A stretch of DNA of 46,880 bases, from sequence record MN158206.1, one strand, 5' to 3'. The notes under the pieces are model-generated. The model worked only from the letters and a program-made list of their open reading frames with translations. It had not been told where the DNA came from and did not search any database. The translations under genes were made by a program, and so were the position numbers. The DNA comes from Escherichia phage BEK2. Positions 1 through 46,880 of this stretch are shown piece after piece. Numbering within the stretch: the first letter of the stretch is position 1; each line of letters opens with the position of its first letter.

Positions 1-507
1 ATGAGCAAAGCAGCATTAAAGATGGGCGAAGGAAATTTCAAGGCGCTCTACAACAAGAAGTATGGCGATATTGCTATGGTGGCAATCAACCGCAAGTACA
101 CGCCTGAGGAAGTTTTCGATTTTGCGGTGAGATACTTCTCTTGGGCTGAAAGTGAGGTAATCAAAGCTATTGAGACGGCGGCTTTCCATGGCGTGGTTAG
201 TGAAAGCCTTGTACACAAACCGCGAGTGTTTACATTAACCGGGCTGGCGCTCTTTATGGGTGTTAACATCAATAGATTCGCTCGATGGCGCACTGAGGCT
301 GGATACTCTGATGTGATGGAATTTATTGATAACGTAATCTACGAGCAGAAGTACCAGCTTGGAGTTGCGGGTATCATCAACTCTACCATCGTTGGTAAAG
401 AGCTTGGTATTGATAAACCGCAGGAGATTAAGATTAGCAACAACTCCACAGCTAATGACGTTGATAGTATGAAGGAAGCACTGGAGTCCGTGATTAGTAA
501 GCTATAG
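1..507 (+). CDS. terminase small subunit (begins at window edge; 5' end unverified)
   Basis: 168-aa ORF immediately upstream of the large terminase and HNH gene; synteny-based call; stop TAG lies inside a degenerate TAGCAC box at 505-519. Confidence 0.5.
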   Translation: MSKAALKMGEGNFKALYNKKYGDIAMVAINRKYTPEEVFDFAVRYFSWAESEVIKAIETAAFHGVVSESLVHKPRVFTLTGLALFMGVNINRFARWRTEAGYSDVMEFIDNVIYEQKYQLGVAGIINSTIVGKELGIDKPQEIKISNNSTANDVDSMKEALESVISKL

Positions 508-547
508 CACTTATTGTTAAAAGAAGAGGCCCAATCAATGAGATAAT
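505..547 (+). promoter_or_regulatory. composite early-type promoter (degenerate box TAGCAC-TTATT-GTTA + -10 GATAAT at +37)
   Basis: box 505-519, -10 542-547, same 37-bp phasing as the other copies; precedes HNH gene. Confidence 0.45.
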
Positions 548-575
548 GGGCCCAACAAACTAGCGAGGTGGCGAT

Positions 576-1088
576 ATGAATTGGCATGATTATTTTGAAT
601 ACAAAGATGGGAAGATTTACTGGAAAGATTACGATAGCGAGAGGCTTGGAAGGAGAAGGATACAGCGAAGATTCATAGGGAAAGAGGTTGGCGGCATTGA
701 TAAAAGCCTAGGGTATGTTAGGGTAAACATGCCTGGTAAAAAATATTGGGTTCATAGAATAATCTGGGAGATGCATAACGGAGTAATACCAGAAGGTATG
801 CAAATTGACCGTATAAATCATGTTAGAAATGTTAATAGGATAGAAAACCTTAGGTTAGTTACAATTCAGGAAAATAGAAAGAATCAGTCAATAAATTCGA
901 GGAATAAGACCGGGGTTACCGGAGTCTGCATAGTATCTAGGACTGGCAAATATGCAGCTCAAATAAAAAAGGATGGAGAGAATATTCACTTGGGATTCTT
1001 TGATAATATTCACGACGCGTCGATTGTCAGGGCGAGGGCTGAATTTATTCTTGGGTATCATAAAAACCACGGGAGGAAAGATGAGTGA
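576..1088 (+). CDS. HNH homing endonuclease with AP2-like DNA-binding domain
   Basis: HNH motif 'YWVHRIIWEMHNG...IDRINHVRNVNRIENLRLVTIQEN' followed by AP2-like 'TGVTGVCIVSRTGKYAAQIKKDG'; 3' end overlaps terL start by 8 nt. Confidence 0.8.
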   Translation: MNWHDYFEYKDGKIYWKDYDSERLGRRRIQRRFIGKEVGGIDKSLGYVRVNMPGKKYWVHRIIWEMHNGVIPEGMQIDRINHVRNVNRIENLRLVTIQENRKNQSINSRNKTGVTGVCIVSRTGKYAAQIKKDGENIHLGFFDNIHDASIVRARAEFILGYHKNHGRKDE

Positions 1089-2652
1089 TTTAATCGTATG
1101 GGATGAGCTGACATACGCAGAAAAGATGGCTATCAAGGCCATCTCTGAGCATAGTTTCGAGGGGTTCTTGCGGTGTTTCTTCCAGATAACTCAGGGCGAG
1201 AGATTCAAAATGAATTGGCATGCGAAGTACCTATGCCGTGTTATAGATGAGATTCTCGAGGGAAAGAGAAAGGATACCATCATAAACGTAGCTCCCGGAT
1301 CAGCCAAAACCGAACTTTTTAGCATTCACTTCCCTGTGTATAGCATGATTAAGATTAAGAAGGTCAGGAATCTTAGTTTGTCGTTCTCTGATTCATTGGT
1401 TAAGCGCAACTCCAAACGCGTCCGTGACCTTATTAAGTCAAAGGAATTTCAGGAGCTCTGGCCTTGCACCTTTGGAACGTGCAGGGATGACGAGATTCAG
1501 GTTCTGGATGAGAATGGCAAAGTTAGGTTTGAGTCTATATCCAAGGCGATGGCAGGACAGGTGACGGGAAGCAGGGGAGGCTACATGACTGACGATTATA
1601 GTGGTTGCATAATGCTTGATGACCCACTAAAGCCTGATGACGCGTTAAGTAATGTAAGAAGAGAGGCTGTCAACATGCTTCTCAAGAACACAATTCGTTC
1701 ACGTCGAGCTAGCTCAGTAAAGGGAAAGGAAACGCCAATACTTTCCGTGCAGCAAAGACTTCATGTTCTGGACACTAGCCACTTCATGGAGTCAGGGCAA
1801 ATGGGCATAAAGTTCGACGTAGTGAAAGTTCCAGCCATAGTCACAGAGGATTACGCCGACACGCTTCCTGATTGGATCAAGCAACAATTTATTGATGATG
1901 TTCTTTCATCACCATTTGTAGAGCGGGATGGGGTTAAGTATTACAGCTACTTTCCGGCAAAGGAGTCAATAGAAGACCTGATGGCCATGTGGGATGCTGA
2001 CCAGTACACGTTCCTTAGTCAGTATCAACAAGAACCAGTAGCACTTGGCGGCAATCTGATTAACGTGGATTGGTTCCAGCGCCTTAGCGATACATTCAGA
2101 CCTCCCGCTAAGTATGATTATCGATTCATCACATGCGATACTGCGATGACTACAAAGAGTTATAGTGACTTCTCTGTACTTCAGTTGTGGGGCTATAAGG
2201 ACGCCAAGATTTACCTGATAGACCAGCGCAGAGGTAAGTGGGAGGCGCCAGAGTTGGAAGCTGAACTGCTGGACTTCGAGAAGAAATCAAGGGCAACCAG
2301 TCAGGCAGATGGCATCCTCCGAAAGATTATCATCGAGAAGAAAGCCTCTGGTATCGGTCTTATTCAATCGGCAGGTAGAGTTATGCGAACACCGATAGAG
2401 CCATACGTGCCGGATAACGACAAGCTAACTAGGGTAATGAGCGCATTGCCACAGATTAAAGCTGGTAACGTAGTTCTTCCCGAGTCAGCGTCGTGGTTAA
2501 ACGGATTGCTTACTGAGGTTGCGGCTTTTACGGCAGATGATTCGCATAAGCACGATGACCAAATTGATACCATGACAATGGCAATCAACCTGGTTCTGAA
2601 CATTGCGGACGATCCTAAGGCGCGACTAATGCGCATAGCGGGAATTAAATAG
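1081..2652 (+). CDS. terminase large subunit
   Basis: ATG 1081 with GGGAGG RBS (track ORF 973 starts inside HNH gene); size and position between terS/HNH and portal; stop TAG embedded in TAGCAC box. Confidence 0.85.
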   Translation: MSDLIVWDELTYAEKMAIKAISEHSFEGFLRCFFQITQGERFKMNWHAKYLCRVIDEILEGKRKDTIINVAPGSAKTELFSIHFPVYSMIKIKKVRNLSLSFSDSLVKRNSKRVRDLIKSKEFQELWPCTFGTCRDDEIQVLDENGKVRFESISKAMAGQVTGSRGGYMTDDYSGCIMLDDPLKPDDALSNVRREAVNMLLKNTIRSRRASSVKGKETPILSVQQRLHVLDTSHFMESGQMGIKFDVVKVPAIVTEDYADTLPDWIKQQFIDDVLSSPFVERDGVKYYSYFPAKESIEDLMAMWDADQYTFLSQYQQEPVALGGNLINVDWFQRLSDTFRPPAKYDYRFITCDTAMTTKSYSDFSVLQLWGYKDAKIYLIDQRRGKWEAPELEAELLDFEKKSRATSQADGILRKIIIEKKASGIGLIQSAGRVMRTPIEPYVPDNDKLTRVMSALPQIKAGNVVLPESASWLNGLLTEVAAFTADDSHKHDDQIDTMTMAINLVLNIADDPKARLMRIAGIK

Positions 2653-2692
2653 CACGAATTGCTAAACATAAAAGCCAGGGATGGCTTATAGT
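2650..2692 (+). promoter_or_regulatory. composite early-type promoter (TAGCACGAATTGCTA + -10 TATAGT)
   Basis: box 2650-2664, -10 2687-2692 (37-bp phasing), spacer contains inverted repeat agcca/tggct. Confidence 0.6.
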
Positions 2693-2727
2693 TACTTCAC
2701 ACAAACGAGATGAGAGGAGATAAACAA

Positions 2728-3111
2728 ATGGGACGCACTTCAAAGGTTGTATATCTTGGAAGCAACACTGGAGAGTGTGGTGGTTTTACAGTAGGAAAGG
2801 AATATAAGGCTTACAATTATAATACTGAATATAATTACATTTCAACTTATGATGATAAAGGTAGCTATCGTCAAATCAAGAACGGAGCATTCCACCACTT
2901 CAAACTCCATGATGAGGATGACCATTTTGTAACTGAGACTGAGTGCGCAGTCATGCAGCCCAGCGAAGATAAAAAACCATCTCTAATATATTGCATAAAC
3001 GGTCATGAAGTTGACATGATTGAGTTTGAAAATGTGCGCCATAAGGTTCTAGAGCTTGATGCTTATGGCGTAAAATGCGACACAATCAAGTTCGAAGTAA
3101 AATTCGAGTAA
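2728..3111 (+). CDS. hypothetical protein (autonomous cargo gene between terL and portal)
   Basis: ATG 2728 with GAGGAG RBS; own promoter upstream and own terminator downstream; no recognisable domain. Confidence 0.6.
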   Translation: MGRTSKVVYLGSNTGECGGFTVGKEYKAYNYNTEYNYISTYDDKGSYRQIKNGAFHHFKLHDEDDHFVTETECAVMQPSEDKKPSLIYCINGHEVDMIEFENVRHKVLELDAYGVKCDTIKFEVKFE

Positions 3112-3132
3112 TCAAAAACTGTGTGATAAACT

Positions 3133-3158
3133 AGCCCCTAAATGGGGCTTTTTTTATT
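3133..3158 (+). terminator. intrinsic terminator
   Basis: hairpin agcccc-taaat-ggggct followed by T7 run. Confidence 0.7.
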
Positions 3159-3168
3159 GGAGAAAAAC

Positions 3169-4437
3169 ATGGTTAAGACAGACAGCTACGCCAATATATT
3201 TCTCGGCGGCAGTGATGGTAGTGAGATTTACGGGAGCTTACAGAATCAGGAACCTACAATTCTGGGTTCGCTTTATGCAAATAATGCCATAGTGCGTAGA
3301 ATTATCGACACAATCCCTGAGACAGCATTAGCGGCAGGATTCCACATTGATGGCATTGATGATGAGCCTGCCTTCTGGTCACGCTGGGATGATCTAGAAA
3401 TGACGCAGAATATTAACGATGCTTGGTCTTGGGCTAGATTATTCGGTGGAGCCGCTATTGTCGCTATCGTTAAGGACAATAGGGCGCTAACAAGTCCTGT
3501 CAGAGAAGGTGCCGAACTTGAAACTGTTAGAGTTTACGACCGCACACAAGTAAAAGTACAAACTCGCGAGGAGAATCCCCGTAACGCACGTTTTGGTAAG
3601 CCACTAACCTATCGCATTACCACAAATGAGAGCGATATGTTCTATGATGTGCATTACAGCAGAATTCACATCATTGACGGAGAGCGAATTCCTAACGTAA
3701 TGCGTCGGCAAAATGACGGCTGGGGCCGCAGCGTTCTATCCAGTGACATTCTTGACTCAATCAAGGATTACACCAACTGCGAACGACTGGCTACGCAACT
3801 ACTGAGAAGAAAGCAGCAAGCAGTGTGGAAAGCCAAAGGTCTGGCTGAGTTGTGTGATGATAGCGAGGGATTTGGTGCCGCAAGGTTGCGCCTAGCACAG
3901 GTTGATAATAATAGCGGAGTTGGTCAGGCGATTGGGATTGATGCAGAATCTGAAGAGTATAGCGTTCTAAACTCTGACATTGGCGGGATTGATGCGTTTC
4001 TGGATAAGAAGTTTGACAGAATCGTTGCTCTGAGCGGTATTCATGAAATTATCCTCAAGAACAAAAACGTTGGCGGCGTGTCATCAAGTCAAAACACTGC
4101 ACTTGAGACATTCCACAAGCTAATTGACCGCAAGCGTAACTCTGAGCTGCTTCCTGTTCTTGAGTTCTTAATTCCGTTCATCGTTAACGTTGACGAATGG
4201 TCGGTTGAGTTTAACCCCTTAGCTCAGGAATCAAGCAAGGACAAAGCGGAGATTCTGGAGAGGAACGTAAACAGCATCGCGACGCTAATTGCATCTGGCG
4301 CTATGGATATTGATGAGGCGAGAGATACATTGCGTACAATCGCTCCAGAGGTTAAGATTAGTGACGGTTCAGTAGAGACAGAGGTGACAATTAGTGAAAC
4401 CAGTAACGACCCGCTGGAAGTATCCGCAGACAATTGA
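3169..4437 (+). CDS. portal protein
   Basis: ATG 3169 after terminator (track start 3142 lies in the hairpin); ~420 aa, follows terL, precedes Mu-F-like head protein. Confidence 0.8.
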   Translation: MVKTDSYANIFLGGSDGSEIYGSLQNQEPTILGSLYANNAIVRRIIDTIPETALAAGFHIDGIDDEPAFWSRWDDLEMTQNINDAWSWARLFGGAAIVAIVKDNRALTSPVREGAELETVRVYDRTQVKVQTREENPRNARFGKPLTYRITTNESDMFYDVHYSRIHIIDGERIPNVMRRQNDGWGRSVLSSDILDSIKDYTNCERLATQLLRRKQQAVWKAKGLAELCDDSEGFGAARLRLAQVDNNSGVGQAIGIDAESEEYSVLNSDIGGIDAFLDKKFDRIVALSGIHEIILKNKNVGGVSSSQNTALETFHKLIDRKRNSELLPVLEFLIPFIVNVDEWSVEFNPLAQESSKDKAEILERNVNSIATLIASGAMDIDEARDTLRTIAPEVKISDGSVETEVTISETSNDPLEVSADN

Positions 4438-5122
4438 GAGCCAGGTTAACCGCAATCTAAGTATTGCGGTAACTGAGTTAATTTCAGCAATGAAGGAGTC
4501 AGCAACAAGGCTTAAAATTGATACTGCGGAGGAACTGGAGGAGGAGGATGGATACCTTGATGGGGTAATTGCGGCATTGGTGGCTTCCTTTATATCAACA
4601 ATCCCAGCCATAGGGGCGGCGATATACAGATACAATAGCTCTCAATTTCTTGCGCTTGCAATCAAGACCGGAGGAAGATCCAACCCTAGCGTTCTAGACC
4701 TTGAAGTTAATGGCATTAATGGCGATGAGCCGTGGTATAATGATGACCTTAATCAGTGGGTTTACACCACAAACAAGTCAGCGATTAAATTACTGAATAA
4801 CATTAAAGATGACTTCATTCAAACGGCATCAACAGCACAGAATGGTGACTACGTTGAGTTATCAGATAGGTACAAAACATACAGAAAGCGAACGGCAAAC
4901 ATCGCATCTGGGATTGTGTCAAGCCTAAACTCTACACTTATGAGGCGGAGGATTGATGATGCTGGCGTTAGTCGTTACATCTGGCATGGTATGCTGGACG
5001 ATAGGGAGCGCCAGTCTCACATAGCAAGAGAAGGCCTTAGCTTTAAACTTGGTGGTAACGATATATTTCCAGGTCAAGAATACGGCTGTCGTTGTTGGTC
5101 TGTTCCAGATTGGGAATCATAA
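4394..5122 (+). CDS. head morphogenesis protein (Mu gpF / SPP1 gp7-like)
   Basis: C-terminal motif 'RYIWHGMLDDRERQSHIAREG' typical of Mu-F family; GTG start at 4394 overlaps portal 3' end, start uncertain. Confidence 0.65.
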   Translation: MKPVTTRWKYPQTIESQVNRNLSIAVTELISAMKESATRLKIDTAEELEEEDGYLDGVIAALVASFISTIPAIGAAIYRYNSSQFLALAIKTGGRSNPSVLDLEVNGINGDEPWYNDDLNQWVYTTNKSAIKLLNNIKDDFIQTASTAQNGDYVELSDRYKTYRKRTANIASGIVSSLNSTLMRRRIDDAGVSRYIWHGMLDDRERQSHIAREGLSFKLGGNDIFPGQEYGCRCWSVPDWES

Positions 5123-5134
5123 TAGGAGAATTAA

Positions 5135-6223
5135 ATGAGTAAAATCCGCTATGATAGCGCGAAGGTGAAGGCTCGATTTGATGAAAACGGCTTTCTGGTT
5201 GATACCCCGATTGTTGCACGCGTCGGGGTGCAAACCTACTACCTTCCAGATGGCACAGAACGCAGAGAATTTAGACCAGCCTCGGAGGTCTTTAAGCCTG
5301 ATTCTCTGGATAGTTATCAGGGCAAACCAATTACATTAGGTCATGTATTTGTTAACTCAGATAATGCTAAAGAGGTCGTTGTAGGCGCGGTGTCTGGCTC
5401 AGCAATGCGTGAAGATTCAAATGTGATTGTTCCACTAACTGTTTACGACAAAGAATCAATCGAGAAGGCCAAAAATGGAATTGCTGGTGAGCTATCTGTA
5501 GGGTACTCAACTGTTGACGTTGAGTCCAAAGGCTGGGGTAGTAACGAAACTGGTGAGTATAAGCTAGATGGTGAGTATCAATCACAGGATGAAATTCCTC
5601 CTGACTGGGTTAGATTCGATGCGCTGCAAACTGAAATTAAAGTAAACCATGTCGCGCTGGTATACAAAGGAAGAGCGCAAGTAGCAAAGTTAAATTTTGA
5701 CGCTCAACAGGAAAACCCGTATACTACTGACGTTGATATCAATAAAGAGGATAAACAGGAAATGATTAAGATTAAACTCGACGGCGCGCAGGAATTCGAA
5801 GTTGCACCGGAAATCGCTTCTCACATCGAAGCACTGAACGCAAAGGCTGACACTGCAATCGCAGAGCGCGACGCACTGAAAGCCAAGGTTGATGCAATGC
5901 CTGCTGAAATCGAAGCTGCAGTTGCTAAAGCGAAAGCTGATGCTGATGCCCTGGCCGCTCTGGTTGCCGTTGCCGCTGAAGCTGGTGTCAAAGCTGATGG
6001 TCTGGATTCTAAAGGTATTAAAGTTGCCTACGTTAAAGAAATCTCCGGCCTTGATGTTAGTGAGAAGTCTGACGCATACATCGACGCGGCATTCGACATT
6101 GCCAAAGAATCTGATAAAATGGCTGAAGTACGTAAAGCGACTACCTCTTCCGATAAATCTGACAGCGCCGATGAGCCTAAGAAATTAGATCCGCGTGCTC
6201 GTTTAGCTAAAATTAAGAAATAA
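5135..6223 (+). CDS. scaffolding/prohead core protein
   Basis: N-terminal globular domain plus Ala/Lys/Asp/Glu-rich coiled-coil C-terminus 'AKADTAIAERDALKAKVDAMPAEIEAAVAKAKADADALAAL'; position before capsid genes. Confidence 0.55.
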   Translation: MSKIRYDSAKVKARFDENGFLVDTPIVARVGVQTYYLPDGTERREFRPASEVFKPDSLDSYQGKPITLGHVFVNSDNAKEVVVGAVSGSAMREDSNVIVPLTVYDKESIEKAKNGIAGELSVGYSTVDVESKGWGSNETGEYKLDGEYQSQDEIPPDWVRFDALQTEIKVNHVALVYKGRAQVAKLNFDAQQENPYTTDVDINKEDKQEMIKIKLDGAQEFEVAPEIASHIEALNAKADTAIAERDALKAKVDAMPAEIEAAVAKAKADADALAALVAVAAEAGVKADGLDSKGIKVAYVKEISGLDVSEKSDAYIDAAFDIAKESDKMAEVRKATTSSDKSDSADEPKKLDPRARLAKIKK

Positions 6224-6235
6224 GGAGTTATAAAC

Positions 6236-6757
6236 ATGGCAATTCGTTCCGTAGCACTGGCTGGTATGATTTCTGATACTTCGCTCTATAACATCGACGG
6301 CGCTTGCGTGGTTGGCGGTGCAGCACCAATTCCGGTTGGCACTTTTGTTGGCGTAACTTCAGCTCAGCCTGTAGATGGTCACAAGGTTGTTGGCCTACCA
6401 GTCGTAACTGGCTCGGCAGTTAAACCTTATGGTGTTGTTGTTAAATCTCATTACGAGACTCCAGATGGCACAGCTCGCGTAAATGAAGCAGTTAACGTAA
6501 TGACTCATGGTCGAATCTGGGTTCGTACAACTCTAGCGGCTGCGCCAGTTTTTGGTAGTAAGGTTTACGTAAACGCGAGTGGCGTTGTTACTACTGAGGT
6601 TGCTACCACTACTTGGGAGACTGGCTTTACATTTGCTGGCGGTTATGTGTCGGCTTACGCTGGCGGCGCTGACCCAATTAAGCAAGGTGAAAGCGTTGAT
6701 GGCGCACTGGTTGAAGTTCAGTTGATTCAATCCGCAGACTCAACCGTCGCCGCTTAA
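6236..6757 (+). CDS. head structural/decoration-like protein
   Basis: Gly/Val/Thr-rich 173 aa ORF with strong RBS AAGGAG, between scaffold and major capsid. Confidence 0.4.
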   Translation: MAIRSVALAGMISDTSLYNIDGACVVGGAAPIPVGTFVGVTSAQPVDGHKVVGLPVVTGSAVKPYGVVVKSHYETPDGTARVNEAVNVMTHGRIWVRTTLAAAPVFGSKVYVNASGVVTTEVATTTWETGFTFAGGYVSAYAGGADPIKQGESVDGALVEVQLIQSADSTVAA

Positions 6758-6772
6758 TAATTAAGATATATA

Positions 6773-6797
6773 AAGCCTCCTTCGGGAGGTTTTTTTA
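6773..6797 (+). terminator. intrinsic terminator
   Basis: aagcctcc-ttcg-ggaggtt + T7. Confidence 0.7.
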
Positions 6798-6802
6798 TAC
6801 CA

Positions 6803-6830
6803 TTGCGTGGGCTAAAAACTCGTGTATAAT
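6803..6830 (+). promoter_or_regulatory. sigma70-like promoter for major capsid gene
   Basis: -35 TTGCGT (6803-6808), 16-bp spacer, -10 TATAAT (6825-6830). Confidence 0.5.
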
Positions 6831-6868
6831 GAATCCGTAGACACCTAACCGAAAAGGAACAATAAAGA

Positions 6869-7813
6869 ATGGCCATTAAATTTGATGCAGAACAAGCAAA
6901 AATCACCGCTCATCTCGAGCAAATGGGCGTAGATAAGGCCGATGCCGCAGGTATCTGGACCGTTAGTCAGCTAACCGCATCTCTGAAACGTGCTTACGAA
7001 AAAGAGTATGCAGACAACTCAGTTGTTAACATTTTCCCTGTAACCAATGAAATCCCTGGTCACGCGAAGTATTTCGAATATCCAGAGTTTGATGGTGTTG
7101 GTATTGCTCAGATTATCGCTGATTACTCTGACGACCTGCCGCTGGTTGATGCATTCATGACCGAGAAGCAAGGTAAAGTGTTCCGTTTCGGTAACGCATT
7201 CCTGATTTCTACTGATGAAATTAAAGCTGGCGCCGCAACTGGTCAATCACTGTCAACTCGCAAGCAGGCGCTGGCTTTCGAAGCGCACGACAACCTGCTT
7301 GATAAACTGGTTTGGTCTGGCTCCACTCCGCACGGTATCCCAAGCGTATTCGATCAGCCGAACATCAACAACGTTGTTGCAACTCCAAACTGGAATTTGC
7401 CGCAGAACGCAATTAATGACGTCACCGCTATGATTGATGCGGTTGAGAGTGCAACTCAAGGCCTCCATCATGTGACTGACATTCTGCTCCCGGCCTCTGC
7501 TCGCCGAGTAATGCAGCAGCTAGTTCCGAATGCCGCCCTGAGCTACGGTGAATTGTTCACTCGTAACAACCCAGGTCTGAATATTCGTTTCTTGCAGTTC
7601 CTGGATAACTACGATGGTGCGGGTGGAAAAGCCGCTCTGGCGTTTGAGAAGAATCCGCTTAACGCTAGCATCGAGATTCCAGAGGCTACTAACGTACTTC
7701 CTGGCCAAGTGAAGGATTTGCATATCAAATACCCCGTAACTTCCAAATCGACAGGCTTGGTAATTTACAGACCTTTAACATTTGCAGTTATCAAAGGCAT
7801 CACCTTTGCTTAA
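6869..7813 (+). CDS. major capsid protein
   Basis: 314 aa, own promoter and terminator, central position in head module. Confidence 0.7.
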   Translation: MAIKFDAEQAKITAHLEQMGVDKADAAGIWTVSQLTASLKRAYEKEYADNSVVNIFPVTNEIPGHAKYFEYPEFDGVGIAQIIADYSDDLPLVDAFMTEKQGKVFRFGNAFLISTDEIKAGAATGQSLSTRKQALAFEAHDNLLDKLVWSGSTPHGIPSVFDQPNINNVVATPNWNLPQNAINDVTAMIDAVESATQGLHHVTDILLPASARRVMQQLVPNAALSYGELFTRNNPGLNIRFLQFLDNYDGAGGKAALAFEKNPLNASIEIPEATNVLPGQVKDLHIKYPVTSKSTGLVIYRPLTFAVIKGITFA

Positions 7814-7818
7814 TAAAT

Positions 7819-7852
7819 CGCCCTCTTCGGAGGGCTTTTTTTACGTCTGTAC
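7819..7852 (+). terminator. intrinsic terminator
   Basis: cgccctc-ttcg-gagggc + T7. Confidence 0.7.
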
Positions 7853-7862
7853 CAAATGGAAT

Positions 7863-7876
7863 TGTTGGGTTATAAT
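7863..7876 (+). promoter_or_regulatory. -10-only promoter candidate (TATAAT)
   Basis: perfect TATAAT at 7871-7876 downstream of terminator, no good -35. Confidence 0.35.
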
Positions 7877-7906
7877 CACTCAATCAGATAAACAAAGGAG
7901 ACAAAA

Positions 7907-8152
7907 ATGATTCGCTTAGAACACACTGGCGCTTGCCTTATCGTTTACAAGGGTGAGAAATATTTGCCTGGTGACACTTTTGAGGTTGATGTAATTTGCG
8001 ACGGACTCAAGCGTTTAATCGCAGAGGGTAAACTCACCATTGAGGGTGACGCCAAAGCAACCAAACAGATCGCGCAAGAAGTTGTTAGCAAGAAAAAGCG
8101 CAAGGAACCGAAAACCATCTCCGAAGCTGAGAGTGGCAACGAGTACAAATAA
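7907..8152 (+). CDS. hypothetical protein
   Basis: 81 aa ORF with RBS AAGGAG, flanked by terminators. Confidence 0.5.
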   Translation: MIRLEHTGACLIVYKGEKYLPGDTFEVDVICDGLKRLIAEGKLTIEGDAKATKQIAQEVVSKKKRKEPKTISEAESGNEYK

Positions 8153-8193
8153 CAAACAGGGCGCTTCGGCGTCCTTTATTGTATGGAGCTAAT

Positions 8194-8595
8194 ATGAATG
8201 ATGCAATTTTGGCGTTTATGCGCTCTCTTGTTCCTGCTCTCAAAGCGGTGGATGACGAATCAATTAATGTATGGATTGATTTGGCACGTCTATACGTATG
8301 CGAAAGCAAGTTTGGCGCAGACAAAGATAAGGCCGTAGGACTTTACGCACTACACCTAATGCTTGCTGATGGCGCGTTTAAGGGTGAGAGTGAAGGGCTG
8401 GAAACATACAGCCGTAGAATGGCAAGTTATGCACTGAGCGGTGAATTCTCTATCACCTATGATAGCCAATCAGCAATCCAAGGTGATTTATCATCTTCCT
8501 CCTGGGGGCGCATGTACAAAGCACTGCTCCGCAAGAAAGGTGGCGGCTTCGGTTTAATTACTTCCGCTGGTGGCGGTGGGTGCGGTTGCCGATGA
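8194..8595 (+). CDS. head-tail connector protein
   Basis: ATG 8194 with GGAG RBS; position after capsid; Gly-rich C-terminus. Confidence 0.45.
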   Translation: MNDAILAFMRSLVPALKAVDDESINVWIDLARLYVCESKFGADKDKAVGLYALHLMLADGAFKGESEGLETYSRRMASYALSGEFSITYDSQSAIQGDLSSSSWGRMYKALLRKKGGGFGLITSAGGGGCGCR

Positions 8596-8963
8596 ACTAC
8601 AACGAAATAGAATCAATTACTCGCGCTGGTATTAACTTCTTTAGTGATGCAAATGGTGTTTATGAAATGAGCACCGGAGCCGGTTATGTTGAAATCGTTA
8701 ACGGCGTTGAGGTAGAGGTTCCTTCGCAGACATCCCAGATAAAAGGATTGGTGCGAGAAATCAAGACGCGCGATATTGATGGCGAGTTTATCCAGTTTGG
8801 CGATAAGCGCGGAATCTTCACGGCACAGGTGGAAATTAAGCAGGGTTATCAGATTAAGGTTGATGGCGAGACTTTCGTTGTTATTGACCCACGGCCCGTT
8901 AAACCAACCGGAACAGTTGTTGGGTATAGACCGATTCTTCGTAGGGTGGCTACTTATGGCTAG
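8592..8963 (+). CDS. head-tail adaptor/head closure protein
   Basis: positional; overlapping start/stop with neighbours. Confidence 0.4.
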   Translation: MNYNEIESITRAGINFFSDANGVYEMSTGAGYVEIVNGVEVEVPSQTSQIKGLVREIKTRDIDGEFIQFGDKRGIFTAQVEIKQGYQIKVDGETFVVIDPRPVKPTGTVVGYRPILRRVATYG

Positions 8964-9405
8964 TTTTATACCGAAGGCTAATGGCGGGGTTATTGAATTT
9001 AGTCGCTCCATTTCTGAATGGATAGATAAGGTTGAATCTGGAGTTGATGGGGTTGTTGCAGGAACCATTATCAAGACAGCTAATGGCCTGGTAGATCAGT
9101 CACCAGTTGACACTGGTAGATTTAAAGCCAACTGGCAAATAACAGCAAACTCCCCGGCTCAGCAGTCAGTAATTGACTATGATAAACTTGGAACAGAGAC
9201 CAAAAGAGCACTCGCAAGACAGGCAAGGGCGGTAGCCAGAGCAAAGGGAACAAAGGTCATTTACATAACAAGCAGGCTTGATTACTCAATTCACCTTGAA
9301 TATGGCGGCTCGGGTCAGGCGCCAAACGGCATTATTAGGATTGTTCAGATGCGGCTTGGTCGATACTTCCAGGAAGCAGTAGAGGAGGCTAAACGTGCAC
9401 TATGA
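8956..9405 (+). CDS. neck/tail completion protein (HK97 gp10-like)
   Basis: ATG 8956 'MASFIPKANGG...' (track ORF 8776 extends into previous gene); positional. Confidence 0.45.
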   Translation: MASFIPKANGGVIEFSRSISEWIDKVESGVDGVVAGTIIKTANGLVDQSPVDTGRFKANWQITANSPAQQSVIDYDKLGTETKRALARQARAVARAKGTKVIYITSRLDYSIHLEYGGSGQAPNGIIRIVQMRLGRYFQEAVEEAKRAL

Positions 9406-9796
9406 ATTGTCTATAGCTGCTAGGAAATATGTTAATGATTTGCTGGTGAGCAGCTTCCCAGTCAGATATCCGGTATCTTGGGAAAACGTTGCTTTCACTC
9501 CTCCAGCAGATGGCTCTATCTGGCTAAAGTATGACTACATCGAGGTTGACACCGCAACATACGGGCTGAGCAGGAAGTGCAAATACTACGTAGGCATGGT
9601 GCAGATTTCTGTTTTCTTCAGTCCGGGAACTGGAATTGATAGGCCAAGACAAATCGCTAATCAATTGGCAGAATCTATCGTTGATGGTACAATGCTTGAC
9701 AGCGGGACCATTTATGAGTCTGGAGTTGTTAACCCGGTTATCAAATCCAAGTCTGGGTGGTTTATCCCGGTTCATTTTTATGTTCGTCTAGACTAA
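9395..9796 (+). CDS. tail terminator-like protein
   Basis: GTG start with GAGGAGG RBS; positional, immediately upstream of major tail protein. Confidence 0.4.
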   Translation: MHYELSIAARKYVNDLLVSSFPVRYPVSWENVAFTPPADGSIWLKYDYIEVDTATYGLSRKCKYYVGMVQISVFFSPGTGIDRPRQIANQLAESIVDGTMLDSGTIYESGVVNPVIKSKSGWFIPVHFYVRLD

Positions 9797-9811
9797 CAAA
9801 AGGAAAAATAC

Positions 9812-10468
9812 ATGGCTCATTTATCAAACGGCACTCAGGTGTTCGTAGAGGGTTCTCGTGGCGAAGCTGTTGCGGTTACAGCAATCTCTAACGCAGCAAG
9901 CCCTGTTTTAACCGTAGCTGACAGCTCTGGTATTGAGGTTGGTAATCACCTCCTGTTTACCGCGTCTTCCTCTACACTGCTTGCTGACAAGCACGTTCGA
10001 GTTACCGCAGTTACTGGTACATCAATCACAGTTGAAGGTATCGATACTTCTAACACCACAAAATTCCCGGCGGGGTTGACTGGTGAGGTGGTTAAGATTA
10101 TTTCCTGGTTCGAGGTTCCGTGCGTTCAGGACGTTTCCACTGACGGCGGCGAGCAGCAATTCGTTAACTTCCAATGCTTGTCCGATGACCGTGAGCAGCA
10201 GATTCCGACTTATAAATCTGCCGTAACTAACACCTTTACCTTTGCTCATGAGTACACCAACCCGGTTTATCCGGTTCTGCGTAACTACGATGAGTCAGGA
10301 CAGGTTGTCGCAATTCATCTGTATGTTCCACGTGCACAGGAGATGCGTTTGCAGTCCGGCACTATCGCTTTCAACGACACGCCAACCATCGGTGTTAACG
10401 AAATCGAAACGGTGTCCATCTCGGTATCAATTCGTGGTCGACTGTCCTCTGTGGCAGCACCAGTTTAA
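9812..10468 (+). CDS. major tail protein
   Basis: 218 aa, strong RBS, followed by terminator, upstream of chaperone/tape-measure genes. Confidence 0.6.
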   Translation: MAHLSNGTQVFVEGSRGEAVAVTAISNAASPVLTVADSSGIEVGNHLLFTASSSTLLADKHVRVTAVTGTSITVEGIDTSNTTKFPAGLTGEVVKIISWFEVPCVQDVSTDGGEQQFVNFQCLSDDREQQIPTYKSAVTNTFTFAHEYTNPVYPVLRNYDESGQVVAIHLYVPRAQEMRLQSGTIAFNDTPTIGVNEIETVSISVSIRGRLSSVAAPV

Positions 10469-10475
10469 AGCACAA

Positions 10476-10497
10476 ACCCTCTTCGGAGGGTTTTTTA
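10476..10497 (+). terminator. intrinsic terminator
   Basis: ccctc-ttcg-gaggg + T6. Confidence 0.7.
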
Positions 10498-10502
10498 TTG
10501 CA

Positions 10503-10545
10503 TAGCACTTTTTGCTAAAGCACTTATCCAATCTTCCTGTATAGT
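10503..10545 (+). promoter_or_regulatory. composite early-type promoter (TAGCACTTTTTGCTA + -10 TATAGT)
   Basis: box 10503-10517, -10 10540-10545, leader 'ctcATCGAAACGAAA'. Confidence 0.6.
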
Positions 10546-10578
10546 TAACTCATCGAAACGAAATGAAGGAATTAAGAA

Positions 10579-10827
10579 ATGAATAACGTTAAAAACATTA
10601 TCAAACTTACTGCGGTTCTGGTTGCTTTTTATGCGGTGGTTCAGATTGTTAACCCAACGGGTGAGGCTGATGCAAATAGCAAGGCAAACAAATATACCGT
10701 TGAGTTTGCCAAAGCCGAGCGAGCATGCCAGGAACTTGTAGGTGGTAAGGTTGATCAAATCATGAAGTATGGTAGTGAGATTTGCAAGGATACCGCCGCT
10801 AAGATTGCAAAAGAAAACACTAAGTAA
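10579..10827 (+). CDS. small secreted/membrane-anchored protein (cargo gene inside tail operon)
   Basis: N-terminal hydrophobic segment 'LTAVLVAFYAVVQIV' then soluble domain with 2 Cys; own promoter. Confidence 0.6.
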   Translation: MNNVKNIIKLTAVLVAFYAVVQIVNPTGEADANSKANKYTVEFAKAERACQELVGGKVDQIMKYGSEICKDTAAKIAKENTK

Positions 10828-10865
10828 TAGAATACATACTCACAAACAATAAGAGGATTAACAAA

Positions 10866-11180
10866 ATGGCAAAGTTCAAACTTTCACTGGCGGCACTCCC
10901 GGACTTTAAGCTACCAGTAAAATTTAAGCTGGCTAACGACCAGGATGTAGAGGTTATTTTTACAGTCAAACACAAGAAAACATCTGAGCTTCAGGAATTG
11001 CTCAGCAAGGAAGATTTGAGCACCAAAGAACTTATTATGGCAATTACCTCTGATTGGGATTTGGAAGAGGAATACAACGAGGATAACGTTAATGAGTTCT
11101 CAGACCTGTTCCCAGCCTCAACCGTAGCGCTAACTACCGCTTATATGCAAGCACTGGCTGGTCAGCGAGTAAAAAACTAA
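10866..11180 (+). CDS. tail assembly chaperone (lambda G-like)
   Basis: 104 aa, acidic, immediately upstream of tape measure; ends at slippery site. Confidence 0.65.
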   Translation: MAKFKLSLAALPDFKLPVKFKLANDQDVEVIFTVKHKKTSELQELLSKEDLSTKELIMAITSDWDLEEEYNEDNVNEFSDLFPASTVALTTAYMQALAGQRVKN

Positions 11181-11500
11181 AACGAGCGGTGTACCTCCAG
11201 TACCAGTCAGAGCCAACTGATGCCGAACTGGAAGCTATTGGGATGCGCCGCTCTGATTACGAAGATGAAGAGCCTGAGGTTTTACACTTTGACGATAACA
11301 TGATGAAGGCGTGGGACATTTATTGTTCAATGGCTACACAATGGAGAGTCGGAGCTAACGGAGCAACTGGCCTAGATTACAACGTGCTAAATTTCCTCTT
11401 TAGAGTGTATAATGTTTCTGAAGAAGAATTGGTGCTCAGCGATTTACGCATCCTTGAAGCTAAGGCTCTTGAGATGATGGATAACCTGAGAAAAAAATAA
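10866..11500 (+). CDS. tail assembly chaperone frameshift fusion (lambda GT-like), -1 shift at A_AAA_AAC 11171-11177
   Basis: heptamer A AAA AAC directly before stop TAA; -1 frame is open to 11500 and is the frame of track ORF 11189..11500. Confidence 0.55.
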
Positions 11501-11519
11501 CCCGCTTCGGCGGGTTTTC
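11500..11519 (+). terminator. intrinsic terminator/attenuator
   Basis: aacccgc-ttcg-gcgggtttt. Confidence 0.5.
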
Positions 11520-11535
11520 TATTATGGAGGCTTAG

Positions 11536-14520
11536 ATGGCAACAAATGAATTAGCCGGAATCACGCTAGCCGTAGACGTCTCGCAGGTAGACAGGGGAAC
11601 GCAATCCCTACAGAAGTTCAGACAGGCCAACCAACAGGCTGCCTCTGGGATTAGTGAGTTCGTCAATGCTGAGCAGGTAGCAAAAACTCAGGCCAGAGAC
11701 ACGGCTCGCGCACTTGCTGAGCAGCAAGCATCACTTGCTAAGCTGCAAACGGCTATTGATCCAACTGCGGCAAAGTTCCGTAAACTCCAGGAGGCTGCTG
11801 TAGGTCTGGATAAGGCTTTCGCGGCTGGCGTAGTTCCTGATGAGGAGTTTTTCCGGTTAGGTGAGGCACTTGAAACGCAGAACGCAAAACTTGCCCGATC
11901 ACGTGCGGCGCTAACTGAGGAGGGAAGGGCGGCAGCACAGGCTGCAAAGGATAAGGCAAAAGCAAAGGCAGAGGCTGACAGATTTATCGCATCACTTGAG
12001 CGCCAGGCTCAAGCGGCAACATTGACGCGTGAGGAGTACTTAAAGTTACAGGCTGCTCAGCTTGGGGTAAGTTCTCAGGCAGCGCCTATTATTGACAGAA
12101 TCGCCGATGCATCACAGAAGGCAAACACCCAGTTAATTGCCCAGAGCAAGGCTTTTCAACGCTCTGGCTTAAGCGCAGGTCAATACAAGGCTGCAATCTC
12201 TCAATTGCCAGCGCAGATTACAGACATTGGCACATCACTTGCTGGCGGCATCCCGATCTGGCTTATTGCAATTCAGCAGGGTGGGCAAATTAAGGATGCA
12301 TTTGGTGGTATTGGCAACACCTTTAGATTCGCGCTCGCAGCCTTAAATCCATTCAATGTTGCTGTTGGTGTTTTGGGTGGGGCGCTTGTAGCTCTTGGTG
12401 TCGGTGCAGCTCAGGCTGAAAGTGAATTCAGGGCGTTAAACTCAGCTATTGCATTCTCCAACAACTCTACAATCGCATCAATCTCGCAGGTTAGAGAGTT
12501 GGTTAGCTCTGTTTCTGATGCAACAGGTGCCACCAGAGGGCTTGTGACTAGCATCGCAACAAGCCTTATTGAGCAAGGGAACCTTACGCTGACGCAGATT
12601 GACAAGATTACCAAATCAACCGCCAGATGGGCGCAGCTTACCGGAAAAGATGCAAAGGAAATTACTGGTTACTACAACCAGATTGCGAGCGACCCAATCC
12701 AGGGTTTGGTTGATTTGGATAAGCGCTTTAACTTCCTCACCAAGGGGCAGTTAACGACAATCGAAAACCTTAGGAAGACAAAGGGAGAGGTTGAGGCTGT
12801 TACCGCCGCAATTGACATTTTCAGTAAGTCCCAGGAAGCCAACCTTAACGACATAGCAGCGCAGTTAACTCCACTTGAGCTAGCCTGGAATGATTTCAAA
12901 AAGTACATCTCCGATATCTGGGATGCAATTAGTCGCAGAACAGTTGGGGCACTGAACCTGTTTGTTGACGTAATCGCCGGAACAATTGAGCAGATCAGGG
13001 TATTCATTAACCAGGGGGATGCCCTGATTGGTGAATTCGTAATTAGCGCAACTCAGGCATTGCAGAATATCCCCGGCCTTGATGGTGTCGGTGATGATGT
13101 AATCAAGAGTCAGCAGAAGATTATCGATGCCGCCAAGAAGCAAAACCTTGAGTTAGAAAAGTCTATCAAGGAGCGCGATGCCAGAATCAGGGAGGGAGAG
13201 CTTGGTTACGTTACTCGCAGAGAAAATCAGAATACCAATGAGCAGTCAGGCACGGATGAGGAGTTTGCAAAAAGGAAGAAGGCGCTTCAGGATGAACTTG
13301 ATGCGATCAAGAAAAACAGAGCCGAGGAGAAGGGTAGGGTTAAAGAGCAAAGGGATCTAACGATAGGTTATGAATCTGGCGTGCTGGCACTTCAGGCCCA
13401 ACTCAAGGCTCTTAAGGAAAACAGGGATGTCGGCGCAGTAATAAGCAATGAGAGCAATCAGTATCGTCAGGAGGTTGCTAAATTCCAGATTCTTGAGCAG
13501 AGGCAACTTGATGGCTCAATTACCAAAGAGCAAGCAAGGCTTCTCATTGAAAAGGATAAAGTTCTTGAGTTGGCTAGGCAGAAGGCTGAACTAGGTGACC
13601 AGATTGTTTTGCAGGAGCGAGCCAATAAGTTAGCTGAAGATAACCGCAAGAAGATTCTTCAGATTAACAATGAAGCAAATAACATTGATTTGGGTGCTGG
13701 CCTGTCTTCTCGTGAACAGCAGAGAGCTAAGGAGATTCAGGCTCTTCAGTCCAATCAGGTTAATGCTGGTGGTTCTGTTGATGATGTTGATTTTCAGCAA
13801 TTGCTGGAAGCAAGAAAGGAATACTACAAGCAGGAGGATAATCTTAGGTCAGACTGGCAAGCTGGCGTAACGTCAACCCTCGCTGACTTGACTGAGAAGT
13901 ACACTGATTACAACCAGATTGCTAAGGACTTGACAGTTGCGGCATTCGATGGAATTACAGACCAGATTACAAACCTTGTAACCACTGGTGAGACCAACTT
14001 CAGGGAGTTCACCGCAAACATCCTCAAAATGATTGCGAAGATTGCAACTCAGTTACTTTTGGTTAAGGCTATTGAATCTACAATCAAGAGCTTTGGTGGT
14101 GACACTGGTGCAGGTAGCGCTTTCGAGTCAATAAAGTCAGCAATTGGTTTCGCTGGCGGCGGCTACACTGGTGACGGCGGGAAGTATCAGCCAGCAGGTA
14201 CGGTGCATCGCGGGGAGTTTGTATTCACAAAAGAGGCAACTAGCCGAATTGGTGTGAAAAACCTTTACGCACTAATGAAGGGTTATGCAAACGGCGGAGC
14301 GGTTGGCGGTCCATCTGGTTATGCTAATGGCGGCTTGGTTTCTGGTGGTGCTGATGTTAATGTTAGTGGCATCACTGTTAACGTAAACTCGGGTGTAGGT
14401 AGCGATCCGGAGCAAGCTAAGGCACTGCAAAATGGCGTCAAGGCTATCGTAGCGGAAGAGATTTCTCAGTCCTTCCAGCAAGGCGGAAGAGCTTATCAGT
14501 ACCTTCGAGGATTCAACTAA
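11536..14520 (+). CDS. tail tape measure protein
   Basis: 994 aa, long coiled-coil Ala/Gln/Lys-rich regions, Gly-rich C-terminus. Confidence 0.85.
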   Translation: MATNELAGITLAVDVSQVDRGTQSLQKFRQANQQAASGISEFVNAEQVAKTQARDTARALAEQQASLAKLQTAIDPTAAKFRKLQEAAVGLDKAFAAGVVPDEEFFRLGEALETQNAKLARSRAALTEEGRAAAQAAKDKAKAKAEADRFIASLERQAQAATLTREEYLKLQAAQLGVSSQAAPIIDRIADASQKANTQLIAQSKAFQRSGLSAGQYKAAISQLPAQITDIGTSLAGGIPIWLIAIQQGGQIKDAFGGIGNTFRFALAALNPFNVAVGVLGGALVALGVGAAQAESEFRALNSAIAFSNNSTIASISQVRELVSSVSDATGATRGLVTSIATSLIEQGNLTLTQIDKITKSTARWAQLTGKDAKEITGYYNQIASDPIQGLVDLDKRFNFLTKGQLTTIENLRKTKGEVEAVTAAIDIFSKSQEANLNDIAAQLTPLELAWNDFKKYISDIWDAISRRTVGALNLFVDVIAGTIEQIRVFINQGDALIGEFVISATQALQNIPGLDGVGDDVIKSQQKIIDAAKKQNLELEKSIKERDARIREGELGYVTRRENQNTNEQSGTDEEFAKRKKALQDELDAIKKNRAEEKGRVKEQRDLTIGYESGVLALQAQLKALKENRDVGAVISNESNQYRQEVAKFQILEQRQLDGSITKEQARLLIEKDKVLELARQKAELGDQIVLQERANKLAEDNRKKILQINNEANNIDLGAGLSSREQQRAKEIQALQSNQVNAGGSVDDVDFQQLLEARKEYYKQEDNLRSDWQAGVTSTLADLTEKYTDYNQIAKDLTVAAFDGITDQITNLVTTGETNFREFTANILKMIAKIATQLLLVKAIESTIKSFGGDTGAGSAFESIKSAIGFAGGGYTGDGGKYQPAGTVHRGEFVFTKEATSRIGVKNLYALMKGYANGGAVGGPSGYANGGLVSGGADVNVSGITVNVNSGVGSDPEQAKALQNGVKAIVAEEISQSFQQGGRAYQYLRGFN

Positions 14521-14550
14521 TTAATGGGGCTTCTGCCCCTAGGGATTTTT

Positions 14551-14901
14551 ATGGCTATTGATACTTTTAACTGGTGCACGCAAGTCCAGGGTGGATCAGC
14601 ATCATTCAGCAATACGAACAACGTGCGAATTGTTAGCTTCGGGAATGGTTTTGAGCAAAGAGGGACTGGTGGTTATCGCAGCAACAAGCGAAGCTACCAG
14701 ATGACCTATACTAACAATGACTGGCGAGAGGTAATGGAATTTTGCTTCAACCACATCATTACCCCGTTCTTCTGGACTACGCCTCAAGGTGACACATCAA
14801 TGTTTGTTATTCAGCAGGATAGCATTAGCGTCACGCCGCTCAGAAAGGATGTTCAGACTGTAAATATGCAATTCGTGGAAGTATTTAGCTCAATGCGTTA
14901 A
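14551..14901 (+). CDS. minor tail protein (lambda gpM-like)
   Basis: 'RIVSFGNGFEQRGTGG' resembles lambda M 'RFGDGYSQRAPAG'; start 14551 (track start 14524 lies in a hairpin). Confidence 0.7.
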   Translation: MAIDTFNWCTQVQGGSASFSNTNNVRIVSFGNGFEQRGTGGYRSNKRSYQMTYTNNDWREVMEFCFNHIITPFFWTTPQGDTSMFVIQQDSISVTPLRKDVQTVNMQFVEVFSSMR

Positions 14902-14904
14902 ACT

Positions 14905-14928
14905 AAGCCCCTATGAGGGGCTTTTTTA
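14905..14928 (+). terminator. intrinsic terminator
   Basis: aagcccc-tatga-ggggc + T6. Confidence 0.65.
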
Positions 14929-14940
14929 TTGGAGAAATAT

Positions 14941-15696
14941 ATGCTAAGTCCAAAGTTTGAGAATCAGTTGCAAAGCCTTTTCCCTGGCGAGATTGTGACA
15001 CTAATCCAGGTTGACGGAACCTCCTTCGGAAGTCTCGTTTACAACTTCCACAATGAGAACATTTCATACACGCCAGAAGAGATTATGATGGCTCAAATGA
15101 ATGGGGAGCCACTACCAGAGAAGACTATTACATTTCGCGGTGAAGAGTATGGTCCTAGACCTTTCGGTATCTCTGGCATCAATATGACTTCTGACGGCAA
15201 AGCCAACAAAGTAACGCTAACAGTATCAAACGTAGACCAGCGTATTAGCGCACTTATCCGTACTTACAATGGATTGGTTAAAGCTAAGGTTACTATCTGG
15301 ATTACTACGCGTGATAACATCAACGAAGACGGGAGCATCGCTGATGGGGACTATCGCAGATTCGTTTACTTCATTGAGCGACCAAAGCAGGTTGACTACA
15401 AAACCGCATCATTTGAGCTAAGTAGCCCAATGGATATGGATGGAATTTATATCCCAGCGAGACTTGTTCAGTCTGTTTGCTATTTCGCCTCTAGGGGTTG
15501 GTATCGTAGCGGTAATGGCTGCGCTTATGCTGGCAATAGATACTTCAACAAGGATGACGAGCCAGTGTCAGACCCATCATTAGACTTCTGTGCAGGAACT
15601 GTTAACAGTTGCAAACTTAGATTTGGTGAGAATAATCAGTTAGATTTCGGTGGTTGTGCTTCAGCAAGCCTTCAGGCTAAAGCCAACCAGAGTTAA
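14941..15696 (+). CDS. minor tail protein (lambda gpL-like)
   Basis: 'LTVSNV' and C-terminal Cys cluster 'CYF...C...C...C' as in lambda L. Confidence 0.75.
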   Translation: MLSPKFENQLQSLFPGEIVTLIQVDGTSFGSLVYNFHNENISYTPEEIMMAQMNGEPLPEKTITFRGEEYGPRPFGISGINMTSDGKANKVTLTVSNVDQRISALIRTYNGLVKAKVTIWITTRDNINEDGSIADGDYRRFVYFIERPKQVDYKTASFELSSPMDMDGIYIPARLVQSVCYFASRGWYRSGNGCAYAGNRYFNKDDEPVSDPSLDFCAGTVNSCKLRFGENNQLDFGGCASASLQAKANQS

Positions 15697-15706
15697 GGAG
15701 AAATAA

Positions 15707-16465
15707 ATGTTAACACCAAAAGTTAAGCTGGAAATCTTCCAGCACGCAAAGGAAGTGTACCCGCAAGAATGTTGCGGGGTTGTTACCCAGAAGGGTAGGG
15801 CACAGAAATACCACAGAATCAAGAACGCCAGCAAAGACCCCGAAAATGAGTTTGTGCTTGATTCAAATGAGTATTCTGATATCGCATTTGGCTTAGCTGA
15901 TAATGAGTCAATTGTTTACATAGTTCACTCACACACGGGAGATGGTGCGACAACAAGACCTAGCCCGGCTGACATTTGTAGCTGCAATGAATGCGAGATT
16001 CCTTATGTTATCGTCAGCATTCCGGAGGGAGATATGCGCATCCTTGATCCATCAGCTATGCCACTGATTGGTCGCCCGTGGGGTTTGGGTAGCTTTGACT
16101 GCTGGGAGCTGGTGATGGCATTCCACAAGAAATACGGCGTAAAACTGAATGACTACCGCGTTAATTACCCGTGGTGGGAGAAACGGTACAATGAAAATAT
16201 CTATGAAGACAACTGGATTAAGGAAGGATTTGAACTGGTAAAAACTTCAGATATTCCGATTGGCTCAATGATTATGATGCAGGTGCAAAGTGAGGTGGCA
16301 AACCACGCTGGAATCTACATTGGCAACAACAGATTCATTCATCACCTTTATGGTAAAATGAGTTCAGTTGATATCTACTCCGATTACTGGCGAGAGCGCA
16401 CTGTGCGAATCGTTCGCCATAAGGATTTACCAGAGGATGTAATTTATGACCCAGAAACTGATTGA
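15707..16465 (+). CDS. tail tip protein (lambda gpK-like; JAMM/MPN + NlpC/P60)
   Basis: JAMM motif 'HSHTGDGATTRPSPAD' and Cys/His C-terminal domain. Confidence 0.75.
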   Translation: MLTPKVKLEIFQHAKEVYPQECCGVVTQKGRAQKYHRIKNASKDPENEFVLDSNEYSDIAFGLADNESIVYIVHSHTGDGATTRPSPADICSCNECEIPYVIVSIPEGDMRILDPSAMPLIGRPWGLGSFDCWELVMAFHKKYGVKLNDYRVNYPWWEKRYNENIYEDNWIKEGFELVKTSDIPIGSMIMMQVQSEVANHAGIYIGNNRFIHHLYGKMSSVDIYSDYWRERTVRIVRHKDLPEDVIYDPETD

Positions 16466-17018
16466 TATTAAGTTAGGCCTATCTTTAGGGCGTAAGTTTG
16501 GCAAGATTCACAAAATGGCAGTGAGCAGCGTTCCTGAAGCAATGCGAGCGCTTTGCTCACAAATTCCTGCTTTCAAGGAGTTCATGAACAGTCATGTTGG
16601 TCAAAACACAAGGTACGCCGTGTTCGTTGATGGTAAAAATGTGAATGAGCATCGAATCTCTGATTTTGGCGCCGTTCAGGAGATACGAATCTTACCAATC
16701 CCGCAAGGTCGTAAGTCTGGCGGCTTGTTTCAGACTATTTTAGGCGCCGCTCTTATCACGGTTGGCATCTTTACCGGGCAGATTTATCTTGTTGGCGCTG
16801 GTGTTTCTCTGGCTGCTGGCGGTATTGCTCAATTACTCTCGCCGCAAGCGACTGGATTAAAGACCCAGAACAACCAAACAAGCAACCGCGCATCATACGC
16901 ATTCGGCTCCGCAGTAAACACGGTGGCAGCTGGCTATCCGGTTTGCCTTCCATATGGCTATCGAACGGTTGGCGGCTCTGTGTTTAGTGCAGGCAGTTAT
17001 TCCGAAGACATTGCTTAA
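16446..17018 (+). CDS. tail assembly protein (lambda gpI-like)
   Basis: 'AMRALCSQIPAFKEF' and 'GRKSGGLFQTILGAAL' parallel lambda I 'AIRALATQLPAFRQK' / 'GAKSGGVFQIVLGAA'. Confidence 0.7.
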   Translation: MTQKLIDIKLGLSLGRKFGKIHKMAVSSVPEAMRALCSQIPAFKEFMNSHVGQNTRYAVFVDGKNVNEHRISDFGAVQEIRILPIPQGRKSGGLFQTILGAALITVGIFTGQIYLVGAGVSLAAGGIAQLLSPQATGLKTQNNQTSNRASYAFGSAVNTVAAGYPVCLPYGYRTVGGSVFSAGSYSEDIA

Positions 17019-17024
17019 ATATCA

Positions 17025-17047
17025 TACCCGCCTAGTGCGGGTTTTTT
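17025..17047 (+). terminator. intrinsic terminator
   Basis: acccgc-ctagt-gcgggt + T6. Confidence 0.65.
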
Positions 17048-17098
17048 ATTTAGTGTAGAATGGCACAAATGATCAAAACAAACATGAGGCTTTGTGAT

Positions 17099-20000
17099 AT
17101 GGCTGAAGATATTAAGATTTATGGTGCTAAGGGTGGTAGTCAGAAGCCGCATCAACCGGTGGAGCAGGAAGATAACCTCATTTCACTAAACAAGGTTAAG
17201 GTGTTGCTTGCTGTCGCTGACGGAGAGGTTGATTCAAACTTCTCAATGAAGGATTTATACCTTGCTGACGTTCCGGTGCAAAACCAGGATGGTAGCTACA
17301 ACTACGAAGGTGTTCGCGCTGAGTTCCGTGCTGGAACGCAGTATCAGGACTATATCGCTGGCCTTGATGGTGCAAACTCAGAGATTCAGGCATCAAGGGA
17401 AATCAAAAACGATACCCCGTACATCATTGCGGTTAACAATACTCAGCTATCGGCGATTCGTGTAAAACTATATTGGCCTCGACTGGTTAAGCAAGAAAGC
17501 AATGGAGACCTGAACGGAACAACTTGTGAGTACGCAATTGACCTGTCTGTTAATGGTGGAGCGTATCAGGAATACACTCGAGGAGTTGCTAACGGGAAGA
17601 CAACTACAGGTTACGACCGCAGCATTCGTGTAAACCTTCCGGCTGAATTTGATAGCGCATTGGTTCGCATCAGAAAGATTACGACAGATTCGACGAGTAG
17701 CACATTGGTTAACGGGATGCAGATTACAACCTATCAGGAAGTAATTGACGCTAAATTCCGCTATCCGCTTACAGCTCTTGTTTACGTTGAGTTTGGCTCT
17801 GACCTTTTTCCTAACGGTATCCCGACAATCTCTATCAAGAAGCGATGGAAGTTGATTCAGGTTCCTACAAACTATGACCCTGAAAGCAGAACTTATAGTG
17901 GCACATGGAATGGTATATTTAAAATGGCATGGTCAAATAACCCTGCGTGGGTTCTTTATGACTTAGTGACAAACCGCCGATATGGTCTTGATCAGAGAGA
18001 GCTTGGTGTAGAGATTGATAAGTGGGGTCTGTACGAAGCTGCGCAATTCTGTGACCAAATGGTTCCAGATGGAAAAGGCGGCATGGAGCCGCGCTACCTG
18101 TGCGATATGGTTGTGCAGAATAAAGTTGAGGCTTACACGCTAATTCGTGATATCTGTTCGATCTTCCGTGGCCTGACTTTCTATGATGGCGAAAAGATTG
18201 GTATCGTAGTTGATAAGCCTCGTAATCCATCTTACATCTTCACGAATGATAACGTTGTAAACGGATTGTTCAGCCGCACCTTTGCCAGTGATAAAAGCCT
18301 TTACACCACGGCAAACGTTCAGTTTGATGATGTTGAGAACAACTATCAGCAGGATATTGAACCAGTATTCGAATTAGAGGCAACTCGTCGTTTTGGATTT
18401 AACCCTGTAGATTTAACTGCGATTGGATGTACTCGCAGAAGTGAAGCAAACAGACGTGGCAGATGGCTACTGAAAACCAACCTGAGAAGCGAAACCATCA
18501 GCTTCACTACCGGGTTGGAAGGTATGATTCCGATGATTGGTGAGGTTATTGCGGTCAATGACGCGGCATGGTCGAGCAACTATCAGTTAAACCTTTCCGG
18601 TCGCATTGAATCAGTCCAGGGATTGCAGGTTTTTACCCCGTTTAAAGTTGACGCAGCGCCTGGCGACAGGATTCTTCTGAACAAGCCTGACGGAAATCCA
18701 GAAGCAAGAACTATTGCAAGCATTTCGGAAGATGGTAGGACGATTAACCTAAACACGGCGTTCAGCTTTGTAGCTCAGCCTGATACTGTGTTCGCAATTG
18801 ATAAGGATAATCTGGCACTTCAGCAGTATGTTGTGACCGGTATTCAAAAAGCAGATACTGATGGTAAGGACTCATTCCAGTATACGATTACTGCGGTAGA
18901 GTACGACCCTAACAAGTATGACGAGATTGACTACGGCGTTAACATTGCTGACCGCCCGACTTCAATTGTGGAACCTGACAGATTGTCGCCACCAGAAAAC
19001 CTGACCGTTTCAAGCTATAGTAAGGTTGTTCAGGGATTATCAGTTGAGACGATGGTAATTGGTTGGGATAAGGCGCCATACGCTAAAACTTACAATGTTC
19101 AGTGGAGGAAAGAGAACGGCAACTGGATTAACGTACCCAGAACAGCTAGCACAGAGGTTGATATCGAAGGTATTTACGCAGGAATCTATGACGTCAGGGT
19201 TCGCAGCGTATCAGATACTGAAAACGTTTCTGCCTGGTCTGACATTGTAACTGTTTCGCTAACTGGCAAGATTGGTCGACCATCTGCGCCTACGGTTATC
19301 ACTGCGTCAACTGATGAAGTATTTGGTATCCGTGTTAAATGGGGATTCCCTGAAGGCTCTGGCGATACTGCTTACACTGAACTTCAGCAGGTTCCAGATA
19401 ATGGTGATGGTACTTACAATCCTGATAGCGCCAGTCTGTTAACTTTGGTCCCGTATCCTCAGTATGAATACTGGCACACACCGATTCAACCAGGCAAGGT
19501 GATTTGGTATCGCGCAAGATTGATTGACAGAATCGGCAATACCTCTGATTGGTCTTATTTCGCTAGAGGCATGAGTACTGACGACGCCAGCATCATCAAC
19601 GATTATATCAAGGTTGATATTGAGGGTTCGGAAGGATTCAAATACCTCGAGCAGAATGCGATTCAAAAGAATCAGGACATTCAGAATCAAGCTGAGGCAA
19701 TTATCGAGAACGCATTGGCTAATGATGGTGATGTTCGTCGCATGACAAAGGAGAACGGCAAACGTAAGGCTGAATATGTTCAGGCAGTTAATCTCATAGC
19801 CGATGAAACTCAGGCGCGTGTAGAGGCTCTCACGCAGCTTAAAGCGCAGATAGATGATGAAATTGTTGGTCAGATTACAACAATTGAAACAGCGCTAGCT
19901 ACAGAGACTGAAGCCAGGGCAACAGCTGACACGGCTTTAACCGCAAGGATTGGTGATAACGAGGCGGCAATAAACCAGAAGCTAGACGCGTTCTCTAATG

Positions 20001-20485
20001 CCACATCAACTGGCGTACAGTACGGAATTAGTTTGGGCCTTAAATACAATGGGCAGACTTATTCATCGGGTATGAGCATGGAACTTGTTGGCACTGGTGA
20101 CAATGTTCGCAGTCAATTCATTTTTGACGCAAACAGATTCGCGATCAGTAATGGCATTGGTTCTGGTTCCGGTCAGTGGCAACTCCCCTTCGTTGTCGAG
20201 AATGGAAACGTGATAATCCAGAGCGCAGTAATCGCCGATGGCTCAATCAGTAACGCTAAGATTGGTAACTTTATTCAGTCTAGTAATTACGTGGCTGGCT
20301 CAAATGGTTGGAGGATATCAAAGGATGGAGCAAGTGAATTCAATAATGTGGTTGTTAGGGGCGCCCTATACGCATCCGAAGGTAACTTTGCTTTTAACGG
20401 AACAAACAATACGGTACAGATTAACGGGAACGGAATCACTGTTAACTTACCTGGAGGAGGAAGAGTTGTGGTAGGTACGTTCTAA
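17099..20485 (+). CDS. central tail fiber / host specificity protein (lambda J-like)
   Basis: strong similarity in order and motifs to lambda J N-terminal 2/3 (e.g. 'LIQVPTNYDPESRTYSGTWNGIFKMAWSNNPAWVLYDLV', 'DKWGLYEAAQFCDQMVPDGKGGMEPRY'); start 17060-17099 uncertain. Confidence 0.9.
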   Translation: MAEDIKIYGAKGGSQKPHQPVEQEDNLISLNKVKVLLAVADGEVDSNFSMKDLYLADVPVQNQDGSYNYEGVRAEFRAGTQYQDYIAGLDGANSEIQASREIKNDTPYIIAVNNTQLSAIRVKLYWPRLVKQESNGDLNGTTCEYAIDLSVNGGAYQEYTRGVANGKTTTGYDRSIRVNLPAEFDSALVRIRKITTDSTSSTLVNGMQITTYQEVIDAKFRYPLTALVYVEFGSDLFPNGIPTISIKKRWKLIQVPTNYDPESRTYSGTWNGIFKMAWSNNPAWVLYDLVTNRRYGLDQRELGVEIDKWGLYEAAQFCDQMVPDGKGGMEPRYLCDMVVQNKVEAYTLIRDICSIFRGLTFYDGEKIGIVVDKPRNPSYIFTNDNVVNGLFSRTFASDKSLYTTANVQFDDVENNYQQDIEPVFELEATRRFGFNPVDLTAIGCTRRSEANRRGRWLLKTNLRSETISFTTGLEGMIPMIGEVIAVNDAAWSSNYQLNLSGRIESVQGLQVFTPFKVDAAPGDRILLNKPDGNPEARTIASISEDGRTINLNTAFSFVAQPDTVFAIDKDNLALQQYVVTGIQKADTDGKDSFQYTITAVEYDPNKYDEIDYGVNIADRPTSIVEPDRLSPPENLTVSSYSKVVQGLSVETMVIGWDKAPYAKTYNVQWRKENGNWINVPRTASTEVDIEGIYAGIYDVRVRSVSDTENVSAWSDIVTVSLTGKIGRPSAPTVITASTDEVFGIRVKWGFPEGSGDTAYTELQQVPDNGDGTYNPDSASLLTLVPYPQYEYWHTPIQPGKVIWYRARLIDRIGNTSDWSYFARGMSTDDASIINDYIKVDIEGSEGFKYLEQNAIQKNQDIQNQAEAIIENALANDGDVRRMTKENGKRKAEYVQAVNLIADETQARVEALTQLKAQIDDEIVGQITTIETALATETEARATADTALTARIGDNEAAINQKLDAFSNATSTGVQYGISLGLKYNGQTYSSGMSMELVGTGDNVRSQFIFDANRFAISNGIGSGSGQWQLPFVVENGNVIIQSAVIADGSISNAKIGNFIQSSNYVAGSNGWRISKDGASEFNNVVVRGALYASEGNFAFNGTNNTVQINGNGITVNLPGGGRVVVGTF

Positions 20486-20489
20486 AACA

Positions 20490-20509
20490 AAGGCCCCGAA
20501 AGGGGCCTT
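20490..20509. terminator. bidirectional terminator between convergent J gene and minus-strand operon
   Basis: aaggcccc-gaaa-ggggcctt flanked by T-runs on both strands. Confidence 0.65.
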
Positions 20510-20513
20510 ATCT

Positions 20514-21458
20514 TTAATACATGTCAGGAAGGTAAGGAAGTGGTGTTGATATTGTTACGTCAGGCCTATTCCCTATCTCGTATCTGACAATCCTTGAACC
20601 GGTTCCTGAGCGAACATAACCATTGCTCATCACGATTCCTTTGTTTCTCAACTCCTTATATGCTGGTATTGCCCTTGTGTTAAATCCACATCTAAGTATT
20701 GGGAAGTAAGAGTCACCAATGTACTGGTTGCTACCTGATAGGTTTATGAATCCAGAAACAACCAATGGCCTTGTGACGGTTGATAAAGTGCAGGCACCAT
20801 TTGAGTTAAATATGTTAAGTCCCGGACCAGGGGTTGGTGCTACCATCTGAAAAATAATCAAGTCCATAGTGACACTTCCTGGGGTATCACCAGTATCTTC
20901 AGTATTTATGTTTGTACATATTAACTGATTGCTCCCATTGTACTCAACTGACACACCGGAGTTGCTCCACTTTCCAAATGGAATTCCATAAATTGGCAGC
21001 GTGTAAGTGTCGGTGAAAGATATACTCTGAGCAAACTTGCACACCAACAACCTGTCAGTGGTGGTTATCGAAGTAAAATCAGTACTATTCGCAACATAAA
21101 TACCCTGGCCAGCCGATGCTCTTAGTACCTCAACAACAGTGCCAGAAAATTGCGTTATACGGTCAGAGTATCCATTCTCGTAACCAATTGATATTGTTCC
21201 GCTTGATTCTGTTGATGAAAATCCATTTATGTAGTAAATCTCAACTCCCCTATCAAGTTCGAATGAGTAGGCGCCATTGTTAGGGATAAGGAACCTTGAC
21301 GCTCCTTCATTGCCCTGAATTGAAAATGTCTTACTAAACCCGCCGCTAGAAACGTTGAAATTGCCAGCGAAATTCAATGCCCGCATCCCTGCGGTAATTG
21401 TCATTGGCTTCCTTCCATCATTGAGGTCTATATAAATACCTTGAGCCATTAATTCCAC
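20514..21458 (-). CDS. putative receptor-binding / tail-tip accessory protein
   Basis: 314 aa Gly/Ser/Thr/Asn-rich beta-type protein co-transcribed downstream of lipoprotein gene, adjacent and convergent to J; functional call is inference. Confidence 0.4.
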
Positions 21459-21679
21459 TCCTTAGAGCCATAATCACTAACAGATCCACCGGAGCCTTTA
21501 ATACCAGCGTAGCGAATATCAACCTCACCAGCAGGAACAACTACACCACCTTTCCACTTAGACACGCACACGCCGTTTGCTTGCGTTGCACACCAACCAT
21601 CCGGGCGAGGACCAGAAGAACAACCAACTGCCATGATTACTGCTGCTGCGATGATTGCTGATTTGATGAAGTTATTCAT
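21449..21679 (-). CDS. lipoprotein, Cor/Llp-like superinfection-exclusion candidate
   Basis: signal peptide + lipobox '[10 protein letters not shown]|SS'; ATG 21679 with AAGGAA RBS; small mature domain with 3 Cys. Confidence 0.65.
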
Positions 21680-21714
21680 TTTGTATTCCTTAGTAATTTC
21701 GTTTCGATGGAGTA

Positions 21715-21757
21715 ATAGTATCGCATCCTTGCGATCAGTGTTTAGCAATTAGTGCTA
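21715..21757 (-). promoter_or_regulatory. composite early-type promoter (box + -10 TACTAT)
   Basis: box 21743-21757 (minus sense TAGCACTAATTGCTA), -10 at 21715-21720, leader 'ctccATCGAAACGAAAT'. Confidence 0.55.
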
Positions 21758-22431
21758 TTCGCCAAAAATACAGCTCTTGCAAATCCACGAGGTGTAAGAC
21801 TGCGAATTACCTTTGTTTTCTTGCTCTTCCCGCCTAGCTTCTTGTGCTGGTCTGAGTATCCATCATTAACGTCAACTGGTGAGGCTTGAGGCCATTTAAA
21901 CCCATTGCCAGACCAAATGCACGTCTTCTTAGGATATGCGTCTCTTGGCTTTATTAGGTCGCTAAAAAACGGGTGTAAATCATCTTCCGGCAAATAGCCT
22001 CCGTATTCGTAAGGGTGAAACGTGTTATCAGGTTTACTCCAGAGCGATGACAGCACGCTGACTGGGTTCTCAATCATGTATGGAACTCCGTATTTTTCAG
22101 CCAGTTTAAAAGCAACCTTGCAAGTCTCTGCCGCCTCAATTTGGAAGTTTTGGTTGGCTAGGCGCTTACGCTCAAAGTGTGCTGCCCCGCTCACGGCTAA
22201 ATCCGTACAGGGCGGGAATGCCATGATAAAATCAGGCTTCACATCAAAATCAAAACTGGAATCTATCCAGGCATTAACGTATGTAATGTTCTCATGCTCA
22301 ACCTTTGCATTTAAGTCACTGTAGCTCCCGTGGTCGGAATCATCAAAGTTGAAGCAGCAGCATGTGTGGCCAGCTTCAGCCCAATCATTTACAGCCAAAC
22401 CAGAACCATCAAATAAAGACCAGATAACCAT
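21742..22431 (-). CDS. DNA methyltransferase (FxGxG / PPC / ENP motifs)
   Basis: 'LFDGSGLA', '[12 protein letters not shown]', 'MIENPV'; class (C5 vs N6) uncertain; C-terminus 'NSTNC' encoded by TAGCAC box. Confidence 0.55.
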
Positions 22432-22460
22432 TTCAAAACCCTCTTCGTTAAAGTGCGGCG

Positions 22461-22503
22461 ATTATACTGCACAAAATTTATTGTTCTTTAGCAATTCGTG
22501 CTA
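22461..22503 (-). promoter_or_regulatory. composite early-type promoter (box + -10 TATAAT)
   Basis: box 22489-22503, perfect TATAAT (minus) at 22461-22466. Confidence 0.6.
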
Positions 22504-23172
22504 TTTCTTTTCCAGCAGCAGCTTGATGTCAATGCCGAGATTATTCTCAATCAATCCGGTCAGCGCATCATTCTTTTCTTTAAGAGCGAAGCATTGCGCT
22601 TCATACTTAAATCTTTCCTCCATCTCATTCGAGCGACTAGCCCAACACTGGCGAGCCTCACAAGCCAGCATATCGAGTTTTTCATCGGTATTCTTATCCA
22701 TGAGTAAGATCTCATTTATTCTTTGCTCTGCAACAATGCGCTGGCTCAGGTGTGCATTTTGCGCATTAGCCACACCAAGCATCATTCGAGCCTCTTTTAG
22801 CTCATCAATGCTTACCATCCGGCTGATTACTTCTGCTTGTTTTTTAACTAACGCCTCGAGCTCATGAAGTCGACGGATAACTCTGCGACGAAGAACTACG
22901 CTGTAGCCAGTGATTAGCGTTTCGGTGAGTTCCTTGTTGAGTAAAATCTCAGATGTATAGCCTCGATTATCCGTAAGTACTTGATAATCATCATGACCCA
23001 AATCTGGGGCATCGTTATAATGTAACAATTCATTGATCATTTCCTTTGTGTCGCGAACGACGTGATCATGACGCTTACCTGTCAATTCAGCAATTTCCTT
23101 CGTGCTCATCATGGTTTTTGGCTGTTCTTTGTACGCTTCAATTTTCATTTTAGTCTCTCTTATGCTTTTCAT
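22501..23172 (-). CDS. Rha-family (phage regulatory protein Rha) domain protein with coiled-coil C-terminus
   Basis: 'MSTKEIAELTGKRHDHVVRDTKEM' matches Rha N-terminal domain; start 23172/23148/23112 uncertain. Confidence 0.65.
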   Translation of the reverse strand: MKSIRETKMKIEAYKEQPKTMMSTKEIAELTGKRHDHVVRDTKEMINELLHYNDAPDLGHDDYQVLTDNRGYTSEILLNKELTETLITGYSVVLRRRVIRRLHELEALVKKQAEVISRMVSIDELKEARMMLGVANAQNAHLSQRIVAEQRINEILLMDKNTDEKLDMLACEARQCWASRSNEMEERFKYEAQCFALKEKNDALTGLIENNLGIDIKLLLEKK

Positions 23173-23252
23173 GGCTCAGATTTGAGCCATCGCTTGGTTT
23201 TGCTCTACCGATTTTCGGTAGACCAAGCAGCACCATTGCCACCATGCGACTA

Positions 23253-23295
23253 AATATACCTAAAGATAGTCAGTTGTCTTTAGCAATTAGTGCTA
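23253..23295 (-). promoter_or_regulatory. composite early-type promoter (box + -10 TATATT)
   Basis: box 23281-23295, -10 (minus) 23253-23258. Confidence 0.5.
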
Positions 23296-23780
23296 TTTAT
23301 CGCCAATTTCACCACAAATCACAGTTACACGTAACCGATGTAACTCGATGTATACAATCTCATTCGCGGAAAATGATATACGCGCCGTTACGCAAATTTA
23401 CGCAATAGTTACATTAAAATATCTATATATATCAACCTTTTACTATTATTATTATTATATATATTACTGTGTATATCATGTAACTACTGTTCTGGAGTGT
23501 TCCGGTTATAATTTTAATATCATGTGGATTTATACAGTATTGTGTGGCAGCCATACCAATGCACCCCCCGCAAGAAACGGTATACACGATATACACGATG
23601 GTTACATTGAGCTATATCTGGGCTGAGATGCCATTTTACGTAACAAGTTGCAATGCCTACACGGAATTACAAGTATTCACGCGTAAGTTTAAATCAACGA
23701 TTGGCAAAACCAATTGGACTGGCTACGGTACCGAATATATAGTTACCTCATCGAAAGCAAGCAACCAGAGAGATACAGAA
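23296..23780. repeat. divergent control region A: iterons + AT-rich microsatellite tract (candidate origin/operator region)
   Basis: GTTAC-AC-GTAAC inverted repeat 23324-23335, TTACGCAA x2 (23386-23404), tandem TATACACGA x2 (23581-23598), (TA)n/(TTA)n tract 23415-23490, shared block 23604-23646. Confidence 0.5.
23714..23743 (+). promoter_or_regulatory. rightward sigma70-like promoter of region A
   Basis: TTGGAC ... TATAGT (23738-23743) followed by leader 'cctcATCGAAAGCAAGCA'. Confidence 0.45.
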
Positions 23781-23975
23781 ATGACCTACTACATTATCAA
23801 AGAGAAAAACAACGCACTGTTCGGCGATTGCTACTTTGGAGGCGAGGCCGGTTACACCACCGATAAGAATGAGGCAGACCGATTCGATACCAAAGAAGAA
23901 GCCAGGGATGTGCTGACTGGTTACTTCACTGAAGAAGATTTGAAGTCTGTTAAAGTAGTTAAGGTCAAGGGGTGA
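23781..23975 (+). CDS. hypothetical protein
   Basis: 64 aa ORF (internal start of track ORF 23544) directly after promoter/leader. Confidence 0.45.
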   Translation: MTYYIIKEKNNALFGDCYFGGEAGYTTDKNEADRFDTKEEARDVLTGYFTEEDLKSVKVVKVKG

Positions 23976-23978
23976 GTT

Positions 23979-24944
23979 ATGAGCTTTAAGGTTTTTACAA
24001 GGGAGGAACTATCAAACTCGGAGTACCACGCTGAAACTGAACACATCTCAGGTTCCTCACTTGTCGAGATTATTCAGGGTTCACCAGCCAAGTGGAGGTT
24101 TAAGCAACGCAATAGCGATAGCAAGGCTCTTAAGTTTGGAACGCTGAGTCACACGTATATCCTAGAGGGTGACATGTTTGATAAAGAATACCTTCGAGCT
24201 ACAGACCTTGATGCGATTGATGGATTAATTACAAGCCAAGCAGGATTATCAGCAGCACTTAAAAAAGTTGGTGTAGCTGGCACGTCCGGGAAGGGGTATA
24301 GCGAGCTCGTAGAAATGATGTATCGTTCTGGTGAGGATTGGCCTGTTAAATGGTTAATTGAGCAGCAGGAGGGCGCGCAGGCGCTCGTGGAGGGTAAGGA
24401 GTTGGTTAGCGCCGCAGACTATGACAAAGTGATAGCTATGCGTGAGGTTCTTTGCAACATTCCGGAATATGATGCAATTGTGAACAGCGAGACGGCGCAG
24501 AAAGAGTTATCAATATTCGGTGAGATTCTAGGTGTTGGAGTTAAGATTCGAATCGACCACGTAGATGTTATTGATGGTGTGGTTCGGATCACAGATTATA
24601 AAACGACAGCGGACGCAAGCCCAGAAGGATTTGGTAAATCAGCATTCAATCACGGATACCTTGCAAAAATGGCATTACAGCGTGATCTATTTGTTAAGGC
24701 ATTCAACGAGAAGCGCAAGGTTGTTGTAGGATTGCTGGCACAGGAGAAGGTGGAGCCATACTTACCAATGCTGTACACCTTAACTGACGAACAGCTTCGA
24801 ATCGGTAGGTTGCAGTATCTTGAGGCGCTGGCTACTTACAAGAAGTGTAAGGAGCTAGATAGCTGGCCAGGGTACTCTAATGGCATTACAGAGCAAGAGC
24901 TATTAGTTCCTGAGTGGGCATTAAAACAATATAAAGAAATCTAA
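23979..24944 (+). CDS. PD-(D/E)xK family exonuclease (recombination nuclease)
   Basis: 'VKIRIDHVDVIDGVVRITDYKT' D..D.K nuclease motif; upstream of Erf. Confidence 0.65.
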   Translation: MSFKVFTREELSNSEYHAETEHISGSSLVEIIQGSPAKWRFKQRNSDSKALKFGTLSHTYILEGDMFDKEYLRATDLDAIDGLITSQAGLSAALKKVGVAGTSGKGYSELVEMMYRSGEDWPVKWLIEQQEGAQALVEGKELVSAADYDKVIAMREVLCNIPEYDAIVNSETAQKELSIFGEILGVGVKIRIDHVDVIDGVVRITDYKTTADASPEGFGKSAFNHGYLAKMALQRDLFVKAFNEKRKVVVGLLAQEKVEPYLPMLYTLTDEQLRIGRLQYLEALATYKKCKELDSWPGYSNGITEQELLVPEWALKQYKEI

Positions 24945-24945
24945 A

Positions 24946-24988
24946 TAGCACGAATTGCTAAAACAAGGTGGGATAGCTGAGGTATAGT
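24946..24988 (+). promoter_or_regulatory. composite early-type promoter (TAGCACGAATTGCTA + -10 TATAGT)
   Basis: box 24946-24960, -10 24983-24988. Confidence 0.6.
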
Positions 24989-25020
24989 TATACCATCAAC
25001 AACGGACGAGGTTAAAGAAA

Positions 25021-25200
25021 GTGAGAATATTTGAAAGTAAAAGCTGTAGCGACATTGAGATATTCGTTAATGAAAATGATGGATTAATTCAAACAATAGA
25101 CATATACCAAGATGGAGATGTTGTCGTTATAAGTGAAAAATGTAAGGCGATAGAGATTGCAGAATATATTTTAAAAATTTCAGAATACCTTGAGGACTGA
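25021..25200 (+). CDS. hypothetical small protein (59 aa, below track threshold)
   Basis: GTG start with GAGG RBS; ends 1 nt before erf ATG. Confidence 0.3.
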   Translation: MRIFESKSCSDIEIFVNENDGLIQTIDIYQDGDVVVISEKCKAIEIAEYILKISEYLED

Positions 25201-25201
25201 C

Positions 25202-25852
25202 ATGCAAATTTCAGAATCATGCAAATCAATTTTAAAGGCGCTTCACACTGCAAAGGCTATGTTTGCAAAAGCGGAAAAAACAAAGTGTAACAATCACCTA
25301 AATAATAGATATGCAACTTTAGAAGACGTACTAGCGGCTGTTGAGCCTGGTTTAGATGAGTGCGGGTTGGTGATGTTCCAGAGTGTTCTTGATGATGAAC
25401 AAACGAATCGTATGAAGGTTGAAACTAAGTTGTTTCATGCAGAATCTGGAGAGTGGGTCAGCTTCTTAATGATTGTCCCAATCAGTAAGAATGATGCACA
25501 AGGTTATGGCTCAGCTTTAACATACGCTAGACGTTACGGAATCACGGCTGCCCTTGGTCTTAGCCAGGCAGATGATGATGGAAATCTGGCGGCTAAGGGA
25601 GTTAAAGACTTTAAACGAGAACTCGAGAAATGCAACACTCTTGATGAGCTTCGTAGTGTATGGAAGGAGGCCAAACAATCACTTGATGCGGCAGGATGGA
25701 AGGTTTTTGAACCTCACATTATCGAGCGAAAAGCAGAGATAGAGGCTAATGCAGCAACTGGCTTCAACCCAGCCACACCTAAGAAAGTTGCAGAAAAAAG
25801 TAGTGATAAAGAAAAGAATGAAGTAGAATCACAACAAATCGACACATTCTAA
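25202..25852 (+). CDS. erf: ERF-family single-strand annealing protein
   Basis: 'RYATLEDVLAAV' and 'GSALTYARRYGI' ERF signature. Confidence 0.8.
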   Translation: MQISESCKSILKALHTAKAMFAKAEKTKCNNHLNNRYATLEDVLAAVEPGLDECGLVMFQSVLDDEQTNRMKVETKLFHAESGEWVSFLMIVPISKNDAQGYGSALTYARRYGITAALGLSQADDDGNLAAKGVKDFKRELEKCNTLDELRSVWKEAKQSLDAAGWKVFEPHIIERKAEIEANAATGFNPATPKKVAEKSSDKEKNEVESQQIDTF

Positions 25853-25893
25853 TTTAATAGGGGCCTCGGCCCCAACAAACAGAGAGATAAAAT

Positions 25894-26319
25894 ATGCACG
25901 TAATTACTGGTCAGATTCGCCGCGCTCCATTCACTAAAGAAGGTCAAAACGCCAATGGTAACTGGAAAATGTTCGCGGTTGATTTGAGTGAGCGATACAA
26001 AGATAAAGATGGTCAATCGCAATATACGAATTACAGAGCCGTCTTCTTCGCTAAAGAATCCATGTTAGACTGGTATAATGAAGCATTTCAAGAGGGTAAG
26101 ATTGTTAGTGTTAGCTCTGAAAGCCTGGCTGTTGATGTTCGTGATAAAGATAGCAAGACTTACGTAACTGTTAACATGAACAATCCTCGTCTTGAGTTTA
26201 GCCAGCGTGGCGATACAGCACCACAACAGCATGGGCAAAAGCAACAACAGAAAACTCAGCAACAGCAGCGTCAGCAACCTCAGCAACAACAACAGGTTGA
26301 AGACGATATTCCCTTCTGA
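25894..26319 (+). CDS. ssb: single-stranded DNA-binding protein
   Basis: OB-fold N-terminus, Gln-rich linker, acidic tip '...VEDDIPF' like E. coli SSB 'DDDIPF'. Confidence 0.85.
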   Translation: MHVITGQIRRAPFTKEGQNANGNWKMFAVDLSERYKDKDGQSQYTNYRAVFFAKESMLDWYNEAFQEGKIVSVSSESLAVDVRDKDSKTYVTVNMNNPRLEFSQRGDTAPQQHGQKQQQKTQQQQRQQPQQQQQVEDDIPF

Positions 26320-26350
26320 TAAAAGATAAAGCCACTTTCTGATTTTGATA

Positions 26351-26374
26351 AAAAGGAGCCTTACGGCTCCTTTT
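26351..26374. terminator. bidirectional terminator
   Basis: aaaaaggagcc-ttac-ggctcctttt. Confidence 0.65.
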
Positions 26375-26379
26375 ATTAC

Positions 26380-27588
26380 TTAAACACCAGTCAGTCTAGA
26401 TAACTCCCTACGTAGAAGCGCGCACTCTAGAGCGAGGCACTCCTCCATTCGAACCATCCATATTTCTCCAGCATCCTTACTTTCATCGGCATCCCATTTT
26501 TCGTGAATAAGTATTCCGTAATCACATGCGTCCAGACCTGCTTTAAGGAACTTGTCTCTGATGTCTTGAGCAATTACACCAATGTGTAGACGAGCTTCAT
26601 TGTCTCCCTTCTCAGAAACTGCCCTCTTCATTTTCCACTGCTTGTAATTTACTGTACTCCAGGCATCAAGAACTTCGTCAGGAATATCACCTATAAAAAC
26701 CTTGTGGTTTTCATCGGAAACAACTGTAGGTGCGTTCTGAAAATACGCATTGTTATATGTCAGTGATGCATATCCAATGTTATGCGTCGCGGTAACGTCA
26801 GGTGCAAGTGTTCTTGTTCTAAGTATTCCCGACACATTACCTCCTCCGAAGTTTACAGCAGCAGTAGTATTTAGCTCTGCACCACTTACGAACTCCTGAA
26901 TCCAGGGGCCTACCGAAGATGAGGATATTTGTCGACGCCACCCCGTCTGCGATGCGCCATTAGTTCGCAATGTTTGTATGGTGTCGTTATTACCTATAAG
27001 GTACTCAACATCCATAATTGATGCACCAGTGCCTCTAGTTGGTACATCTGTGAACACAGAGAATACGGAGCCTGGAATGTAATATCGACCTGGTGTTTTT
27101 ATGTTAGACAGAAGGTTTCCGTTTGATGATGCACTAGAAGCCGTCATGAACTCGATCAATCCAAACTGAAAAACTTTATGCCAACCAGAATCCACGTAAT
27201 TAGCAGCGGCAGATCTATTTATGTGACGTGACCAAAGACCGTTTTCGTTCTGGTAAAAAAAAGAAATCTTATTGTTAGCCTCAAGTGAAGCGTAAACAGT
27301 TAGACGACCAGAAAGTCGTGCGCCGTTGGTTAGAGAAGGCATATCAAATTCTGTGTTTACACTCTGTGCAATCTCCGTCATAAATATGGCGTTATTTGGC
27401 ATTCTGGTAGCAATCAGAGACACAGTCGCTTCATCTGCGGTAATACCTAGTTCAGCAAGTTTAGTCAGAGTCATTACACCGGACTGGTCGTTGAGTCTAC
27501 CTATCTGAGACTCTATCATCATTAAGGCTTCGTCGAGGGAGTCTTTATTGGCAGTAAGAATGTTGGCATCGAGGGTTAATTTTTCCAT
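26380..27588 (-). CDS. tail fiber protein, possible C-terminal intramolecular chaperone domain
   Basis: Gly/Ser/Thr/Asn-rich body; C-terminus 'ARLHIGVIAQDIRDKFLKAGLD...YGILIHEKW' resembles auto-chaperone domains; low certainty. Confidence 0.45.
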   Translation of the reverse strand: MEKLTLDANILTANKDSLDEALMMIESQIGRLNDQSGVMTLTKLAELGITADEATVSLIATRMPNNAIFMTEIAQSVNTEFDMPSLTNGARLSGRLTVYASLEANNKISFFYQNENGLWSRHINRSAAANYVDSGWHKVFQFGLIEFMTASSASSNGNLLSNIKTPGRYYIPGSVFSVFTDVPTRGTGASIMDVEYLIGNNDTIQTLRTNGASQTGWRRQISSSSVGPWIQEFVSGAELNTTAAVNFGGGNVSGILRTRTLAPDVTATHNIGYASLTYNNAYFQNAPTVVSDENHKVFIGDIPDEVLDAWSTVNYKQWKMKRAVSEKGDNEARLHIGVIAQDIRDKFLKAGLDACDYGILIHEKWDADESKDAGEIWMVRMEECLALECALLRRELSRLTGV

Positions 27589-27598
27589 TTTAATATCC

Positions 27599-29116
27599 TT
27601 AAATTGTGAGGTCTACGTATAGTGGTTTGTGGTCACCTATAGCGAGAGGTGTATCTACAGAGCCATATTCACCTTGTTCTGAAAAACCTTTGTGGAATAT
27701 GCGATCAAGATACCATGTACCGCCGTTATTGCTGGTATTAATCTCCCCATTCCGGTTAACCATTGTGAAACCTGCGTCTATGAATGGTTGAAAATCAGAA
27801 TCGTTGTTGGTGTTCCAGTCACCCATCAATACGACATGGCTGTGTGTTTCTGCTGCAGCCATGCTTGCTAACTCGGTTATCATGGCACTAATGCGTTCCT
27901 GTGATAGCGCTAGATGAGTATTATAAACTACAACCGTTGTGCCGTTAACTTTCATCTCAGCTCTTACATAACTCCTGTATTCTGTGTCGCCTACTGTTGG
28001 TTGAGATAAGAAACGGGATCCGGTGACATTGGTTAGCGGTCGAGTTGAAGCTACCATGTTCCCGTAGTTTCTACCGAAGCTGAACCACTCTGAAGTTGAC
28101 TGGAAACCCGATCCGTAAGGGTAAAGCGCTAATTCGGATGCTCGCAAGTTGGGTACAGTATAGCTTTCCTGGCCGCCAACAAAATCCGCACCTATCCGTA
28201 GCCACCAAGTATTAATGTCAACGATTCGCTGCCTGTTAGCGTAGTCACCACCGAAATATCCACTTATACTGCCGGCTCCCCAGTTGTTCCAAGTGACGAA
28301 ACGAACCTTGTTAGAAGTAATTGCGTCTTCGCGCTCTCGAATCATCTGGCGTACGTTATCAGTTGAAGTTGCGACGATCTGTTCCCTAAGGGTAGCATCT
28401 GTTAGGCCAATCCATGCTGTCGGGCCTATTCCGCCAGTCGAATCCACGGTTGAGTTTGCTGGAACAACCTTAGGAAGTTCACCTCCCCACACGTAAGATG
28501 CTGCATTGCCATCTTTAATATCTATTATTTGCTGTGTTTTTGATTCAATTGTAACGCCATCCTGAAAGCTACCAATTAAGGCACCAGAAACAGAAGCGGC
28601 ACTTGCTGCGGCCTGTTGCGCAGATGTGGAAGCTGATGATGCGCTCAATTCGGATGATTGCTTATCCTGTGATACCTGATAAGCATCACTTGATACTTGA
28701 GCGCCAATGGTGACAATTTCTCCATATTGTGTGTTAATTTGGTTAACATCATTTGAAAATTTATCCTGATCAAAATCCTTAAAAACATCAACAGCTGTTG
28801 CAACTTCCGTTTCACGTGACTGGTAGTAACGAAGAGTTTCTGCAACATCCTGAGCCAAACCTTGAACGGTAATCCCATCGTGCGCAAGGATTGCGTAACC
28901 AGTTCCAGCAGGAACGGTTTCAGAGTTGGGGTTGTAAACATTAATCTGCGTATCGCTGATAATTTCTGAGATGGTGTAAATCTGTACCGGCTCTGTTTTA
29001 AATACAATGGTTGCACCAACTCTGATCAGTGTAAGTGGTGCCTTCCATGTTGTACCTACGCCAATAACCTCGCCATTTGCGGCCAGCGAAGCTGTTCCTA
29101 AGTCATAAATTGCCAT
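27599..29116 (-). CDS. tail fiber protein with C-terminal endonuclease/exonuclease/phosphatase (EEP) domain
   Basis: ATG 29116 with GGAGA RBS; Ser/Ala-rich linker; EEP motifs 'FVTWNNWG', 'NTHLA', 'VVLMGDWNTN', 'GDHKPLYVDL'. Confidence 0.7.
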   Translation of the reverse strand: MAIYDLGTASLAANGEVIGVGTTWKAPLTLIRVGATIVFKTEPVQIYTISEIISDTQINVYNPNSETVPAGTGYAILAHDGITVQGLAQDVAETLRYYQSRETEVATAVDVFKDFDQDKFSNDVNQINTQYGEIVTIGAQVSSDAYQVSQDKQSSELSASSASTSAQQAAASAASVSGALIGSFQDGVTIESKTQQIIDIKDGNAASYVWGGELPKVVPANSTVDSTGGIGPTAWIGLTDATLREQIVATSTDNVRQMIREREDAITSNKVRFVTWNNWGAGSISGYFGGDYANRQRIVDINTWWLRIGADFVGGQESYTVPNLRASELALYPYGSGFQSTSEWFSFGRNYGNMVASTRPLTNVTGSRFLSQPTVGDTEYRSYVRAEMKVNGTTVVVYNTHLALSQERISAMITELASMAAAETHSHVVLMGDWNTNNDSDFQPFIDAGFTMVNRNGEINTSNNGGTWYLDRIFHKGFSEQGEYGSVDTPLAIGDHKPLYVDLTI

Positions 29117-29140
29117 CGTGTAAAGTCTCCTTTTGTAAAA

Positions 29141-29155
29141 TAGCACGAATTGCTA
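29141..29155 (+). promoter_or_regulatory. orphan TAGCACGAATTGCTA box (no phased -10 for adjacent gene)
   Basis: perfect box between primase terminator and tail-fiber start codon, antisense to both. Confidence 0.4.
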
Positions 29156-29180
29156 AGTTGGATTGTAGCATCTTTCGGGT

Positions 29181-29202
29181 ATAAAAAACCTCCCGAAGGA
29201 GG
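29181..29202 (-). terminator. intrinsic terminator after primase gene
   Basis: minus sense cctcc-ttcg-ggagg + T6. Confidence 0.65.
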
Positions 29203-30126
29203 TTAGCTATTCAATAAGTCACTTGCCTTATATATCTTCTTCCTGATGCCGCTCTTGAATGAGTATTCATCATTTGGTATTACCACGTCAATACACCTGT
29301 CATCCGCAACGCAAAGCAACTCTCTGTCAAGTTTGCACGCCACTCTCAGCTTTTGGTTTCTAAGCGCGTAAGCAACCATTTCCATGTTGTAACTGGAGTA
29401 GCAAACAAGCACACAGCGGTTGCCAGTAGCAATGTGAACACGATAGCCGTCAATGAGATTATCGACCAGATAAGCGAACTCACCATCCTTAAGGGAACCA
29501 ATAACAGCCACAGACTGGCGAGTGTAATCTTTTGCGGCATAACTAACATCTCCTTCTTCATTGATAAACATTACATTGCACATTTCTTCTGATATACCAT
29601 CACCATAAGCCATGAAGCAAGGTATTGCATGGATTAATTCACCTGATTTTGCTCTACCAACATCAAAGCCAAACTCGCTATAGATTCCCTCGTATATACT
29701 GAGTGGGGTTGATTCTACTCTTTCCGTCCTTCCCATTATCTCTAAGCATCTTTCGTGGTCAATTTGAGCGCCCATTTTGTAGAGCTGGGTTCTTGATGCT
29801 TGCTTGTTTGCCTTGTTGACAACCTCAACCGGGATAAGGTTTAGCCACTCACCGAGAACGTCGATACACTCACTGAATGACTCGCCTCGCAGCTTCTGGA
29901 CCCAGAGAATTCCATCCCCTGAGCCGCACTGGTTGCAGATAATGCCACCATCACCATCTTCGCTAACCTTGTTTGTCCATCTCGCGCGATCGTTTCCACC
30001 GCAATAGATGCATGGCTTGTGCTTCTTGGTCTGGAAAAACTTAGGATCTGCGCCGCAGATGTTTATAAGCGCCTTATCCCACAGTCCGCGCATTCTTGGT
30101 AGAACCTCTTTCTTATCGTAGTGCAT
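29203..30126 (-). CDS. DNA primase (zinc-ribbon + catalytic domain)
   Basis: 'PCIYCGGNDRARW...GGIICNQCGSGDGI' matches primase Zn-ribbon pattern. Confidence 0.65.
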   Translation of the reverse strand: MHYDKKEVLPRMRGLWDKALINICGADPKFFQTKKHKPCIYCGGNDRARWTNKVSEDGDGGIICNQCGSGDGILWVQKLRGESFSECIDVLGEWLNLIPVEVVNKANKQASRTQLYKMGAQIDHERCLEIMGRTERVESTPLSIYEGIYSEFGFDVGRAKSGELIHAIPCFMAYGDGISEEMCNVMFINEEGDVSYAAKDYTRQSVAVIGSLKDGEFAYLVDNLIDGYRVHIATGNRCVLVCYSSYNMEMVAYALRNQKLRVACKLDRELLCVADDRCIDVVIPNDEYSFKSGIRKKIYKASDLLNS

Positions 30127-30208
30127 ATTAATCTATCTCTTAACAAATAAAAAAGGATGTACCTATTATGGCACATCCAATTCTTTACTCTTTAGCTTTT
30201 CGTGCCAA

Positions 30209-30397
30209 TTAAATAACAAAGTGATGAGTCATTCTTCGCGACAAAAAAGACTCAAGATATTTTTCAATTACGTCCTTTTTACCAGTTTTTTTGTTGTAGG
30301 CGTATGGAGTTCCGCTGGTGTTATCAACTTTACCAACAAATTTGTCGCCATCAACGTTAAAGATTGCTACGAATTTACATTTAGGTAATTTGTTCAT
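30209..30397 (-). CDS. hypothetical protein
   Basis: 62 aa ORF with AAGGAT RBS. Confidence 0.4.
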   Translation of the reverse strand: MNKLPKCKFVAIFNVDGDKFVGKVDNTSGTPYAYNKKTGKKDVIEKYLESFLSRRMTHHFVI

Positions 30398-30446
30398 TTT
30401 GTATATCCTTGTTTAGTTTATCGGCTTTCGATGTGTTAACCATACC

Positions 30447-30932
30447 TCATCCATGAGAAATGTCTTTAGCTTTTCGTGCTGCCTCGTTAGCGGCCTTAAT
30501 CTTGCGCCATGAGCGACACTCTGGCTTGGTGGCTAATTCTGCATCAGTGACCACGCGCAGCATGTGACGTTTTTTGCAGCGCAGGGTTAGAGGCTTGCCA
30601 TTGCCGTCGAATTGCAGATCTGGTCGGCAGAATGTGGCTCTAAAACCTTCCCCGGTTCGTTTGTAGTAGTTGTGCGATAACTGAGCACCACGTGCGGAAA
30701 TCATGCCGCGCTTAAACCATTCTTCTACAGCCTGTGGTGTTACCTTTAGCTGCTTTGCGATATTCGCTTTTGTGCCGAAGAAATCAAGAACTATATCTAG
30801 TCGCGCGCGTAGTCCGGCTCTTACTTCATCTTTTAAAACGTAGTAGCCTGAAGGTCGTTTGCGTTGTTTTTTGTCTTCAGTGCGGATAGTTCCGTTGTTC
30901 CCGTTGATTGTTCGCTTGTCGACTGTATTCAT
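30447..30932 (-). CDS. HTH DNA-binding protein (candidate transcriptional regulator)
   Basis: 'TKANIAKQLKVTPQAVEEWFKRGMIS' helix-turn-helix; first gene of leftward operon; GAGGT RBS. Confidence 0.55.
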   Translation of the reverse strand: MNTVDKRTINGNNGTIRTEDKKQRKRPSGYYVLKDEVRAGLRARLDIVLDFFGTKANIAKQLKVTPQAVEEWFKRGMISARGAQLSHNYYKRTGEGFRATFCRPDLQFDGNGKPLTLRCKKRHMLRVVTDAELATKPECRSWRKIKAANEAARKAKDISHG

Positions 30933-30945
30933 TTCATTACCTCAG

Positions 30946-30988
30946 TAGCATTTTTTGTTAAAAGTCATTCTGATTTGATGGTAGTATT
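30946..30988 (+). promoter_or_regulatory. degenerate composite promoter (TAGCATTTTTTGTTA + -10 TAGTAT/AGTATT)
   Basis: box 30946-30960, -10 ~30982-30988 at 36-37 bp; precedes helicase. Confidence 0.4.
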
Positions 30989-31033
30989 GTACTCAATTAA
31001 ACGCTACAAGACAATTTTTATAGGAATTTAGAT

Positions 31034-33028
31034 ATGTTGCCTATCGAGAAGCTGGTTGCCAACTTCGACAAAGAAAGAATCAAGCAGATTCAGAAAGACT
31101 ATCAGTTTGGTGAGATAACCCCTTACGAATTCCAGTGTGTAACATTTGATGCAATTGGCAAGGCTATTGGGAAGTACGAGGCCCCATTTATCGCTGACCT
31201 TTCAGTATCTGCGGGTAAGACAATCATTCTTGCCATGATTGGTAAGCGCATGGAGCAATTGGGGTTGCCTTATATGGTGCTCTCTCGCCAGTCAGAGATA
31301 ATCGGTCAGAACTCGGAAGAACTTCGCAATTTCGGCATCCGTAACAGCGTCTATTGCGCTGGCCTTAACGTTAAATCAGTTTACTACCCGACTATAGTGG
31401 CTAGTGAAGGCACTGCGGCTAACGGCTTGTTTAAGGGGCTTGGTGACTATGTTCCGGCAGTTATAGCTATAGATGAATGCCACATGGTAGATCACATGGA
31501 TATCGTGGAAGCAGAGGAGAACGAAGAAACATTTGAGCAAATGAGCACAAAGAAAGGCGAGATGGTTTTCAAGGATGGCGTTAATACCGGATTGCTTGGC
31601 ACTGGTCGCGCACAGTACACGCTAATAATTATTGAGATGAAGCGCCGATGCAAAGAAAAGTACGGTCGTGAGCTTCGTATCTTTGGCCTTACTGGCAGCC
31701 CGTATCGTAACAATGATCATATTGTCGTTAGCAATCCAAATGTTCGTGGATTCTGGCGCAAAACAGTGATTCAGGTTCCAACGAATTACCTTGTTGATTT
31801 GGGGTTTGTTGTACCAACCGTTTACGGAGAGGTTGGTGATTTGGGTTACGACCTTAGCGAATTTTCGCCAGACGGTAGTGATGGTGTGAAAGACTTTAGT
31901 AAGAAAGAAATGGATGCGATGACTGCGAAGATTCACGACAACCAATCCATGACTCAAAAGATAATGCAGTTTGTCGTCAAAATACTGGAGACTCGCAACG
32001 CCGCATTGGTCACCTGCGCTGGAAAACTCCATTGTGATGAGGCTGCTGCGGCATTGCCGGATGGATACCCTTACGCCATTATCACCGATTCTACCGGAGA
32101 GAGGAAGCGCAGAGAGATTCTTGCAGATTGCCAGACTGGAAAGTACAAGATTATCTTTCAGATTGGATGCCTAACTACGGGCGTAAACCAACCGCTGTGG
32201 GATACTAGCGTCATACTACGCAAGATTGGCAGTCTAACATTAATGATTCAGCTTCTTGGTCGTGGCATGCGAAAACTAAAAAAGGCGCACATAGATGCTG
32301 GGTTCAAGAAGGAAGACCACTTGGTATTAGACTTTGCCGGAGCGCTTGATGACATGGCAGAGCTTTACTTTGACCCAATAATTGAAGAGATTCAGGCTGA
32401 AAAGTTTAAATCCTCAAGAAAAGGTGGTGGTGAGGTTCGCCAGTGTCCGCAATGTGGATATGAGAACTCGCCATTTGCTAGACGCTGTAGCAATAAGATT
32501 GATGGTGTTAGATGCGATCACTTTTTCCAGTTCACAACATGTGATGATATTACCGACCAACAAACAAAGGCAGTAATCAAGAAAGGTTGTGGAACTAAAA
32601 ATGACATAGCAGCAAAAGTTTGTCGTGAATGCGGAGAAATGCTTAAAGACCCAAACGCTAACCTGACTGGAAAGATGTATCGTCGCGGAGACTATTTGCG
32701 TGTTTATGACTTCCAGGTTGGATTGAGCAAAAATCAAACTGGCATAGTAGTTAAGTATAATATCATGGCGCACAACGGAGAAAGATTTAACGCTTGGGAG
32801 TTCTTTAATCCAGAGTCTGACCATCGAGTTTGTAGTGTGCTGTGGAAAAACTTTTGCCTTTCTCATATTGAGAATCGCACAGAAGCAGCACGAATTGGCA
32901 GACTGAAGAATGCCAGAATGATTATGACTAACGCAGATAAGTTTCGTGCGCCAGTCCAGGTGACACACCGCAAGAATGGCAAAGGAAAGGACGTGATCGC
33001 TTTTAAGAATTTTGGAGAATTGTTATGA
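31034..33028 (+). CDS. SF2 DNA helicase (DEAH/DECH-box)
   Basis: Walker A 'SAGKT', Walker B 'IDECH', motif VI 'QLLGRGMR', C-terminal Cys cluster. Confidence 0.85.
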   Translation: MLPIEKLVANFDKERIKQIQKDYQFGEITPYEFQCVTFDAIGKAIGKYEAPFIADLSVSAGKTIILAMIGKRMEQLGLPYMVLSRQSEIIGQNSEELRNFGIRNSVYCAGLNVKSVYYPTIVASEGTAANGLFKGLGDYVPAVIAIDECHMVDHMDIVEAEENEETFEQMSTKKGEMVFKDGVNTGLLGTGRAQYTLIIIEMKRRCKEKYGRELRIFGLTGSPYRNNDHIVVSNPNVRGFWRKTVIQVPTNYLVDLGFVVPTVYGEVGDLGYDLSEFSPDGSDGVKDFSKKEMDAMTAKIHDNQSMTQKIMQFVVKILETRNAALVTCAGKLHCDEAAAALPDGYPYAIITDSTGERKRREILADCQTGKYKIIFQIGCLTTGVNQPLWDTSVILRKIGSLTLMIQLLGRGMRKLKKAHIDAGFKKEDHLVLDFAGALDDMAELYFDPIIEEIQAEKFKSSRKGGGEVRQCPQCGYENSPFARRCSNKIDGVRCDHFFQFTTCDDITDQQTKAVIKKGCGTKNDIAAKVCRECGEMLKDPNANLTGKMYRRGDYLRVYDFQVGLSKNQTGIVVKYNIMAHNGERFNAWEFFNPESDHRVCSVLWKNFCLSHIENRTEAARIGRLKNARMIMTNADKFRAPVQVTHRKNGKGKDVIAFKNFGELL

Positions 33029-33444
33029 AAATTACAGACAAAGTTGACTACATTGAGTTTTACCATGGCCCGGTTAAGTCTTGCCCGAAAGAGGATGACG
33101 AGCAAATCTTTTGCTCTGATTGGGTTAAGTATAACTATCCAGAGATGGTATTTTTCCACTGCGTGAATGAGGGTAAGAAAACCATTGGTCAGGCAAGAAA
33201 AGACCAGGCCAAGGGGCTTCTCAAAGGCGTATCAGACTGTATGTTTCTTATTCCCGAATCTATCCGAGGAAAGTACCCTTTCGGAGCCATAGAGCTAAAG
33301 AGGGCTGGGAAGACGCAGGCTAGTCCGGTCAGCGACGAGCAGAAGTCATTCCTTAAAAGCGTAAGAGAATCAGGAGGTTTTGCCGGGGTAGCCTACGGTC
33401 GCGAGGGTTTTCTAGCGGCGTTTAAAGAAATGATTTCAAAATAG
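33025..33444 (+). CDS. VRR-NUC domain nuclease
   Basis: 'DCMFLIPES...GAIELKR' D..E.K core; coupled to helicase (ATGA overlap). Confidence 0.65.
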   Translation: MKITDKVDYIEFYHGPVKSCPKEDDEQIFCSDWVKYNYPEMVFFHCVNEGKKTIGQARKDQAKGLLKGVSDCMFLIPESIRGKYPFGAIELKRAGKTQASPVSDEQKSFLKSVRESGGFAGVAYGREGFLAAFKEMISK

Positions 33445-33484
33445 CACGAATTGCTAAAGACGTTTCGTTGAGTTGGTGTATTAT
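33442..33484 (+). promoter_or_regulatory. composite early-type promoter (TAGCACGAATTGCTA + -10 TATTAT)
   Basis: box 33442-33456, -10 33479-33484, leader 'ttcATCGAAACGAAACG'. Confidence 0.6.
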
Positions 33485-33522
33485 CTATTCATCGAAACGA
33501 AACGCACAAAGAGAGAAAGAAA

Positions 33523-33723
33523 ATGGCTACTATCTTTACTGGTAAAATCTACGAATCACGCAAAACTGGTTATGAATATGAGTTGGTTATCACAGAAGAT
33601 GGTTACATACTTACTGATACTGATGATATGTCTTACGCATTCGAAGTTAGCCCGACTTACAAAGATGACCTGGAAACTGTTAAAAACGCATTTGGCGAAA
33701 AATTTGATGAGGTATTCGAATAA
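33523..33723 (+). CDS. hypothetical protein
   Basis: 66 aa acidic ORF after promoter. Confidence 0.5.
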   Translation: MATIFTGKIYESRKTGYEYELVITEDGYILTDTDDMSYAFEVSPTYKDDLETVKNAFGEKFDEVFE

Positions 33724-33944
33724 TGGCAATTTTTACATTTGAAAATCAATGGGAAGTTTTCCAGGCGATGGCGGCTAAGGAGTTGCATAAAGCTGGGTAT
33801 AAATATAATGGCTGGGATATGGTTTGGTGCCTGGACATGAGTTTTGAACATGATTACCTGAACACAGATATCGAAACATGGCGTGACCGTATGGTTGCAG
33901 ACATTACTGAAATGAAAAAAGATTGCCCAGAGGATTTTGAATAA
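33723..33944 (+). CDS. hypothetical protein
   Basis: 73 aa ORF, overlapping stop/start. Confidence 0.5.
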   Translation: MAIFTFENQWEVFQAMAAKELHKAGYKYNGWDMVWCLDMSFEHDYLNTDIETWRDRMVADITEMKKDCPEDFE

Positions 33945-34069
33945 TGAAAATTGCAGACAAAGAGATGTTCGAGATCGCACAGACTTATGCAAGTTACGCA
34001 GTTAAAACTGGTTCAGAATATTGCTGGATGTGCGCTAAAGAATACCTAAAAATGGCTTACGGACTATGA
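33944..34069 (+). CDS. hypothetical small protein (41 aa)
   Basis: TAATG and ATGA overlaps with neighbours suggest translational coupling. Confidence 0.3.
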   Translation: MKIADKEMFEIAQTYASYAVKTGSEYCWMCAKEYLKMAYGL

Positions 34070-34314
34070 TAGTTGAAACAGGACGAGCCGCAGTATGGGC
34101 GCACTGCGGAGAGGCGGGAATCCAGGATGACATTAAGCAGATCTCTCGCTTCTTTGACATAAAAGATATTAGCGTTGTGTTCAATGGTAAATTCTCTTAC
34201 ATGGATGATCGACCAAGAAAATACGTAAGAGTTAAGCCAGGTGTCGGGATTGATGTTAATGAGTTCCTCAAATCTGAGGGATACAAGTTTAAGATAAAGA
34301 AGCCTAAGGATTAA
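34066..34314 (+). CDS. hypothetical protein
   Basis: 82 aa ORF. Confidence 0.5.
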   Translation: MIVETGRAAVWAHCGEAGIQDDIKQISRFFDIKDISVVFNGKFSYMDDRPRKYVRVKPGVGIDVNEFLKSEGYKFKIKKPKD

Positions 34315-34316
34315 GC

Positions 34317-34568
34317 ATGTTGGGTTTAGATTTTCAGCCAGAGCATTACGATTTAGTGCATGGGAAAAGTGGCACAAAGTTTAGAGCGATACCTATTACT
34401 GACTGGTTTCCTCCTGATTATGTGGATGTGAATGCAAAAACTAAAGAAGGTAAGTGGGTGCAGATTTATCATTCTCCAGCATGCGGAAACCTGTGCATGA
34501 CTGACCTTGACCAGAAGTTAACAATTAGTGCTGATTTAATTGACTACTGGTTAAAAGAAGTTGAATGA
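34317..34568 (+). CDS. hypothetical protein
   Basis: 83 aa ORF. Confidence 0.5.
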   Translation: MLGLDFQPEHYDLVHGKSGTKFRAIPITDWFPPDYVDVNAKTKEGKWVQIYHSPACGNLCMTDLDQKLTISADLIDYWLKEVE

Positions 34569-34650
34569 AGATCATAATACTAGTAGCATTAGTCCCACTG
34601 TTTAGCTCTACTATCTTATACTTTATCGTAATGAATTAAGGAACTTATAA

Positions 34651-35781
34651 ATGGCAACTGCAAAGATTAGCAACGAACAACTACGCGAAGAACTGGCAAG
34701 TGGCATGACCAACAAGGCAATCGCAGAGAAGTACGGAATGAACATTCGCAATGTTGAATTGCGTCGTAGTAAATTGGCTAAGAGCGGGGAATTGCACGGG
34801 AACCCAGGCATCAAGAAACTAGTTCCTGACGGTTATATGGTTAAAGGCACATCAACAATGATTGACGCGGAAGGTAACGAGAAGATCAGATGGGTTAAAA
34901 CTTCAATAGATAATGAGCGACTTGAGGTTTTAATGGAGCAAGCGCGTGAGGCTTTTTGCTCTGATTTGCCAAAGGCAGATTCGGTCACCCACTCAGGTAA
35001 TGAGGTAAATTCTGAATTAATGACTCTTTACCCGATTTTTGATATCCATATCGGCATGATGGCTCATCGACATGAGTCTGGTGAAAATTATGACACCAAT
35101 ACCGCAGAGAAATTAATGGAATCATATTTCGATCATGCAATTTCTGTATCACCATCATCAGAGAAGGCTGTGATTTTGGTTGGCGGTGATTTCCTTCACT
35201 CTGACGGACTGGAGGCTGTAACTCCAGCAAGTGGGCACTGCCTTGATCAAGATAGTCGATATGCCAAGTTAGTTTATGTGGCAATTCGCTCAATTCGCGG
35301 TGCGGTAGAGAAGATGCTTAAGAAACACAAGGAAGTCGAGATTCAAATCATAGAGGGAAATCATGACCAAAGTGGTATGATTTGGCTTCGTGCGGCAATG
35401 GCTGCATTTTATGAAAGCGAGAGTCGCGTGTTTGTTGATACCAGCCCGGCAATCATGCACAAAACACGATTTGGCTCAACACTACTTGGTTACACGCACG
35501 GTCACACGATGAAGAAAGCAGAAGGCAGGCTTGCAGCTATGGCAACTGATTACAGGAAAGATTTTGGTGAGTGTGAATTTGTTTATTGCCACTCCGGGCA
35601 TTTTCACCACGCAACTGTTACAGAGTGCACTCTTGGGATTGATGAGGTTCACCCAGCTCTGGCTAGCAAGGATGCATATGCCGCTCGAGGAGGGTGGCGA
35701 TCATATCGCCAAGCGGCTGCAATTGTTTACCACAAGAATTTTGGCGAGGTTGGTAGACACATTTATCGCCCAGGTATGTAA
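34651..35781 (+). CDS. calcineurin-like metallophosphoesterase with N-terminal HTH
   Basis: 'DIHIGMM', 'GGDFLHSDG', 'EGNHD', 'GHTH' phosphoesterase motifs; N-terminal 'MTNKAIAEKYGMNIRNVELRR'. Confidence 0.65.
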   Translation: MATAKISNEQLREELASGMTNKAIAEKYGMNIRNVELRRSKLAKSGELHGNPGIKKLVPDGYMVKGTSTMIDAEGNEKIRWVKTSIDNERLEVLMEQAREAFCSDLPKADSVTHSGNEVNSELMTLYPIFDIHIGMMAHRHESGENYDTNTAEKLMESYFDHAISVSPSSEKAVILVGGDFLHSDGLEAVTPASGHCLDQDSRYAKLVYVAIRSIRGAVEKMLKKHKEVEIQIIEGNHDQSGMIWLRAAMAAFYESESRVFVDTSPAIMHKTRFGSTLLGYTHGHTMKKAEGRLAAMATDYRKDFGECEFVYCHSGHFHHATVTECTLGIDEVHPALASKDAYAARGGWRSYRQAAAIVYHKNFGEVGRHIYRPGM

Positions 35782-35782
35782 A

Positions 35783-35825
35783 TAGCACTTTTTGCCTAAA
35801 GCATGCCGTAGAAATGCGGCATAAT
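35783..35825 (+). promoter_or_regulatory. composite promoter variant (TAGCACTTTTTGCCTA + -10 CATAAT)
   Basis: box 35783-35798, -10 35820-35825, spacer inverted repeat atgccg/cggcat. Confidence 0.5.
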
Positions 35826-35866
35826 TACCACATCTAAACGAGATGAACTAAACGAGGAAACACAAA

Positions 35867-36043
35867 ATGACTAAAATGATTTATTGCACCAAAAACAATT
35901 CCAAGACCCTGCCATTTACAGTTAACCAGCCGTACAACGCAGAGTACCAGGGCGATGGATATTACAAGATTTATGGAGACGATATGAAGCACATCTTAGC
36001 GCCGATTGATGGTTCGTTGGTTGAATTTATTATCGCTGACTAG
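35867..36043 (+). CDS. hypothetical small protein (58 aa)
   Basis: ATG 35867 after promoter; followed by terminator. Confidence 0.35.
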   Translation: MTKMIYCTKNNSKTLPFTVNQPYNAEYQGDGYYKIYGDDMKHILAPIDGSLVEFIIAD

Positions 36044-36070
36044 CGCAGCAAAAACATAGTGTTACGAACG

Positions 36071-36096
36071 GGGAGCCTTTTGGCTCCCTTTTTTTA
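36071..36096 (+). terminator. intrinsic terminator
   Basis: ggggagcc-tttt-ggctccc + T7. Confidence 0.7.
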
Positions 36097-36173
36097 TGCT
36101 TCTTTTCCTAGCGGTGCTAATGTATCATTCTTTTATTAACTTAAACATTGACAAATACATAAAGGTGGATCAC

Positions 36174-36389
36174 ATGAGGGAGGTAATTAACGCCGCTACG
36201 GCATCAACTGGAGGCGCTGCGGTAACTGGCGCGGCAACTGGTCAAATGACTATAGCAATAATCAGCCTTATCGCTCTAATCATTTTTGGAGCCTGGGGTG
36301 CTTACTGGAAGTATAAGGATAGTCAAGCTATTCGTCGAGCCCTTGAGTCTGGCGACCTGAAAACGGCAATCAATATAAGGAGCAAGTAA
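36174..36389 (+). CDS. holin/pinholin-like membrane protein
   Basis: ATG 36174 with AAGGTGG RBS; TM segment 'MTIAIISLIALIIFGAWGAYW'; immediately upstream of endolysin. Confidence 0.55.
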   Translation: MREVINAATASTGGAAVTGAATGQMTIAIISLIALIIFGAWGAYWKYKDSQAIRRALESGDLKTAINIRSK

Positions 36390-36875
36390 ATGAAGCAGAA
36401 GCTGGCCATTAGTGCTGCGACAGCTGCGGCAATATACATAGCAGCGCCACTTATTGAGCTTGTGGAGGGTGTAGAGAATAAGCCGTATATTGACATTGCT
36501 GGGGTGAAAACAGTTTGTTCAGGGATCACTGGCAACGACGTAGTTTGGGGTAAAACTTACAGTAACAGGGAATGCAGAAACCTGCTGGAGAAACACATTC
36601 AGATTCATGGGAAGCATGTTCAGGATGCTGTAACCTACCAAATTGCACCGCAGACAAGGGCGGCTTTAATCAGCTTTAGCTACAATGTTGGCGGCTCTGC
36701 GATGAGGAAGTCTACGGCTGTTAAATTAATTAACCAGGGCAAGATTGAGCAAGGTTGCAAGGCTCTCGGGATGTGGGACAAGGCTCGAGTTAACGGGAAA
36801 CTGAAGGTAGTTAAAGGCCTGGTGAATCGCAGGAATGAGGAGATTAAGTTATGCTTAAGTGGATTGCAGCGTTAG
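36390..36875 (+). CDS. endolysin, T4-lysozyme-like, with N-terminal SAR-like segment
   Basis: catalytic triad context 'ELVEGVENKPYIDIAGVKT' (E..D..T); weakly hydrophobic Ala-rich N-terminus. Confidence 0.7.
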   Translation: MKQKLAISAATAAAIYIAAPLIELVEGVENKPYIDIAGVKTVCSGITGNDVVWGKTYSNRECRNLLEKHIQIHGKHVQDAVTYQIAPQTRAALISFSYNVGGSAMRKSTAVKLINQGKIEQGCKALGMWDKARVNGKLKVVKGLVNRRNEEIKLCLSGLQR

Positions 36876-37240
36876 TGATGTGCGTAGCTTTATCTGGATG
36901 CTCAGCAACATCTGCTCTGACCGGGTTAATTGGCAGCAAGCCAGAGATTAGCGCACAGGCTGGAGCAGAAAACAACAATGTTGGAGTTGGGTTAACGAAT
37001 AAGGTTGACCACAGTAACTCCAGCGATGCCACCGTCAAAGATTCTAAGGTTGGTTCACTAGATAGCTCGAGCGGGAAAAAGACTTCTGATAACTCTATTA
37101 AGGCATCAACAATCACGGCAGAAAAGATTGAGATTACAAACAACGAATCATCAGCGCTTCCGTGGGTTGGAACTGGGGCTATGGGGTTACTGGTTTTTGT
37201 TCTCCTGGCCGTAATCTTAAGACGTAAAAAAGCCTCCTAA
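36851..37240 (+). CDS. unimolecular spanin (lipoprotein N-terminus + C-terminal TM)
   Basis: lipobox 'LSGC|S' and C-terminal TM 'LPWVGTGAMGLLVFVLLAVILRRKK', the architecture described for phage T1 gp11. Confidence 0.7.
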   Translation: MLKWIAALVMCVALSGCSATSALTGLIGSKPEISAQAGAENNNVGVGLTNKVDHSNSSDATVKDSKVGSLDSSSGKKTSDNSIKASTITAEKIEITNNESSALPWVGTGAMGLLVFVLLAVILRRKKAS

Positions 37241-37247
37241 TGGAGGC
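37230..37247. terminator. bidirectional terminator between convergent operons
   Basis: agcctcc-taat-ggaggct with flanking A/T runs. Confidence 0.55.
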
Positions 37248-37265
37248 TATGCTTTTCTTTTCTAT

Positions 37266-37463
37266 TTAATCTCTTTCAACCGTGAAAGTTTTGCTAAATT
37301 GCTCATTTGTCATAGTTACAAATCCATTTCTGTGCTTAACCTTCATGTTTTCACTTCCGGCATACATATACTCATATACTCTACCGACAGTAAAGTAAAT
37401 GAAGCACATTTCCTCTCTCTCACTCAGGTTTGCAAAAGACATGCCTTTATATTTGGCCTTCAT
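37266..37463 (-). CDS. hypothetical protein
   Basis: 65 aa ORF. Confidence 0.4.
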   Translation of the reverse strand: MKAKYKGMSFANLSEREEMCFIYFTVGRVYEYMYAGSENMKVKHRNGFVTMTNEQFSKTFTVERD

Positions 37464-37543
37464 GATAATTTCCTTTCTCTTCTTAGTTTATATGGATTAA
37501 TAATAACAAAAGCCCACAAGGGGCTTTTAACAAAAGGTGCTAT

Positions 37544-37879
37544 TTAAGAGAATAACTCGTCGTCCGTCATTGTTCCTATATTCATCATCTCTTTTATGTA
37601 CTTGCTCTCATACCCGCTAAGTGCCTCGAAATTGAAATCAAACGGCCTCTTCAGGCTACCCTTGCTAACAAACTCACCACACTTACCATTAATGTAACCC
37701 GCACTCAACATCTTCGCGCAAAACTCCTTTGAAGCAGCGCTGCAAAATTCCCTATGCGACAACCCGGCGGCTTTGCTAAATCTCTGAGAGTCCTTGTGTT
37801 GGTAGATGAATCGCGCCAAATGCTGCCGTGTGAAATATGAATACGACTCGCAGAACTTAAATATATCTAGCAGGAACAT
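37544..37879 (-). CDS. hypothetical protein
   Basis: 111 aa Cys-containing ORF downstream of ATPase gene. Confidence 0.45.
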   Translation of the reverse strand: MFLLDIFKFCESYSYFTRQHLARFIYQHKDSQRFSKAAGLSHREFCSAASKEFCAKMLSAGYINGKCGEFVSKGSLKRPFDFNFEALSGYESKYIKEMMNIGTMTDDELFS

Positions 37880-37882
37880 TCA

Positions 37883-39466
37883 TCACCCCAGCAGTCGCGG
37901 ATTAATGTAAACCTTATCACCAATCAGGCACGTGTAGTTTTTCTCGTCAAGCATTGGCAGTAGGTGATCTTTAATCTTCGTCATTACCCCAGCCTGAGCC
38001 TCGAACGGCTTAACCTTTCGAGCAGCTTCATATAATGAGCGAATACCAACTACACCCTTGCCGTTCTTTCCTTGCTTGATCAGGATATCAATCAGCTTAT
38101 TCATCTCGGCATTATCGCCAGCGTGACCAGCGGCGTTAGCAGATGAAAGATAAGTCTTGCTAAGTTCATTGAACATAATTACAGCTTCTTGCATGGTATC
38201 AAGCTCAATCTCTCTTGACTTCTGTGGACTCCCGCCATTTGGGTTAAACCAGTTACGCACAGTGTGAAGAACCGCCGCAATCCTGATGGCCTGCTTATCG
38301 AACTTACCCAGGGCGCCGCGCAACATTGTGTGGGAATACTTCCCGCCGTCCGCAAGGTGAGGCTCCATCTCCTGACGTGCGCGGTTAAGATACTTCATTG
38401 CTGAGTTGCTCACTGTCAACTTAACATCTTGCTCATTCATTATTTCATGAACTAATCGGAAATAGTCGGCCTTGAGTCCACCATCAATTGGCTCATATGT
38501 TGAATCTCCATTCTCATCAACAAACACACGCTCGCCCAAAAATGACTTTTCACGCACAAGCAGAAATCGCTCCGACACACCGATACCACGTGCGCCAGCG
38601 TTCATGATTGCATTGATTGTTTCGTCTTGCGCAATTACTGAGATGCAACCCATAGCAACGAAGCTCATGTTGTTCTCTGCGTTCGCACGCGCAATGGACA
38701 CGTTACCAGCATCCCATGCCTTCAGTACAAGTTCGCTGTTCGTCTTCTTGGATCCGTCACCGTACGTCATACCTAGCAGTGAGTTGACGCTCGTCGCCTC
38801 ATCAGAGATAACCGCGAAGTTACCTTGTCGGTTGTTTATTCGTGCCAGACCTTCCGGCGTGGTGTCGGATACAGGGAAAACGATATCACAAAGTTTCTCG
38901 AGCTTTTCCTCAAGCTCCTCCTTCTCCTCAAAAAGAGAAGCCATCTCTGAAGGAGATTTCTCCTGCTTCATCTCTTTGGATAATGCAGATAGTTTGGCCA
39001 TGATCTTCTTGCGCTCACGCTTGCGAACTTCATTAAGACGCTCAGTCTCAGCAATCATTGGAGCAATCGATAGCGAGTTAATTGCTGATTTACCAGTTGA
39101 TGGCGGCTGGCTTGTCACGACGTAGAGCGCAGTTGGTTGTTGGGTTCCATGATACTCAACTGTAAATCGGCCCAGCATCGCAGCGGAAATACACCCCAGG
39201 AAGTGCATGTATGCGGACGACTCAGGAAACTGAACCGAACGAGCTATGTTAGATGACAGTTTGCCAACAACATCAATATCATTACCTAGTGAGATTACGG
39301 GATACTTGTCATTAGCTGCATCAATCTCGACCGGAGCCTTCCAAAATGATTGAGAATGACGATAGCCATTGGCATTGATAGCGACGCGCAGGGGTGGGAG
39401 GTTGTCCGCAGCAGCAATTGCCATAACCTGTTCAACAGACAGTTTATCTTCGTTGAAATCAAACAT
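37883..39466 (-). CDS. P-loop ATPase, putative replication initiator/helicase
   Basis: Walker A 'SQPPSTGKSA', Walker B 'FAVISDEAT'; N- and C-terminal segments paralogous to 42798..43322. Confidence 0.65.
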   Translation of the reverse strand: MFDFNEDKLSVEQVMAIAAADNLPPLRVAINANGYRHSQSFWKAPVEIDAANDKYPVISLGNDIDVVGKLSSNIARSVQFPESSAYMHFLGCISAAMLGRFTVEYHGTQQPTALYVVTSQPPSTGKSAINSLSIAPMIAETERLNEVRKRERKKIMAKLSALSKEMKQEKSPSEMASLFEEKEELEEKLEKLCDIVFPVSDTTPEGLARINNRQGNFAVISDEATSVNSLLGMTYGDGSKKTNSELVLKAWDAGNVSIARANAENNMSFVAMGCISVIAQDETINAIMNAGARGIGVSERFLLVREKSFLGERVFVDENGDSTYEPIDGGLKADYFRLVHEIMNEQDVKLTVSNSAMKYLNRARQEMEPHLADGGKYSHTMLRGALGKFDKQAIRIAAVLHTVRNWFNPNGGSPQKSREIELDTMQEAVIMFNELSKTYLSSANAAGHAGDNAEMNKLIDILIKQGKNGKGVVGIRSLYEAARKVKPFEAQAGVMTKIKDHLLPMLDEKNYTCLIGDKVYINPRLLG

Positions 39467-39539
39467 TACTTCTCTCCGTATTGTTTCTGAGCGGACATTA
39501 TATCAACGACCGCTTATAATTCATTATCAATTTTGCTAT

Positions 39540-39893
39540 TTACAGGTATTGCGCCTCAAAATGGTACGTCTGGCAAAGAGTGTAAAATCCAACATCCTCG
39601 CTGCGGTAAAGCTGCCAAGCATTACCATCCTCATCGTAAATGTAACCGGCATTTTGCCCTATCCCGGCATGCATAGATACCTGGTAGCGCTTTCCTTCTT
39701 TAAAGTCTTTTTTAACTCCTGACTTGTGGTTAACCTTTGTGCAGTAAAGCGTCTTAGTCTTGACGTACTTACCGCGCTCTTCGAGGTTAACCCATTTGCC
39801 ATCTTTCTTAATCTGCTCCACACCATCTTTAACGCGAGCTTTGTAGAGTACGTTTTCGTTGCTGATCCAGCTTTTAGTAATCGTAGTGGTCAT
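39540..39893 (-). CDS. hypothetical protein
   Basis: 117 aa ORF with own promoter. Confidence 0.5.
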   Translation of the reverse strand: MTTTITKSWISNENVLYKARVKDGVEQIKKDGKWVNLEERGKYVKTKTLYCTKVNHKSGVKKDFKEGKRYQVSMHAGIGQNAGYIYDEDGNAWQLYRSEDVGFYTLCQTYHFEAQYL

Positions 39894-39929
39894 TTTGTTT
39901 TCCTTTTCGTGTTTCGTTTCGATGAGATT

Positions 39930-39972
39930 AATATACAGGAAAAGCCCCGAAGGGCTTTAGCAATTAGTGCTA
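39930..39972 (-). promoter_or_regulatory. composite early-type promoter with embedded terminator hairpin
   Basis: box 39958-39972, hairpin aagccc-ttcg-gggctttt in spacer, -10 TATATT 39930-39935, leader 'tctcATCGAAACGAAAC'. Confidence 0.55.
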
Positions 39973-40208
39973 TTTATTTCCTTGAGTCCAAGTGGCGTTA
40001 TCACTACCTTATACCAAGTTCCAATCTCTGGCTTATTTACATTATATGCCAGCTCTACATAACCTAGCCGAAATAGTTTTGGTATACCTCTGGATGACTT
40101 GCCACAATCACGAATCCTGCCGCGATTAAGGTCATAGCTTATTTGATGAATCTCTCCATTATGAATACAGTGGAGGGTTTTTATTGCGGATTCAGAAATT
40201 TTAATCAC
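39957..40208 (-). CDS. hypothetical protein
   Basis: 83 aa, GTG start; C-terminus 'NSTNC' encoded by the box. Confidence 0.45.
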   Translation of the reverse strand: MIKISESAIKTLHCIHNGEIHQISYDLNRGRIRDCGKSSRGIPKLFRLGYVELAYNVNKPEIGTWYKVVITPLGLKEINSTNC

Positions 40209-40375
40209 TTATTTTCACCGTTAATATTCTTCGCATTCTCTATCGCCTTGAGCATAATTTCATGACTCTCAAGCAAGTCCTCGCGGAACCAGTCGCCGCA
40301 AGGCCAGCCCTTACCAGACATCTTTGACACAACTTCAAAATCCCAATAACTCAAATCTGAAGGTAATAGCATCAT
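40205..40375 (-). CDS. hypothetical small protein (56 aa)
   Basis: overlapping start/stop with both neighbours. Confidence 0.3.
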   Translation of the reverse strand: MMLLPSDLSYWDFEVVSKMSGKGWPCGDWFREDLLESHEIMLKAIENAKNINGENK

Positions 40376-40611
40376 TTCACCTCATCAAAAGTTGCAATCC
40401 CAGGAATAAACATTCCAACCTTCCATCCTGCAATGGCAATCCAGCCAGAATCGTTCTTGTGCGGTCGCTCAGCGCCTTTAATTAACCATTCGTTCGGGAT
40501 TGTCTTGCCGTTAATGATTAGTGGCTCAGCGTCGTACATAGAGCCTTTAACGAACGGTGTCAAAACCTTCTTATCGGTACTGGTAATAACGTTAGTGCAG
40601 CGAATTTTCAT
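40372..40611 (-). CDS. hypothetical protein
   Basis: 79 aa ORF. Confidence 0.5.
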   Translation of the reverse strand: MKIRCTNVITSTDKKVLTPFVKGSMYDAEPLIINGKTIPNEWLIKGAERPHKNDSGWIAIAGWKVGMFIPGIATFDEVK

Positions 40612-40781
40612 TGCACCACCTCAAACTCACCAGGGTGAATAACAAGCGGTTTAGATGTGCCATCCATTATTACCACCCTACCATCTCCGCAATCCATGAA
40701 TACATCGTAAACTTCGCCAATCTCAATGCCGTAATAATCTGTTGTGTAAATCGTGTCAAACTTAACAATCTTAATTTTCAT
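40608..40781 (-). CDS. hypothetical small protein (57 aa)
   Basis: GAGGAT RBS, ATGA overlap with downstream gene. Confidence 0.35.
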   Translation of the reverse strand: MKIKIVKFDTIYTTDYYGIEIGEVYDVFMDCGDGRVVIMDGTSKPLVIHPGEFEVVQ

Positions 40782-40791
40782 ATCTCAATCC

Positions 40792-40968
40792 TCAAAATGG
40801 AATGCAGTCTTGGCAGCCAAGTCCATCGCAGCACAGGAATTCATCCTCTGACTGGAATTGCTTAGCCAGATCAATATCTATTCGTCCGCGGACAACCATT
40901 TCGGTGTAATCTTCGTTAAGACCAATCAGTGCGCATTCGTGACGTAACTTATCTTTATCAATCTTCAT
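40792..40968 (-). CDS. hypothetical small Cys-rich protein (58 aa)
   Basis: 'CCDGLGCQDC' cluster; weak RBS. Confidence 0.3.
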   Translation of the reverse strand: MKIDKDKLRHECALIGLNEDYTEMVVRGRIDIDLAKQFQSEDEFLCCDGLGCQDCIPF

Positions 40969-41022
40969 ATCTATACCATCGTTTGGTTTGTGCCGGATGT
41001 CGTCCGGCGGCGATATAATTTA

Positions 41023-41262
41023 TTAGTGCTGCTTTGCTGTGTAAAACTTCCAGTCATCCTGGACTTCAATCAATGTCCCGTTGGCTATCATTGCACTAAG
41101 GCTATCTTCAGTAAGGAGAGTTCTCAGCCAGGTATATTTGTTTCCTACGCGAACATTGCCACAGTTATTAAACACGCTACCGTTTACCAGCATCATCTCA
41201 ACGCCTTTTGAGCCAGGCTTAGTGAAGAGGCGTTTTTCTGTTTTAGTGGTCTGGATGCTCAT
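41023..41262 (-). CDS. hypothetical protein
   Basis: 79 aa, GGAGA RBS, own promoter. Confidence 0.5.
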   Translation of the reverse strand: MSIQTTKTEKRLFTKPGSKGVEMMLVNGSVFNNCGNVRVGNKYTWLRTLLTEDSLSAMIANGTLIEVQDDWKFYTAKQH

Positions 41263-41300
41263 TTTTATCTCCGGTGTGTTCGTTTCGTTTCGATGAAGTA

Positions 41301-41343
41301 ACTATACGCCATCCGTGGCGGTGAGTTTTAGCAATTCGTGCTA
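41301..41343 (-). promoter_or_regulatory. composite early-type promoter (box + -10 TATAGT)
   Basis: box 41329-41343, -10 41301-41306, leader 'cttcATCGAAACGAAACG', spacer inverted repeat cgcca/tggcg. Confidence 0.6.
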
Positions 41344-41633
41344 TTGCGTTCGATGTATGCATTAATTTCTTCAGCAGTTTCCATTGCGGAGCGGAAAGCG
41401 CCTTTTGCGTGGCGAGAATCTCGGAATGACTGGAAAAATTTACGAGCAACGTTTGCGAACATCGCGCCAGTGATACGAGAATCACCGAAATTAGTTTCGA
41501 TTGAGTTACTGATGCCATCACGGAACTCATTCTCAGCCATGAACATCTCAGCCATTTCTGCGGTGGCGAAAAGGTCTGCCAGTGCTTGCATGTTTTCGTG
41601 GTCAGCTTTAGTGAAAAGGTTCATGTTAATCAT
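41328..41633 (-). CDS. hypothetical protein (first gene of leftward early operon)
   Basis: 101 aa; C-terminus 'NSTNC' encoded by box. Confidence 0.5.
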   Translation of the reverse strand: MINMNLFTKADHENMQALADLFATAEMAEMFMAENEFRDGISNSIETNFGDSRITGAMFANVARKFFQSFRDSRHAKGAFRSAMETAEEINAYIERNSTNC

Positions 41634-41670
41634 TTTTGTGTCTCCGTGAGTTCTTCGTTTCGATGGAGTA

Positions 41671-41714
41671 ATAATAGCGAATCACACCCGATCGGTCATT
41701 AGCAAAAAGTGCTA
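41671..41714 (-). promoter_or_regulatory. composite early-type promoter (box TAGCACTTTTTGCTA + -10 TATTAT)
   Basis: box 41700-41714, -10 41671-41676, leader 'ctccATCGAAACGAAGAA'. Confidence 0.55.
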
Positions 41715-42300
41715 TTCGTTAGATTTATGGATTGTTGCAGATATTGCAATGATTCACATAATTATTGCACATACAGCAATATTGCTTCAGATGCAATGAT
41801 GTTTTTGATTGTTGCGAAAAGTGAAATGAAGTGGGGAGTGAGCGAATGAAAGATGGATGGACTACCATACAAGTTGATTTTGATTCTGGCTGGGCCATTT
41901 TCACGCCTACACGTAACGCCAGTAGCGCGATGTAAGCCAAGGCCAATCGTTACGTGAGTTACGCGCAGCTACGCCCGGACTTACACTATAAGTGCTTAAT
42001 ATATATATATATCTTCTTTCTATTATTATTATTAATATTAATATTATTGTATGTAAGTCGTGTAACGTGGGTCCTAGCGATATCTATATGTTTTTTCCTA
42101 TCAGAATACATTATTGCTATTTTATGTGGGATTTAGCCAGTATGGGGCCATTGCACTCATTTGCCTCGTTACACGCACGACACGAAACTACATTGAGCTA
42201 TAGCTGGGCTGGTGTGCCATTTCGCGTAACGACCCCCAAAAGTTACCAAAAATTACACTTGACTACATGTGTAAGTCGGGATATGATGGACTCAACTTAA
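41715..42300. repeat. divergent control region B: ATTGCA iteron array, GTTACG repeats, AT-rich tract, two copies of the shared block (candidate origin)
   Basis: (A/G)TTGC(A/T) about 7 copies 41730-41815; block copies about 41887-41920 and 42190-42232; (TA)n/(TTA)n tract 41995-42055. Confidence 0.5.
42259..42287 (+). promoter_or_regulatory. strong sigma70 promoter (rightward early)
   Basis: -35 TTGACT, 17-bp spacer, -10 TATGAT. Confidence 0.65.
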
Positions 42301-42318
42301 ACGAGAGGAGTGATAGAG

Positions 42319-42798
42319 ATGAACGAGAAGGTAACATTAGGCCAAGTGATTCGTGAGATGGTAAAGGCGGCGCTTAAGTCTGAGGATAAGCAGATCAGCG
42401 TGACACTCAACAAGATTGAGAGCCTTATTGGCGCAGAGGAGGGTGGTCTACATAAGCTTAAGAGCTCATACATCTATAATACAACGGCTCGCATGCCTGA
42501 GTTGAGAGATGCCGGACTGAAGGCGACCCACCATTATGATGAGGATGAGGGTGATAGTGAGTTTGGTGAAACCACTCTGGCTGGGGAAAAGAAGTTAGTT
42601 ATCAAGCTGATTCCTGGAGCTGCAAACATTGGAATCAGGAAGAAGACCAACGACGCGATCAAGGATGAGGCAATCAATGGGTTCAAGGCCAAGATTTCGA
42701 AGGTGATGCCAGACCTCTCTGAGTATGAGGGTGAAGCGCTTGCAGCCGCCATGAAGGCCATTAAGGATTACCGTTTAATTATTGAGGAGATTAAGTAA
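42319..42798 (+). CDS. hypothetical protein (first rightward early gene)
   Basis: ATG 42319 with GAGGAG RBS (track GTG 42310). Confidence 0.55.
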   Translation: MNEKVTLGQVIREMVKAALKSEDKQISVTLNKIESLIGAEEGGLHKLKSSYIYNTTARMPELRDAGLKATHHYDEDEGDSEFGETTLAGEKKLVIKLIPGAANIGIRKKTNDAIKDEAINGFKAKISKVMPDLSEYEGEALAAAMKAIKDYRLIIEEIK

Positions 42799-43322
42799 TG
42801 TTTGACTTTAACGAGGATAAACTGACAGAAGAGCAGGTTATGCAAGTAGCCATGGCAGATAGCCTTCCACCACTACGTGTTGCAATCAGCGCTAACGGGT
42901 ATCGACAGTCAACGGCGTTTTGGGGTTCGATTGATACCTCAGAGGTGTATAGTGGTGATGAGCTTGGTGTACTGATTAAAATCATCAGGAAAATGGGAGT
43001 TAACGGCAAAGGAGTTGTCGGCATTAGGTCTCTATACGAAGGTGCTCGCAAGGTTAAGCCCTTTGAGGGTAGCAATGGAATCATGGCGCGTATTAAGGAT
43101 GAGCTCATCCCAGCTCTAGAGGAAATTAATATCGCTTGCCTAATTGGAGATAAGATTTATGTCCACCCAGCTATCATTGATGAGTACTGGCAACCCAACT
43201 TCAAAACTTACGAAGGTGAGCACCCCAGTAGACTACCACACCACTTGCGATACAGTGACGATGAGATAATAAAGGCGATTCGGTTCTACTGGGAAGCTAA
43301 ATCACTGCTTAGCGGCGGATAG
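42798..43322 (+). CDS. truncated paralog of the 37883..39466 ATPase (N- and C-terminal domains only)
   Basis: 'MFDFNEDKLTEEQVMQVAMADSLPPLRVAISANGYRQS' and 'NGKGVVGIRSLYEGARKVKPFE...CLIGDKIYVHP' match both ends of the 527-aa protein. Confidence 0.6.
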   Translation: MFDFNEDKLTEEQVMQVAMADSLPPLRVAISANGYRQSTAFWGSIDTSEVYSGDELGVLIKIIRKMGVNGKGVVGIRSLYEGARKVKPFEGSNGIMARIKDELIPALEEINIACLIGDKIYVHPAIIDEYWQPNFKTYEGEHPSRLPHHLRYSDDEIIKAIRFYWEAKSLLSGG

Positions 43323-43362
43323 CACGAATTGCTAAAAGGGGATTCATCCTGACTGGTATAAT
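43320..43362 (+). promoter_or_regulatory. composite early-type promoter (TAGCACGAATTGCTA + -10 TATAAT)
   Basis: box 43320-43334, perfect TATAAT 43357-43362. Confidence 0.6.
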
Positions 43363-43516
43363 CCCCACATCAACCACGCGAATGGAAGTTAAGTGACCAT
43401 ATACGAACATAGATTCAGCAGCAGGGGTATTGATATGCTTCTGCACTATATAGACGAAAAATACGCAAAGCTCATGCTTAAGACGCATGGCGGCACAATA
43501 ACGAGGATTAACAAAA

Positions 43517-44149
43517 ATGGCTAAAATTATCATTCTTAACGGACCCGCTTCTATTGGTAAGGACACTATTGGCAACGCGTTATGCTATGATTACCGATGC
43601 ATCAAAACCAGCCTTAAGCGTCCAATGTTTGAAATTGCCGAGTCAATCCTGGGGGTGGAGGCATTCAGTAAGTTCATCACGGCTTATGATGACCGAGATC
43701 AGAAAGAGATGCCTCAGAGCTTCCTTGGTGGCAAGACCTGCCGCGAGTTCATGATCTGGATTAGCGAAACGGTAGTCAAGCCTCTATTTGGCAACCAGCA
43801 ATTCGGTAAGCTGATGAGCGAACATATAAATCTGTGTGATGAAGGATTCACGTTCGTTTGCACTGATGGCGGGTTCACTGATGAAGTCATAAAGCTTGTT
43901 GAAGATGGTCACGATGTTACCGTTGTGCGTCTATTTATGGATGGCAAGACCTTCGCAGGCGATAGTCGTAATTACATCCACATTGAAGAATCTCAGTTCC
44001 ATTACTGCTCGTGGTATCAGGAGTGTGACGTGCATCTAATAAGTGGTGACATTGATGGCGGTGTCCTGGCGGTGGCTGAGGCTTGCGGTATTAGCTCATC
44101 AGTCCCAGAGGTTGATGTTTACGAGTGGGAAGATGGATTGCCCTGGTAA
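43517..44149 (+). CDS. P-loop nucleotide kinase (dNMP-kinase-like)
   Basis: Walker A 'LNGPASIGKDT' resembling T4 gp1 'GVKRSGKDT'. Confidence 0.55.
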   Translation: MAKIIILNGPASIGKDTIGNALCYDYRCIKTSLKRPMFEIAESILGVEAFSKFITAYDDRDQKEMPQSFLGGKTCREFMIWISETVVKPLFGNQQFGKLMSEHINLCDEGFTFVCTDGGFTDEVIKLVEDGHDVTVVRLFMDGKTFAGDSRNYIHIEESQFHYCSWYQECDVHLISGDIDGGVLAVAEACGISSSVPEVDVYEWEDGLPW

Positions 44150-44150
44150 A

Positions 44151-44193
44151 TAGCACTTTTTGCCTAACCCTCTTCGGAGGGTTTTGTTATAGT
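44151..44193 (+). promoter_or_regulatory. composite promoter variant with embedded terminator (TAGCACTTTTTGCCTA, hairpin, -10 TGtTATAGT)
   Basis: box 44151-44166, hairpin ccctc-ttcg-gaggg + T4 (44167-44186), -10 44188-44193, leader 'tcccATCGAAAGCAAAC'. Confidence 0.55.
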
Positions 44194-44231
44194 TATCCCA
44201 TCGAAAGCAAACAACCAAACGGAGCTACAAA

Positions 44232-44324
44232 ATGATTTCTTTACTGATGATTATCCCTGCTGTTATCGCCCTGGGTCTGATGGTTAGTGCTGGTGAGTTC
44301 TACGTCCCAGTCAACAAGAAATAG
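44232..44324 (+). CDS. hypothetical small hydrophobic peptide (30 aa)
   Basis: 'MISLLMIIPAVIALGLMVSAG...' single TM; own promoter; stop in next box. Confidence 0.3.
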   Translation: MISLLMIIPAVIALGLMVSAGEFYVPVNKK

Positions 44325-44363
44325 CACGAAATGATAAGCCGCTCCGGCGGGTTTTGTTATAGT
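44322..44363 (+). promoter_or_regulatory. degenerate composite promoter (TAGCACGAAATGATA + hairpin + -10 TGtTATAGT)
   Basis: -10 44358-44363 at 36 bp. Confidence 0.4.
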
Positions 44364-44392
44364 TAGTTCACACCAAGCGAGAGGAAAGAGAA

Positions 44393-44485
44393 GTGAAGCA
44401 ATACCCATCAAGCAATCACCATAACGGTCACATCATGCAGTTCTATCGCCACAATCTGAAGACTAATGGAGTATTTGGAAAATGA
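44393..44485 (+). CDS. hypothetical small protein (30 aa)
   Basis: GTG with GAGAGGAAAGAG RBS; ATGA overlap with next gene. Confidence 0.3.
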
Positions 44486-44721
44486 TTACAATTAACCTGT
44501 CAGATAAAGACGCAGAAATGCTAAAGAGTATTATTATGAAACCAATGTACTCCACGCTCTCATTCGAGCAGATGCGAGTAGTGAAAGAAGTTGGCACACA
44601 GATTAATAATCAGCAGTTCGACGTTAGCGACTTCGATTCATCTCGTCAATACGAGTCGCTTAGCGTCAATGCTGCGTACATTGATAAAGCAGTATGGGAA
44701 AAGGCGAGAAATAAAAAATGA
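44482..44721 (+). CDS. hypothetical protein
   Basis: 79 aa ORF. Confidence 0.5.
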
Positions 44722-44855
44722 TTTACATCCACACGTACTACACTGGTAAGTTTAATAGCGTTAAGCATGCTCGAGTTCACGATAGCTACGATAGTGCAAA
44801 GGCTCAATGGTTGGTTCTTGGTGGTGATATTAATTCATATAGAGTCGCTGAATAG
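44718..44855 (+). CDS. hypothetical small protein (45 aa)
   Basis: ATGA overlap upstream; stop TAG inside box. Confidence 0.35.
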   Translation: MIYIHTYYTGKFNSVKHARVHDSYDSAKAQWLVLGGDINSYRVAE

Positions 44856-44895
44856 CACTAATTGCTAAAACAGTATTGGGGTAATTTGTTATAGT
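44853..44895 (+). promoter_or_regulatory. composite early-type promoter (TAGCACTAATTGCTA + -10 TGtTATAGT)
   Basis: box 44853-44867, -10 44890-44895, leader 'ccccATCGAAACGAACGAGG'. Confidence 0.6.
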
Positions 44896-44925
44896 TACCC
44901 CATCGAAACGAACGAGGAAGCAGAA

Positions 44926-45105
44926 ATGAAATTCCAACAAGGCGACCCCAAGCTCCAGGCCAACCACTTCGATGGCTACGCAACATTCATCATCGCCCAG
45001 GCATGCGGAATGTGTGAAGAGCCTCAGGTTCACACAATCCACTTAACCGAAGAGCAAGCCCGAGAGCTGGCTTACGAAATTCTAGAGCAATTGAACCGAA
45101 TTTAA
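44926..45105 (+). CDS. hypothetical protein (59 aa)
   Basis: ATG 44926 downstream of promoter/leader; antisense track ORF 44830..45042 rejected. Confidence 0.45.
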   Translation: MKFQQGDPKLQANHFDGYATFIIAQACGMCEEPQVHTIHLTEEQARELAYEILEQLNRI

Positions 45106-45156
45106 CGCGCCTAAAGCGCATTCTAACGAACGATAATTTAAGTAAGGTGATTCATC

Positions 45157-45288
45157 ATGGAAGTACAAGAAAGCCCAGTAGGGTGGTGTAAGAGAATGCA
45201 GGACGAAGCTAAGACTGGTGAAGAGGCAATGGCTTACTACGAACTGGCGCAAATGTGGATGGAACGGGAGAAGAAGAGAAATGACTAA
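45157..45288 (+). CDS. hypothetical small protein (43 aa)
   Basis: AAGGTG RBS. Confidence 0.35.
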   Translation: MEVQESPVGWCKRMQDEAKTGEEAMAYYELAQMWMEREKKRND

Positions 45289-45433
45289 CACTTGTGTATT
45301 TTTTTATGACGGTGAATTTATTGATGACTTAATCTACTTCAATGAAAAGTATGGCGACACATTCGAATGCGACGGCGACAATCTCGAGGTTCTGTCAACT
45401 TTCAATAGGGGTGGAAAAAATGAACTTCACTGA
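45281..45433 (+). CDS. hypothetical small protein (50 aa)
   Basis: internal ATG of track ORF 45218; overlaps neighbours. Confidence 0.35.
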   Translation: MTNTCVFFYDGEFIDDLIYFNEKYGDTFECDGDNLEVLSTFNRGGKNELH

Positions 45434-45572
45434 ATATGTGATTGCATGTGAACGACTGGTTTTCGATATGAAGACTTTCCACTGGTTCATCATTAAGGAT
45501 CTAATTAAGCCTTATAAGCAATGCGTTACGCCAGAGGCATTTATAAAGAACTTCTATAGCACTAAAAGCTAA
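45420..45572 (+). CDS. hypothetical small protein (50 aa)
   Basis: internal ATG of track ORF 45342. Confidence 0.35.
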   Translation: MNFTEYVIACERLVFDMKTFHWFIIKDLIKPYKQCVTPEAFIKNFYSTKS

Positions 45573-45629
45573 ACGCAGTCGCCACGGATGGCATATAATT
45601 ACCATATCAAAACAAAGAGAGATTGAGAT

Positions 45630-45740
45630 ATGACAAGTTATGGTTCTTACACACTTGGTGAGCTATATGACGCTTATTACTCATGGGGTTCAGCATCAGA
45701 ATGCGATGCAGACACAAAGGCAGTAATAATTGAGGATTGA
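45630..45740 (+). CDS. hypothetical small protein (36 aa)
   Basis: RBS-like GAGAGATTGAG upstream. Confidence 0.3.
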   Translation: MTSYGSYTLGELYDAYYSWGSASECDADTKAVIIED

Positions 45741-45743
45741 GAT

Positions 45744-45983
45744 ATGTTCGGACTAAACGAGTCAATGTTCAATGCGGTAAAGCGCCAGGCTAAAAAGCTC
45801 AACGATAAGTATGAGTCATTAAGCAAACTGGAACGCAAGAATGATAAGTTTGTTGCGTGTGTAATCACTGAAGTTTGGGAGCCAGTTTCTACGGTAATCA
45901 GCAGAGATCGCTTTGTCTGGGTAGCTGGTTATTTGCGAGGCCGCGTTGGTCATGACGAGAATGGGGATAGTCTTTATGAGTGA
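45744..45983 (+). CDS. hypothetical protein
   Basis: 79 aa ORF. Confidence 0.5.
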   Translation: MFGLNESMFNAVKRQAKKLNDKYESLSKLERKNDKFVACVITEVWEPVSTVISRDRFVWVAGYLRGRVGHDENGDSLYE

Positions 45984-46040
45984 ATTAACAATCTGGTTTA
46001 TCGCGGGGCTGATTGCTTGGGGTTACTTTATGGTGGTCGC

Positions 46041-46283
46041 ATGAGAACACTTAGGCAGATCTTGAACGGTTGCAAGAAGCATCATTATGTATTTAACAAG
46101 TCTAGAGTGCCCCAGGGTCGTATTGGTTGTGATGAGTACTTTTGCATAAAATGCTTGCACATAATTCACATAAACCATAGGCCATTAAGCTTAAGAAAGC
46201 CTAAGATAGAATCCCTATACGGATACCAGCCGAAAGATAGTGGACATATGTGGGTGATTGGAAAACCGCCAGTTAAACGGTAA
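46041..46283 (+). CDS. hypothetical Cys-containing protein
   Basis: ATG 46041; 'C..C...C' pattern. Confidence 0.45.
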   Translation: MRTLRQILNGCKKHHYVFNKSRVPQGRIGCDEYFCIKCLHIIHINHRPLSLRKPKIESLYGYQPKDSGHMWVIGKPPVKR

Positions 46284-46297
46284 TTGTTAAAAAGAGC

Positions 46298-46326
46298 TTG
46301 CATCACTGACTGGAATTATCTAACAT
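46298..46326 (+). promoter_or_regulatory. sigma70-like promoter upstream of tRNA
   Basis: -35 TTGCAT, 17-bp spacer, -10 TAACAT. Confidence 0.4.
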
Positions 46327-46492
46327 TAACCACGTAGACAAACGAGCCATCCAAGATGGAACGGCGCACGGAGCGCAACTACTAAGTCCGTTGCTCATTA
46401 TGTAGCTCATGCGGCATTAAGACCTAGCGCAAATAGGCATATTAACCGGCTGTATCAGGCAGCCCCGGAGCCGTAACCGGGACTCATTCAAA

Positions 46493-46569
46493 GCTCGAGT
46501 GGCGAAAGTGGATATCGCAAGAGACTTCTAATCTCTAGATTGCTGGTTCGAATCCAGCCTCGGGCGCCA
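46493..46569 (+). tRNA. tRNA-Arg (anticodon UCU)
   Basis: hand-folded cloverleaf: acceptor GCTCGAG/CTCGGGC (one G-U), D-stem GCGA/TCGC with GG in loop, anticodon stem AGAGA/TCTCT, loop CT-TCT-AA, T-arm GCTGG-TTCGAAT-CCAGC, discriminator G, encoded CCA. Confidence 0.8.
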
Positions 46570-46584
46570 ATAAAGGAGTTCATT

Positions 46585-46767
46585 ATGTGGGATGTGAAGT
46601 TGTCCATTCGCTTAATGGGCCGCTCGTGCAAGAATTGCACTCAAGATTATATCGCGTCAGTTGCCGCAATCAGCGCTGAGGATGCGGTAGCGAAAGTAAA
46701 AGAGATGTCAGGCGCTGACCCTGATACTCACAAATTCCTGGTTGCTTACGTTCGTGAGCGAAAGTAA
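46585..46767 (+). CDS. hypothetical protein
   Basis: 60 aa from ATG 46585 with AAGGAG RBS. Confidence 0.45.
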   Translation: MWDVKLSIRLMGRSCKNCTQDYIASVAAISAEDAVAKVKEMSGADPDTHKFLVAYVRERK

Positions 46768-46811
46768 AAAGTGTTATACCCTCGTTAAGTTTCGTTTCTC
46801 TCGTTGTTTTT

Positions 46812-46837
46812 AGCCCTCGCTTGAGGGCTTTTTTTCG
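46812..46837 (+). terminator. intrinsic terminator
   Basis: agccctc-gcttg-agggct + T7. Confidence 0.7.
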
Positions 46838-46846
46838 CCTGCAATA

Positions 46847-46855
46847 TGGTATAAT
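46847..46855 (+). promoter_or_regulatory. extended -10 promoter (TGgTATAAT) for a gene starting beyond window end
   Basis: followed by RBS AAGGAGG at 46871-46877, no start codon inside window. Confidence 0.45.
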
Positions 46856-46880
46856 CTGACCTCAACAAAGGAGGATTAAC

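Follow-up and report, generated by a model that had tools for sequence, protein, structure and literature searches.

The repeated box described here is not new, having been published for the T1-like phages T1, Rtp, and TLS. For Rtp, the abstract of Wietzorrek et al. 2006 (J Bacteriol 188:1419) reportedly describes '10 conserved inverted repeats' and assigns them to Rtp52. For TLS (2024), a 21-nt repeat, aaATAGCACnnnTTGnTAAAA, was reported approximately 76 nt upstream of start codons under the name 'direct repeats', and the same paper notes its presence in T1, Rtp, and Rogue1 and cites Roberts et al. 2004 for the T1 'enhancers' (PMC11447400). The TLS authors found just three canonical sigma70 promoters and report no polymerase or sigma gene (PMC11447400).

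The window analyzed here, the whole stretch of 46,880 nt from Escherichia phage BEK2 (accession no. MN158206.1), comes from a T1-like phage of the subfamily Braunvirinae within the family Drexlerviridae. Its box shares with the TLS/Rtp/T1 repeat the consensus, the transcription-aligned orientation, and the virus family; the distance to start codons is alike (approximately 76 nt in TLS; 71–88 nt from the box start in the window phage), and copy number is similar (18–21 in TLS; 20 in the window phage). Nothing essential sets the window phage apart from the known T1-like repeat, for which it is one more carrier genome, and the first-pass annotation, which could match it to no described promoter class, was mistaken on novelty, the element being already in the T1-like phage literature (TLS, PMC11447400). 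The accessible text on this repeat makes no mention of the 22-bp phasing, C-1/A+1, the spacer hairpins, or the regulator-promoter layout described below.

The box has the form TAGCAC-N3-TTGCTA, with a conserved TTG and flanking A-tracts; its half-sites lie 10 bp apart around a free, A/T-rich center (GAA, TAA, TTT, or AAA), which fits a helix-turn-helix dimer site. TTGTTA is the commonest variant, and TTGCCT, ATGATA, and AAGCTA also occur. Frequency analysis confirmed that the repeated box is real and far from equally frequent in shuffled sequence: exact TAGCA-N5-TGCTA matches numbered 13 against 0.02 expected from dinucleotide shuffles, and matches with at most one mismatch numbered 21 against 1.87. 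All 18 boxes proposed in the first-pass annotation were found in place, 13 of them exact, with a degenerate promoter-proximal half at 505, 30946, 35783, 44151, and 44322. Two further boxes, at 37528 (- strand, TAGCACCTTTTGTTA) and 45557 (+ strand, TAGCACTAAAAGCTA), bring the count in the window genome to 20. The box was the top 5+5 dyad in five Drexlerviridae of four lineages, and a motif scan of related Drexlerviridae, as suggested earlier, recovered the module of box plus -10 in Rtp, T1, Klebsiella phage Sweeny, and phage Motto; Rtp carries exactly 10 exact dyads, matching the number said to stand in its abstract. In IMG/VR, the extended box occurred almost solely in 41–52 kb contigs, with several copies each. 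The huge over-representation and the top rank across relatives indicate that the box is a specific site. The features are as follows.

505..547, + strand: composite promoter; box TAGCACTTATTGTTA 505-519, its TAG being the small-terminase stop codon; weak -10 GATAAT 542-547; upstream of homing-endonuclease and large-terminase genes
2650..2692, + strand: composite promoter; box TAGCACGAATTGCTA 2650-2664, its TAG being the large-terminase stop codon; -10 TATAGT 2687-2692; predicted start A2699
10503..10545, + strand: composite promoter among the tail genes, with a terminator before it; box 10503-10517; -10 TATAGT 10540-10545
21715..21757, - strand: composite promoter; box 21757-21743; -10 TACTAT 21720-21715; predicted to drive 21679..21449 and the genes after it
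22461..22503, - strand: composite promoter; box 22503-22489; -10 TATAAT 22466-22461; predicted to drive the methyltransferase-like gene 22431..21742
23253..23295, - strand: composite promoter; box 23295-23281; -10 TATATT 23258-23253; upstream of the Rha-like gene 23172..22501, with an atypical leader
24946..24988, + strand: composite promoter after the exonuclease gene; box 24946-24960; -10 TATAGT 24983-24988
29141..29155, + strand: orphan box, reading TAGCACGAATTGCTA; no phased -10
30946..30987, + strand: helicase promoter; degenerate box TAGCATTTTTTGTTA 30946-30960; -10 TAGTAT 30982-30987
33442..33484, + strand: composite promoter; box 33442-33456, its TAG being the VRR-NUC gene stop codon; -10 TATTAT 33479-33484
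35783..35825, + strand: composite promoter; box TAGCACTTTTTGCCT 35783-35797; spacer hairpin; -10 CATAAT 35820-35825
37500..37542, - strand: composite promoter; box TAGCACCTTTTGTTA 37542-37528; terminator-like spacer hairpin; -10 TATTAT 37505-37500
39930..39972, - strand: composite promoter; box 39972-39958; terminator-like spacer hairpin; -10 TATATT 39935-39930; predicted to drive an operon of gp07-like, DUF3987, and gp10-like genes
41301..41343, - strand: composite promoter; box 41343-41329; -10 TATAGT 41306-41301
41671..41714, - strand: composite promoter; box 41714-41700; 23-bp spacer; -10 TATTAT 41676-41671
42259..42287, + strand: box-free canonical sigma70-type promoter, TTGACT-17-TATGAT, preceding the first rightward small-gene cluster; candidate for needing host polymerase alone
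43320..43362, + strand: composite promoter; box 43320-43334; -10 TATAAT 43357-43362, spanned by a hairpin
44151..44193, + strand: composite promoter; box TAGCACTTTTTGCCT 44151-44165; spacer terminator hairpin 44166-44183; hexamer 44188-44193 in an extended -10, TGtTATAGT
44322..44363, + strand: composite promoter; degenerate box TAGCACGAAATGATA 44322-44336; 21-bp spacer with hairpin; -10 TATAGT 44358-44363
44853..44895, + strand: composite promoter; box 44853-44867; -10 TATAGT 44890-44895, spanned by the hairpin GGGGTAA...TTACCCC
45557..45599, + strand: composite promoter; box TAGCACTAAAAGCTA 45557-45571; -10 TATAAT 45594-45599

At 19 of the 20 boxes, a sigma70-type -10 hexamer begins 36–38 nt from the box's first base and in every case shares its strand with the gene downstream, in agreement with the first-pass annotation. 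These hexamers are of the TAnnnT type, except for GATAAT at 505 and CATAAT at 35783. The spacer between TTGCTA and the -10 had been described as varying in sequence but not in length; the near-constant length was borne out (21–23 bp in 19/20 sites, mostly 22 bp), whereas the sequence is not free, as the spacer usually contains a covarying hairpin. No earlier mention of covarying hairpins inside promoter spacers was found in the accessible literature. No -35 hexamer was found at the box promoters, the best -35 match reaching just 2–3/6, and TTGCTA, 22 bp from the -10, lies too far away to serve as one, as had been argued. Assuming a transcript start 7 nt past the -10, the box extends from -49 to -35 with its dyad center at approximately -42, close to the -41.5 originally proposed.

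When the best -10 was scored anywhere within a 34-nt range downstream of the box, it lay at exactly offset 37 in 17/25 candidates of the window genome and in 17/22 of Rtp, 12/21 of T1, 11/17 of Sweeny, and 13/22 of Motto. Position conservation was calculated for 80 boxes from five genomes, picked without condition on the downstream sequence, and revealed A-11 in 89%, T-7 in 89%, G-14 in 75%, the predicted C-1 in 75%, and the predicted A+1 in 81%. The fixed -10 distance and these conserved positions argue that the element after the box is a promoter. In 38% of the box promoters, the -10 is preceded by TG. The genome showed no enrichment of canonical sigma70 promoters (35 observed, 40 expected; 9 observed, 14 expected).

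The orphan box at 29141 lies just downstream of the primase terminator (29204-29187, - strand) and 24 nt upstream of the tail-fiber ATG; both flanking genes (primase and tail fiber) are on the - strand, and the box points away from the downstream gene. Rtp (33763) and T1 (34903) share this arrangement, and the retention of a box without a -10 suggests that the box is an autonomous binding site, not part of a polymerase-recognition sequence. No earlier mention of an orphan box in reverse orientation was found in the accessible literature.

Two features concern the candidate binding protein.

30447..30932, - strand: 161-aa candidate for the box-binding regulator; identity 96% to Rtp52 and 53% to T1 gp23
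30986..31014, - strand: canonical sigma70 promoter of the regulator gene, TTGTCT-17-TACAAT

Among the regulators put forward in the first-pass annotation, 30447-30932 is upheld as the homologue of Rtp's proposed regulator; the Rha-like 22501-23172 is excluded, being absent from Rtp, T1, Sweeny, and Motto, all of which carry boxes. The gene family of 30447-30932 occurs in 824 phage records, and homologues are annotated as putative regulator in Rtp (Rtp52, GenBank record) and T1. A Cro/YdaS-type helix-turn-helix is located at approximately residues 48-75, and the N-terminal motif DKRTxNGNNGTxR..RKRP is invariant among homologues. The AlphaFold2 model (pLDDT 86.5, confident) assigns the product a Cro-like fold, its core best matching all-alpha Cro proteins (Xfaso1, N15, P22); the lambda cI N-terminal domain bound to sigma region 4 was matched at rank 22 with a weak score. 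Speaking against this protein, the recognition helix is only partly conserved, with positions 66, 68, 70, 71, and 73 varying and the box invariant across the family, and the most invariant part of the protein is its disordered N-terminal arm. The -10 elements of the regulator gene and the helicase overlap on opposite strands. Box 30946 also stands in the regulator-gene leader, between the predicted start and the ribosome-binding site. Equivalents of the -35/-10 pair are present in Rtp, T1, and Sweeny; Motto was checked for the -10 only. Judging from sequence and model, the product of 30447-30932 is the most likely box-binding protein.

We therefore favor, with a probability of roughly 0.55, the reading that the box is the site of a phage-encoded, Cro-like helix-turn-helix dimer, the 30447-30932 product, which would activate promoters devoid of a -35. 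A dimer of this Rtp52/T1 gp23 homologue would bind the box centered at approximately -42, upstream of the sigma70-type -10, and would replace -35 recognition by recruiting or stabilizing host RNA polymerase, a class II-type activation as by lambda cI at OR2 on PRM. At the onset of infection, host polymerase alone would fire a few canonical promoters, including the regulator's own at 31014-30986; the regulator would then turn on approximately 19 box promoters serving early-looking, replication, lysis, and structural genes. It may also damp its own promoter, since its gene has a box in the leader and the regulator and helicase -10 elements overlap. The anatomy, phasing, family-wide conservation, Cro-like fold, and layout of the regulator's own promoter can be read from the sequences themselves, and from them we infer that the promoters depend on a factor and that it activates instead of repressing them; the regulator probably binds the box and activates by that binding. 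With TG in 38% and G-14 in 75%, some box promoters could fire without the activator. A single box serving all gene classes gives no obvious temporal order, which counts against the proposed mechanism.

The box could instead be a negative element at which a phage repressor blocks otherwise constitutive promoters (extended -10 plus flanking A-tracts) or upstream read-through in the manner of L5 stoperators, an idea raised by the TLS authors (PMC11447400) that we consider improbable. Boxes do lie at the 3' ends of upstream genes, oriented with transcription, which fits such an element; the frequent TGn or G-14 would suit constitutive promoters under repression, and the regulator-leader box and the orphan box after the primase terminator resemble roadblock sites. 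However, a roadblock requires no fixed 22-bp phasing to a -10, the box overlaps neither the -10 nor the start site, the phages are virulent with no sign of lysogeny in the annotated records, and a lytic cycle offers no obvious use for repressing almost all transcription units, even those of structural genes. It is likewise doubtful that the binder is a protein other than the Rtp52/gp23 homologue, namely the product of 37544-37879 or 39540-39893 or a host factor, for which the box might still be a promoter-proximal activator site. Both products are small and, equally with 30447-30932, conserved in all five genomes; the T1 record annotates homologues of both as helix-turn-helix, with weak HHpred similarity to S. 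epidermidis RipR, and the variable recognition helix of the gp23 type beside an invariant box would fit another binder. Neither product has a Pfam match, however, and neither gene has a box before its own coding sequence in an autoregulatory layout, whereas the gp23-type gene combines a Cro-like fold with a box in its own leader. The Rtp paper is said to note that E. coli carries just one such repeat, which speaks against a host factor.

A box that host RNA polymerase reads directly, independently of any phage factor, as an UP-element-like alpha-CTD site (UP elements are mentioned by the TLS authors, PMC11447400) or a displaced -35 (TTGCTA), appears quite unlikely. The A-tract flanks and conserved TTG fit it, but an UP element would show neither the dyad symmetry nor the invariant GCAC and GC, TTGCTA at 22 bp is out of sigma70 reach, and an orphan box kept without a -10 in three genomes argues against a polymerase-read element. 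We give very little credence to a box acting in RNA, where it would give upstream messages a 3'-terminal 5-bp stem and pentaloop (a boxB-like antiterminator site, or a stabilizing or processing signal), with a second hairpin after it. The box is foldable as UAGCA-N5-UGCUA, TTGTTA retains a G-U pair, and the covarying second hairpin in most sites fits; but the box stem is invariant in sequence and without any covariation, the loop varies freely, the TTGCCT, ATGATA, and AAGCTA variants break the stem, and fixed spacing to a DNA -10 with conserved A-11 and T-7 is a DNA-level constraint. TAGCAC-N3-TTGCTA also resembles the sigma54 consensus, yet a -24/-12 promoter of that type (TGGCAC-N5-TTGCA), judged by inspection, is scarcely believable: the essential GG is AG in the box, the element spacing is 2 bp too short, and such a promoter would not account for the conserved phased -10 and C-1/A+1.

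Compared with other regulatory systems, L5 stoperators share with the window boxes many short, transcription-aligned sites in short intergenic gaps, but are asymmetric 13-mers that are recognized by a temperate phage's prophage repressor and keep no set distance to a -10. Mu Mor/C and P2 Ogr, like the putative regulator, are small phage activators acting, at promoters with no -35, on an imperfect dyad that overlaps the -35 region or lies upstream of it; they belong to other protein families (the Pfam search gave no Mor or Ogr match) and control the middle or late class alone, whereas the window boxes serve nearly all transcription units. In sigma appropriation at the T4 MotA/AsiA middle promoters, as proposed here for a putative factor, a phage factor replaces -35 recognition at many promoters while the sigma70 -10 is kept, and both boxes have a TGCT core; the MotA box, however, is centered at -30 without a dyad, and MotA has a different fold and requires AsiA. 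Lambda cI at OR2 activates PRM, with a dimer of Cro/cI fold contacting sigma70 region 4. The window phage differs from it in having one site type for approximately 20 promoters in a virulent genome, no tandem operators, no lysogeny, and an operator of 15 bp against 17 bp. Shared by both are a helix-turn-helix dimer site (predicted in the window phage) centered at approximately -42, a weak or absent -35, an activator gene (here the candidate regulator) under the same kind of site, and a regulator core fold that, in the model, matches the Cro and cI N-terminal domains.

A search of the window for the box, the TAGCAC-N3-TTGCTA dyad (TAGCA-N5-TGCTA), revealed 13 exact copies against 0.02 expected from dinucleotide-preserving shuffles and, at one mismatch, 21 against 1.87 expected, so that the over-representation relative to shuffled sequence was confirmed. 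A box was present at each of the 18 positions listed in the first-pass annotation, but the total of about 18 was too low, since boxes at 37528 (− strand) and 45557 (+ strand) had been missed, bringing the count to 20. Nineteen of the 20 were oriented with the downstream gene, and the distance from box start to start codon was 71–88 nt. The phasing claimed in the same annotation also held, with the −10 hexamer starting 36–38 nt after the first base of the box in 19 of 20 cases, on the strand of the downstream gene. Weak box candidates inside genes (3893, 6252, 11726, 34519, and 42880) either had no phased −10 or lay in conserved coding sequence and were attributed to chance, as was the other enriched dyad, CAATC-N11-GATTG, which sits in unrelated coding contexts.

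The window matched MN158207.1 (Escherichia phage BEK3; Drexlerviridae, Braunvirinae) at 100% identity, and close relatives of BEK3 include phage Rtp and the BASEL phages AugustePiccard and JeanPiccard. The window is 46,880 bp long and the record 46,884 bp; the difference appears to arise at about 23.3–23.6 kb of the window, and record coordinates are shifted by +3 or +4 past about 23.3 kb.

The motif scan was extended to related Drexlerviridae, and the same dyad with the same phasing was found in Rtp, T1, Klebsiella phage Sweeny, and phage Motto, which together with BEK3 represent Braunvirinae, Tunavirinae, Webervirus, and Tempevirinae. TAGCA-N5-TGCTA was the commonest 5+5 dyad in every one of these genomes (13 copies in BEK3, 10 in Rtp, 10 in T1, 7 in Sweeny, and 6 in Motto). 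With the best −10 match scored over the whole interval 22–55 nt past the first base of the box, its position was exactly 37 for 17 of 25 candidates in BEK3, 17 of 22 in Rtp, 12 of 21 in T1, 11 of 17 in Sweeny, and 13 of 22 in Motto. The shared module reads aaaTAGCAC(gaa/taa/ttt)TTGCTAaaac, a 22-nt spacer, TATAGT/TATAAT/TATTAT, TTAcc-CATCGAAACGAA, a Shine-Dalgarno sequence, and ATG, and it was conserved in its entirety across the five genomes, phasing and leader included. The box consensus over 74 sites was aAATAGCACtaaTTGcTAAAac, and GCAC and GC carried more information than any other positions of the module. Among IMG/VR sequences, the longer form of the box was nearly confined to contigs of 41–52 kb, mostly with several copies each. 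The box and its phasing, as first observed, are thus confirmed.

The modules between genes are very tightly packed. The box TAG serves as the stop codon of the upstream gene at 505–507, 2650–2652, 33442–33444, 43320–43322, and 44853–44855, and at several other sites a TAA stop lies within the AAA flank just 5' of the box.

Base conservation was calculated for 80 boxes (≤1 mismatch) from the five genomes, with no condition placed on the sequence that follows, and revealed A-11 at 89%, T-7 at 89%, T-12 at 74%, G-14 at 75%, C-1 at 75%, and A+1 at 81%. A-11 and T-7 are the bases flipped out by sigma70 region 2. A TG preceded the −10 hexamer at 38% of sites, the best TTGACA match 16–18 bp from the −10 reached just 2–3 of 6 positions, and the −35 position was filled by a conserved A-tract, AAAAC. 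The predicted start is the A of CATCGAAACGA, 7 nt after the −10 (for example at 2699, 10552, 33491, 44902, and 41294); if transcription starts there, the box occupies −49 to −35 with its dyad centre at −42. As candidate class II activator-dependent sigma70 promoters, the box promoters combine a sigma70 −10 that keeps A-11 and T-7 with a −35 that is weak or missing, which supports the initial reading of promoters that lack a −35 and have a predicted operator near −41.5. Factor dependence and the direction of regulation are both inferences. The genome showed no excess of canonical sigma70 promoters (35 where 40.4 were expected, and 9 where 14.0 were), and literature searches for transcription start sites or RNA-seq in Drexlerviridae returned nothing relevant.

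The initial transcribed sequence, about +1 to +12, is a conserved CA-rich stretch, (C)ATCGAAACGAA, directly 5' of the Shine-Dalgarno sequence. Hairpins spanning the −10 in T1, Sweeny, and Motto are accompanied by another type of leader (..TGAAGTGAAaCAAcCAATCAGGAG). A −10 and leader without a box (TATAGTTACCTCATCGAAAGCA) also occur at 23737–23759 (+), within the ORF at 23544–23975; the exonuclease gene (23979) has its Shine-Dalgarno sequence about 30 nt further on. Either this is a box-independent internal promoter, or it indicates selection on the leader itself.

CA-rich leader examples, with C-1/A+1 conserved in the five genomes
10552–10562, CA-rich leader
33491–33501, CA-rich leader
44902–44912, CA-rich leader

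The spacer had been described as varying in sequence but not in length. Its near-constant length was upheld, but its sequence is not free, since most spacers hold covarying hairpins. Of 74 modules, 59 had a minimum free energy (MFE) of at most −5 kcal/mol over the stretch from the box to +3. The mean MFE was −9.8 kcal/mol, whereas random 37-mers drawn from these genomes averaged −4.9 kcal/mol (Mann-Whitney p = 1.5e-15), and the mean z-score against shuffles was −2.9. Stem sequences varied between sites, and hairpins were found in most modules of Rtp, T1, Sweeny, and Motto as well.

Spacer hairpin examples
44868–44901, spacer hairpin
43335–43368, spacer hairpin
35798–35822, spacer hairpin
39957–39936, − strand, spacer hairpin
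37527–37506, − strand, spacer hairpin

The hairpin 3' ends formed two groups: one at −12, abutting the −10 and often followed by a T-run or by the −10 itself as a U-rich tract, and another at −3 to +3, with the −10 in the loop and the stem ending at the predicted start. Because these hairpins lie outside the transcript of their own promoter, they must act on upstream read-through RNA or on DNA. Termination, 3'-end protection, or processing of read-through RNA are possible roles, as is a DNA cruciform.

The main candidate for the box-binding protein is the product of a − strand gene, and its own promoter and one other are canonical.

Candidate regulator and canonical promoters
30447–30932, − strand, candidate regulator of 161 aa, 96% identical to Rtp52 and 53% identical to T1 gp23
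31014–30986, − strand, canonical regulator promoter, TTGTCT-17-TACAAT
42259–42287, + strand, second canonical promoter, without a box, TTGACT-17-TATGAT, before the first rightward small-gene cluster

The candidate regulator belongs to PHROG 2856, and its homologues were found in 824 phage records, essentially all Drexlerviridae. At residues 48–72 it matched a P22_Cro/YdaS helix-turn-helix, although the Pfam score did not reach the curated cut-off (P22_Cro, E 5e-6). In the GenBank record of Rtp, rtp52 is annotated as a putative transcriptional regulator that resembles T1 gp23 and carries its helix-turn-helix at residues 53–74. The AlphaFold2 model of the candidate (pLDDT 86.5) has a helical core, for which the best Foldseek matches were the all-alpha Cro proteins of Xfaso1, N15, and P22 (target TM-score about 0.7, with weak E-values of 0.02–1.4); the lambda cI N-terminal domain in complex with sigma region 4 appeared lower down the list. 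The modelled structure supports an all-alpha Cro-like helix-turn-helix fold. Within the family, conservation is strongest in an N-terminal arm predicted to be disordered (residues 5–27, DKRTxNGNNGTxRxxDKKxRKRP), which is better conserved than the recognition helix and could be a DNA-contacting arm or a polymerase-binding motif. This weakens the simple argument that the invariant box is read by the recognition helix. A comparison of regulator with box for covariation had no variation to draw on, as even the homologues furthest removed (Vibrio phage Vc1, 49% identical) grouped with Motto, whose box is identical in type. Among the other proteins put forward initially, the Rha-like protein (22501–23172) was excluded as the box binder, since Rtp, T1, Sweeny, and Motto carry boxes without it. 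The small proteins encoded at 37544–37879 and 39540–39893, both conserved, are alternative candidates for binding the box.

Alignment of the regulator promoter revealed equivalents in T1 (TTGAAT-17-TATAAT) and Sweeny (TTGTCA-16-TATAAT), and the region was near-identical in Rtp; in Motto, the −10 is TATCAT, and the aligned stretch ends short of the −35 position. The regulator −10 overlaps that of the box-dependent helicase promoter on the opposite strand, and the regulator leader contains a box, placed after the predicted start site and before the ribosome-binding site. On the simplest reading, this layout would be a switch: the regulator would be made first, by host polymerase from its canonical promoter, and would then activate the helicase promoter and every other box promoter while damping its own.

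The second canonical promoter lies at the right edge of an AT-rich region of about 600 bp (41715–42310) that has no annotated gene, separates divergent gene clusters, and holds short ATTGCA/TGCAAT repeats and palindromic TATTAATA runs. Gene layout suggests that this region is the counterpart of the non-coding sequence at the ends of the T1 record, so that it may be a packaging-site or origin region.

The box at 29141–29155 reads on the + strand between two − strand genes, has no phased −10, and lies just past the primase terminator, 24 nt ahead of the tail-fibre ATG. The same layout recurs in Rtp (33763) and T1 (34903), and the conservation of this orphan suggests that the box is an autonomous protein-binding site, which may here serve as a roadblock or insulator. 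Terminator-like hairpins were observed at 30155–30178 (−), after the regulator operon, and at 29187–29204 (−), after the primase gene. Primase has no box promoter in front of it and would thus be expressed through read-through that begins at the promoter of the regulator.

Several established element types were weighed against a box bound by an activator. An L5-type stoperator is bound by the repressor of a temperate phage and blocks elongation whatever the promoter position; the boxes do not fit this type, being strictly phased to the −10, and the annotated relatives have no lysogeny genes. An UP element is A/T-rich, lies at −40 to −60, and has no invariant G/C positions, whereas GCAC and GC are the most informative part of the module. 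The sigma54 −24/−12 promoter has GG-N10-GC with TGGCAC-N5-TTGCW, which the box resembles, but TAGCAC-N3-TTGCTA has AG for GG and is 2 bp too short. The spacing and the invariant G/C positions led to rejection of the sigma54, UP-element, and displaced −35 readings alike.

A bolder reading, held at a probability of roughly 0.35, is that one Cro-like master activator runs nearly the whole T1-like programme, together with multi-role, hairpin-bearing modules. The activator would take the place of −35 recognition at about 20 promoters, and the cascade would be started from just two or three others that unaided host polymerase can use. In each intergenic module of about 85 nt, a promoter and its leader would be combined with a stop codon, an operator, and a hairpin acting as terminator or RNA end. 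T1 belongs to the classical T phages, and Drexlerviridae turn up often in phage collections and as fermentation contaminants; to our knowledge, their transcription programme has never been worked out.

The first-pass annotation could match the box to no described promoter class, but the element has already been published for T1-like phages in the 2024 re-annotation of TLS (PMC11447400). That study described a 21-nt repeat, present at 21 places, whose consensus is aaATAGCACnnnTTGnTAAAA; its copies follow the direction of transcription, begin about 76 bases before start codons, and fall into AAA, TTT, and GAA subgroups. It also stated that T1, Rtp, and Rogue1 have similar repeats (PMC11447400). 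Just three intergenic sigma70-like promoters were found in TLS, and stoperators, enhancer-binding sites, or UP elements were offered as functions of the repeat, as guesses only (PMC11447400). Searches of the literature for "Rtp52" gave no match, and searches of full texts for the box and leader strings gave no paper. The abstract of Wietzorrek et al. 2006 reportedly mentions "10 conserved inverted repeats" upstream of Rtp genes, assigned to Rtp52, and Rtp has exactly 10 exact dyads. E. coli itself reportedly has a single copy of the repeat. The box element is thus known and of low novelty; the present analysis adds a sharper proposed mechanism and several features absent from the accessible literature. 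It gives the repeat a testable model, comprising a −35-less sigma70 promoter with an operator at −42 and a predicted start, a named regulator gene, and a self-limiting regulator promoter. If correct, this model would account for the expression of about 75 genes with almost no canonical promoters and would offer a compact, orthogonal activator-and-promoter set for engineering.

Compared with the T1-like 21-nt repeat aaATAGCACnnnTTGnTAAAA, the box agrees in consensus, in orientation (19 of 20), and in its distance of about 76 nt from the start codon within short intergenic gaps. Its 20 copies in BEK3 also fall within the range of about 10–21 seen in Drexlerviridae with an Rtp52/gp23 homologue. 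Compared with T4, regulation by a single master activator would amount to a strategy like sigma appropriation, but without MotA or AsiA.

Follow-up and report, generated by a model that had tools for sequence, protein, structure and literature searches.

The junction between the small and large terminase genes, terS and terL, of Escherichia phage BEK2 (GenBank accession number MN158206.1) is occupied by an additional open reading frame, and the question is what kind of element this is, how it is expressed and whether its product still works. The window, the whole stretch of 46,880 nucleotides analysed here, is identical over its first 3251 nt to the record of Escherichia phage BEK3 (MN158207.1) and shares 99.98% identity with it overall. 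The phage host of the cassette is a T1-like coliphage, an Rtp-like member of the Drexlerviridae. The segment 508-1080 is quite probably a free-standing cassette of the homing-endonuclease type lodged between the terS stop and the terL start, with the BEK3 copy most likely dead. The features of the region are listed in Table 1.

Table 1 Features at and downstream of the terS-terL junction, in window coordinates
Feature	Position	Strand	Basis
terS (small terminase)	1..507	+	Pfam GP3_package, 5e-13; annotation; junction alignment
Copy of the T1-like 21-nt direct repeat, ctATAGCACTTATTGTTAAAA	502..522	+	Consensus aaATAGCACnnnTTGnTAAAA from PMC11447400; box score
Box within the 21-nt repeat, TAGCACTTATTGTTA	505..519	+	Sequence
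Inserted cassette, 573 bp: remaining box, leader and HNH-AP2 gene	508..1080	+	Alignment with SU57 and DTL
Imperfect stem-loop GGCCCAAUC...GAU..UGGGCC, between box and -10	528..552	+	RNA fold
-10-like hexamer GATAAT	542..547	+	22 nt past box end; 37 nt start-to-start
Shine-Dalgarno GAGG of the HNH gene, 7 nt upstream of ATG 576	565..568	+	Sequence; invariant in 7 phages
HNH-AP2 gene, 170 aa, GenBank 'homing endonuclease' (QGH76775.1)	576..1088	+	Pfam, profile, predicted fold
Beta-beta-alpha-metal (HNH) motif, residues 78-103 (D78 R79 ... N91 ... N100 N103)	807..884	+	Homologue alignment
AP2-like DNA-binding domain, about residues 110-160: three strands, then helix	903..1055	+	
terL Shine-Dalgarno GGGAGG (1071-1076) inside the HNH gene end	1071..1088	+	Sequence
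8-nt overlap ATGAGTGA, HNH stop joined to terL start	1081..1088	+	Sequence
terL (large terminase)	1081..2652	+	Pfam Terminase_6C; annotation
Second cassette of the same design: box 2650-2664, hairpin, TATAGT 2687-2692, ORF 2728-3111	2650..3111	+	

An earlier note on this DNA had proposed an insertion between terS and terL, and the junction alignment that was run bears this out: box, leader and gene are missing in SU57, DTL and about 45 others. Positions 508-1080 are precisely absent from SU57, DTL, SCS31, about 43 vB_EcoS-12210I-like records and others, with the flanking genes intact in both states, and the terS-terL gap measures 573 nt in filled relatives versus 11-19 nt in empty ones (spacer AAACGAGGGTATAACA), close relatives like SU57 and DTL having 16-19 nt. 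Junction occupancy was read from BLAST spans in 60 phage records; a related-locus search started from terS returned nine loci only. A lack of empty-site relatives had been named in the note as grounds for abandoning the insertion, and such relatives, SU57 and DTL among them, are many. Presence is sporadic at like distance, SU57 and DTL being empty (terL identity 91-93%) and N35 and FP filled (92-93%). The gene is thus free-standing and polymorphic in presence at a conserved site, and both the insertion and its exact boundaries are observed directly. At the left boundary the terS stop TAG (505-507) doubles as bases 1-3 of the repeat box, and empty-site relatives have TAA; at the right boundary the reading frame 576-1088 and the terL ATG at 1081 overlap by exactly 8 nt, in agreement with the note. 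The terL stop TAG (2650-2652) also opens a repeat box, and the terL-portal cassette that begins there (2650-3111) is missing in phages FP and DTL.

The junction is not reserved for one gene. Among relatives, at least five distinct HNH-AP2 genes (29-44% protein identity) are found at it, and four unrelated ones share a single leader of about 70 nt. Comparison between phages gives this leader 90-97% identity, a higher conservation than in the final 150 nt of the neighbouring terS, with gene bodies behind it only about 60% identical in DNA. At the fifth gene the repeat is absent. No co-conversion tract or immunity substitution was visible beyond the insertion within 170 nt of the junction, where the fixed differences between filled and empty genomes comprise only the terS stop codon, terS position 402 and terL position 165.

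The product of the inserted gene matched Pfam HNH_3 as a single sequence over residues 57-101 (E=2e-17), and has the beta-beta-alpha-metal nuclease core of that family. A family profile search retrieved I-HmuI (8e-10) and the AP2 domains of WRI1 (8e-7) and TEM1 (2e-3). Pfam AP2 was not matched by the single sequence or by its isolated C-terminal 70 aa even at E<=10, and phmmer with the single HNH sequence reached AP2 at E=0.68 only; several homologues carry a precomputed PF00847 match. The assignment of the AP2 domain is therefore one of family profile and structure model, not of single-sequence search, and on these two grounds the C-terminus is AP2-like. That a nuclease and an AP2-type domain are joined in one gene, as the note had it, accordingly agrees with Pfam for the I-HmuI-type HNH_3 part and with profile and predicted fold for the AP2 part. 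The protein plan is an I-HmuI-like N-terminal DNA-binding sheet, an HNH (HNH_3) core and a C-terminal AP2 domain. The family is very large and scattered, with homologues turning up in 3160 phage records and at variable positions. In T1-like phages, genes of this type go back to the publications on the T1 and Rtp genomes; for T1, Rtp, T5 and Xanthomonas phages, HNH/HNN-AP2 homing endonuclease genes have been described as degenerating once fixed (PMC2248197), and homing endonuclease genes have been reported to cluster near terminase genes (PMC10448857).

The active site departs from that of the family. Codon 79 (810-812, CGT) encodes Arg where 59 of 59 homologues have His (H79R), and codon 86 (831-833, GTT) encodes Val at a position that is Asp or Asn in 58 of the 59 (D86V). 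R79 aligns with H75 of I-HmuI (motif D74-H75), and the catalytic histidine of His-Me finger nucleases is the general base (PMC5714182). D78, N91, N100 and N103 are all retained, so the full catalytic set of D-H general base, structural Asn and metal-binding Asn is not intact in the BEK3/BEK2 allele. H79 is kept in the N35, FP and RobRod40 orthologues and in 13 other cluster members (as D-H; H-H in P0129), and among the 15 cluster members read the H79R/D86V allele is confined to BEK2 and BEK3; its occurrence in both records makes a one-off sequencing error unlikely. The nonsynonymous changes private to BEK3 (A70V, H79R and D86V) all lie inside the HNH core. Private changes number three nonsynonymous to one synonymous, against 5:19 across the other lineages (Fisher p=0.058), and the orthologues in N35, FP and RobRod40 are under strong purifying selection (pN/pS 0.04-0.05). 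With the two substitutions H79R and D86V, homing would no longer be the activity of the BEK3 copy, and the BEK3/BEK2 copy is most likely an inactive, decaying remnant, though Arg at position 79 might leave residual or altered chemistry. The name 'homing endonuclease' thus suits the gene type, an I-HmuI-type HNH with AP2, and the BEK3 copy is probably no longer active.

How the gene is transcribed depends on the repeat at its head. The 21-nt repeat aaATAGCACnnnTTGnTAAAA has been described for TLS, T1 and Rtp as a repeat without assigned function (PMC11447400), and the copy at 502-522 agrees with that description in consensus, orientation and distance to the start codon: it lies on the + strand, co-oriented with transcription, and its box starts 71 nt upstream of ATG 576. 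Exact matches to the pattern TAGCACNNATTGNTA number 12 across the window, and shuffled sequences never reached the observed counts. All 13 strong copies are followed by a TATAnT-like hexamer exactly 22 nt past the box and then by the leader CATCGAAACGAAA. With a weight matrix trained on these 13 copies and 93,602 positions scored, the box at 505 ranked 14th; its -10 region and leader ranked 433rd of the same 93,602, below every training copy (about p=0.005 at the fixed offset). In the downstream part GATAAT stands at the correct offset, with z=1.7 for the -10 region and z=2.0 for the leader. The box is hence a true member of the repeat family, and box (505-519) and hexamer (542-547) do keep the 37-nt phasing stated in the note; its word 'degenerate' fits the downstream half and not the box. 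The hexamer is invariant in six of seven phages; FP has GGTAAT, in which G replaces the critical A of position 2 of the hexamer, the key -11 base. Boxes also head the paralogous HNH genes SU57_00071, Rtp40 and phiEB49 gp40. Literature searches gave no match to the exact box sequence, nothing relevant on transcription-start data for Drexlerviridae and no mention of BEK3.

The stem-loop at 528-552 (-18.3 kcal/mol) is only modestly better than shuffled sequences (z=-2.45). It takes the position where other repeat copies hold terminator hairpins. As a covariation-backed RNA it was rejected on three broken pairs, two wobbles and no compensatory change in seven phages, and as an intrinsic terminator because it has no U-tract; an Rfam scan of 400-1200 (E<=1) gave no match. 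Also rejected was a sigma-70 promoter with TTGTTA (514-519) as the -35 element, which stands 22 nt from GATAAT when 16-18 nt is needed.

Box and hexamer together probably give the HNH gene a transcription start of its own besides read-through from terS; promoter function of the box, and the 'early' timing ascribed to it in the note, are what we infer from the sequence. The tie drawn there to the promoter family of the other insertions accordingly stands as far as the repeat family goes and not as a called promoter, as a promoter scan of 1-5000 called no site at 505-547. An own promoter is also argued against by a box-hexamer spacing that is not that of sigma-70, by the GGTAAT of FP and by the weak family likeness of the -10 region and leader. 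The box could instead bind a phage regulator, as an operator, 'stoperator' or enhancer-like site, or be an UP-like element, with the HNH gene co-transcribed with terS, options that the authors of the TLS re-annotation also named (PMC11447400). Its near-palindromic form (TAGCA-N5-TGCTA), the missing canonical -35 at 17 +/- 1 nt and the lack of a terminator between terS and the HNH gene are consistent with such a site, and candidate DNA-binding proteins are encoded, namely a Roi-like protein (22501-23148) and the product of the gene at 30451-30936, which stands where SU57 has its transcriptional regulator SU57_00052. Yet every one of the 13 strong copies has a TATAnT at 22 nt followed by CATCGAAACGAAA. 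This is how a transcription start is laid out, for example one dependent on an activator centred near -42. Moreover, several copies hold a terminator hairpin between box and hexamer, which is sensible only if transcription restarts there, and copies of the T subgroup, that at 505 included, depart from the palindrome in its right half (TGTTA). Taken together, a regulator site without a start of its own seems rather unlikely, if well worth keeping in view.

For the spread of the cassette, homing is the explanation we prefer. An intact protein would be made in mixed infection and would nick or cut the uninterrupted terS-terL junction, or nearby DNA, of a co-infecting relative that has no such gene; the phage exonuclease/recombinase pair would then repair the break on the HNH-carrying template, and the cassette would be copied across. 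At the left edge it would bring a repeat copy that starts in the terS stop codon, with the hexamer at the family's fixed 22 nt, and at the right edge a new ribosome-binding site and the 8-nt overlap would keep terL translated. A dead copy may then persist, since terL expression stays intact only with precise deletion. Against homing it can be said that the junction comparison shows neither a co-conversion tract nor an immunity substitution, and that recombination at repeats without a nuclease gives the same presence/absence pattern. The cassette would then be one of many repeat-bounded accessory modules shuffled by repeat recombination in the manner of the PeSLs (promoter-early stem-loops) of T4-type phages, with the nuclease as a passenger. 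The indels between BEK3 and SU57 speak for such shuffling: at least seven of about 13 clean indels (>=150 bp) have the repeat no more than about 45 nt from the upstream edge, where chance predicts about 3% per edge, and some have it at both edges. A repeated unit of putative promoter and stem-loop, as in PeSLs, is thus found at the indel boundaries of close relatives. The terL-portal cassette at 2650, likewise headed by the repeat, is of the same design without a nuclease, and shares a 7-nt microhomology (AAATAGC) with its own empty site. Unrelated HNH genes behind one conserved leader are the pattern expected for exchange within the leader, the genome has genes for an exonuclease and for a recombinase, and PeSL-mediated shuffling is documented for T4-type phages (PMC2839356). 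On the other side, the empty terS-terL site is without the repeat, so that first entry needs flanking homology or an illegitimate event, and the fifth HNH gene reached the same junction without it. Strong purifying selection on the intact orthologues also argues against a passenger, as a pN/pS of about 0.05 implies selection on the protein itself, the expectation for a working homing nuclease. Shuffling as the whole account therefore appears doubtful, and it and homing are not mutually exclusive. Two further functions were weighed for the protein itself. It could be a packaging cofactor acting with terminase, like HK97 gp74, and not selfish; the gene has terS and terL as its immediate neighbours, with its translation coupled to that of terL, and an HNH nuclease encoded next to the terminase can enhance cleavage by the latter, a caveat discussed in PMC10448857. 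This is extremely unlikely, given that the gene is missing in most close relatives with terS and terL 91-93% identical to those of BEK3, that the occupants of the site are unrelated paralogues, that an I-HmuI/HNH_3 core joined to AP2 is characteristic of homing enzymes and that Arg in place of the catalytic His leaves BEK3 viable. It is also very improbable that the dead BEK3 protein is kept as a sequence-specific DNA binder, either a regulator or a blocker of the junction against other homing nucleases. The intact reading frame and the lack of private substitutions in the AP2 and N-terminal DNA-binding parts would suit that role, and AP2 domains of homing enzymes are reported to have been co-opted as transcription factors (Magnani 2004, as cited in PMC10448857 and PMC2248197); but with four private changes in all an intact frame is equally expected after very recent inactivation, and the allele is limited to BEK2 and BEK3.

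Returning to homing as the preferred explanation, the repeat may still have a part in it. Tentatively, and at less than even confidence, the repeat-hairpin-hexamer units of the Drexlerviridae may be the functional counterpart of the T4-type PeSLs, serving as portable left edges of nearly all accessory insertions and as crossover points for their payloads. If so, the four unrelated HNH-AP2 genes behind one leader would be explained, the nuclease making the break and the repeat being the place where it is resolved or the payload swapped. The strict 22-nt phasing and the location at indel edges in any case provide a concrete, testable hypothesis for the function of the repeat. The finding overall is an ordinary one and carries little weight by itself. 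The gene type in T1-like phages, the 21-nt repeat and the GenBank annotation were already known; the H79R/D86V allele is new, as is the repeat marking the upstream edge of most BEK3-SU57 accessory-gene indels. The BEK3/BEK2 allele is a natural catalytic-site mutant that makes, with the intact orthologues, a ready pair for homing tests, and the terS-terL junction of the Braunvirinae, as a hot spot for at least five HNH-AP2 genes, is relevant to phylogenies and engineering there.

Among known systems, the closest are the free-standing phage HNH(HNN)-AP2 genes (I-HmuI/HNH_3; 'group 2' His-Me finger; rtp20, rtp40 and TLS endY), which likewise have a C-terminal AP2 domain, encode about 160-170 aa, lie between essential genes and are polymorphic in presence. 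Of these, rtp20 of phage Rtp occupies the identical terS-terL junction behind the same leader. The BEK3 allele differs from the group in the loss of the catalytic histidine (H79R) and in D86V. I-HmuI itself is encoded within an intron, and its DNA-binding domains are of the helical/HTH kind in place of the AP2 of the protein described here. Proteins of the HK97 gp74 type are also HNH proteins encoded next to terminase genes, but the present gene is not conserved among relatives, belongs to another HNH subfamily and has a dedicated AP2 domain, and replacement of the catalytic His has left the phage viable; a packaging HNH of the gp74 type would be kept in all relatives, and most of them have no junction gene.

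The copy at 502-522 matches every specified consensus position of the T1-like 21-nt repeat (German, Misra and Kropinski 2024, PMC11447400). A 'T'-subgroup copy, it is co-oriented with transcription as published and stands about 71-74 nt upstream of the start codon, versus about 76 nt for TLS. The published description has no link to a fixed -10, whereas here the 22-nt phasing holds in 13 of 13 strong copies and the repeat is also located at the upstream edges of indel cassettes; at 505, both hexamer (GATAAT) and leader are weaker than in the family. With the T4-type PeSLs (Arbiol et al. 2010, PMC2839356; Comeau et al. 2014, PMC4122927) the comparison is one of design, in another phage family and with another motif, and the hairpin lies here inside the putative promoter spacer, whereas that of a PeSL is next to its promoter. 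For PeSLs, promoter and terminator activity as well as mini-circles have been demonstrated. Both are repeated units that flank non-essential genes, and both are found at the boundaries of insertions, deletions and replacements between close relatives.

The phage was placed among the Rtp-like Braunvirinae of the Drexlerviridae. Over the whole window its sequence is 99.98% identical to that of phage BEK3 (GenBank accession number MN158207.1; 46,880 versus 46,884 nt), with 7 mismatches and 2 gaps, and megablast gave 100% identity for 1–3200; as the earliest difference is at 3252, coordinates in the region of interest are also those of that record. The HNH protein of phage BEK2 (QGH76702.1) is identical to the one encoded in the window, whose source may be a BEK2/BEK3-like variant, and this allele is referred to below as BEK3, a phage for which a literature search found no paper mentioning it. 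The gene layout proposed in the earlier note, an HNH ORF between terS and terL that overlaps the terL start, was recovered, as were the repeat copy ("box"), the -10-like hexamer and their 37-nt phasing (see table).

Features of the terS-terL region and related insertions
Feature	Position	Remarks
terS	1–507	
Box	505–519	TAGCACTTATTGTTA
Hexamer GATAAT	542–547	starts 37 nt from box start
HNH-AP2 ORF	576–1088	170 aa; labelled 'homing endonuclease' in GenBank
terL Shine-Dalgarno GGGAGG	1071–1076	within 3'-end of the insertion and supplied by it
terL start codon ATG	1081	8-nt overlap with HNH ORF, ATGAGTGA
Second cassette	2650–3111	box 2650 fused to terL stop, hairpin, TATAGT, ORF 2728–3111 (127 aa)
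Repeat-edged indels, window	505, 10503, 21743–23281, 37528, 41329–41700	
Repeat-edged indels, SU57 (L026)	38957–40045, 42432	
Other junction occupants		Rtp rtp20; Rao1, TR1-3, CY1 gp12; JeanPiccard bas02_0002
Fifth junction occupant (IMG/VR contig L013, 46,391 bp)	3508–4126	HNH-AP2-like, 163 aa

Junction alignment revealed that the segment 508–1080 is present in 2725-N35 (N35) and FP, occurs in a different version in Rtp, and is absent from SU57 and DTL, where 16–19 nt (AAACGAGGGTATAACA) separate the terS stop codon TAA from the start codon of terL. When relatives were sorted by occupancy from the spans in 60 phage records and by direct gap measurement, the junction was empty in SU57, DTL, SCS31, about 43 vB_EcoS-12210I-like records and several IMG/VR contigs, and filled with a BEK3-type gene in BEK3, N35, FP and RobRod40. 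Their terL identity to BEK3 does not set the two groups apart (SU57 93% and DTL 91%, empty; N35 93% and FP 92%, filled); the gene is therefore not universally present, and the insertion claimed earlier is borne out by its empty-site relatives. In Rao1 (L016, 1180–1240) the 3'-end of the HNH gene lies within a mutated version of the ancestral spacer between terS and terL, ACGAGAGCGTAACAATG versus ACGAGGGTATAACAATG in empty sites, which places the original insertion point directly after the terS stop codon. The junction of AugustePiccard (L018, 508–621) has no HNH gene; a very small ORF of 31 codons is annotated there, which encodes a hydrophobic peptide and starts where the ancestral terL start codon lay. 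Annotation is inconsistent in some relatives: that of FP terL (L003, 2081–2210) starts internally, 129 nt past the conserved ATG, and the HNH genes of FP and SU57 (SU57_00071; L022, 401–916) are labelled 'hypothetical protein'.

The junction is a hot spot whose occupants are all HNH-AP2-like, with pairwise protein identities of only 29–44%. The first four gene types have in common a leader of about 70 nt, from the terS stop to the ATG, that is 90–97% identical between phages, versus 76–89% for the last 150 nt of the essential terS at the same locus and about 60% DNA identity for the gene bodies. Thus, conservation at the locus is highest in the leader, behind which payloads have been swapped. 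Upstream of the fifth, unrelated gene the sequence is different, with TGGTATAAT (extended -10) and no box.

The box is a copy of the 21-nt direct repeat aaATAGCACnnnTTGnTAAAA known from TLS, in which 21 copies lie in the orientation of transcription about 76 nt before start codons; it also occurs in T1, Rtp and Rogue1, and its function was called unknown, with a stoperator, an enhancer-binding site or an UP-like element offered as options (PMC11447400). The window holds 12 exact copies of the pattern TAGCACNNATTGNTA, and the observed counts were reached by no shuffle. Most strong copies lie within 21–46 kb, the half with replication genes and small ORFs, and three are in the structural module, each before an accessory ORF. 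Aligned copies display aaATAGCAC..ATTGCTAAA, a 22-nt stretch in which a G+C hairpin or terminator is frequent, TATAnT, and the common leader CATCGAAACGAAA. This last motif, unmentioned in the TLS description, follows the hexamer by about 6–8 nt at boxes 10503, 21743(-), 33442, 39958(-), 41329(-), 41700(-) and 44853, and would form the first bases of repeat-unit transcripts. At 39958(-), 37528(-), 44322(+), 41329(-) and 45557(+) a G+C-rich hairpin lies between box and -10-like hexamer, in some cases followed by a T-run (for example GCCCCTTCGGGGCTTTT), and a terminator appears to be embedded within the presumed promoter spacer of several units.

Scored with a weight matrix from 13 strong copies, the box at 505 ranked 14 among 93,602 positions and scored within the training-set range; the match is weak in its -10 region (z = 1.7) and leader (z = 2.0), with a combined rank of 433 and p of about 0.005 at the fixed offset. 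As TTGTTA is 22 nt from GATAAT, the geometry is not that of sigma-70; a promoter scan gave no site at the box and hexamer, and the FP hexamer has G at the critical second position. Rfam gave no match in 400–1200, and a hairpin at 528–552 has only modest stability and no compensatory changes. Promoter function is plausible because phasing is strict in 13/13 copies, and the unit before the HNH gene is a putative promoter.

The second cassette, whose ORF has no Pfam match, is absent from FP and DTL, and the empty site (AAATAGCC joined to GTGATAAAC) has 7 nt (AAATAGC) in common with the box. Colinear BLAST of BEK3 and SU57 yielded about 13 clean indels of at least 150 bp; in at least 7 of them the repeat lies no more than about 45 nt from the transcription-upstream edge (chance about 3% per edge), and some have it at either end. 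The HNH paralogues SU57_00071, Rtp40 and phiEB49 gp40 likewise follow a box that is fused to a stop codon. These observations support an upstream element common to the endonuclease and other insertions, a tie that the earlier note had drawn.

Pfam detected HNH_3 at residues 57–101 (E = 2e-17) and gave no AP2 match, even at E ≤ 10 with the isolated C-terminus as query; the single sequence reached the AtERF1 AP2 domain in PDB at E = 0.68 only. A family profile of 37 homologues significantly matched I-HmuI (1u3e) over profile positions 1–113 (E = 8e-10) and the AP2 domains of WRI1 (8e-7) and TEM1 (2e-3) over positions 100–152. An I-HmuI-like sheet and HNH core thus precede an AP2 domain, in agreement with the nuclease and AP2-type DNA-binding domains proposed before, the former by Pfam and the latter at profile level.

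Gene type, insertion and common upstream element were rightly recognized in the earlier note, the early promoter proposed there being putative; what needs correcting is that the BEK3 copy no longer has the catalytic histidine. Alignments of 37 and 60 homologues have Arg at position 79 in BEK3 and His in 59/59 other homologues, and Val at position 86 against Asp/Asn in 58/59. R79 falls opposite H75 of the I-HmuI D-H dyad in the profile alignment; the structure paper of Shen et al. from 2004 reportedly identifies H75 as the general base and D74 and N96 as metal-binding. Both R79 and V86 were confined to the BEK3/BEK2 sequence among 15 members read from the 90% cluster, and their presence in two GenBank records makes a single sequencing error unlikely. 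In His-Me finger nucleases the histidine serves as general base (PMC5714182), and the BEK3 copy, judged by these substitutions, is probably catalytically dead. P0129, a metagenomic orthologue of the 90% cluster, has H-H instead of D-H at the dyad (D78H) and many other substitutions, and may be another decaying allele. Between N35, FP and RobRod40 pN/pS is 0.04–0.05. Of the changes private to BEK3, 3 are nonsynonymous (A70V, H79R, D86V) and lie without exception in the nuclease core, and 1 is synonymous, versus 5 and 19 in the other lineages together (Fisher p = 0.058). This lineage difference in selection fits the homing endonuclease gene cycle of invasion, fixation and decay, previously proposed for the HNH-AP2 class (PMC2248197).

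Transcription of intact alleles would begin at the repeat-associated start and would also reach them from terS by read-through, and the protein, binding DNA through its N-terminal sheet and AP2 domain, would nick or cut the uninterrupted junction of a co-infecting relative, the cassette being copied across during recombinational repair. The nuclease step has probably been lost in BEK3. Insertion would destroy the putative target, which would explain why no clustering of other fixed differences was seen near the junction between filled and empty alleles. The HNH gene may persist because it contains the ribosome-binding site of terL together with its start codon; that the BEK3 protein is a domesticated DNA-binding protein is an unlikely alternative. 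The cassette might also be shuffled by repeat-mediated recombination in which the nuclease is not involved, and the box might serve as an operator instead of a promoter. A role as packaging cofactor, as for HK97 gp74, is the least likely alternative, because most relatives have no gene at the junction.

The protein has the 'group 2' homing-endonuclease architecture of the His-Me finger classification (PMC5714182), and belongs by its architecture to the HNN/HNH-AP2 class long known from T1, Rtp, T5 and Xanthomonas phages (PMC2248197). The repeat at insertion edges resembles the promoter-early stem-loop (PeSL) cassettes of T4-type phages (PMC2839356); its position at these edges suggests that cassettes of accessory genes are delimited by it and may be exchanged through it, as with PeSLs. 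All parts have known counterparts in HNH-AP2 homing endonuclease genes, the T1-like direct repeat and PeSL-like shuffling.

Follow-up and report, generated by a model that had tools for sequence, protein, structure and literature searches.

Lambdoid morons, reportedly described by Juhala and colleagues in 2000 and by Cumby and colleagues in 2012, are said to be promoter-gene-terminator units located between late genes, with HK97 gp15 and lambda lom and bor as examples. The PeSLs (promoter-early stem-loops) of T4-type phages, reportedly described by Arbiol and colleagues in 2010, are said to be mobile regulatory cassettes. T1-like phages, which are frequent contaminants in laboratories and industry, are also therapy candidates. 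A 21-nt direct repeat with consensus aaATAGCACnnnTTGnTAAAA was published for phage TLS, where about 76 nt separate it from the start codon downstream, and it occurs also in T1, Rtp and Rogue1; its describers suggested stoperator, enhancer or UP-element roles, left the function open and made no tie to mobile gene cassettes (PMC11447400). Concerning small phage proteins with an SH3-like fold, Gp54 of phage Bas11 is non-essential and triggers CapRelSJ46 (PDB 9AXB; PMC11578894).

The window, i.e. the whole stretch of 46,880 nucleotides recorded as Escherichia phage BEK2 (MN158206.1), was a 100% match to Escherichia phage BEK3 (MN158207; Drexlerviridae, Rtp-like), and the name BEK3 is used below. 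Gene 2728..3111, recorded as a hypothetical protein (QGH76777.1), is an intact open reading frame with a good RBS, located between terL and portal. The initial annotation gave its product 128 aa by counting the stop codon, so the intact frame stands but the length is 127 aa. The TAGCAC box plus -10 element and the strong terminator (3133-3156) that were described around the gene are indeed present. The features of the locus are as follows.

2647-2667, plus strand: 21-nt Drexlerviridae direct repeat aaATAGCACgaaTTGcTAAAc, with TAGCAC at 2650-2655 overlapping the terL stop TAG (2650-2652)
2672-2687, plus strand: spacer hairpin AAGCCAGGGATGGCTT, with the (G)CCAyGGATGGC signature; -8.4 kcal/mol
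2687-2692, plus strand: -10-like hexamer TATAGT, located at exactly +37 relative to the T of TAGCAC
2693-2727, plus strand: conserved leader, beginning with TACTTCACACAAACGAG, with the RBS GAGAGGAG at 2712-2719
2728-3111, plus strand: CDS of 127 aa, pI 5.3, phrog_14592 family, homologue of rtp22
3124-3156, plus strand: intrinsic terminator, made of an A-tract, the stem-loop AGCCCC-TAAAT-GGGGCT (3133-3149) and seven T (3150-3156)
3157-3171, plus strand: right-hand junction motif ATTGGAGAAAAAC, common to all cassettes, with the ATG start codon of portal coming next, at 3169

Read as a unit, these elements run from the terL stop through the TAGCAC repeat, the GGATGGC spacer hairpin, TATAGT, the leader, the RBS and the 127-codon gene to the intrinsic terminator and the RBS of the downstream gene. 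The terminator stem-loop with its T-tract has a folding energy of -14.3 kcal/mol (z = -3.2), and an Rfam scan of 2500-3300 gave nothing above noise. The GC content of the gene is 38.3% (GC3 35.9%) versus 46% in terL and portal, which places it within the lowest 4.6% among 384-nt windows.

Five relatives examined, BEK6, 12210I, JeanPiccard, AKS96 and T1, display terL, terminator and portal without the gene, and congeners carry it at this junction. That the gene interrupts the terL-portal junction is borne out by this comparison, in which it is clearly not conserved at the site in all relatives. As terL is joined to portal by the terminator alone in close relatives, the gene is accessory. The same-junction terminator was found also in gene-less BEK6, AKS96 and T1, so that the terminator attributed to the gene as its own exists but belongs, at the terL-portal site, to the phage backbone; at tail-gene sites in other phages, it arrives with the cassette. 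The terL-portal junction of BEK6 retains a remnant, TAAATAGC, which suggests, as a reading of the sequence, that the gene was deleted there.

In related phages, the cassette of promoter, leader, phrog_14592 gene, terminator and RBS is located at two further junctions, which lie between minor tail genes. BEK6, AugustePiccard and JulesPiccard have it at such minor-tail junctions with identical architecture, the corresponding BEK3 junction being empty, and the leader is near-identical across 11 cassettes drawn from three insertion sites. Every Drexlerviridae copy located sits inside structural operons (terL|portal or minor tail genes), and HNH genes with duplicated repeats occur in the same junctions of AugustePiccard, RobRod40 and JulesPiccard. 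Two copies are present in Bas01 and two in Bas03, while Bas02 has none at terL-portal and gave no tblastn match; an IMG/VR scan returned only three loci. A full-length match to phrog_14592 (E = 2e-9) was found in the Vequintavirinae, within a small-ORF cluster adjoining DNA ligase. No DNA match to the gene was found in 5,426 complete E. coli genomes, which gives no support to an origin from the host or from a prophage. The patchy occurrence among near-identical relatives, the low GC, the promoter-type element that the structural block otherwise rarely has and the presence of the unit at different junctions elsewhere agree with the moron-like insertion proposed in the initial annotation.

In an analysis resting on few sequences, the dN/dS of the gene was 0.44-0.58 versus 0.03-0.05 for the flanking terL and portal, at similar dS. 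So, as estimated from substitution rates, the protein evolves about 10-fold faster than terL and portal and is still under net purifying selection. Pairwise dN/dS values of the gene were below 1 throughout (0.19-0.69), and one 15-codon sliding window (residues 25-38) rose above 1, with dN/dS 1.18, a value whose statistical significance was not assessed. In JK06 and a metagenomic locus (L011), the gene dS was about 0.7 with saturated flanks, which indicates horizontal transfer. Chimeric alleles were seen, with N- and C-terminal halves recombining between alleles. By comparison of sequences, the cassette can be seen to have crossed subfamily boundaries.

Concerning the protein, the phrog_14592 HMM matched residues 4-127 over profile positions 1-116 of 116 with E = 6e-34, and 43 homologues with 39-100% identity were found in a 5.8-billion-protein database. 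The description of the product as having no recognisable domain is correct in that no Pfam domain, DUF7244 included, passes the threshold for the 127-aa protein, which does match the phrog_14592 family. The structure prediction proposed as a check yielded a two-domain fold, formed by an SH3-like barrel (residues 3-61), a disordered acidic linker (64-81) and a beta-beta-alpha-beta domain (86-126) that was predicted confidently (pLDDT 95) and has the conserved sequence GVKCDTIKFEVKFE at its end. Neither among structures nor among families was an informative match found for the protein. Variation is almost absent from the last 15 residues, whose entropy is 0.24 bits versus 1.2-1.8 elsewhere. Only noise was obtained in the PADLOC search for anti-defence and defence proteins (E = 0.046) and in the PDB profile search (E = 0.048), and in BFVD, Foldseek matched below E = 0.001 solely the own family of the protein. 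Gp57 of phiEB49, considered as an independent small SH3 protein, was rejected because it comes from the same locus and is a truncated copy.

The repeat at 2647-2667 fits the published consensus and is oriented with transcription, with the ATG of the gene 78 nt from TAGCAC. Bare TAGCAC is not enriched in the window (28 found versus 22 expected); the longer motif TAGCACnnnTTG[CT] has 17 copies. A TAnnnT hexamer lies exactly at +37 in 13 of the 17 (background 1.6%). In 14 of the 17, a start codon with an RBS before it opens an ORF of 25 aa or more at +71 to +84, and each of these 14 copies is oriented like its ORF; no such start was found in that interval for the copies at 29141, 33442 and 23295. 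The (G)CCAyGGATGGC spacer hairpin is kept upstream of the cassettes of sites A, B and C and recurs in the look-alike BEK3 promoter 41343(-); the gene 3' of the latter has no obvious resemblance to the 2728..3111 product when the translations are compared by eye.

In the candidate promoter, a conserved TTGCTA precedes the -10 hexamer by 22 nt, the -35 spacing of sigma-70 being 16-18 nt, and a weak TAAACA (4/6) lies 18 nt from it; the score in a generic sigma-70 scan was 9/12, and the promoter-like matches of that scan were at chance level (19 found versus 18.6 expected). A sigma-54 promoter (TGGCAC-N5-TTGCW) was rejected, as the motif here is TAGCAC-N3-TTGC, with AG for GG and a spacing 2 nt short. 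The TAGCAC repeat is also found upstream of lysis-module and recombination genes; the promoter-type repeat is otherwise rare in the structural block, and in T1 its sense-strand copies are confined to outside that block. Four copies (10503, 39972, 37542 and 44151) come directly after terminators, where a new transcription start is needed. Because terL and the gene are not separated by a terminator, late read-through can be expected as well. The 'early-type' regulation proposed for the gene is something that we infer from sequence, with the function and timing of the repeat putative; in the literature searched, no transcriptome data for T1-like phages were found. It is worth noting that the fixed spacing between the 21-nt repeat of Drexlerviridae and a -10 box gives this repeat a concrete, testable role as a candidate promoter element. 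If a phage factor is needed at this promoter, a candidate would be the BEK3 homologue of the T1 ST23 'transcriptional regulator', which by gene order may be 30451..30936 (-).

Considering all these data, the best explanation, to which we assign a probability of about 0.6, is that this virulent T1-like phage carries, within its late structural operon, an accessory and self-contained expression cassette of the moron-like kind; the gene would be transcribed from a repeat-associated promoter of its own and would have a role in conflict rather than in virion building. Transcription from that promoter would follow the schedule of the non-structural genes, and read-through from terL late in infection would also transcribe the gene. 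The product would be a cytosolic, acidic two-domain adaptor, whose variable SH3-like N-domain may bind a variable target of the host or of a rival phage, while the conserved beta-beta-alpha-beta C-domain may provide oligomerisation or anchoring. An adaptor of this kind, with a variable target, would point to counter-defence, host takeover or exclusion rather than to virion building; the function of the cassette is probably host or phage conflict. Its spread would have occurred most likely by recombination at its two ends, at the repeated promoter element to the left and, to the right, at the terminator/TTATTGGAGAAAAC RBS motif.

The protein could instead be an optional virion component (a portal, head or tail accessory, a decoration, or a packaged and injected protein), with its C-terminal strand IKFEVKFE docked on the particle and its variable N-domain facing outward or acting after ejection. 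The position of all the located Drexlerviridae copies between structural genes is in favour of this, and the almost invariant C-terminus would recall, by analogy, the hypervariable internal proteins of T4, which carry a conserved capsid-targeting peptide. The family also bears in RefSeq and PHROG the label 'virion structural protein' (rtp22, JK_35P, EC3a gp67 and Sd1 gp49), but no experiment behind it was traced, including in Niu 2014, Chibeu 2012 and the BASEL papers, and caution is due with a label whose evidence is not traceable. A virion mass-spectrometry study listed seven proteins, none from the terL-portal junction (PMC4070988), though it may be uninformative because AKS96, the one phage of that study which was examined, lacks the gene. 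Conservation among relatives sharing the virion architecture was not observed: close relatives with near-identical structural proteins manage without the gene, and the Vequintavirinae homologue is in a non-structural context, adjoining DNA ligase among small early-type ORFs. Moreover, high conservation is seen in terL and portal, the partner-facing flanks, whereas this protein diverges about 10-fold faster, and the promoter element is otherwise tied to non-structural genes. A virion role thus seems unlikely to us.

We attach similarly little credence to an ordinary late-operon gene, expressed only with terL and portal, with the repeat serving to regulate or stop transcription that arrives from upstream. 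The roles suggested by the describers of the repeat, the terL-to-gene interval devoid of a terminator and the poor sigma-70 scan results would fit it; against it stand the rigid +37 distance to TAnnnT, the co-oriented RBS-preceded starts at +71 to +84, the conserved leader and the copies that directly follow terminators. Even more doubtful is a decaying or selfish passenger of no benefit to the phage, whose ORF would be kept because the cassette spreads via its repeated promoter and terminator motifs, like the homing-endonuclease genes in the same junctions. Its distribution is sporadic, its dN/dS is raised (about 0.5), HNH genes with duplicated repeats share its junctions and the phiEB49 copy is apparently frameshifted (two tblastn pieces; the annotated gp57 has 68 aa). 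Yet more than 40 divergent alleles have kept an intact ORF, every pairwise dN/dS is below 1, with only the single 15-codon window of the sliding analysis above it, and the fold is, according to the model, confidently predicted. Core residues and C-terminus are kept down to 30% identity, even in an unrelated myovirus subfamily, and no nuclease or recombinase features are present that could drive mobility of its own.

Starting from the accessory conflict cassette, a more far-reaching proposal can be made, which is tentative. The TAGCAC repeat and the terminator/TTATTGGAGAAAAC motif may be the ends of a PeSL-like portable cassette system of Drexlerviridae, which would reshuffle a hypervariable phrog_14592 effector over at least three late-operon junctions, its SH3-like domain being engaged in an arms race against a defence of the host or against a rival phage; the effector could be a new anti-defence or exclusion protein, or a Gp54-like defence trigger. 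If the cassette reading is true, T1-like phages plug accessory genes simply into their most conserved operon, and phrog_14592 is a compact, naturally variable candidate for studies of counter-defence or exclusion, for which the BASEL phages Bas01, Bas02 and Bas03 offer ready-made comparisons by copy number.

Compared to the described systems, the likeness of the 2728..3111 product to Bas11 Gp54 is at the generic SH3 level only, with no sequence match, and Gp54 is a single 66-aa domain, unlike the two-domain product studied here. The BEK3 repeat differs from the TLS description in its fixed +37 distance to a -10-like hexamer and in that it travels with the gene. As in lambdoid morons, a single small gene separates two genes that adjoin each other in relatives, has in BEK3 a promoter-like element on one side and an intrinsic terminator on the other, is deviant in GC (38% versus 46%) and dispensable, and lies within the head/tail operon. 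In contrast to them, expression from a prophage state does not arise in BEK3, a strictly virulent phage; its promoter candidate is a phage-family-specific repeat in place of a sigma-70 consensus; the terminator at terL-portal pre-exists in gene-less genomes; and one gene family occurs as paralogous cassettes at three junctions, with domains shuffled. With PeSLs the locus shares a repeated promoter and stem-loop motif around small variable ORFs, which in BEK3 plausibly supplies homology for modular shuffling, and homing endonuclease genes occupy the same sites. The motif sequence and the phage family are different, and recombination is here deduced comparatively, from the duplicated repeats around HNH inserts and the identical cassette ends at three sites.

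By megablast, the window is 100% identical to Escherichia phage BEK3 (MN158207.1; Drexlerviridae, Braunvirinae, Rtp-like). The gene studied here lies between terL and the portal gene of this phage, in the following layout:

1-507: terS
576-1088: HNH homing endonuclease gene
1081-2652: terL
2650-2655: TAGCAC, which includes the terL stop codon
2687-2692: TATAGT, a -10-like hexamer upstream of the target ORF
8 nt upstream of the target ATG: RBS GAGAGGAG
2728-3111: target ORF, 127 codons plus stop, hypothetical protein in GenBank
3133-3149: GC-rich hairpin followed by seven T (-14.3 kcal/mol, z = -3.2)
3169-4437: portal gene

The ORF, TAGCAC box, -10 hexamer and terminator of the initial annotation were all found at the locus. 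The hairpin in the spacer between terL and the target gene has no U-tract, so that the two genes are not separated by a terminator and late read-through into the target gene is also expected. The gene displays 38.3% GC and 35.9% GC3, versus 46% in the flanks, and its GC is within the lowest 4.6% of 384-nt windows. Concerning the HNH gene (505-1088, + strand; Pfam HNH_3, E = 2e-17), it lies between terS and terL, overlaps the start of terL and has a variant TAGCAC repeat upstream; in BEK6 and in AugustePiccard its place is taken by a mere tiny ORF.

Comparison with relatives showed that the gene is an accessory one. In BEK6, Veterinaerplatzvirus 12210I, JeanPiccard (Bas02), Rogunavirus AKS96 and T1, terL is followed by the terminator and the portal gene without the target gene, which is carried by T145P1, AugustePiccard and JulesPiccard, from the same genera or collections as the gene-less phages. 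At the BEK6 junction, TAAATAGC is joined to CGTGATAAAC and then to the hairpin, i.e. the left edge of the repeat abuts on the terminator, which suggests that the BEK6 lineage lost the gene by deletion. Since the gene-less relatives share the terminator, this element belongs to the backbone at this junction; a strong terminator had been correctly assigned, but it is not private to the gene. Among 5,426 complete genomes of E. coli, none has a copy of the gene.

Searches by tblastn with three divergent alleles as queries, together with PHROG scans, defined one family, phrog_14592, whose cassettes occupy three junctions:

Site A, terL / portal: BEK3, Rtp, IME253, EC3a, SU57, ACG-M12, JK06, Sd1, Opt-719 and others
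Site B, two adjacent tail-module genes (annotated minor tail protein; tail assembly / minor tail protein): BEK6, AugustePiccard
Site C, between two minor-tail genes preceding site B: JulesPiccard

The cassette architecture is identical at the three sites. Its left part runs from a stop codon through ATAGCACnnnTTGCTAAAC, 8-9 nt, (G)CCAyGGATGGC, GTATAGTTAC and the leader TTCACACAAACGAGAGG to the ATG, and its right part from the gene stop through GTTAAACTrGG, a hairpin and TTTTTTATTGGAGAAAAC to the ATG of the next gene. The site B junction of BEK3 is empty and has no terminator, so at site B the terminator and the RBS move together with the cassette. HNH endonuclease genes occur at the same junctions, with duplicated repeats:

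2153-2764 of locus L004 (AugustePiccard): HNH insert bracketed by a duplicated AAATAGCAC repeat
1453-2065 of locus L009 (RobRod40): HNH insert whose left AAATAGCAC copy is in common with AugustePiccard
2691-3241 of locus L024 (JulesPiccard): HNH insert with a TAGCAC repeat before the HNH gene

This suggests that the repeats mark integration or recombination hot spots shared by HNH genes and cassettes. The rV5-like myoviruses (Vequintavirinae) encode a full-length homologue (match to phrog_14592, E = 2e-9) among clustered small ORFs immediately before DNA ligase, i.e. in a non-structural context.

Bare TAGCAC is not enriched in the window (28 observed, 22 expected). The extended form TAGCACnnnTTG[CT] occurs in 17 copies, 14 of which have a start codon with RBS at +71 to +84, none being found downstream of those at 29141, 33442 and 23295; TAnnnT stands exactly at +37 in 13 of the 17, versus a background frequency of 1.6%. 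It is the 21-nt direct repeat aaATAGCACnnnTTGnTAAAA known from phage TLS, with further occurrences reported for T1, Rtp and Rogue1; a stoperator, an enhancer site or an UP-like element were offered as candidate roles (PMC11447400). T1 has 19 copies, none in sense orientation within its structural block, and the 20-kb structural block of BEK3 has only three: one ahead of the target gene, one ahead of the small ORF that starts at 10579 and a variant copy ahead of the HNH gene. On these counts, the TAGCAC repeat is a genuine motif of this phage family, associated with promoters and characteristic of non-structural genes. The promoter initially annotated is a putative one, and its "early-type" timing is a presumption: TTGCTA and the -10 hexamer are 22 nt apart, unlike sigma-70 spacing, and the repeat also precedes lysis-module and recombination genes. 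No transcriptome of any T1-like phage was found in the literature searched.

Other copies of the repeat deserve mention. At 29141-29204 (+ strand), in the interval bounded by the tail-fibre gene start and the primase gene end (both genes leftward), a perfect copy (TAGCACGAATTGCTAAG) leads directly into the hairpin AACCTCCCGAAGGAGGTT with no ORF after it, the same arrangement as at 34903 of T1; it could give a short or antisense RNA, or be a pure protein-binding site. The leftward promoter at 41343 (- strand) has a spacer, CGCCACGGATGGCGTATAGTTACTTCA, nearly identical to those of target-family cassettes in other phages, which hints at promoter exchange; the 79-aa gene downstream bears no evident likeness to the target family, as judged by eye. 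A second promoter-gene unit of the late operon (10474-10827, + strand), directly 3′ of a putative major tail protein gene (9812..10468, hypothetical in the BEK3 record), comprises a terminator (10474-10493), a TAGCAC repeat (10503) and an 82-aa ORF (10579..10827; phrog_22925, unknown function); the matching T1 spacer has an antisense repeat copy and no gene. An unannotated 30-aa hydrophobic ORF (MISLLMIIPAVIALGLMVSAGEFYVPVNKK; 44151-44324, + strand), starting 81 nt past the repeat at 44151, may encode a small membrane protein that annotation overlooked. The window also contains a single tRNA-Arg (anticodon TCT; 46493-46569, + strand), as reported for related Rogunaviruses.

Within Braunvirinae, the gene gave dN of 0.24-0.33 and dN/dS of 0.44-0.58, versus 0.02-0.04 and 0.03-0.05 in the nearest 600 nt of each flanking gene, terL and portal, with similar dS. 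In JK06 (Rogunavirinae) and the metagenomic locus L011, dS was about 0.7 for the gene and saturated in the flanks, which indicates horizontal movement of the cassette. Several alleles are mosaics: that of L011 combines an Rtp-type N-domain with an EC3a-type C-domain, that of IME253 is like Rtp only in its N half, and that of P0043 has a site-C-type N-domain with a site-A tail. The gene evolves fast and in a modular way. Sequence entropy is maximal in the linker and SH3 core (1.6-1.8 bits) and minimal in the C-terminal 15 residues (0.24 bits); sliding-window dN/dS peaks at 1.18 in residues 25-38 (a descriptive value from six sequences). The net purifying selection, together with an ORF intact in more than 40 alleles, indicates that the gene is functional.

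The AlphaFold2 model of the protein (pLDDT 73.6 for the whole chain and 94.9 for the C-domain in a separate model) comprises:

Residues 3-61: five-strand SH3-like barrel
Residues 64-81: acidic disordered linker
Residues 86-126: beta-beta-alpha-beta domain

Against PDB, Pfam and PADLOC, profile searching yielded noise or, at most, a faint DUF7244 signal. Acidity is common to the whole family (pI 4.5-5.3). In a representative set of 1.84 billion proteins, no more than 38 clusters scored E = 0.001 or better, among which those of 105-140 aa look like true relatives and the others are fragments or long repetitive proteins. A 58-aa ORF (phrog_4788; 35867-36043, + strand), just upstream of the holin gene, shows a weak likeness (hhalign probability 64%, E = 7e-5) to the N-domain of the family; its position would allow it to be the counterpart of a standalone SH3 protein reported for KanT1 in the lysis module of Drexlerviridae (PMC13164509).

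The best-supported reading of these sequence data is a moron-like, portable promoter-gene-terminator cassette that would encode a non-essential protein. The moron-like insertion originally proposed is borne out by a gene that is dispensable, low in GC, provided with a promoter-type element and mobile between junctions. From these same features, together with the domain shuffling, the fast amino-acid evolution next to very conserved structural neighbours and the non-structural surroundings of the homologue in unrelated phages, we infer that the protein serves in conflict with the host or with other phages (counter-defence, takeover or exclusion) in preference to a virion role. The chief alternative, held less likely, is a protein that is injected or an optional part of the virion, docked via the invariant C-terminal strand. 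Databases give family members the name "virion structural protein", and the located Drexlerviridae copies are all inside structural operons. A search for an experiment supporting that label found none, and the protein is not listed in the one virion proteome consulted; AKS96, the one phage of that study compared here, lacks the gene.

Literature and databases already contain both the repeat element and the ORF family, and morons and PeSL-type mobile promoter cassettes are known kinds. No description was found of phrog_14592 cassettes at several sites, or of shuffling between their domains, in T1-like phages; this adds incrementally to what is known.

What the first reader, a model, noticed from the sequence alone, without database searches (positions are those of the whole stretch)
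10540..10565. Conserved initial transcribed sequence ATCGAAACGAAAC downstream of the composite promoters
After the -10 most copies share 'TA-CyyC-ATCGAAACGAAA(c/t)', for example at 10546-10563, 21697-21714 (minus), 33487-33500, 39912-39929 (minus), 41283-41300 (minus), 41653-41670 (minus), 44196-44212 and 44898-44912; the region A promoter (23744-23760) has it too. The A of ATCG sits where +1 is expected, so early transcripts would share a 5' leader. That suggests RNA-level recognition (stability, processing or translational control) or an extended discriminator constraint.
Basis: seen in the sequence. Interest (0 to 1): 0.55.

Follow-up and report, generated by a model that had tools for sequence, protein, structure and literature searches.

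The report
Shared transcript start of phage promoters
The 13 bases ATCGAAACGAAAC sit where transcription should begin in about ten promoters of this T1-like coliphage, and they occupy the same position in early promoters of unrelated phages (T4-like, lambda-like, Felix-O1-like), so they belong to a widely shared, mobile promoter cassette rather than being a quirk of this genome.

Summary
The window is Escherichia phage BEK3 (Drexlerviridae, T1/Rtp-like). ATCGAAACGAAA occurs 7 times with at most 1 mismatch, against 0.34 expected. Each copy lies exactly 6 nt after a -10 hexamer, 24-35 nt before a start codon, and downstream of the known T1-family repeat ATAGCAC-N3-TTGCTAA. In orthologous promoters of seven related phages the spacer and discriminator are only about 50% identical, while +1..+11 is 100% identical.

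The main new result is that the same 14-mer, in the same register to a -10, occurs in RB49 PeSL cassettes (whose promoter function was confirmed experimentally on two PeSLs), KP15-type and Vibrio T4-like phages, the annotated pL of phi80 and HK639, Ounavirinae, Wifcevirus and cyanophage-like contigs. In an unbiased scan of viral contigs, 81 of 120 occurrences have TANNNT exactly at -12..-7.

It is best read as the initial transcribed segment of a PeSL-like mobile early promoter/5'-UTR cassette. It fixes an A start after C. It gives a nearly U-free initial transcript with no -10-like hexamer. It opens an unstructured A-rich leader. It also serves as one of two homology blocks for cassette shuffling.

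Recognition of the RNA by a phage-specific factor is unlikely. No 5'-end mapping exists for these phages, so the mechanism is inferred.

The parts
10552..10564 (+). Initial transcribed sequence (ITS) copy ATCGAAACGAAAT. The predicted +1 is 10552. The 5'UTR is 27 nt and leads to the ATG at 10579 of an 82-aa protein with a hydrophobic N-terminus.
10540..10545 (+). -10 hexamer TATAGT of the focal promoter, followed by the G-less discriminator TAACTC (10546-10551).
10502..10518 (+). Upstream repeat ATAGCACTTTTTGCTAA at -50..-34. This is the T1-family 21-nt intergenic repeat. The palindrome TAGCA-N5-TGCTA is centred near -42.
   Evidence: repeat described for TLS, T1 and Rtp in PMC11447400
21696..21708 (-). 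ITS copy ATCGAAACGAAAT with +1 at 21708. -10 TACTAT at 21715-21720; repeat at 21742-21758. It precedes the homologue of the Rtp45-type lipoprotein gene (21449-21679).
33491..33503 (+). ITS copy ATCGAAACGAAAC. -10 TATTAT at 33479-33484; repeat at 33441-33457. The 5'UTR is 32 nt with no U after +2.
39911..39923 (-). ITS copy ATCGAAACGAAAC with +1 at 39923. -10 TATATT at 39930-39935. A terminator-like hairpin lies in the spacer. Repeat at 39957-39973.
41282..41294 (-). ITS copy ATCGAAACGAAAC with +1 at 41294. -10 TATAGT at 41301-41306; repeat at 41328-41344.
41652..41664 (-). ITS copy ATCGAAACGAAGA with +1 at 41664. -10 TATTAT at 41671-41676. The repeat starts at 41715 on the minus strand.
44200..44212 (+). 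ITS variant ATCGAAAGCAAAC. -10 TATAGT at 44188-44193; repeat at 44150-44166. It precedes an unannotated 30-aa hydrophobic ORF starting at 44232.
44902..44914 (+). ITS variant ATCGAAACGAACG that runs directly into the Shine-Dalgarno site. -10 TATAGT at 44890-44895. The hairpin GGGGTA...TACCCC encloses the -10. Repeat at 44852-44868.
23750..23762 (+). ITS variant ATCGAAAGCAAGC behind -10 TATAGT (23738-23743). It has no ATAGCAC repeat. A different palindrome, ATTGG-N5-CCAAT (23700-23714, within ATTGGCAAAACCAATTG at 23700-23716), occupies the equivalent upstream position.
35832..35844 (+). Degenerate ITS ATCTAAACGAGAT (2 mismatches). -10 CATAAT at 35820-35825; repeat at 35782-35798.

Best explanation
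ATCGAAACGAAAC is the initial transcribed segment (+1 to +13) of a modular early promoter/5'-UTR cassette read by the host sigma70 RNA polymerase. The cassette is of the same kind as the PeSL ('promoter-early stem-loop') cassettes of T4-like phage RB49, and in part homologous to them.

Cassette layout in BEK3:
- an upstream AT-centred repeat (ATAGCAC-N3-TTGCTAA, -50..-34);
- a variable 21-nt spacer that often holds a GC stem-loop;
- a -10 hexamer;
- a G-less discriminator ending in C;
- the ITS;
- a short, A-rich, U-poor, unstructured leader with a Shine-Dalgarno site and ATG.

Shown here: the anatomy, the fixed register, purifying selection on +1..+11, occurrence across phage families in the same register, and shuffling of cassettes relative to genes.

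Inferred mechanism:
1. C(-1)/A(+1)/U(+2) fixes a single efficient start site.
2. The ITS holds its only U at +2, and the transcript stays U-free for at least the first 12-13 nt, about the length made before promoter escape. It contains no -10-like TAnnnT. This should favour fast promoter clearance without sigma-dependent pausing, as in the related T7 A1 and A3 starts.
3. Where a gene follows, the same bases are the 5' tail of an unstructured leader that should favour ribosome loading.
4. The ITS and the upstream repeat are the two invariant blocks flanking a variable core. They act as homology patches for recombination, which swaps promoter cores and genes within and between phages.
For: Identity of the window: BEK3, Drexlerviridae; no RNA polymerase gene is annotated.

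Anatomy and register:
- The -10 sits at a fixed offset of 38 from the start of the repeat in BEK3, Rtp, T1 and TLS.
- In a logo of 127 non-redundant T1-family promoters the consensus of +1..+12 is ATCGAAACGAAA, with A at +1 in 85%.

Selection:
- In one orthologous promoter from 7 distinct phages, identity is 0.97 for the repeat, 0.49 for the spacer, 0.81 for the -10, 0.52 for the discriminator and 1.00 for +1..+11.

Occurrence across families, same register:
- RB49 PeSLs: TAAGATactcccATCGAAACGAAACAAAGGAG.
- KP15, where the site is annotated 'putative middle promoter; discovered using MEME'.
- phi80 pL, with annotated -35, -10 and CI operators.
- HK639 putative pL.
- Vibrio D482, Salmonella SE5 (Ounavirinae), TH32 (Wifcevirus) and Pectobacterium POP18.
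- Cyanophage-like contigs.
- 1074 phage records match a 35-nt probe covering the -10, ITS and start of the leader.
- In an unbiased scan for the 14-mer, 81 of 120 occurrences have TANNNT exactly at -12..-7, against about 2-3 expected.

Experimental background on PeSLs (PMC2839356):
- Promoter function was confirmed with whole-PeSL lacZ fusions of two PeSLs (193/192 and 206/205). The one wild-type clone, PeSL206/205, gave about 13,000 Miller units; nearly all other clones carried point mutations in the -35 or -10. I did not check whether these two PeSLs carry the ITS.

Shuffling in T1-like phages:
- 23 promoter core types lie upstream of more than one unrelated gene.
- 11 of 42 gene clusters are preceded by more than one core type.
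- The cassette is present or absent at orthologous sites.

Leader properties:
- Composition is A 51% and U 13.5%.
- MFE per nt is -0.037, against -0.145 for random genome windows (p = 1e-8).
- The ITS is unpaired in every fold.

Related mapped starts: T7 A1 begins ATCGAGAGGG and T7 A3 begins ATGAAACGACAG at their annotated start sites.
Against: - No 5'-end mapping exists for BEK3 or any T1-like phage, so +1 is inferred from geometry.
- The T1-like cassettes have no -35 hexamer at 17 bp. TTGCTA lies 22 bp from the -10. They may therefore need an activator or alpha-CTD contacts, and may not be 'early' in the strict sense.
- About half of the cassettes work, presumably, with degenerate ITS variants. 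The exact sequence is therefore not essential for promoter function.
- No experiment separates the ITS from the rest of a PeSL.
- RNA polymerase is not known to read +3..+13 sequence-specifically. The escape argument rests on general knowledge of ITS effects (T5 N25, T7 A1), not on a test of this sequence.
- Exact identity could be maintained partly by recombination rather than by selection on expression.
Confidence: 0.6

Rival explanations
1. The conservation is mainly at the RNA level and serves translation. On this reading the ITS is an unstructured A/C-rich 5' tail that acts as a ribosome standby or S1-binding site and raises translation of the first gene. Its effect on transcription would be secondary.
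For: - Leaders are 24-35 nt, 51% A and almost structure-free.
- The motif occurs only at promoter-proximal genes, not at internal ribosome-binding sites: ACGAG is found upstream of 7 of 71 genes, mostly promoter-proximal ones.
- T1-like, T4-like, Ounavirinae and Wifcevirus copies share the whole leader design, ITS + ACAGAnAAAGGAA + ATG.
- In cyanophage-like contigs the ITS makes up nearly all of an 18-20-nt leader with no Shine-Dalgarno site.
- Unstructured 5' tails are known to promote ribosome standby (general knowledge, not tested here).
Against: - In phi80 and HK639 pL the same ITS is followed by a long nut/put leader and no nearby start codon.
- The register to the -10 is fixed to the nucleotide. 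A standby site would not need that.
- There is no complementarity to 16S rRNA beyond chance: the longest match is 6 nt and shuffles average 6.07 nt.
- Composition alone would not keep C3, G4, C8 and G9.
Confidence: 0.3
2. The ITS has no role of its own in expression. It is kept identical because it is a homology patch for recombination, through gene conversion or cassette exchange. It hitch-hikes with mobile promoter cassettes that spread between co-infecting phages.
For: - The spacers of orthologous promoters look swapped rather than point-mutated. The same cores recur upstream of unrelated genes.
- Crossovers of RB49 mini-circles were mapped between the -10 and the ATG (PMC2839356).
- Similarity across families extends beyond the ITS. 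The discriminator TACTCC is shared by BEK3 and phi80 pL. The GGGGTA/TACCCC stems are shared. The ATAGCAC repeat also occurs in KP15-like phages.
- Alternative ITS alleles are also shared across families: ATACCAAA (T1 and RB49) and ATCAACCA (T1-like phages and cyanophage-like contigs).
Against: - 11-13 bp is very short for homologous exchange to maintain by itself.
- The block always has the same register and orientation to the -10 and always starts with A after C.
- It persists in lineages as distant as Vibrio and cyanophage-like T4 relatives, where exchange with coliphages is implausible.
- Neutral hitch-hiking does not explain the U depletion of the leader.
Confidence: 0.15
3. The ITS is a specific binding site for a protein. 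One form is an operator at +1..+13 for a phage repressor that shuts off these promoters. The other is a 5' RNA tag read by a phage or host RNA-binding protein or nuclease to mark phage transcripts.
For: - Conservation of non-A positions (C3, G4, C8, G9) is sharp.
- There is a tandem CGAAA-CGAAA repeat.
- About ten promoters would be co-regulated.
- T1-like phages encode HTH proteins of unknown target.
Against: - The same sequence is used by phage families that share no obvious regulator, including temperate lambdoid pL promoters that already have CI operators.
- The sequence has no dyad symmetry. A 5-bp direct-repeat period does not suit known dimeric DNA binders.
- There is no RNA structure, covariation or Rfam family.
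- Degenerate variants grade continuously into the consensus instead of forming an on/off class.
Confidence: 0.07
4. The ITS is a promoter-proximal pause or antiterminator-loading element of the lambda PR' type.
For: It occurs at lambdoid pL promoters upstream of nut/put sites.
Against: Sigma70-dependent pausing needs a -10-like hexamer (TAnnnT) in the initial transcribed region. The ITS has a single T, at +2, and cannot form one (direct reading of the sequence). The T1-like copies are followed at once by a ribosome-binding site.
Confidence: 0.02

Closest known systems
PeSL (promoter-early stem-loop) regulatory cassettes of T4-like phages RB49 and phi1 (Arbiol et al. 2010, PMC2839356)
   Same: - Many intergenic copies lie upstream of small ORFs.
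- Each has an AT-rich upstream part, a sigma70-type -10, and a GC stem-loop at variable positions, including one that encloses the -10 (GGGG...CCCC).
- Each has a short leader with a Shine-Dalgarno site.
- Cassettes are shuffled relative to genes.
- RB49 PeSLs carry the identical ATCGAAACGAAAC, 6 nt after the -10.
   Different: - BEK3 cassettes have no -35 hexamer at 17 bp. The ATAGCAC-N3-TTGCTAA repeat occupies -50..-34 instead.
- The host genome is a 47-kb siphovirus, not a T4-like myovirus.
- The conserved start sequence is not discussed in the text of the PeSL paper that I could search. Its figures are not held.
21-nt intergenic direct repeat aaATAGCACnnnTTGnTAAAA of TLS, T1, Rtp and Rogue1 (German et al. 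2024, PMC11447400)
   Same: This is the upstream half of the same composite. It has the same orientation and lies about 76 nt before start codons. Its function is stated there to be an open question.
   Different: That paper describes only the repeat. The fixed -10 at 21 nt downstream and the conserved +1..+13 are not mentioned. The paper reports only three sigma70-like promoters in TLS.
Initial transcribed sequences of strong coliphage early promoters: T7 A1 and A3 (checked here), T5 N25 'downstream region' (from memory)
   Same: - The start is A after C, 6-7 nt from the -10.
- T7 A1 begins ATCGAGAGGG and T7 A3 begins ATGAAACGACAG, with no U for many bases after +2.
- Initial transcribed sequences of such promoters are known to set abortive/productive ratios and escape rates (general knowledge: Kammerer et al. 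1986; Hsu and co-workers).
   Different: Those sequences are single promoters, not a repeated motif shared across families. The similarity is partial: 8 of 13 positions for A1, and 10 of 13 with one gap for A3. No escape measurement exists for ATCGAAACGAAAC.
pL promoters of lambdoid phages phi80 and HK639
   Same: They have the identical -1..+13 (CATCGAAACGAAAC) 6 nt after the annotated -10. The phi80 discriminator TACTCC is identical to that of two BEK3 copies.
   Different: They are flanked by CI operators of many immunity types and are followed by a conserved nut/put leader, not by a gene. They have a canonical -35 and no ATAGCAC repeat.
Sigma70-dependent pause element of lambda PR' (initial transcribed -10-like sequence)
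   Same: It is a functional sequence element located in the first ~15 transcribed bases of a phage promoter.
   Different: It requires a -10-like hexamer, which the nearly T-free ITS cannot provide. The logic is the opposite: pausing versus clearance.

Membership tests
PeSL-type mobile promoter cassette | Sigma70-like promoter with both -35 and -10 boxes | tested here: inconclusive
   A -10 of TAnnnT type is present at a fixed position in all copies. No -35-like hexamer lies at 16-18 bp; TTGCTA is 22 bp away. A scan for canonical -35/-10 pairs does not pick up these sites. RB49, KP15, SE5 and TH32 copies do have TTGACA-like -35 boxes.
PeSL-type mobile promoter cassette | Stem-loop at variable position within or next to the promoter (between the boxes, overlapping the -10, before the start site) | tested here: met
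   GC hairpins with T-runs lie in the spacers of the copies whose repeats start at 39973 and 44150. The discriminator is complementary to its own spacer in 26 of 108 non-redundant T1-family promoters, against 6.2 +/- 2.3 with permuted spacers. An example is GGGGTAatttgtTATAGTTACCCC at 44874-44901.
PeSL-type mobile promoter cassette | Many copies per genome, intergenic, immediately upstream of (mostly small, unknown) ORFs, with a Shine-Dalgarno site | tested here: met
   There are 23 repeat hits in BEK3, about 19 of them with a -10. 5'UTRs are 22-40 nt and lead to ORFs.
PeSL-type mobile promoter cassette | Mediates modular shuffling of flanking genes | tested here: met
   This is comparative evidence only. 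23 core types lie upstream of more than one unrelated gene. 11 of 42 gene clusters have more than one core type. The cassette is present or absent at the orthologous gene 39540-39893. Mini-circles and crossovers were not testable here.
PeSL-type mobile promoter cassette | Demonstrated strong promoter and terminator activity | not testable with these tools
   Shown only for RB49/phi1 PeSLs. Promoter function was confirmed with PeSL193/192 and PeSL206/205 (about 13,000 Miller units for the one wild-type clone; nearly all other clones carried -35/-10 mutations). Terminator function was shown with the PeSL211/210 stem-loop (PMC2839356).
PeSL-type mobile promoter cassette | Sequence relatedness to RB49 PeSLs | tested here: met
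   RB49 has TAAGATactcccATCGAAACGAAACAAAGGAG and TAATATacccccATCGAAACGAAATAC, against BEK3 TATAGTtaccccATCGAAACGAACGAGG. The alternative start ATACCAAA is shared by T1 and RB49.
Sigma70-dependent promoter-proximal pause element (lambda PR' type) | -10-like hexamer (TAnnnT / A at position 2 and T at position 6) within the initial transcribed region | tested here: not met
   The ITS has a single T, at +2. Several leaders have no further T before the AUG.
Structured cis-regulatory RNA leader (riboswitch, attenuator or other Rfam family) | Conserved secondary structure or a match to a curated family | tested here: not met
   The only Rfam hit at gathering threshold in the window is a tRNA. Leader MFEs are -1.2 to -5.5 kcal/mol and no better than shuffles, with the ITS unpaired. 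The phi80 pL leader has z = 0.08.
Translational enhancer acting by base-pairing with 16S rRNA | Complementarity to 16S rRNA beyond chance | tested here: not met
   The longest complementary run to E. coli rrsB is 6 nt. Shuffled ITS sequences average 6.07 nt, with a maximum of 9.
UP element (alpha-CTD site), considered for the upstream repeat that accompanies the ITS | A/T-rich tract centred near -42 (proximal) and/or -52 (distal) that binds alpha-CTD | not tested
   This rests on position only. The centre of the repeat is at about -42 in T1-like phages and about -53 in KP15-like phages. Binding was not testable here. The comparison with the UP consensus was made from memory.

The most novel reading that the evidence does not exclude
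ATCGAAACGAAAC, together with its A/C-rich alleles such as ATCAACCA and ATACCAAA, would be a discrete, portable downstream core-promoter element or 5' leader. Machinery conserved from enterobacteria to cyanobacteria would read it sequence-specifically: most plausibly RNA polymerase during initial transcription, or else a factor that binds 5' ends. Many unrelated phages would have acquired or retained it to give their first transcripts privileged initiation, escape or use. That would make it an unrecognised promoter element, not merely an A-rich leader.
Probability: 0.2. Interest if true: 0.8.

Novelty: new variant of a known kind. Interest (0 to 1): 0.6.

Why it matters
Three points make this useful.

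1. It gives a concrete reading of a question the T1-family literature states as open, the function of the 21-nt intergenic repeat. The repeat is the upstream block of about 20 promoters per genome, each with a fixed -10 and a conserved start. This explains why conventional -35/-10 searches find almost no promoters in these phages.

2. It links the T1-like composites to the PeSL cassettes of T4-like phages. One promoter/leader design, down to an identical 13-14 nt at the start site, is shared by siphoviruses, several myovirus groups and lambdoid pL promoters. This points to exchange of regulatory cassettes across phage families, or to a common optimum for host RNA polymerase.

3. It supplies a short, portable sequence for direct tests of how the initial transcribed region controls start-site choice, promoter escape and leader function. 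It is also a candidate part for strong synthetic promoters.

Tried and rejected
- Chance occurrence: rejected by shuffles.
- Part of the general ribosome-binding context of this phage: rejected. ACGAG occurs upstream of only 7 of 71 genes, mostly promoter-proximal ones.
- Pairing with 16S rRNA: rejected.
- Structured leader or known RNA family: rejected. The Rfam hits near the lambdoid pL leader were weak chance hits.
- The ITS as the 3' arm of the stem-loop that encloses the -10: only the discriminator is clearly complementary to the spacer. For -1..+3 and +1..+6 the excess is about 2 sd. For +5..+13 there is none.
- TTGCTA as a true -35: rejected on spacing, 22 bp.
- HK022 as the source of the lambdoid class: the motif is absent from the 7 kb I fetched, which missed the immunity region. 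phi80 and HK639 settled the point instead.
- S-PM2 as a cyanophage example: no enrichment there. Only some metagenomic cyanophage-like contigs carry the motif.
- Protection of the 5' end as the main role: judged unlikely. The 5' end is a long single-stranded tail, which by general knowledge favours 5'-end-dependent decay by RppH and RNase E.
- Literature: no paper in the searchable library contains ATCGAAACGAAA. I found no TSS mapping of T1-like phages. The Rtp genome paper could not be read. An 'ATAGCAC' text search returned only primer noise.
Full report
**What the window is.** The window is essentially Escherichia phage BEK3 (MN158207.1; 100% identity over the 5-kb probe). BEK3 is a T1/Rtp-like siphovirus of Drexlerviridae, subfamily Braunvirinae. 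No RNA polymerase or sigma factor is annotated. The window is 4 nt shorter than the record, and the first base difference is at 3252.

**The observation.**
- ATCGAAACGAAA occurs 5 times exactly and twice with one mismatch. Dinucleotide shuffles give 0.34 +/- 0.52, and none of 100 reaches 7. With up to 2 mismatches there are 15 matches against 5.5 expected.
- Each copy has the same anatomy: a -10 hexamer (TATAGT, TATTAT, TATATT or TACTAT), a 6-nt G-less discriminator ending in C, then the A of ATCG. A Shine-Dalgarno site and a start codon follow 24-35 nt later.
- Upstream at a fixed distance lies ATAGCAC-N3-TTGCTAA. The repeat begins 38 nt before the -10, that is, at -50..-34.
- BEK3 has 23 hits to this repeat. 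About 19 have a -10 at the fixed offset and a downstream ORF.
- Only about half of those carry the sharp motif. The rest have related A/C-rich starts: ATCAACAACGGA, ACACAAACGAGA, ATCAACCACGCG, ATATAAACTAAG.
- The promoter at 23738-23762 has the -10, discriminator and ITS but a different upstream palindrome.

**What was already known.**
- The 2024 re-annotation of phage TLS describes the upstream element as a 21-nt direct repeat, aaATAGCACnnnTTGnTAAAA. It has 18 intergenic copies, lies about 76 nt before start codons, and is also present in T1, Rtp and Rogue1.
- That paper finds only three sigma70-like promoters. It lists the function of the repeat among open questions, suggesting a stoperator, an enhancer site or a UP element (PMC11447400).
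- It does not mention the -10 or the conserved start.
- No paper in the searchable library contains ATCGAAACGAAA. I found no transcription-start mapping for any T1-like phage.

**Conservation within the T1 family.**
- In Rtp, T1 and TLS the -10 sits at the same offset from the repeat.
- From 330 promoter instances in BEK3, Rtp, T1, TLS and 28 related contigs I kept 127 representatives that differ at more than 8 of 37 positions.
- In these, A at +1 is present in 85%, T at +2 in 61%, and A at +5 to +7 in 70-75%. The consensus of +1..+12 is ATCGAAACGAAA.
- The motif is therefore the family consensus. It is sharp in Braunvirinae and looser in T1 and TLS.
- Selection shows in the promoter of the gene at 33523. 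In seven distinct phages mean pairwise identity is 0.97 for the repeat, 0.49 for the spacer, 0.81 for the -10 and 0.52 for the discriminator. It is 1.00 for +1..+11, with 0 of 11 columns variable.

**The same start in unrelated phages.**
- I scanned viral contigs for TANNNT-N5-CATCGAAACGAAA. The scan hit its 120-locus limit, and only 13 of 125 matches had the T1-type repeat within the upstream window I searched. That window missed repeat copies lying further upstream in T4-like contigs, found later.
- A second scan for the bare 14-mer CATCGAAACGAAAC did not require a -10. Of its 120 stretches, 81 have TANNNT exactly at -12..-7, against 2-3 expected from base composition. By my reading, nearly 20 more have lambdoid-type -10s such as GATTAT or TTTAAT. 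About 20 look random.
- These stretches are not independent events: 92 matches belong to one lambdoid class.
- I identified representatives against annotated genomes:
  - phi80 pL, with annotated -35, -10 and CI operators, reads TTTAATtactccATCGAAACGAAACATCGACAGC... and runs into nutL boxA.
  - HK639 'putative pL' reads TATCTTtaatccATCGAAACGAAAC, upstream of the putL-like RNA.
  - RB49 reads GTTGACA-N17-TAAGATactcccATCGAAACGAAACAAAGGAGAATCAAAATG, with two more copies within 800 bp.
  - KP15 has two copies, one directly downstream of a feature annotated 'putative middle promoter; discovered using MEME'.
  - Vibrio phage D482 (253 kb), Salmonella phage SE5 (Ounavirinae), E. coli phage TH32 (Wifcevirus) and Pectobacterium phage POP18 also carry it.
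  - Metagenomic contigs related to T4-like cyanophages carry tandem TGTAGACT-N6-ATCGAAACGAAACG cassettes. S-PM2 itself is not enriched.
- A 35-nt probe covering the -10, ITS and start of the leader matches 1074 phage records: Klebsiella 488, Escherichia 260, Vibrio 97 and others.
- The phi80-type pL leader is present in 126 of 5426 complete E. coli genomes, including DH5alpha and DH10B.

**Similarity extends beyond the ITS.**
- The phi80 discriminator TACTCC equals that of two BEK3 copies.
- The stem GGGGTA...TACCCC that encloses the -10 recurs in RB49 as GGGGGTAgTAAGATACTCCC.
- The alternative start ATACCAAA is shared by T1 and RB49. ATCAACCA is shared by T1-like phages and the cyanophage-like contigs.
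- KP15-type phages carry the T1-family repeat itself (AAATAGCACTTTTTGTTAAAG). There it lies 11 bp further upstream, in front of a proper -35.

**Relation to PeSLs.**
- Arbiol et al. (PMC2839356) described about 100 'promoter-early stem-loop' cassettes in RB49 and phi1.
- Each has an AT-rich region, a sigma70 promoter and a stem-loop. The stem-loop lies between the boxes, over the -10, or just before the start. A Shine-Dalgarno site follows.
- Promoter function was confirmed with two whole PeSLs (193/192 and 206/205). Nearly all clones carried -35 or -10 point mutations, and the one wild-type clone (PeSL206/205) gave about 13,000 Miller units. I did not check whether these two PeSLs carry the ITS.
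- The PeSL211/210 stem-loop terminates transcription.
- PeSLs recombine with each other to shuffle ORFs. [quoted passage not shown]
- The BEK3 composites show the same traits:
  - Stem-loops occur at variable positions. The discriminator is complementary to its own spacer in 26 of 108 promoters, against 6.2 +/- 2.3 with permuted spacers.
  - Cores are shuffled. 23 core types lie upstream of more than one unrelated gene, 11 of 42 gene clusters are preceded by more than one core type, and the cassette is present or absent at orthologous sites.
- The difference is that T1-like cassettes lack a -35 at 17 bp. TTGCTA lies 22 bp from the -10.

**What the ITS does not do.**
- It is not part of the general ribosome-binding context.
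- It is not complementary to 16S rRNA beyond chance.
- It matches no Rfam family.
- It is unpaired in every predicted fold. The leaders are among the least structured sequences in the genome: MFE per nt is -0.037 against -0.145, p = 1e-8, with A 51% and U 13.5%.
- It is not the 3' arm of the stem-loop. Positions +5..+13 show no excess complementarity to the spacer, and +1..+6 only about 2 sd.
- It cannot act as a sigma70 pause signal, because it has no -10-like hexamer.

**Most likely mechanism (inferred).**
- Register: the A lies where sigma70 holoenzyme normally starts and follows a pyrimidine. T7 A1 (ATCGAGAGGG) and T7 A3 (ATGAAACGACAG) have partly the same start at their annotated start sites.
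- Extent: the invariant stretch ends at about +11 to +13. This is roughly the RNA length at which polymerase leaves the promoter.
- Composition: the stretch is purine-rich, has no U after +2 and offers no sigma re-binding site.
- Only initiation-level functions are common to all the contexts found, namely Shine-Dalgarno-containing leaders, leaders without a Shine-Dalgarno site, and nut/put leaders.
- I therefore read the ITS as the downstream part of the core promoter. It would fix a unique start and favour fast clearance.
- Where a gene follows, it doubles as the 5' tail of an unstructured leader that should help ribosome loading.
- A 5'-stability role is less likely. A long single-stranded 5' end favours 5'-end-dependent decay, although the scarcity of U removes typical RNase E sites (general knowledge).
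- Independently of expression, the ITS and the upstream repeat are the two invariant blocks around a hypervariable 33-nt core. This is the arrangement expected for recombination joints, and it matches the PeSL crossover data.

**Limits.**
- No start site has been mapped in any T1-like phage.
- The lack of a -35 leaves open whether these promoters need alpha-CTD contacts or a phage activator, and therefore whether they are truly early.
- Degenerate ITS variants show that the exact sequence is dispensable for promoter function.
- No experiment isolates the contribution of the ITS.
- The counts across families include many related sequences.

**Verdict.** Recognition of the RNA by a factor specific to this phage is unlikely. 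The element is best filed as a new, T1-family variant of the PeSL kind of mobile early-promoter cassette. The conserved +1..+13 is a feature shared across phage families and, as far as I could search, not previously described.

Noticed in passing
L095 (repeat ending 7 nt before the TTGCCT -35; promoter of the ORF listed at position 1913, minus strand), L097 = KP15 (listed at 2006, minus strand), L107 (listed at 913, minus strand); compare window 10502-10518: The T1-family repeat (AAATAGCACTTTTTGTTAAAG) also occurs in KP15-type T4-like phages. There it spans about -61..-45, one helical turn (11 bp) further upstream than in T1-like phages (-50..-34), and sits in front of a normal -35. The repeat centres, at about -53 and -42, match the distal and proximal UP-element subsites. 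This bears on the open question of what the repeat does.
   Followed up: partly
window 23700-23716 and 23544-23975: In the promoter at 23738-23762 the place of the ATAGCAC repeat is taken by a different palindrome of the same 5-N5-5 layout, ATTGG-CAAAA-CCAAT. The CDS annotated in the record (23562-23978 in record coordinates) runs through this promoter. The real start is probably the ATG at 23781, giving 64 aa.
   Followed up: partly
window 46493-46569 (+): A tRNA-Arg (anticodon TCT) is found by ARAGORN and by Rfam (63 bits). It is not among the 72 features annotated in MN158207.1.
   Followed up: yes
window 44232-44324 and 44393-44485 (+): Two unannotated 30-aa ORFs lie directly behind composite promoters. 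One is a hydrophobic peptide, MISLLMIIPAVIALGLMVSAGEFYVPVNKK. The other, [14 protein letters not shown]..., has its opening residues (KQYPS) matching the start of Rtp gene rtp6, which is annotated as similar to T4 Stp.
   Followed up: partly
T1 (L002) repeat starts 3535 and 47117; TLS (L003) repeat start 5136; contigs L015, L019, L023, L026 and L032: In the core type AAGGCCatttgaTATAGTGGCCTT the stem extends into the transcript start with a compensatory change: CTTCcgcAAGGCC...GGCCTTattGAAG versus CTTGcgcAAGGCC...GGCCTTattCAAG. This core type carries a different ITS allele (ATTGAAGC or ATTCAAGA).
   Followed up: partly
window 29140-29210 (+); Rtp (L004) 33762; T1 (L002) 34902: One repeat copie, with a weak -10, points against the flanking minus-strand genes (tail fibre and primase). 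It runs straight into a GC hairpin (cctcccgaaggagg). The arrangement is conserved in Rtp and T1. It may be an antisense promoter or a bidirectional terminator module.
   Followed up: no
window 41700-42320: A 600-bp gene-free divergent region holds an (AT)n/(ATT)n microsatellite at about 42000-42050. One of the few canonical sigma70 promoters in the genome lies here: TTGACT-17-TATGAT, with the -35 at 42259. It is a candidate for a truly early, activator-independent promoter.
   Followed up: no
window 33458-33478: In BEK3 only, the spacer of the 33491 promoter contains GTTTCGTT, the exact complement of ITS bases AACGAAAC. Orthologues carry unrelated spacers, so this is probably chance.
   Followed up: partly
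L034-L194 (lambdoid class), L155 3286-3352, L196 308-374: Lambdoid pL promoters of many immunity types have different operator repeats abutting the -35 and -10. They share the ITS plus a conserved ~50-nt leader in two alternative versions (catcgacagctgagcgaagttagccagcggcgg... and catcgatgcggcagacaggaactactcgccgcgcc...), upstream of nutL or putL. The leader matches no Rfam family, and its fold is no better than shuffles.
   Followed up: partly
spacers directly upstream of the -10 in window promoters with repeat starts 41344, 45556, 2649 and 21758; Rtp (L004) repeat starts 38478, 4027 and 44966: A recurring spacer subclass, sCCAnGGATGGs (for example CGCCACGGATGGCG), forms a short hairpin abutting the -10. 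Its GATG can pair with CATC at -1..+3. The excess of such pairing over permuted controls is only about 2 sd.
   Followed up: partly

What the first reader, a model, noticed from the sequence alone, without database searches (positions are those of the whole stretch)
10503..10827. Small secreted or membrane-anchored cargo protein embedded in the tail operon
An 82-aa protein with an N-terminal hydrophobic segment and a two-Cys soluble domain sits between the major tail protein terminator and the tail chaperone gene, under its own early-type promoter. A periplasm-facing small protein expressed early would fit a superinfection-exclusion or receptor-masking role.
Basis: partly seen in the sequence, partly recalled or inferred. 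Interest (0 to 1): 0.55.

Follow-up and report, generated by a model that had tools for sequence, protein, structure and literature searches.

The report
Exported small-protein cassette in tail operon
A 326-bp add-on cassette in the tail genes of a virulent T1-like coliphage encodes a small protein that is probably exported to the periplasm; the gene is real, dispensable and swappable, but its job (perhaps a second layer of exclusion of competing phages) is still unknown.

Summary
The window is Escherichia phage BEK3 (Drexlerviridae, Braunvirinae). The 82-aa ORF at 10579-10827 (+) is a real gene. Its dN/dS is about 0.10, like the major tail protein, and it occurs in 81 phage records. It has a predicted Sec-type signal peptide (residues 1-32, Ala at -1 in 35/36 sequences). 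The predicted 50-aa mature part is basic and helical, with two invariant Cys (C50, C69).

The gene sits in a 326-bp cassette (10502-10827) between the tail-tube terminator and the tail chaperone gene. Relative SU57 has the same flanks but no cassette, and T1, TLS, AHP42 and Sushi also have an empty slot. Rtp carries an unrelated lipoprotein behind the same leader, and Rao1/TR2/TR3 add a 46-aa two-TM peptide.

The "own promoter" is one of about 22 copies of the Drexlerviridae repeat aaATAGCACnnnTTGnTAAAA plus a -10 box. This repeat precedes genes of every class, so "early-type" is not established.

Receptor masking is unlikely. BEK3 already encodes a homologue (83% identical) of Rtp45, the solved LptDE-blocking lipoprotein. 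The 82-aa gene also occurs with different receptor-binding alleles.

The family is an ORFan with no relatives in Pfam, NCBIfam, PADLOC or PDB, among 1.84 billion representative proteins, or in E. coli genomes. Best guess: a non-structural periplasmic accessory protein, possibly post-adsorption superinfection exclusion. Interest is moderate.

The parts
10474..10499 (+). Intrinsic terminator after the major tail protein gene (stem AAACCCTC/GAGGGTTT, TTCG loop, T-run). This is the left flank of the cassette, not part of it.
   Evidence: 8-bp stem, 4 GC pairs; conserved in Rtp, ACG-M12, Rao1 and SU57.
10502..10827 (+). Whole accessory cassette (326 bp): repeat element, -10 box, leader and ORF with its stop codon. 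SU57 has 11 unrelated nucleotides in its place.
   Evidence: Span comparison of 113 records (917 nt with the cassette against 602 nt in SU57); junction alignment.
10503..10520 (+). Copy of the Drexlerviridae direct repeat (TAGCACTTTTTGCTAAAG; palindromic core TAGCA-N5-TGCTA), 'T' subgroup.
   Evidence: The same consensus, aaATAGCACnnnTTGnTAAAA, is described for TLS, T1, Rtp and Rogue1 about 76 nt upstream of start codons (PMC11447400).
10540..10545 (+). -10-like hexamer TATAGT, exactly 22 nt after TTGCTA. There is no canonical -35 at 16-19 nt.
   Evidence: 22-nt spacing in 18 of 22 copies; not called as a standard sigma-70 promoter.
10551..10570 (+). Conserved leader CATCGAAACGAAA (10551-10563) and Shine-Dalgarno AAGGA (10566-10570). 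Predicted to be unstructured.
   Evidence: the leader motif recurs after most repeat copies; MFE -0.6 kcal/mol, z = +1.4.
10579..10674 (+). Codons 1-32, a predicted Sec signal peptide: n-region MNNVKNIIK (+2), h-region L10-V24, helix breaker NPTG, and A30-D31-A32 followed by the predicted cleavage point before N33.
   Evidence: Ala at -1 in 35/36, Asn at +1 in 36/36, small residue at -3 in 34/36. The crude Hessa sum is +3.9, like the two phage lipoprotein signal peptides and unlike true anchors.
10675..10827 (+). Codons 33-82 plus the stop codon: the predicted mature 50-aa (5.5 kDa, pI 9.0) helical periplasmic domain with invariant C50 and C69.
   Evidence: AF2 on the ectodomain gives pLDDT 82.7, all helix.
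10805..10833 (+). Sigma-70-like site TTGCAA-17-TAGAAT, overlapping the 3' end of the ORF and facing the chaperone gene. Its -10 aligns with TATAAT in the empty SU57 slot, so it is probably the native chaperone promoter.
   Evidence: 9/12 match; about as many such sites are expected by chance; the annotation of CEB_EC3a places a promoter at the same spot.

Best explanation
The feature is a dispensable, horizontally exchangeable accessory cassette in the tail operon of a virulent Braunvirinae phage.

Expression. A copy of the family-wide repeat-plus-(-10) promoter-like element is inferred to start transcription about 30 nt upstream of an 82-aa ORF. There is no terminator after the ORF, so the transcript should continue into the chaperone and tape-measure genes.

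Product. The protein is predicted to be exported by Sec and cleaved after Ala32. This would release a 50-residue basic, helical peptide into the periplasm, where its two invariant cysteines would be oxidised. It is not a virion or assembly component.

Function. The function I consider most likely is a second, receptor-independent layer of superinfection exclusion or envelope conditioning in the periplasm. An example would be interference with the tail-tip or tape-measure channel of an incoming phage. This would work like T4 Spackle or HK97 gp15, not like Cor, Llp or Rtp45.

Basis. Shown here: the gene is real and under purifying selection, the cassette boundaries, its dispensability, the alternative cargos, and the lack of linkage to receptor type. 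Inferred: export and cleavage, the disulfide, promoter activity and timing, and the exclusion function.
For: Real gene: dN/dS about 0.10, 81 phage records and 39 protein clusters, PHROG 22925.

Export:
- n/h/c architecture with a near-invariant Ala32-Asn33.
- The h-region's crude insertion energy is +3.9, comparable with the two phage lipoprotein signal peptides (+3.0, +6.8) and unlike HK97 gp15 (-1.5) or the Rao1 two-TM peptide (-2.0).
- The n-region is replaced in ACG-M12 while the h-region is kept.

Non-structural and dispensable:
- The slot is empty in SU57, which has 90.5%-identical flanks.
- The slot is also empty in T1, AHP42, TLS and Sushi.

Envelope theme of the slot:
- Rtp, AugustePiccard, MM01 and RobRod40 carry the unrelated lipoprotein rtp34 (LLAGC lipobox) behind the same leader. 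Their flanking tail-tube and chaperone proteins are 91% and 93% identical to BEK3's.
- Rao1 carries an extra 46-aa two-TM ORF in the slot. TR2 and TR3 have the same enlarged slot span, 1065 nt.

Not receptor-linked, and the Rtp45 homologue is present elsewhere in the genome.

Found only in virulent phages: none in 5,426 E. coli genomes or in plasmids.

The ectodomain diverges faster between clades (dN 0.54-0.56, omega about 0.3) than the chaperone (0.21) or tail tube (0.11), as host- or competitor-facing proteins often do.

Precedent: HK97 gp15, a small envelope protein encoded by a moron between the tail chaperone and tape-measure genes, blocks genome entry (PMC3594210; locus).
Against: - There is no experimental or homology evidence for any function. 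The family is an ORFan.
- Signal-peptide cleavage is inferred by rule, not by a trained predictor. Two of 36 variants have Asp or Pro at -3.
- The N-terminal 28 residues are more conserved than the ectodomain (dN 0.105 against 0.56 between clades). That is unusual for a disposable signal peptide and would fit a functional membrane anchor.
- AF2 gives one long helix. In it the two Cys are 19 residues apart, so an intramolecular disulfide is not supported. The full-length model is poor (pLDDT 62.6).
- Timing is unknown. If the gene is expressed only late, exclusion would have little value to a virulent phage.
- SU57 is viable without the cassette, so any benefit is conditional.
Confidence: 0.35

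Rival explanations
1. Receptor-masking superinfection exclusion. The exported protein binds the phage's outer-membrane receptor from the periplasmic side and prevents adsorption, as Cor, Llp and Rtp45 do.
For: Predicted periplasmic location. Small phage proteins that act on receptors from the periplasm are well known (PMC12685063).
Against: - BEK3 already encodes the cognate masking lipoprotein next to its receptor-binding protein. It is 83% identical to Rtp45 (PDB 9RPS chain D, E = 6e-40) and belongs to PF24052.
- The 82-aa gene is carried with receptor-binding alleles that are 95% identical (FP, the vB_EcoS series) and only about 40% identical (DTL, ACG-M12, T145P1, PCEc3) to BEK3's.
- The LptD-type allele also occurs without the gene, in Rtp and HK578.
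- All characterised maskers are lipoproteins; this protein has no lipobox.
Confidence: 0.07
2. Lysis-timing regulator. A periplasmic or signal-anchored antiholin-like or spanin/endolysin-modulating peptide that works like T4 RI.
For: Size, an N-terminal weakly hydrophobic segment, and a helical periplasmic domain with two Cys; these resemble the general layout of T4 RI (from my own knowledge, not tested here). The same repeat-type promoter heads the lysis cassette at 35783.
Against: - The gene is 25 kb away from the holin, endolysin and spanin genes at 36.1-37.2 kb.
- It is absent from SU57, T1 and TLS, which lyse normally.
- There is no similarity to any lysis PHROG or Pfam family.
- As annotated for T1, the holin of these phages is short and has a single TM domain, which leaves little periplasmic domain to bind (inference).
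Confidence: 0.12
3. Uncleaved type II inner-membrane protein (N-in, C-out) whose conserved transmembrane helix is the functional part. It would act on an inner-membrane host factor or on the incoming DNA channel, in the manner of Imm or HK97 gp15.
For: - The N-terminal 28 residues are far more conserved than the ectodomain between clades (dN 0.105 against 0.56, with dS 0.83, so this is not merely recent identity).
- The positive-inside rule is satisfied (+2 at the N terminus).
- Residue -3 is Asp or Pro in 2 of 36 variants.
- AF2 predicts helix 2-24.
Against: - The hydrophobic core is only 15 residues and contains an internal Gln.
- The crude insertion energy is unfavourable (+3.9), unlike real anchors measured the same way.
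- The NPTG helix breaker followed by Ala-x-Ala is the classical signal-peptidase I context.
- The n-region is replaced in ACG-M12.
Confidence: 0.2
4. Tail assembly or virion component, for example a minor tail or chaperone-associated protein encoded where it is needed.
For: Its position inside the tail gene block, and inferred co-transcription with the chaperone and tape-measure genes because no terminator lies between them.
Against: - An export signal is incompatible with cytoplasmic tail assembly.
- The gene is missing from SU57, T1, TLS, AHP42 and Sushi, which share the same tail module.
- It is replaced by an unrelated lipoprotein in Rtp, although the flanking tail proteins are 91-93% identical.
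Confidence: 0.03

Closest known systems
HK97 gp15 moron (superinfection exclusion; YebO-like inner-membrane protein)
   Same: A small (62 aa) envelope protein. Its gene forms an add-on transcription unit inside the tail operon beside the tail chaperone and tape-measure genes, and it is dispensable for virion formation (PMC3594210; locus).
   Different: - No sequence similarity (BLASTP finds nothing at E <= 100) and no YebO Pfam hit.
- Opposite predicted topology: gp15 has positive charges after a strongly hydrophobic helix, so its C-terminal part would lie in the cytoplasm, and it has no Cys.
- gp15 has its own terminator and is expressed from a prophage. BEK3 is virulent, and its cassette has no terminator.
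- The insertion point differs: here before the chaperone gene, in HK97 after it.
T4 Spackle (Sp), periplasmic superinfection exclusion protein
   Same: From my own knowledge, not tested here: a small, signal-peptide-exported, helical periplasmic protein with a cysteine pair, encoded by a virulent phage. It acts after adsorption on the incoming tail tip.
   Different: - No homology was detected in the general searches (Pfam, PHROGs, PDB). No direct pairwise comparison was run.
- Spackle's target, the gp5 tail lysozyme, has no recognised counterpart in this tail. The precomputed Pfam hits on the tape measures of close relatives list only TMP_2 and Tape_meas_lam_C.
Rtp45, Cor and Llp receptor-masking lipoproteins
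   Same: Phage-encoded small envelope proteins of the same phage family that act from the periplasm. Rtp45 is solved in complex with LptDE (PMC12685063).
   Different: - Those are lipoproteins encoded next to the receptor-binding protein. BEK3 has its own copy at 21449-21679 (-).
- The 82-aa protein has no lipobox, sits elsewhere and is not linked to receptor type.
rtp34 lipoprotein of phage Rtp (alternative cargo of the same slot)
   Same: Same slot, same terminator, same repeat element and leader up to the start codon. It is also an envelope-targeted ORFan restricted to Braunvirinae.
   Different: An unrelated sequence: 128 aa with a lipobox (LLAGC). Its function is also unknown.

Membership tests
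Moron (independent add-on transcription unit in a phage operon, sensu Juhala/Hendrix) | Present or absent between otherwise collinear relatives, with sharp junctions | tested here: met
   SU57 has 90.5%-identical flanks but lacks 10502-10827. The slot is also empty in T1, AHP42, TLS and Sushi.
Moron (independent add-on transcription unit in a phage operon, sensu Juhala/Hendrix) | Own promoter | tested here: inconclusive
   The cassette carries a copy of the repeat plus a -10 element that is absent from the empty slots. Promoter activity of this element has never been shown (PMC11447400), and a standard sigma-70 scan does not call it.
Moron (independent add-on transcription unit in a phage operon, sensu Juhala/Hendrix) | Own terminator | tested here: not met
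   No terminator-like site lies between 10827 and 10866.
Moron (independent add-on transcription unit in a phage operon, sensu Juhala/Hendrix) | Atypical base composition, or expression from a repressed prophage | tested here: not met
   GC is 0.414 against a genome value of 0.444 +/- 0.037. The phage is virulent, and no prophage copy exists in 5,426 E. coli genomes.
Sec (SPase I) secreted protein | Positively charged n-region, 10-15-residue h-region, polar c-region with small residues at -3 and -1 | tested here: met
   Net +2 n-region, h-region L10-V24, then NPTG and A30-x-A32. Ala at -1 in 35/36, small residue at -3 in 34/36. This is a rule-based check only.
Sec (SPase I) secreted protein | Demonstrated cleavage and periplasmic location | not testable with these tools
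   Needs PhoA fusions, cell fractionation or N-terminal mass spectrometry.
Bacterial lipoprotein (Cor/Llp/Rtp45-type superinfection exclusion) | Lipobox [LVI][ASTG][GA]C at the end of the signal peptide | tested here: not met
   There is no Cys before residue 50 and no hit to PF24052 or the Cor PHROG.
Bacterial lipoprotein (Cor/Llp/Rtp45-type superinfection exclusion) | Encoded next to, and co-varying with, the receptor-binding protein allele | tested here: not met
   The gene lies about 10 kb from the RBP locus and occurs with RBP alleles that are 95% and about 40% identical to BEK3's.
HK97 gp15 / YebO family | Sequence similarity to gp15 or YebO | tested here: not met
   BLASTP finds no alignment at E <= 100; Pfam finds no family at E <= 1.
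Superinfection exclusion protein (functional class) | Expression in the host lowers infection by the same or related phages | not testable with these tools
   No experimental data were found in the papers searched.
Virion structural protein | Conserved with the tail module and lacking an export signal | tested here: not met
   Absent from SU57, T1, TLS, AHP42 and Sushi, and it carries an export signal.

The most novel reading that the evidence does not exclude
The gap between the tail-tube and chaperone genes of Braunvirinae could be a hot-swappable 'envelope-effector slot'. Its interchangeable cargos are a soluble periplasmic two-Cys helix, a lipoprotein and a two-TM micropeptide, all driven by the same repeat-type promoter.

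On this reading the 82-aa product would be the first soluble, non-lipoprotein periplasmic inhibitor of siphophage genome delivery. It would act on the ejected tape-measure or tail-tip channel rather than on the receptor, giving virulent T1-like phages a second, receptor-independent exclusion layer.
Probability: 0.2. Interest if true: 0.65.

Novelty: new member of a known kind. Interest (0 to 1): 0.4.

Why it matters
Rtp-like (Braunvirinae) phages are notorious laboratory and fermentation contaminants and are candidates for therapy. Their receptor recognition and receptor-masking exclusion were solved only recently.

A dispensable cassette encodes a predicted exported protein in 81 of the roughly 90 Braunvirinae records in GenBank. 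Unrelated envelope proteins sit in the same slot in sister phages. This points to an uncharacterised interaction with the cell envelope that these phages keep under selection.

If the protein blocks genome delivery after adsorption, it would give a simple handle on the poorly understood periplasmic step of siphophage DNA entry. It would also matter for the design of phage cocktails, because related phages might exclude one another.

The natural empty-slot phage (SU57) and the BASEL phages JeanPiccard, JulesPiccard and AugustePiccard make the question directly testable.

Tried and rejected
Homology searches that found nothing:
- Pfam, NCBIfam and PADLOC returned nothing for the 82-aa protein.
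- PHROGs returned only its own unknown-function family, plus a weak hit (E = 0.055) to another unknown family.
- A profile search of 1.84 billion representative proteins found only the family itself and one spurious hydrophobic match.
- A PDB profile search at E <= 10 found nothing.
- Rfam found nothing credible in the leader.

Structure:
- The full-length AF2 model was poor (pLDDT 62.6).
- The ectodomain-only model is a single helix. Foldseek against BFVD gave only meaningless hits (E >= 3.7), so I ran no further fold searches.

Other leads:
- The scan of IMG/VR viral contigs yielded only 4 loci.
- Searching for homologues of rtp34, to get a functional clue for the slot, found only another ORFan family, and its domain searches gave only lipobox-level hits.
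- Papers on Rtp-like phages (OzMSK, ACG-M12, DTL, Rogue1, KanT1, BASEL, Rtp-LptDE) give no proteomic, transcriptomic or functional data on this gene. The original Rtp genome paper is not in the held library. The one RNA-seq paper retrieved concerned a T5-like phage.

Ideas considered and rejected:
- Chance ORF: rejected because of dN/dS and conservation.
- Recent foreign acquisition: GC content is not anomalous.
- Canonical sigma-70 promoter: the spacer is 22 nt.
- Intramolecular disulfide in a helical hairpin: in a hairpin turning at G55-G56 the two Cys would not be in register.
Full report
**Identity of the window.** The region 9800-11550 is 100% identical to Escherichia phage BEK3 (MN158207; Drexlerviridae, Braunvirinae; host E. 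coli K514). It is 88-92% identical to about 80 other Rtp-like phages. These are virulent T1-like siphophages. The gene order around the finding is tail terminator, major tail protein (9812-10468, PF08813), the ORF in question, tail assembly chaperone (10866-11180, PF08748), a DUF1799 chaperone part (11189-11500) and tape measure (11536-14520).

**Check of the observation.**
- ORF 10579-10827 (+) encodes 82 aa: MNNVKNIIKLTAVLVAFYAVVQIVNPTGEADANSKANKYTVEFAKAERACQELVGGKVDQIMKYGSEICKDTAAKIAKENTK.
- All records annotate it as a hypothetical protein.
- An 8-bp GC-rich hairpin with a T-run (10474-10493) follows the tail-tube gene.
- The ORF has an AAGGA Shine-Dalgarno 8 nt before the ATG and an unstructured leader.
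- It is a real gene. I compared 20 nucleotide sequences. Pairwise dN/dS within the close clade is about 0.10 for both the N-terminal and C-terminal parts, at dS 0.36-0.72. That equals the neighbouring tail-tube gene (0.10).
- It matches PHROG 22925 (unknown function) end to end.
- The two cysteines (C50, C69) are invariant in all homologues, including a clade only 55-60% identical.

**The promoter claim.**
- The finding's start coordinate is the first base of TAGCACTTTTTGCTAAAG. This 18-mer recurs 13 times in the window with up to 3 mismatches, against 0.11 expected. Its palindromic core, TAGCA-N5-TGCTA, recurs 21 times against 1.9 expected.
- Oriented copies number about 22. Nearly all are followed after exactly 22 nt by a TATAGT/TATAAT-like hexamer, then TAC..CATCGAAACGAAA, and a start codon about 76 nt from the repeat.
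- This is the 21-nt direct repeat aaATAGCACnnnTTGnTAAAA reported for phage TLS (21 copies, about 76 nt upstream of start codons). It was also noted in T1, Rtp and Rogue1. Its function is unknown; the authors suggested stoperators, enhancer sites or UP elements (PMC11447400).
- The TTGCTA lies 22 nt from the -10 hexamer, too far for a sigma-70 -35 box, and the standard scan does not call the site.
- The palindrome is centred near -42. That is the geometry of a class II activator site. This is my inference and is untested.
- In BEK3 the element precedes head genes (2650), this cassette (10503), the operon of Rtp45-like lipoprotein and receptor-binding protein (21757, minus strand), recombination and replication genes (24946, 30946, 33442), the lysis cassette (35783) and nine units of small ORFs at 37.5-46 kb.
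- So the cassette does carry a promoter-like element of the phage's general type. It is the only such copy inside the 18-kb structural block apart from the one at the block's start. It cannot be called early-specific, and no expression data exist.
- No terminator separates the ORF from the chaperone gene.
- A sigma-70-like site (TTGCAA-17-TAGAAT, 10805-10833) overlaps the ORF's end. Its -10 aligns with the TATAAT of the empty SU57 slot, so it is probably the native chaperone promoter.

**Cassette anatomy from comparative genomics.** I joined 260 nt of the tail-tube 3' end to 260 nt of the chaperone 5' end and searched all phage records. The span in each hit measures the slot:

| Span (nt) | Phages | Slot content |
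|---|---|---|
| 917 | BEK3 and most relatives | 82-aa gene |
| 1034-1035 | Rtp, AugustePiccard | rtp34 lipoprotein |
| 1065 | TR2, TR3 (same layout as Rao1) | extra 46-aa ORF plus the 82-aa gene |
| 602 | SU57 | empty |

- SU57's flanks are 90.5% identical to BEK3's, but only 82 nt separate its two genes.
- The junction alignment places the BEK3 cassette at 10502-10827 (326 bp: repeat, -10 box, leader and ORF including its stop). SU57 has 11 unrelated nucleotides there.
- T1, AHP42 (Rogunavirinae), TLS (Tempevirinae) and Sushi (Webervirus) also go from terminator to chaperone gene in 71-113 nt with no gene between.
- In Rtp, AugustePiccard, MM01 and RobRod40 the same terminator, repeat and leader run, base for base, up to the start codon of an unrelated gene, rtp34. 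It encodes a 128-aa lipoprotein (MKAIIAIMATLLLAGC...). The flanking tail-tube and chaperone proteins are 91% and 93% identical to BEK3's.
- In Rao1 a 46-aa, two-TM peptide gene (phrog_16572, unknown function) precedes the 82-aa gene in the slot.
- The slot therefore holds interchangeable, dispensable genes, all of which encode envelope-targeted products.

**The protein.**
- The N terminus has a +2 n-region, a 15-residue hydrophobic core (L10-V24, with an internal Gln), the helix breaker NPTG, and Ala30-Asp-Ala32 followed by an invariant Asn33.
- Across 36 cluster representatives, position -1 is Ala in 35. Position +1 is Asn in all 36. Position -3 is A/T/S/V in 34, with one Asp and one Pro.
- A crude, unweighted Hessa-scale sum for the best 19-residue window is +3.9 kcal/mol. 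This is close to the signal peptides of the two phage lipoproteins measured the same way (+3.0 and +6.8). It is unlike the true anchors of HK97 gp15 (-1.5) and the Rao1 peptide (-2.0).
- I therefore favour a cleaved Sec signal peptide and a soluble 50-residue mature product (5.5 kDa, pI 9.0).
- One caveat is that residues 1-28 are much more conserved between clades than the ectodomain (dN 0.105 against 0.56). Their dS is still 0.83, so this is not merely recent identity. That leaves an uncleaved type II anchor as a live alternative.
- AF2 gives a poor full-length model (pLDDT 62.6). It gives a more confident single long helix for the ectodomain (pLDDT 82.7).
- In that helix the Cys are 19 residues apart. 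If they form a disulfide, it is more likely intermolecular, or the GG at 55-56 forms a turn that AF2 misses. This is inference.
- Variability hot spots are residues 40 and 52.

**Homology.**
- There is none beyond the family itself. Pfam, NCBIfam, PADLOC and PDB gave nothing, and 1.84 billion representative proteins gave only the family itself plus one spurious hydrophobic match. Foldseek against BFVD was meaningless.
- The family is confined to Braunvirinae-like phage genomes and phage-sized metagenomic contigs.
- It has no copy in 5,426 complete E. coli genomes or in PLSDB plasmids.
- rtp34 is likewise an ORFan.

**What it is probably not.**
- Not structural. It has an export signal, and it is absent from viable relatives that share the same tail module.
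- Probably not the receptor mask.
  - BEK3 encodes, at 21449-21679 (-) next to its receptor-binding protein (20514-21449, 79% identical to Rtp44), a lipoprotein 83% identical to Rtp45. The cryo-EM structure of Rtp45 with LptDE shows how it blocks RBP binding (PMC12685063).
  - The 82-aa gene rides with RBP alleles that are 95% identical (FP, the vB_EcoS series) and about 40% identical (DTL, ACG-M12, T145P1, PCEc3). The LptD-type allele also occurs without the gene, in Rtp and HK578.
  - JeanPiccard, a carrier of the gene, depends on LptD (PMC8594841).
- Not HK97 gp15 or YebO. There is no similarity and the predicted topology is opposite.

**Most likely function.** The supported statement is this: a non-structural accessory protein, predicted to be Sec-exported to the periplasm and encoded on a dispensable, exchangeable cassette with its own repeat-type promoter-like element. 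I hold this at about 0.8.
- The specific mechanism I consider most likely is receptor-independent, post-adsorption superinfection exclusion or envelope conditioning (about 0.3-0.35).
- It rests on three things. One is the known roles of small exported proteins of virulent coliphages (Sp, Imm, RI, Llp, Cor; my own knowledge). Another is the HK97 gp15 precedent for a small envelope protein encoded beside the chaperone and tape-measure genes that blocks genome entry (PMC3594210). The third is the fast divergence of the ectodomain between clades.
- Rivals are a membrane-anchored variant of the same idea (0.2), lysis-timing control (0.12), receptor masking (0.07) and a structural role (0.03).

**Novelty and interest.** This is a new, uncharacterised member of a known kind: small envelope-targeted accessory proteins in moron-like cassettes. 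It meets only part of the formal moron definition. The presence/absence junctions are clear, the promoter is likely, there is no terminator, the composition is normal, and there is no prophage context. The comparative picture makes it a tidy, directly testable case: one slot, three unrelated envelope cargos, a natural empty site and a shared repeat-type leader. Nothing in the evidence yet points to a new principle. Interest 0.4.

Noticed in passing
window, about 22 sites: 505+, 2650+, 10503+, 21757-, 22503-, 23295-, 24946+, 29141+, 30207-, 30481-, 30946+, 33442+, 35783+, 37542-, 39972-, 41343-, 41714-, 43320+, 44151+, 44322+, 44853+, 45557+: A genome-wide promoter-like module: aaaTAGCAC-nnnT-TGCTAaa, then exactly 22 nt, then TATAGT/TATAAT, then TAC..CATCGAAACGAAA, with a start codon about 76 nt from the repeat. 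The repeat itself is published for TLS, T1, Rtp and Rogue1 with unknown function (PMC11447400). The fixed 22-nt spacing puts the palindrome centre near -42, the geometry of a class II activator site. I did not see the spacing, the -10 box or the conserved leader described in that paper.
   Followed up: partly
window 39972-, 37542-, 44151+, 44322+ (22-nt spacers): In several copies the 22-nt spacer between the repeat and the -10 box is itself a GC hairpin with a T-run, for example aagcccttcggggctttt and accctcttcggagggtttt. An intrinsic terminator is thus nested inside the promoter-like module. Other copies (2650+, 41343-, 45557+) have shorter hairpins there.
   Followed up: no
L007 (Rtp) 16380-16766; also AugustePiccard, MM01, RobRod40: An alternative cargo in the same slot. 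rtp34 is a 128-aa ORFan lipoprotein (lipobox LLAGC). It sits behind the identical terminator, repeat and leader. Its function is unknown and it has no homologues outside these phages.
   Followed up: partly
L004 (Rao1) about 1341-1481; same span in TR2 and TR3: An extra unannotated 46-aa ORF, MILIGMLTAFFYYATGLTFWVSLGAAIGAYFVSALLALIVIALRNR, with two hydrophobic helices (phrog_16572, unknown function). It lies between the leader and the 82-aa gene.
   Followed up: partly
window 20514-21679 (-): The receptor-binding protein is 79% identical to Rtp44 and 90% to HK578's. Next to it is a 76-aa lipoprotein 83% identical to Rtp45 (PDB 9RPS chain D; PF24052). BEK3 is therefore predicted to use LptD and to have a canonical receptor-masking exclusion protein. 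Both genes are annotated as hypothetical in the record.
   Followed up: yes
L008 (T1) about 18833-18849, minus strand: T1's otherwise empty gap between the tail-tube and chaperone genes contains a copy of the same repeat in inverted orientation (TAGCACTTTTTGTTAA on the minus strand), about 25 nt before the chaperone start codon. The slots in AHP42, TLS and Sushi have no copy.
   Followed up: no
L021 (Logan SRR10499612 contig) 221-706; window 576-1088: HNH homing-endonuclease genes are inserted at different module junctions in relatives. One metagenomic phage has one between the tail terminator and tail-tube genes. BEK3 has one between terS and terL, preceded by a repeat copy at 505. Rtp has another between two minor tail genes (rtp40).
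   Followed up: no
phage records PP134917 (Pseudomonas phage PsgS01F), MG065688 (Campylobacter phage A110b); protein P0036 (Nitratidesulfovibrio liaohensis): Records labelled with non-Escherichia hosts carry this E. coli Braunvirinae region at about 89% nucleotide identity. The two phage records are full-length genomes of 44-45 kb, and the P0036 sequence sits on a 46.7-kb contig. Contamination or host mislabelling seems likely.
   Followed up: no
window 10866-11500: The chaperone pair (104 aa, then a 103-aa DUF1799 ORF starting 8 nt later) is annotated in OzMSK, TLS and Sushi as a programmed-frameshift G/GT-type fusion. In BEK3 both are plain hypothetical proteins.
   Followed up: no
window 46493-46566 (+): A single tRNA gene (Rfam RF00005, 63 bits) in the early-region end of the genome. 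Relatives are reported to carry one Arg tRNA.
   Followed up: no
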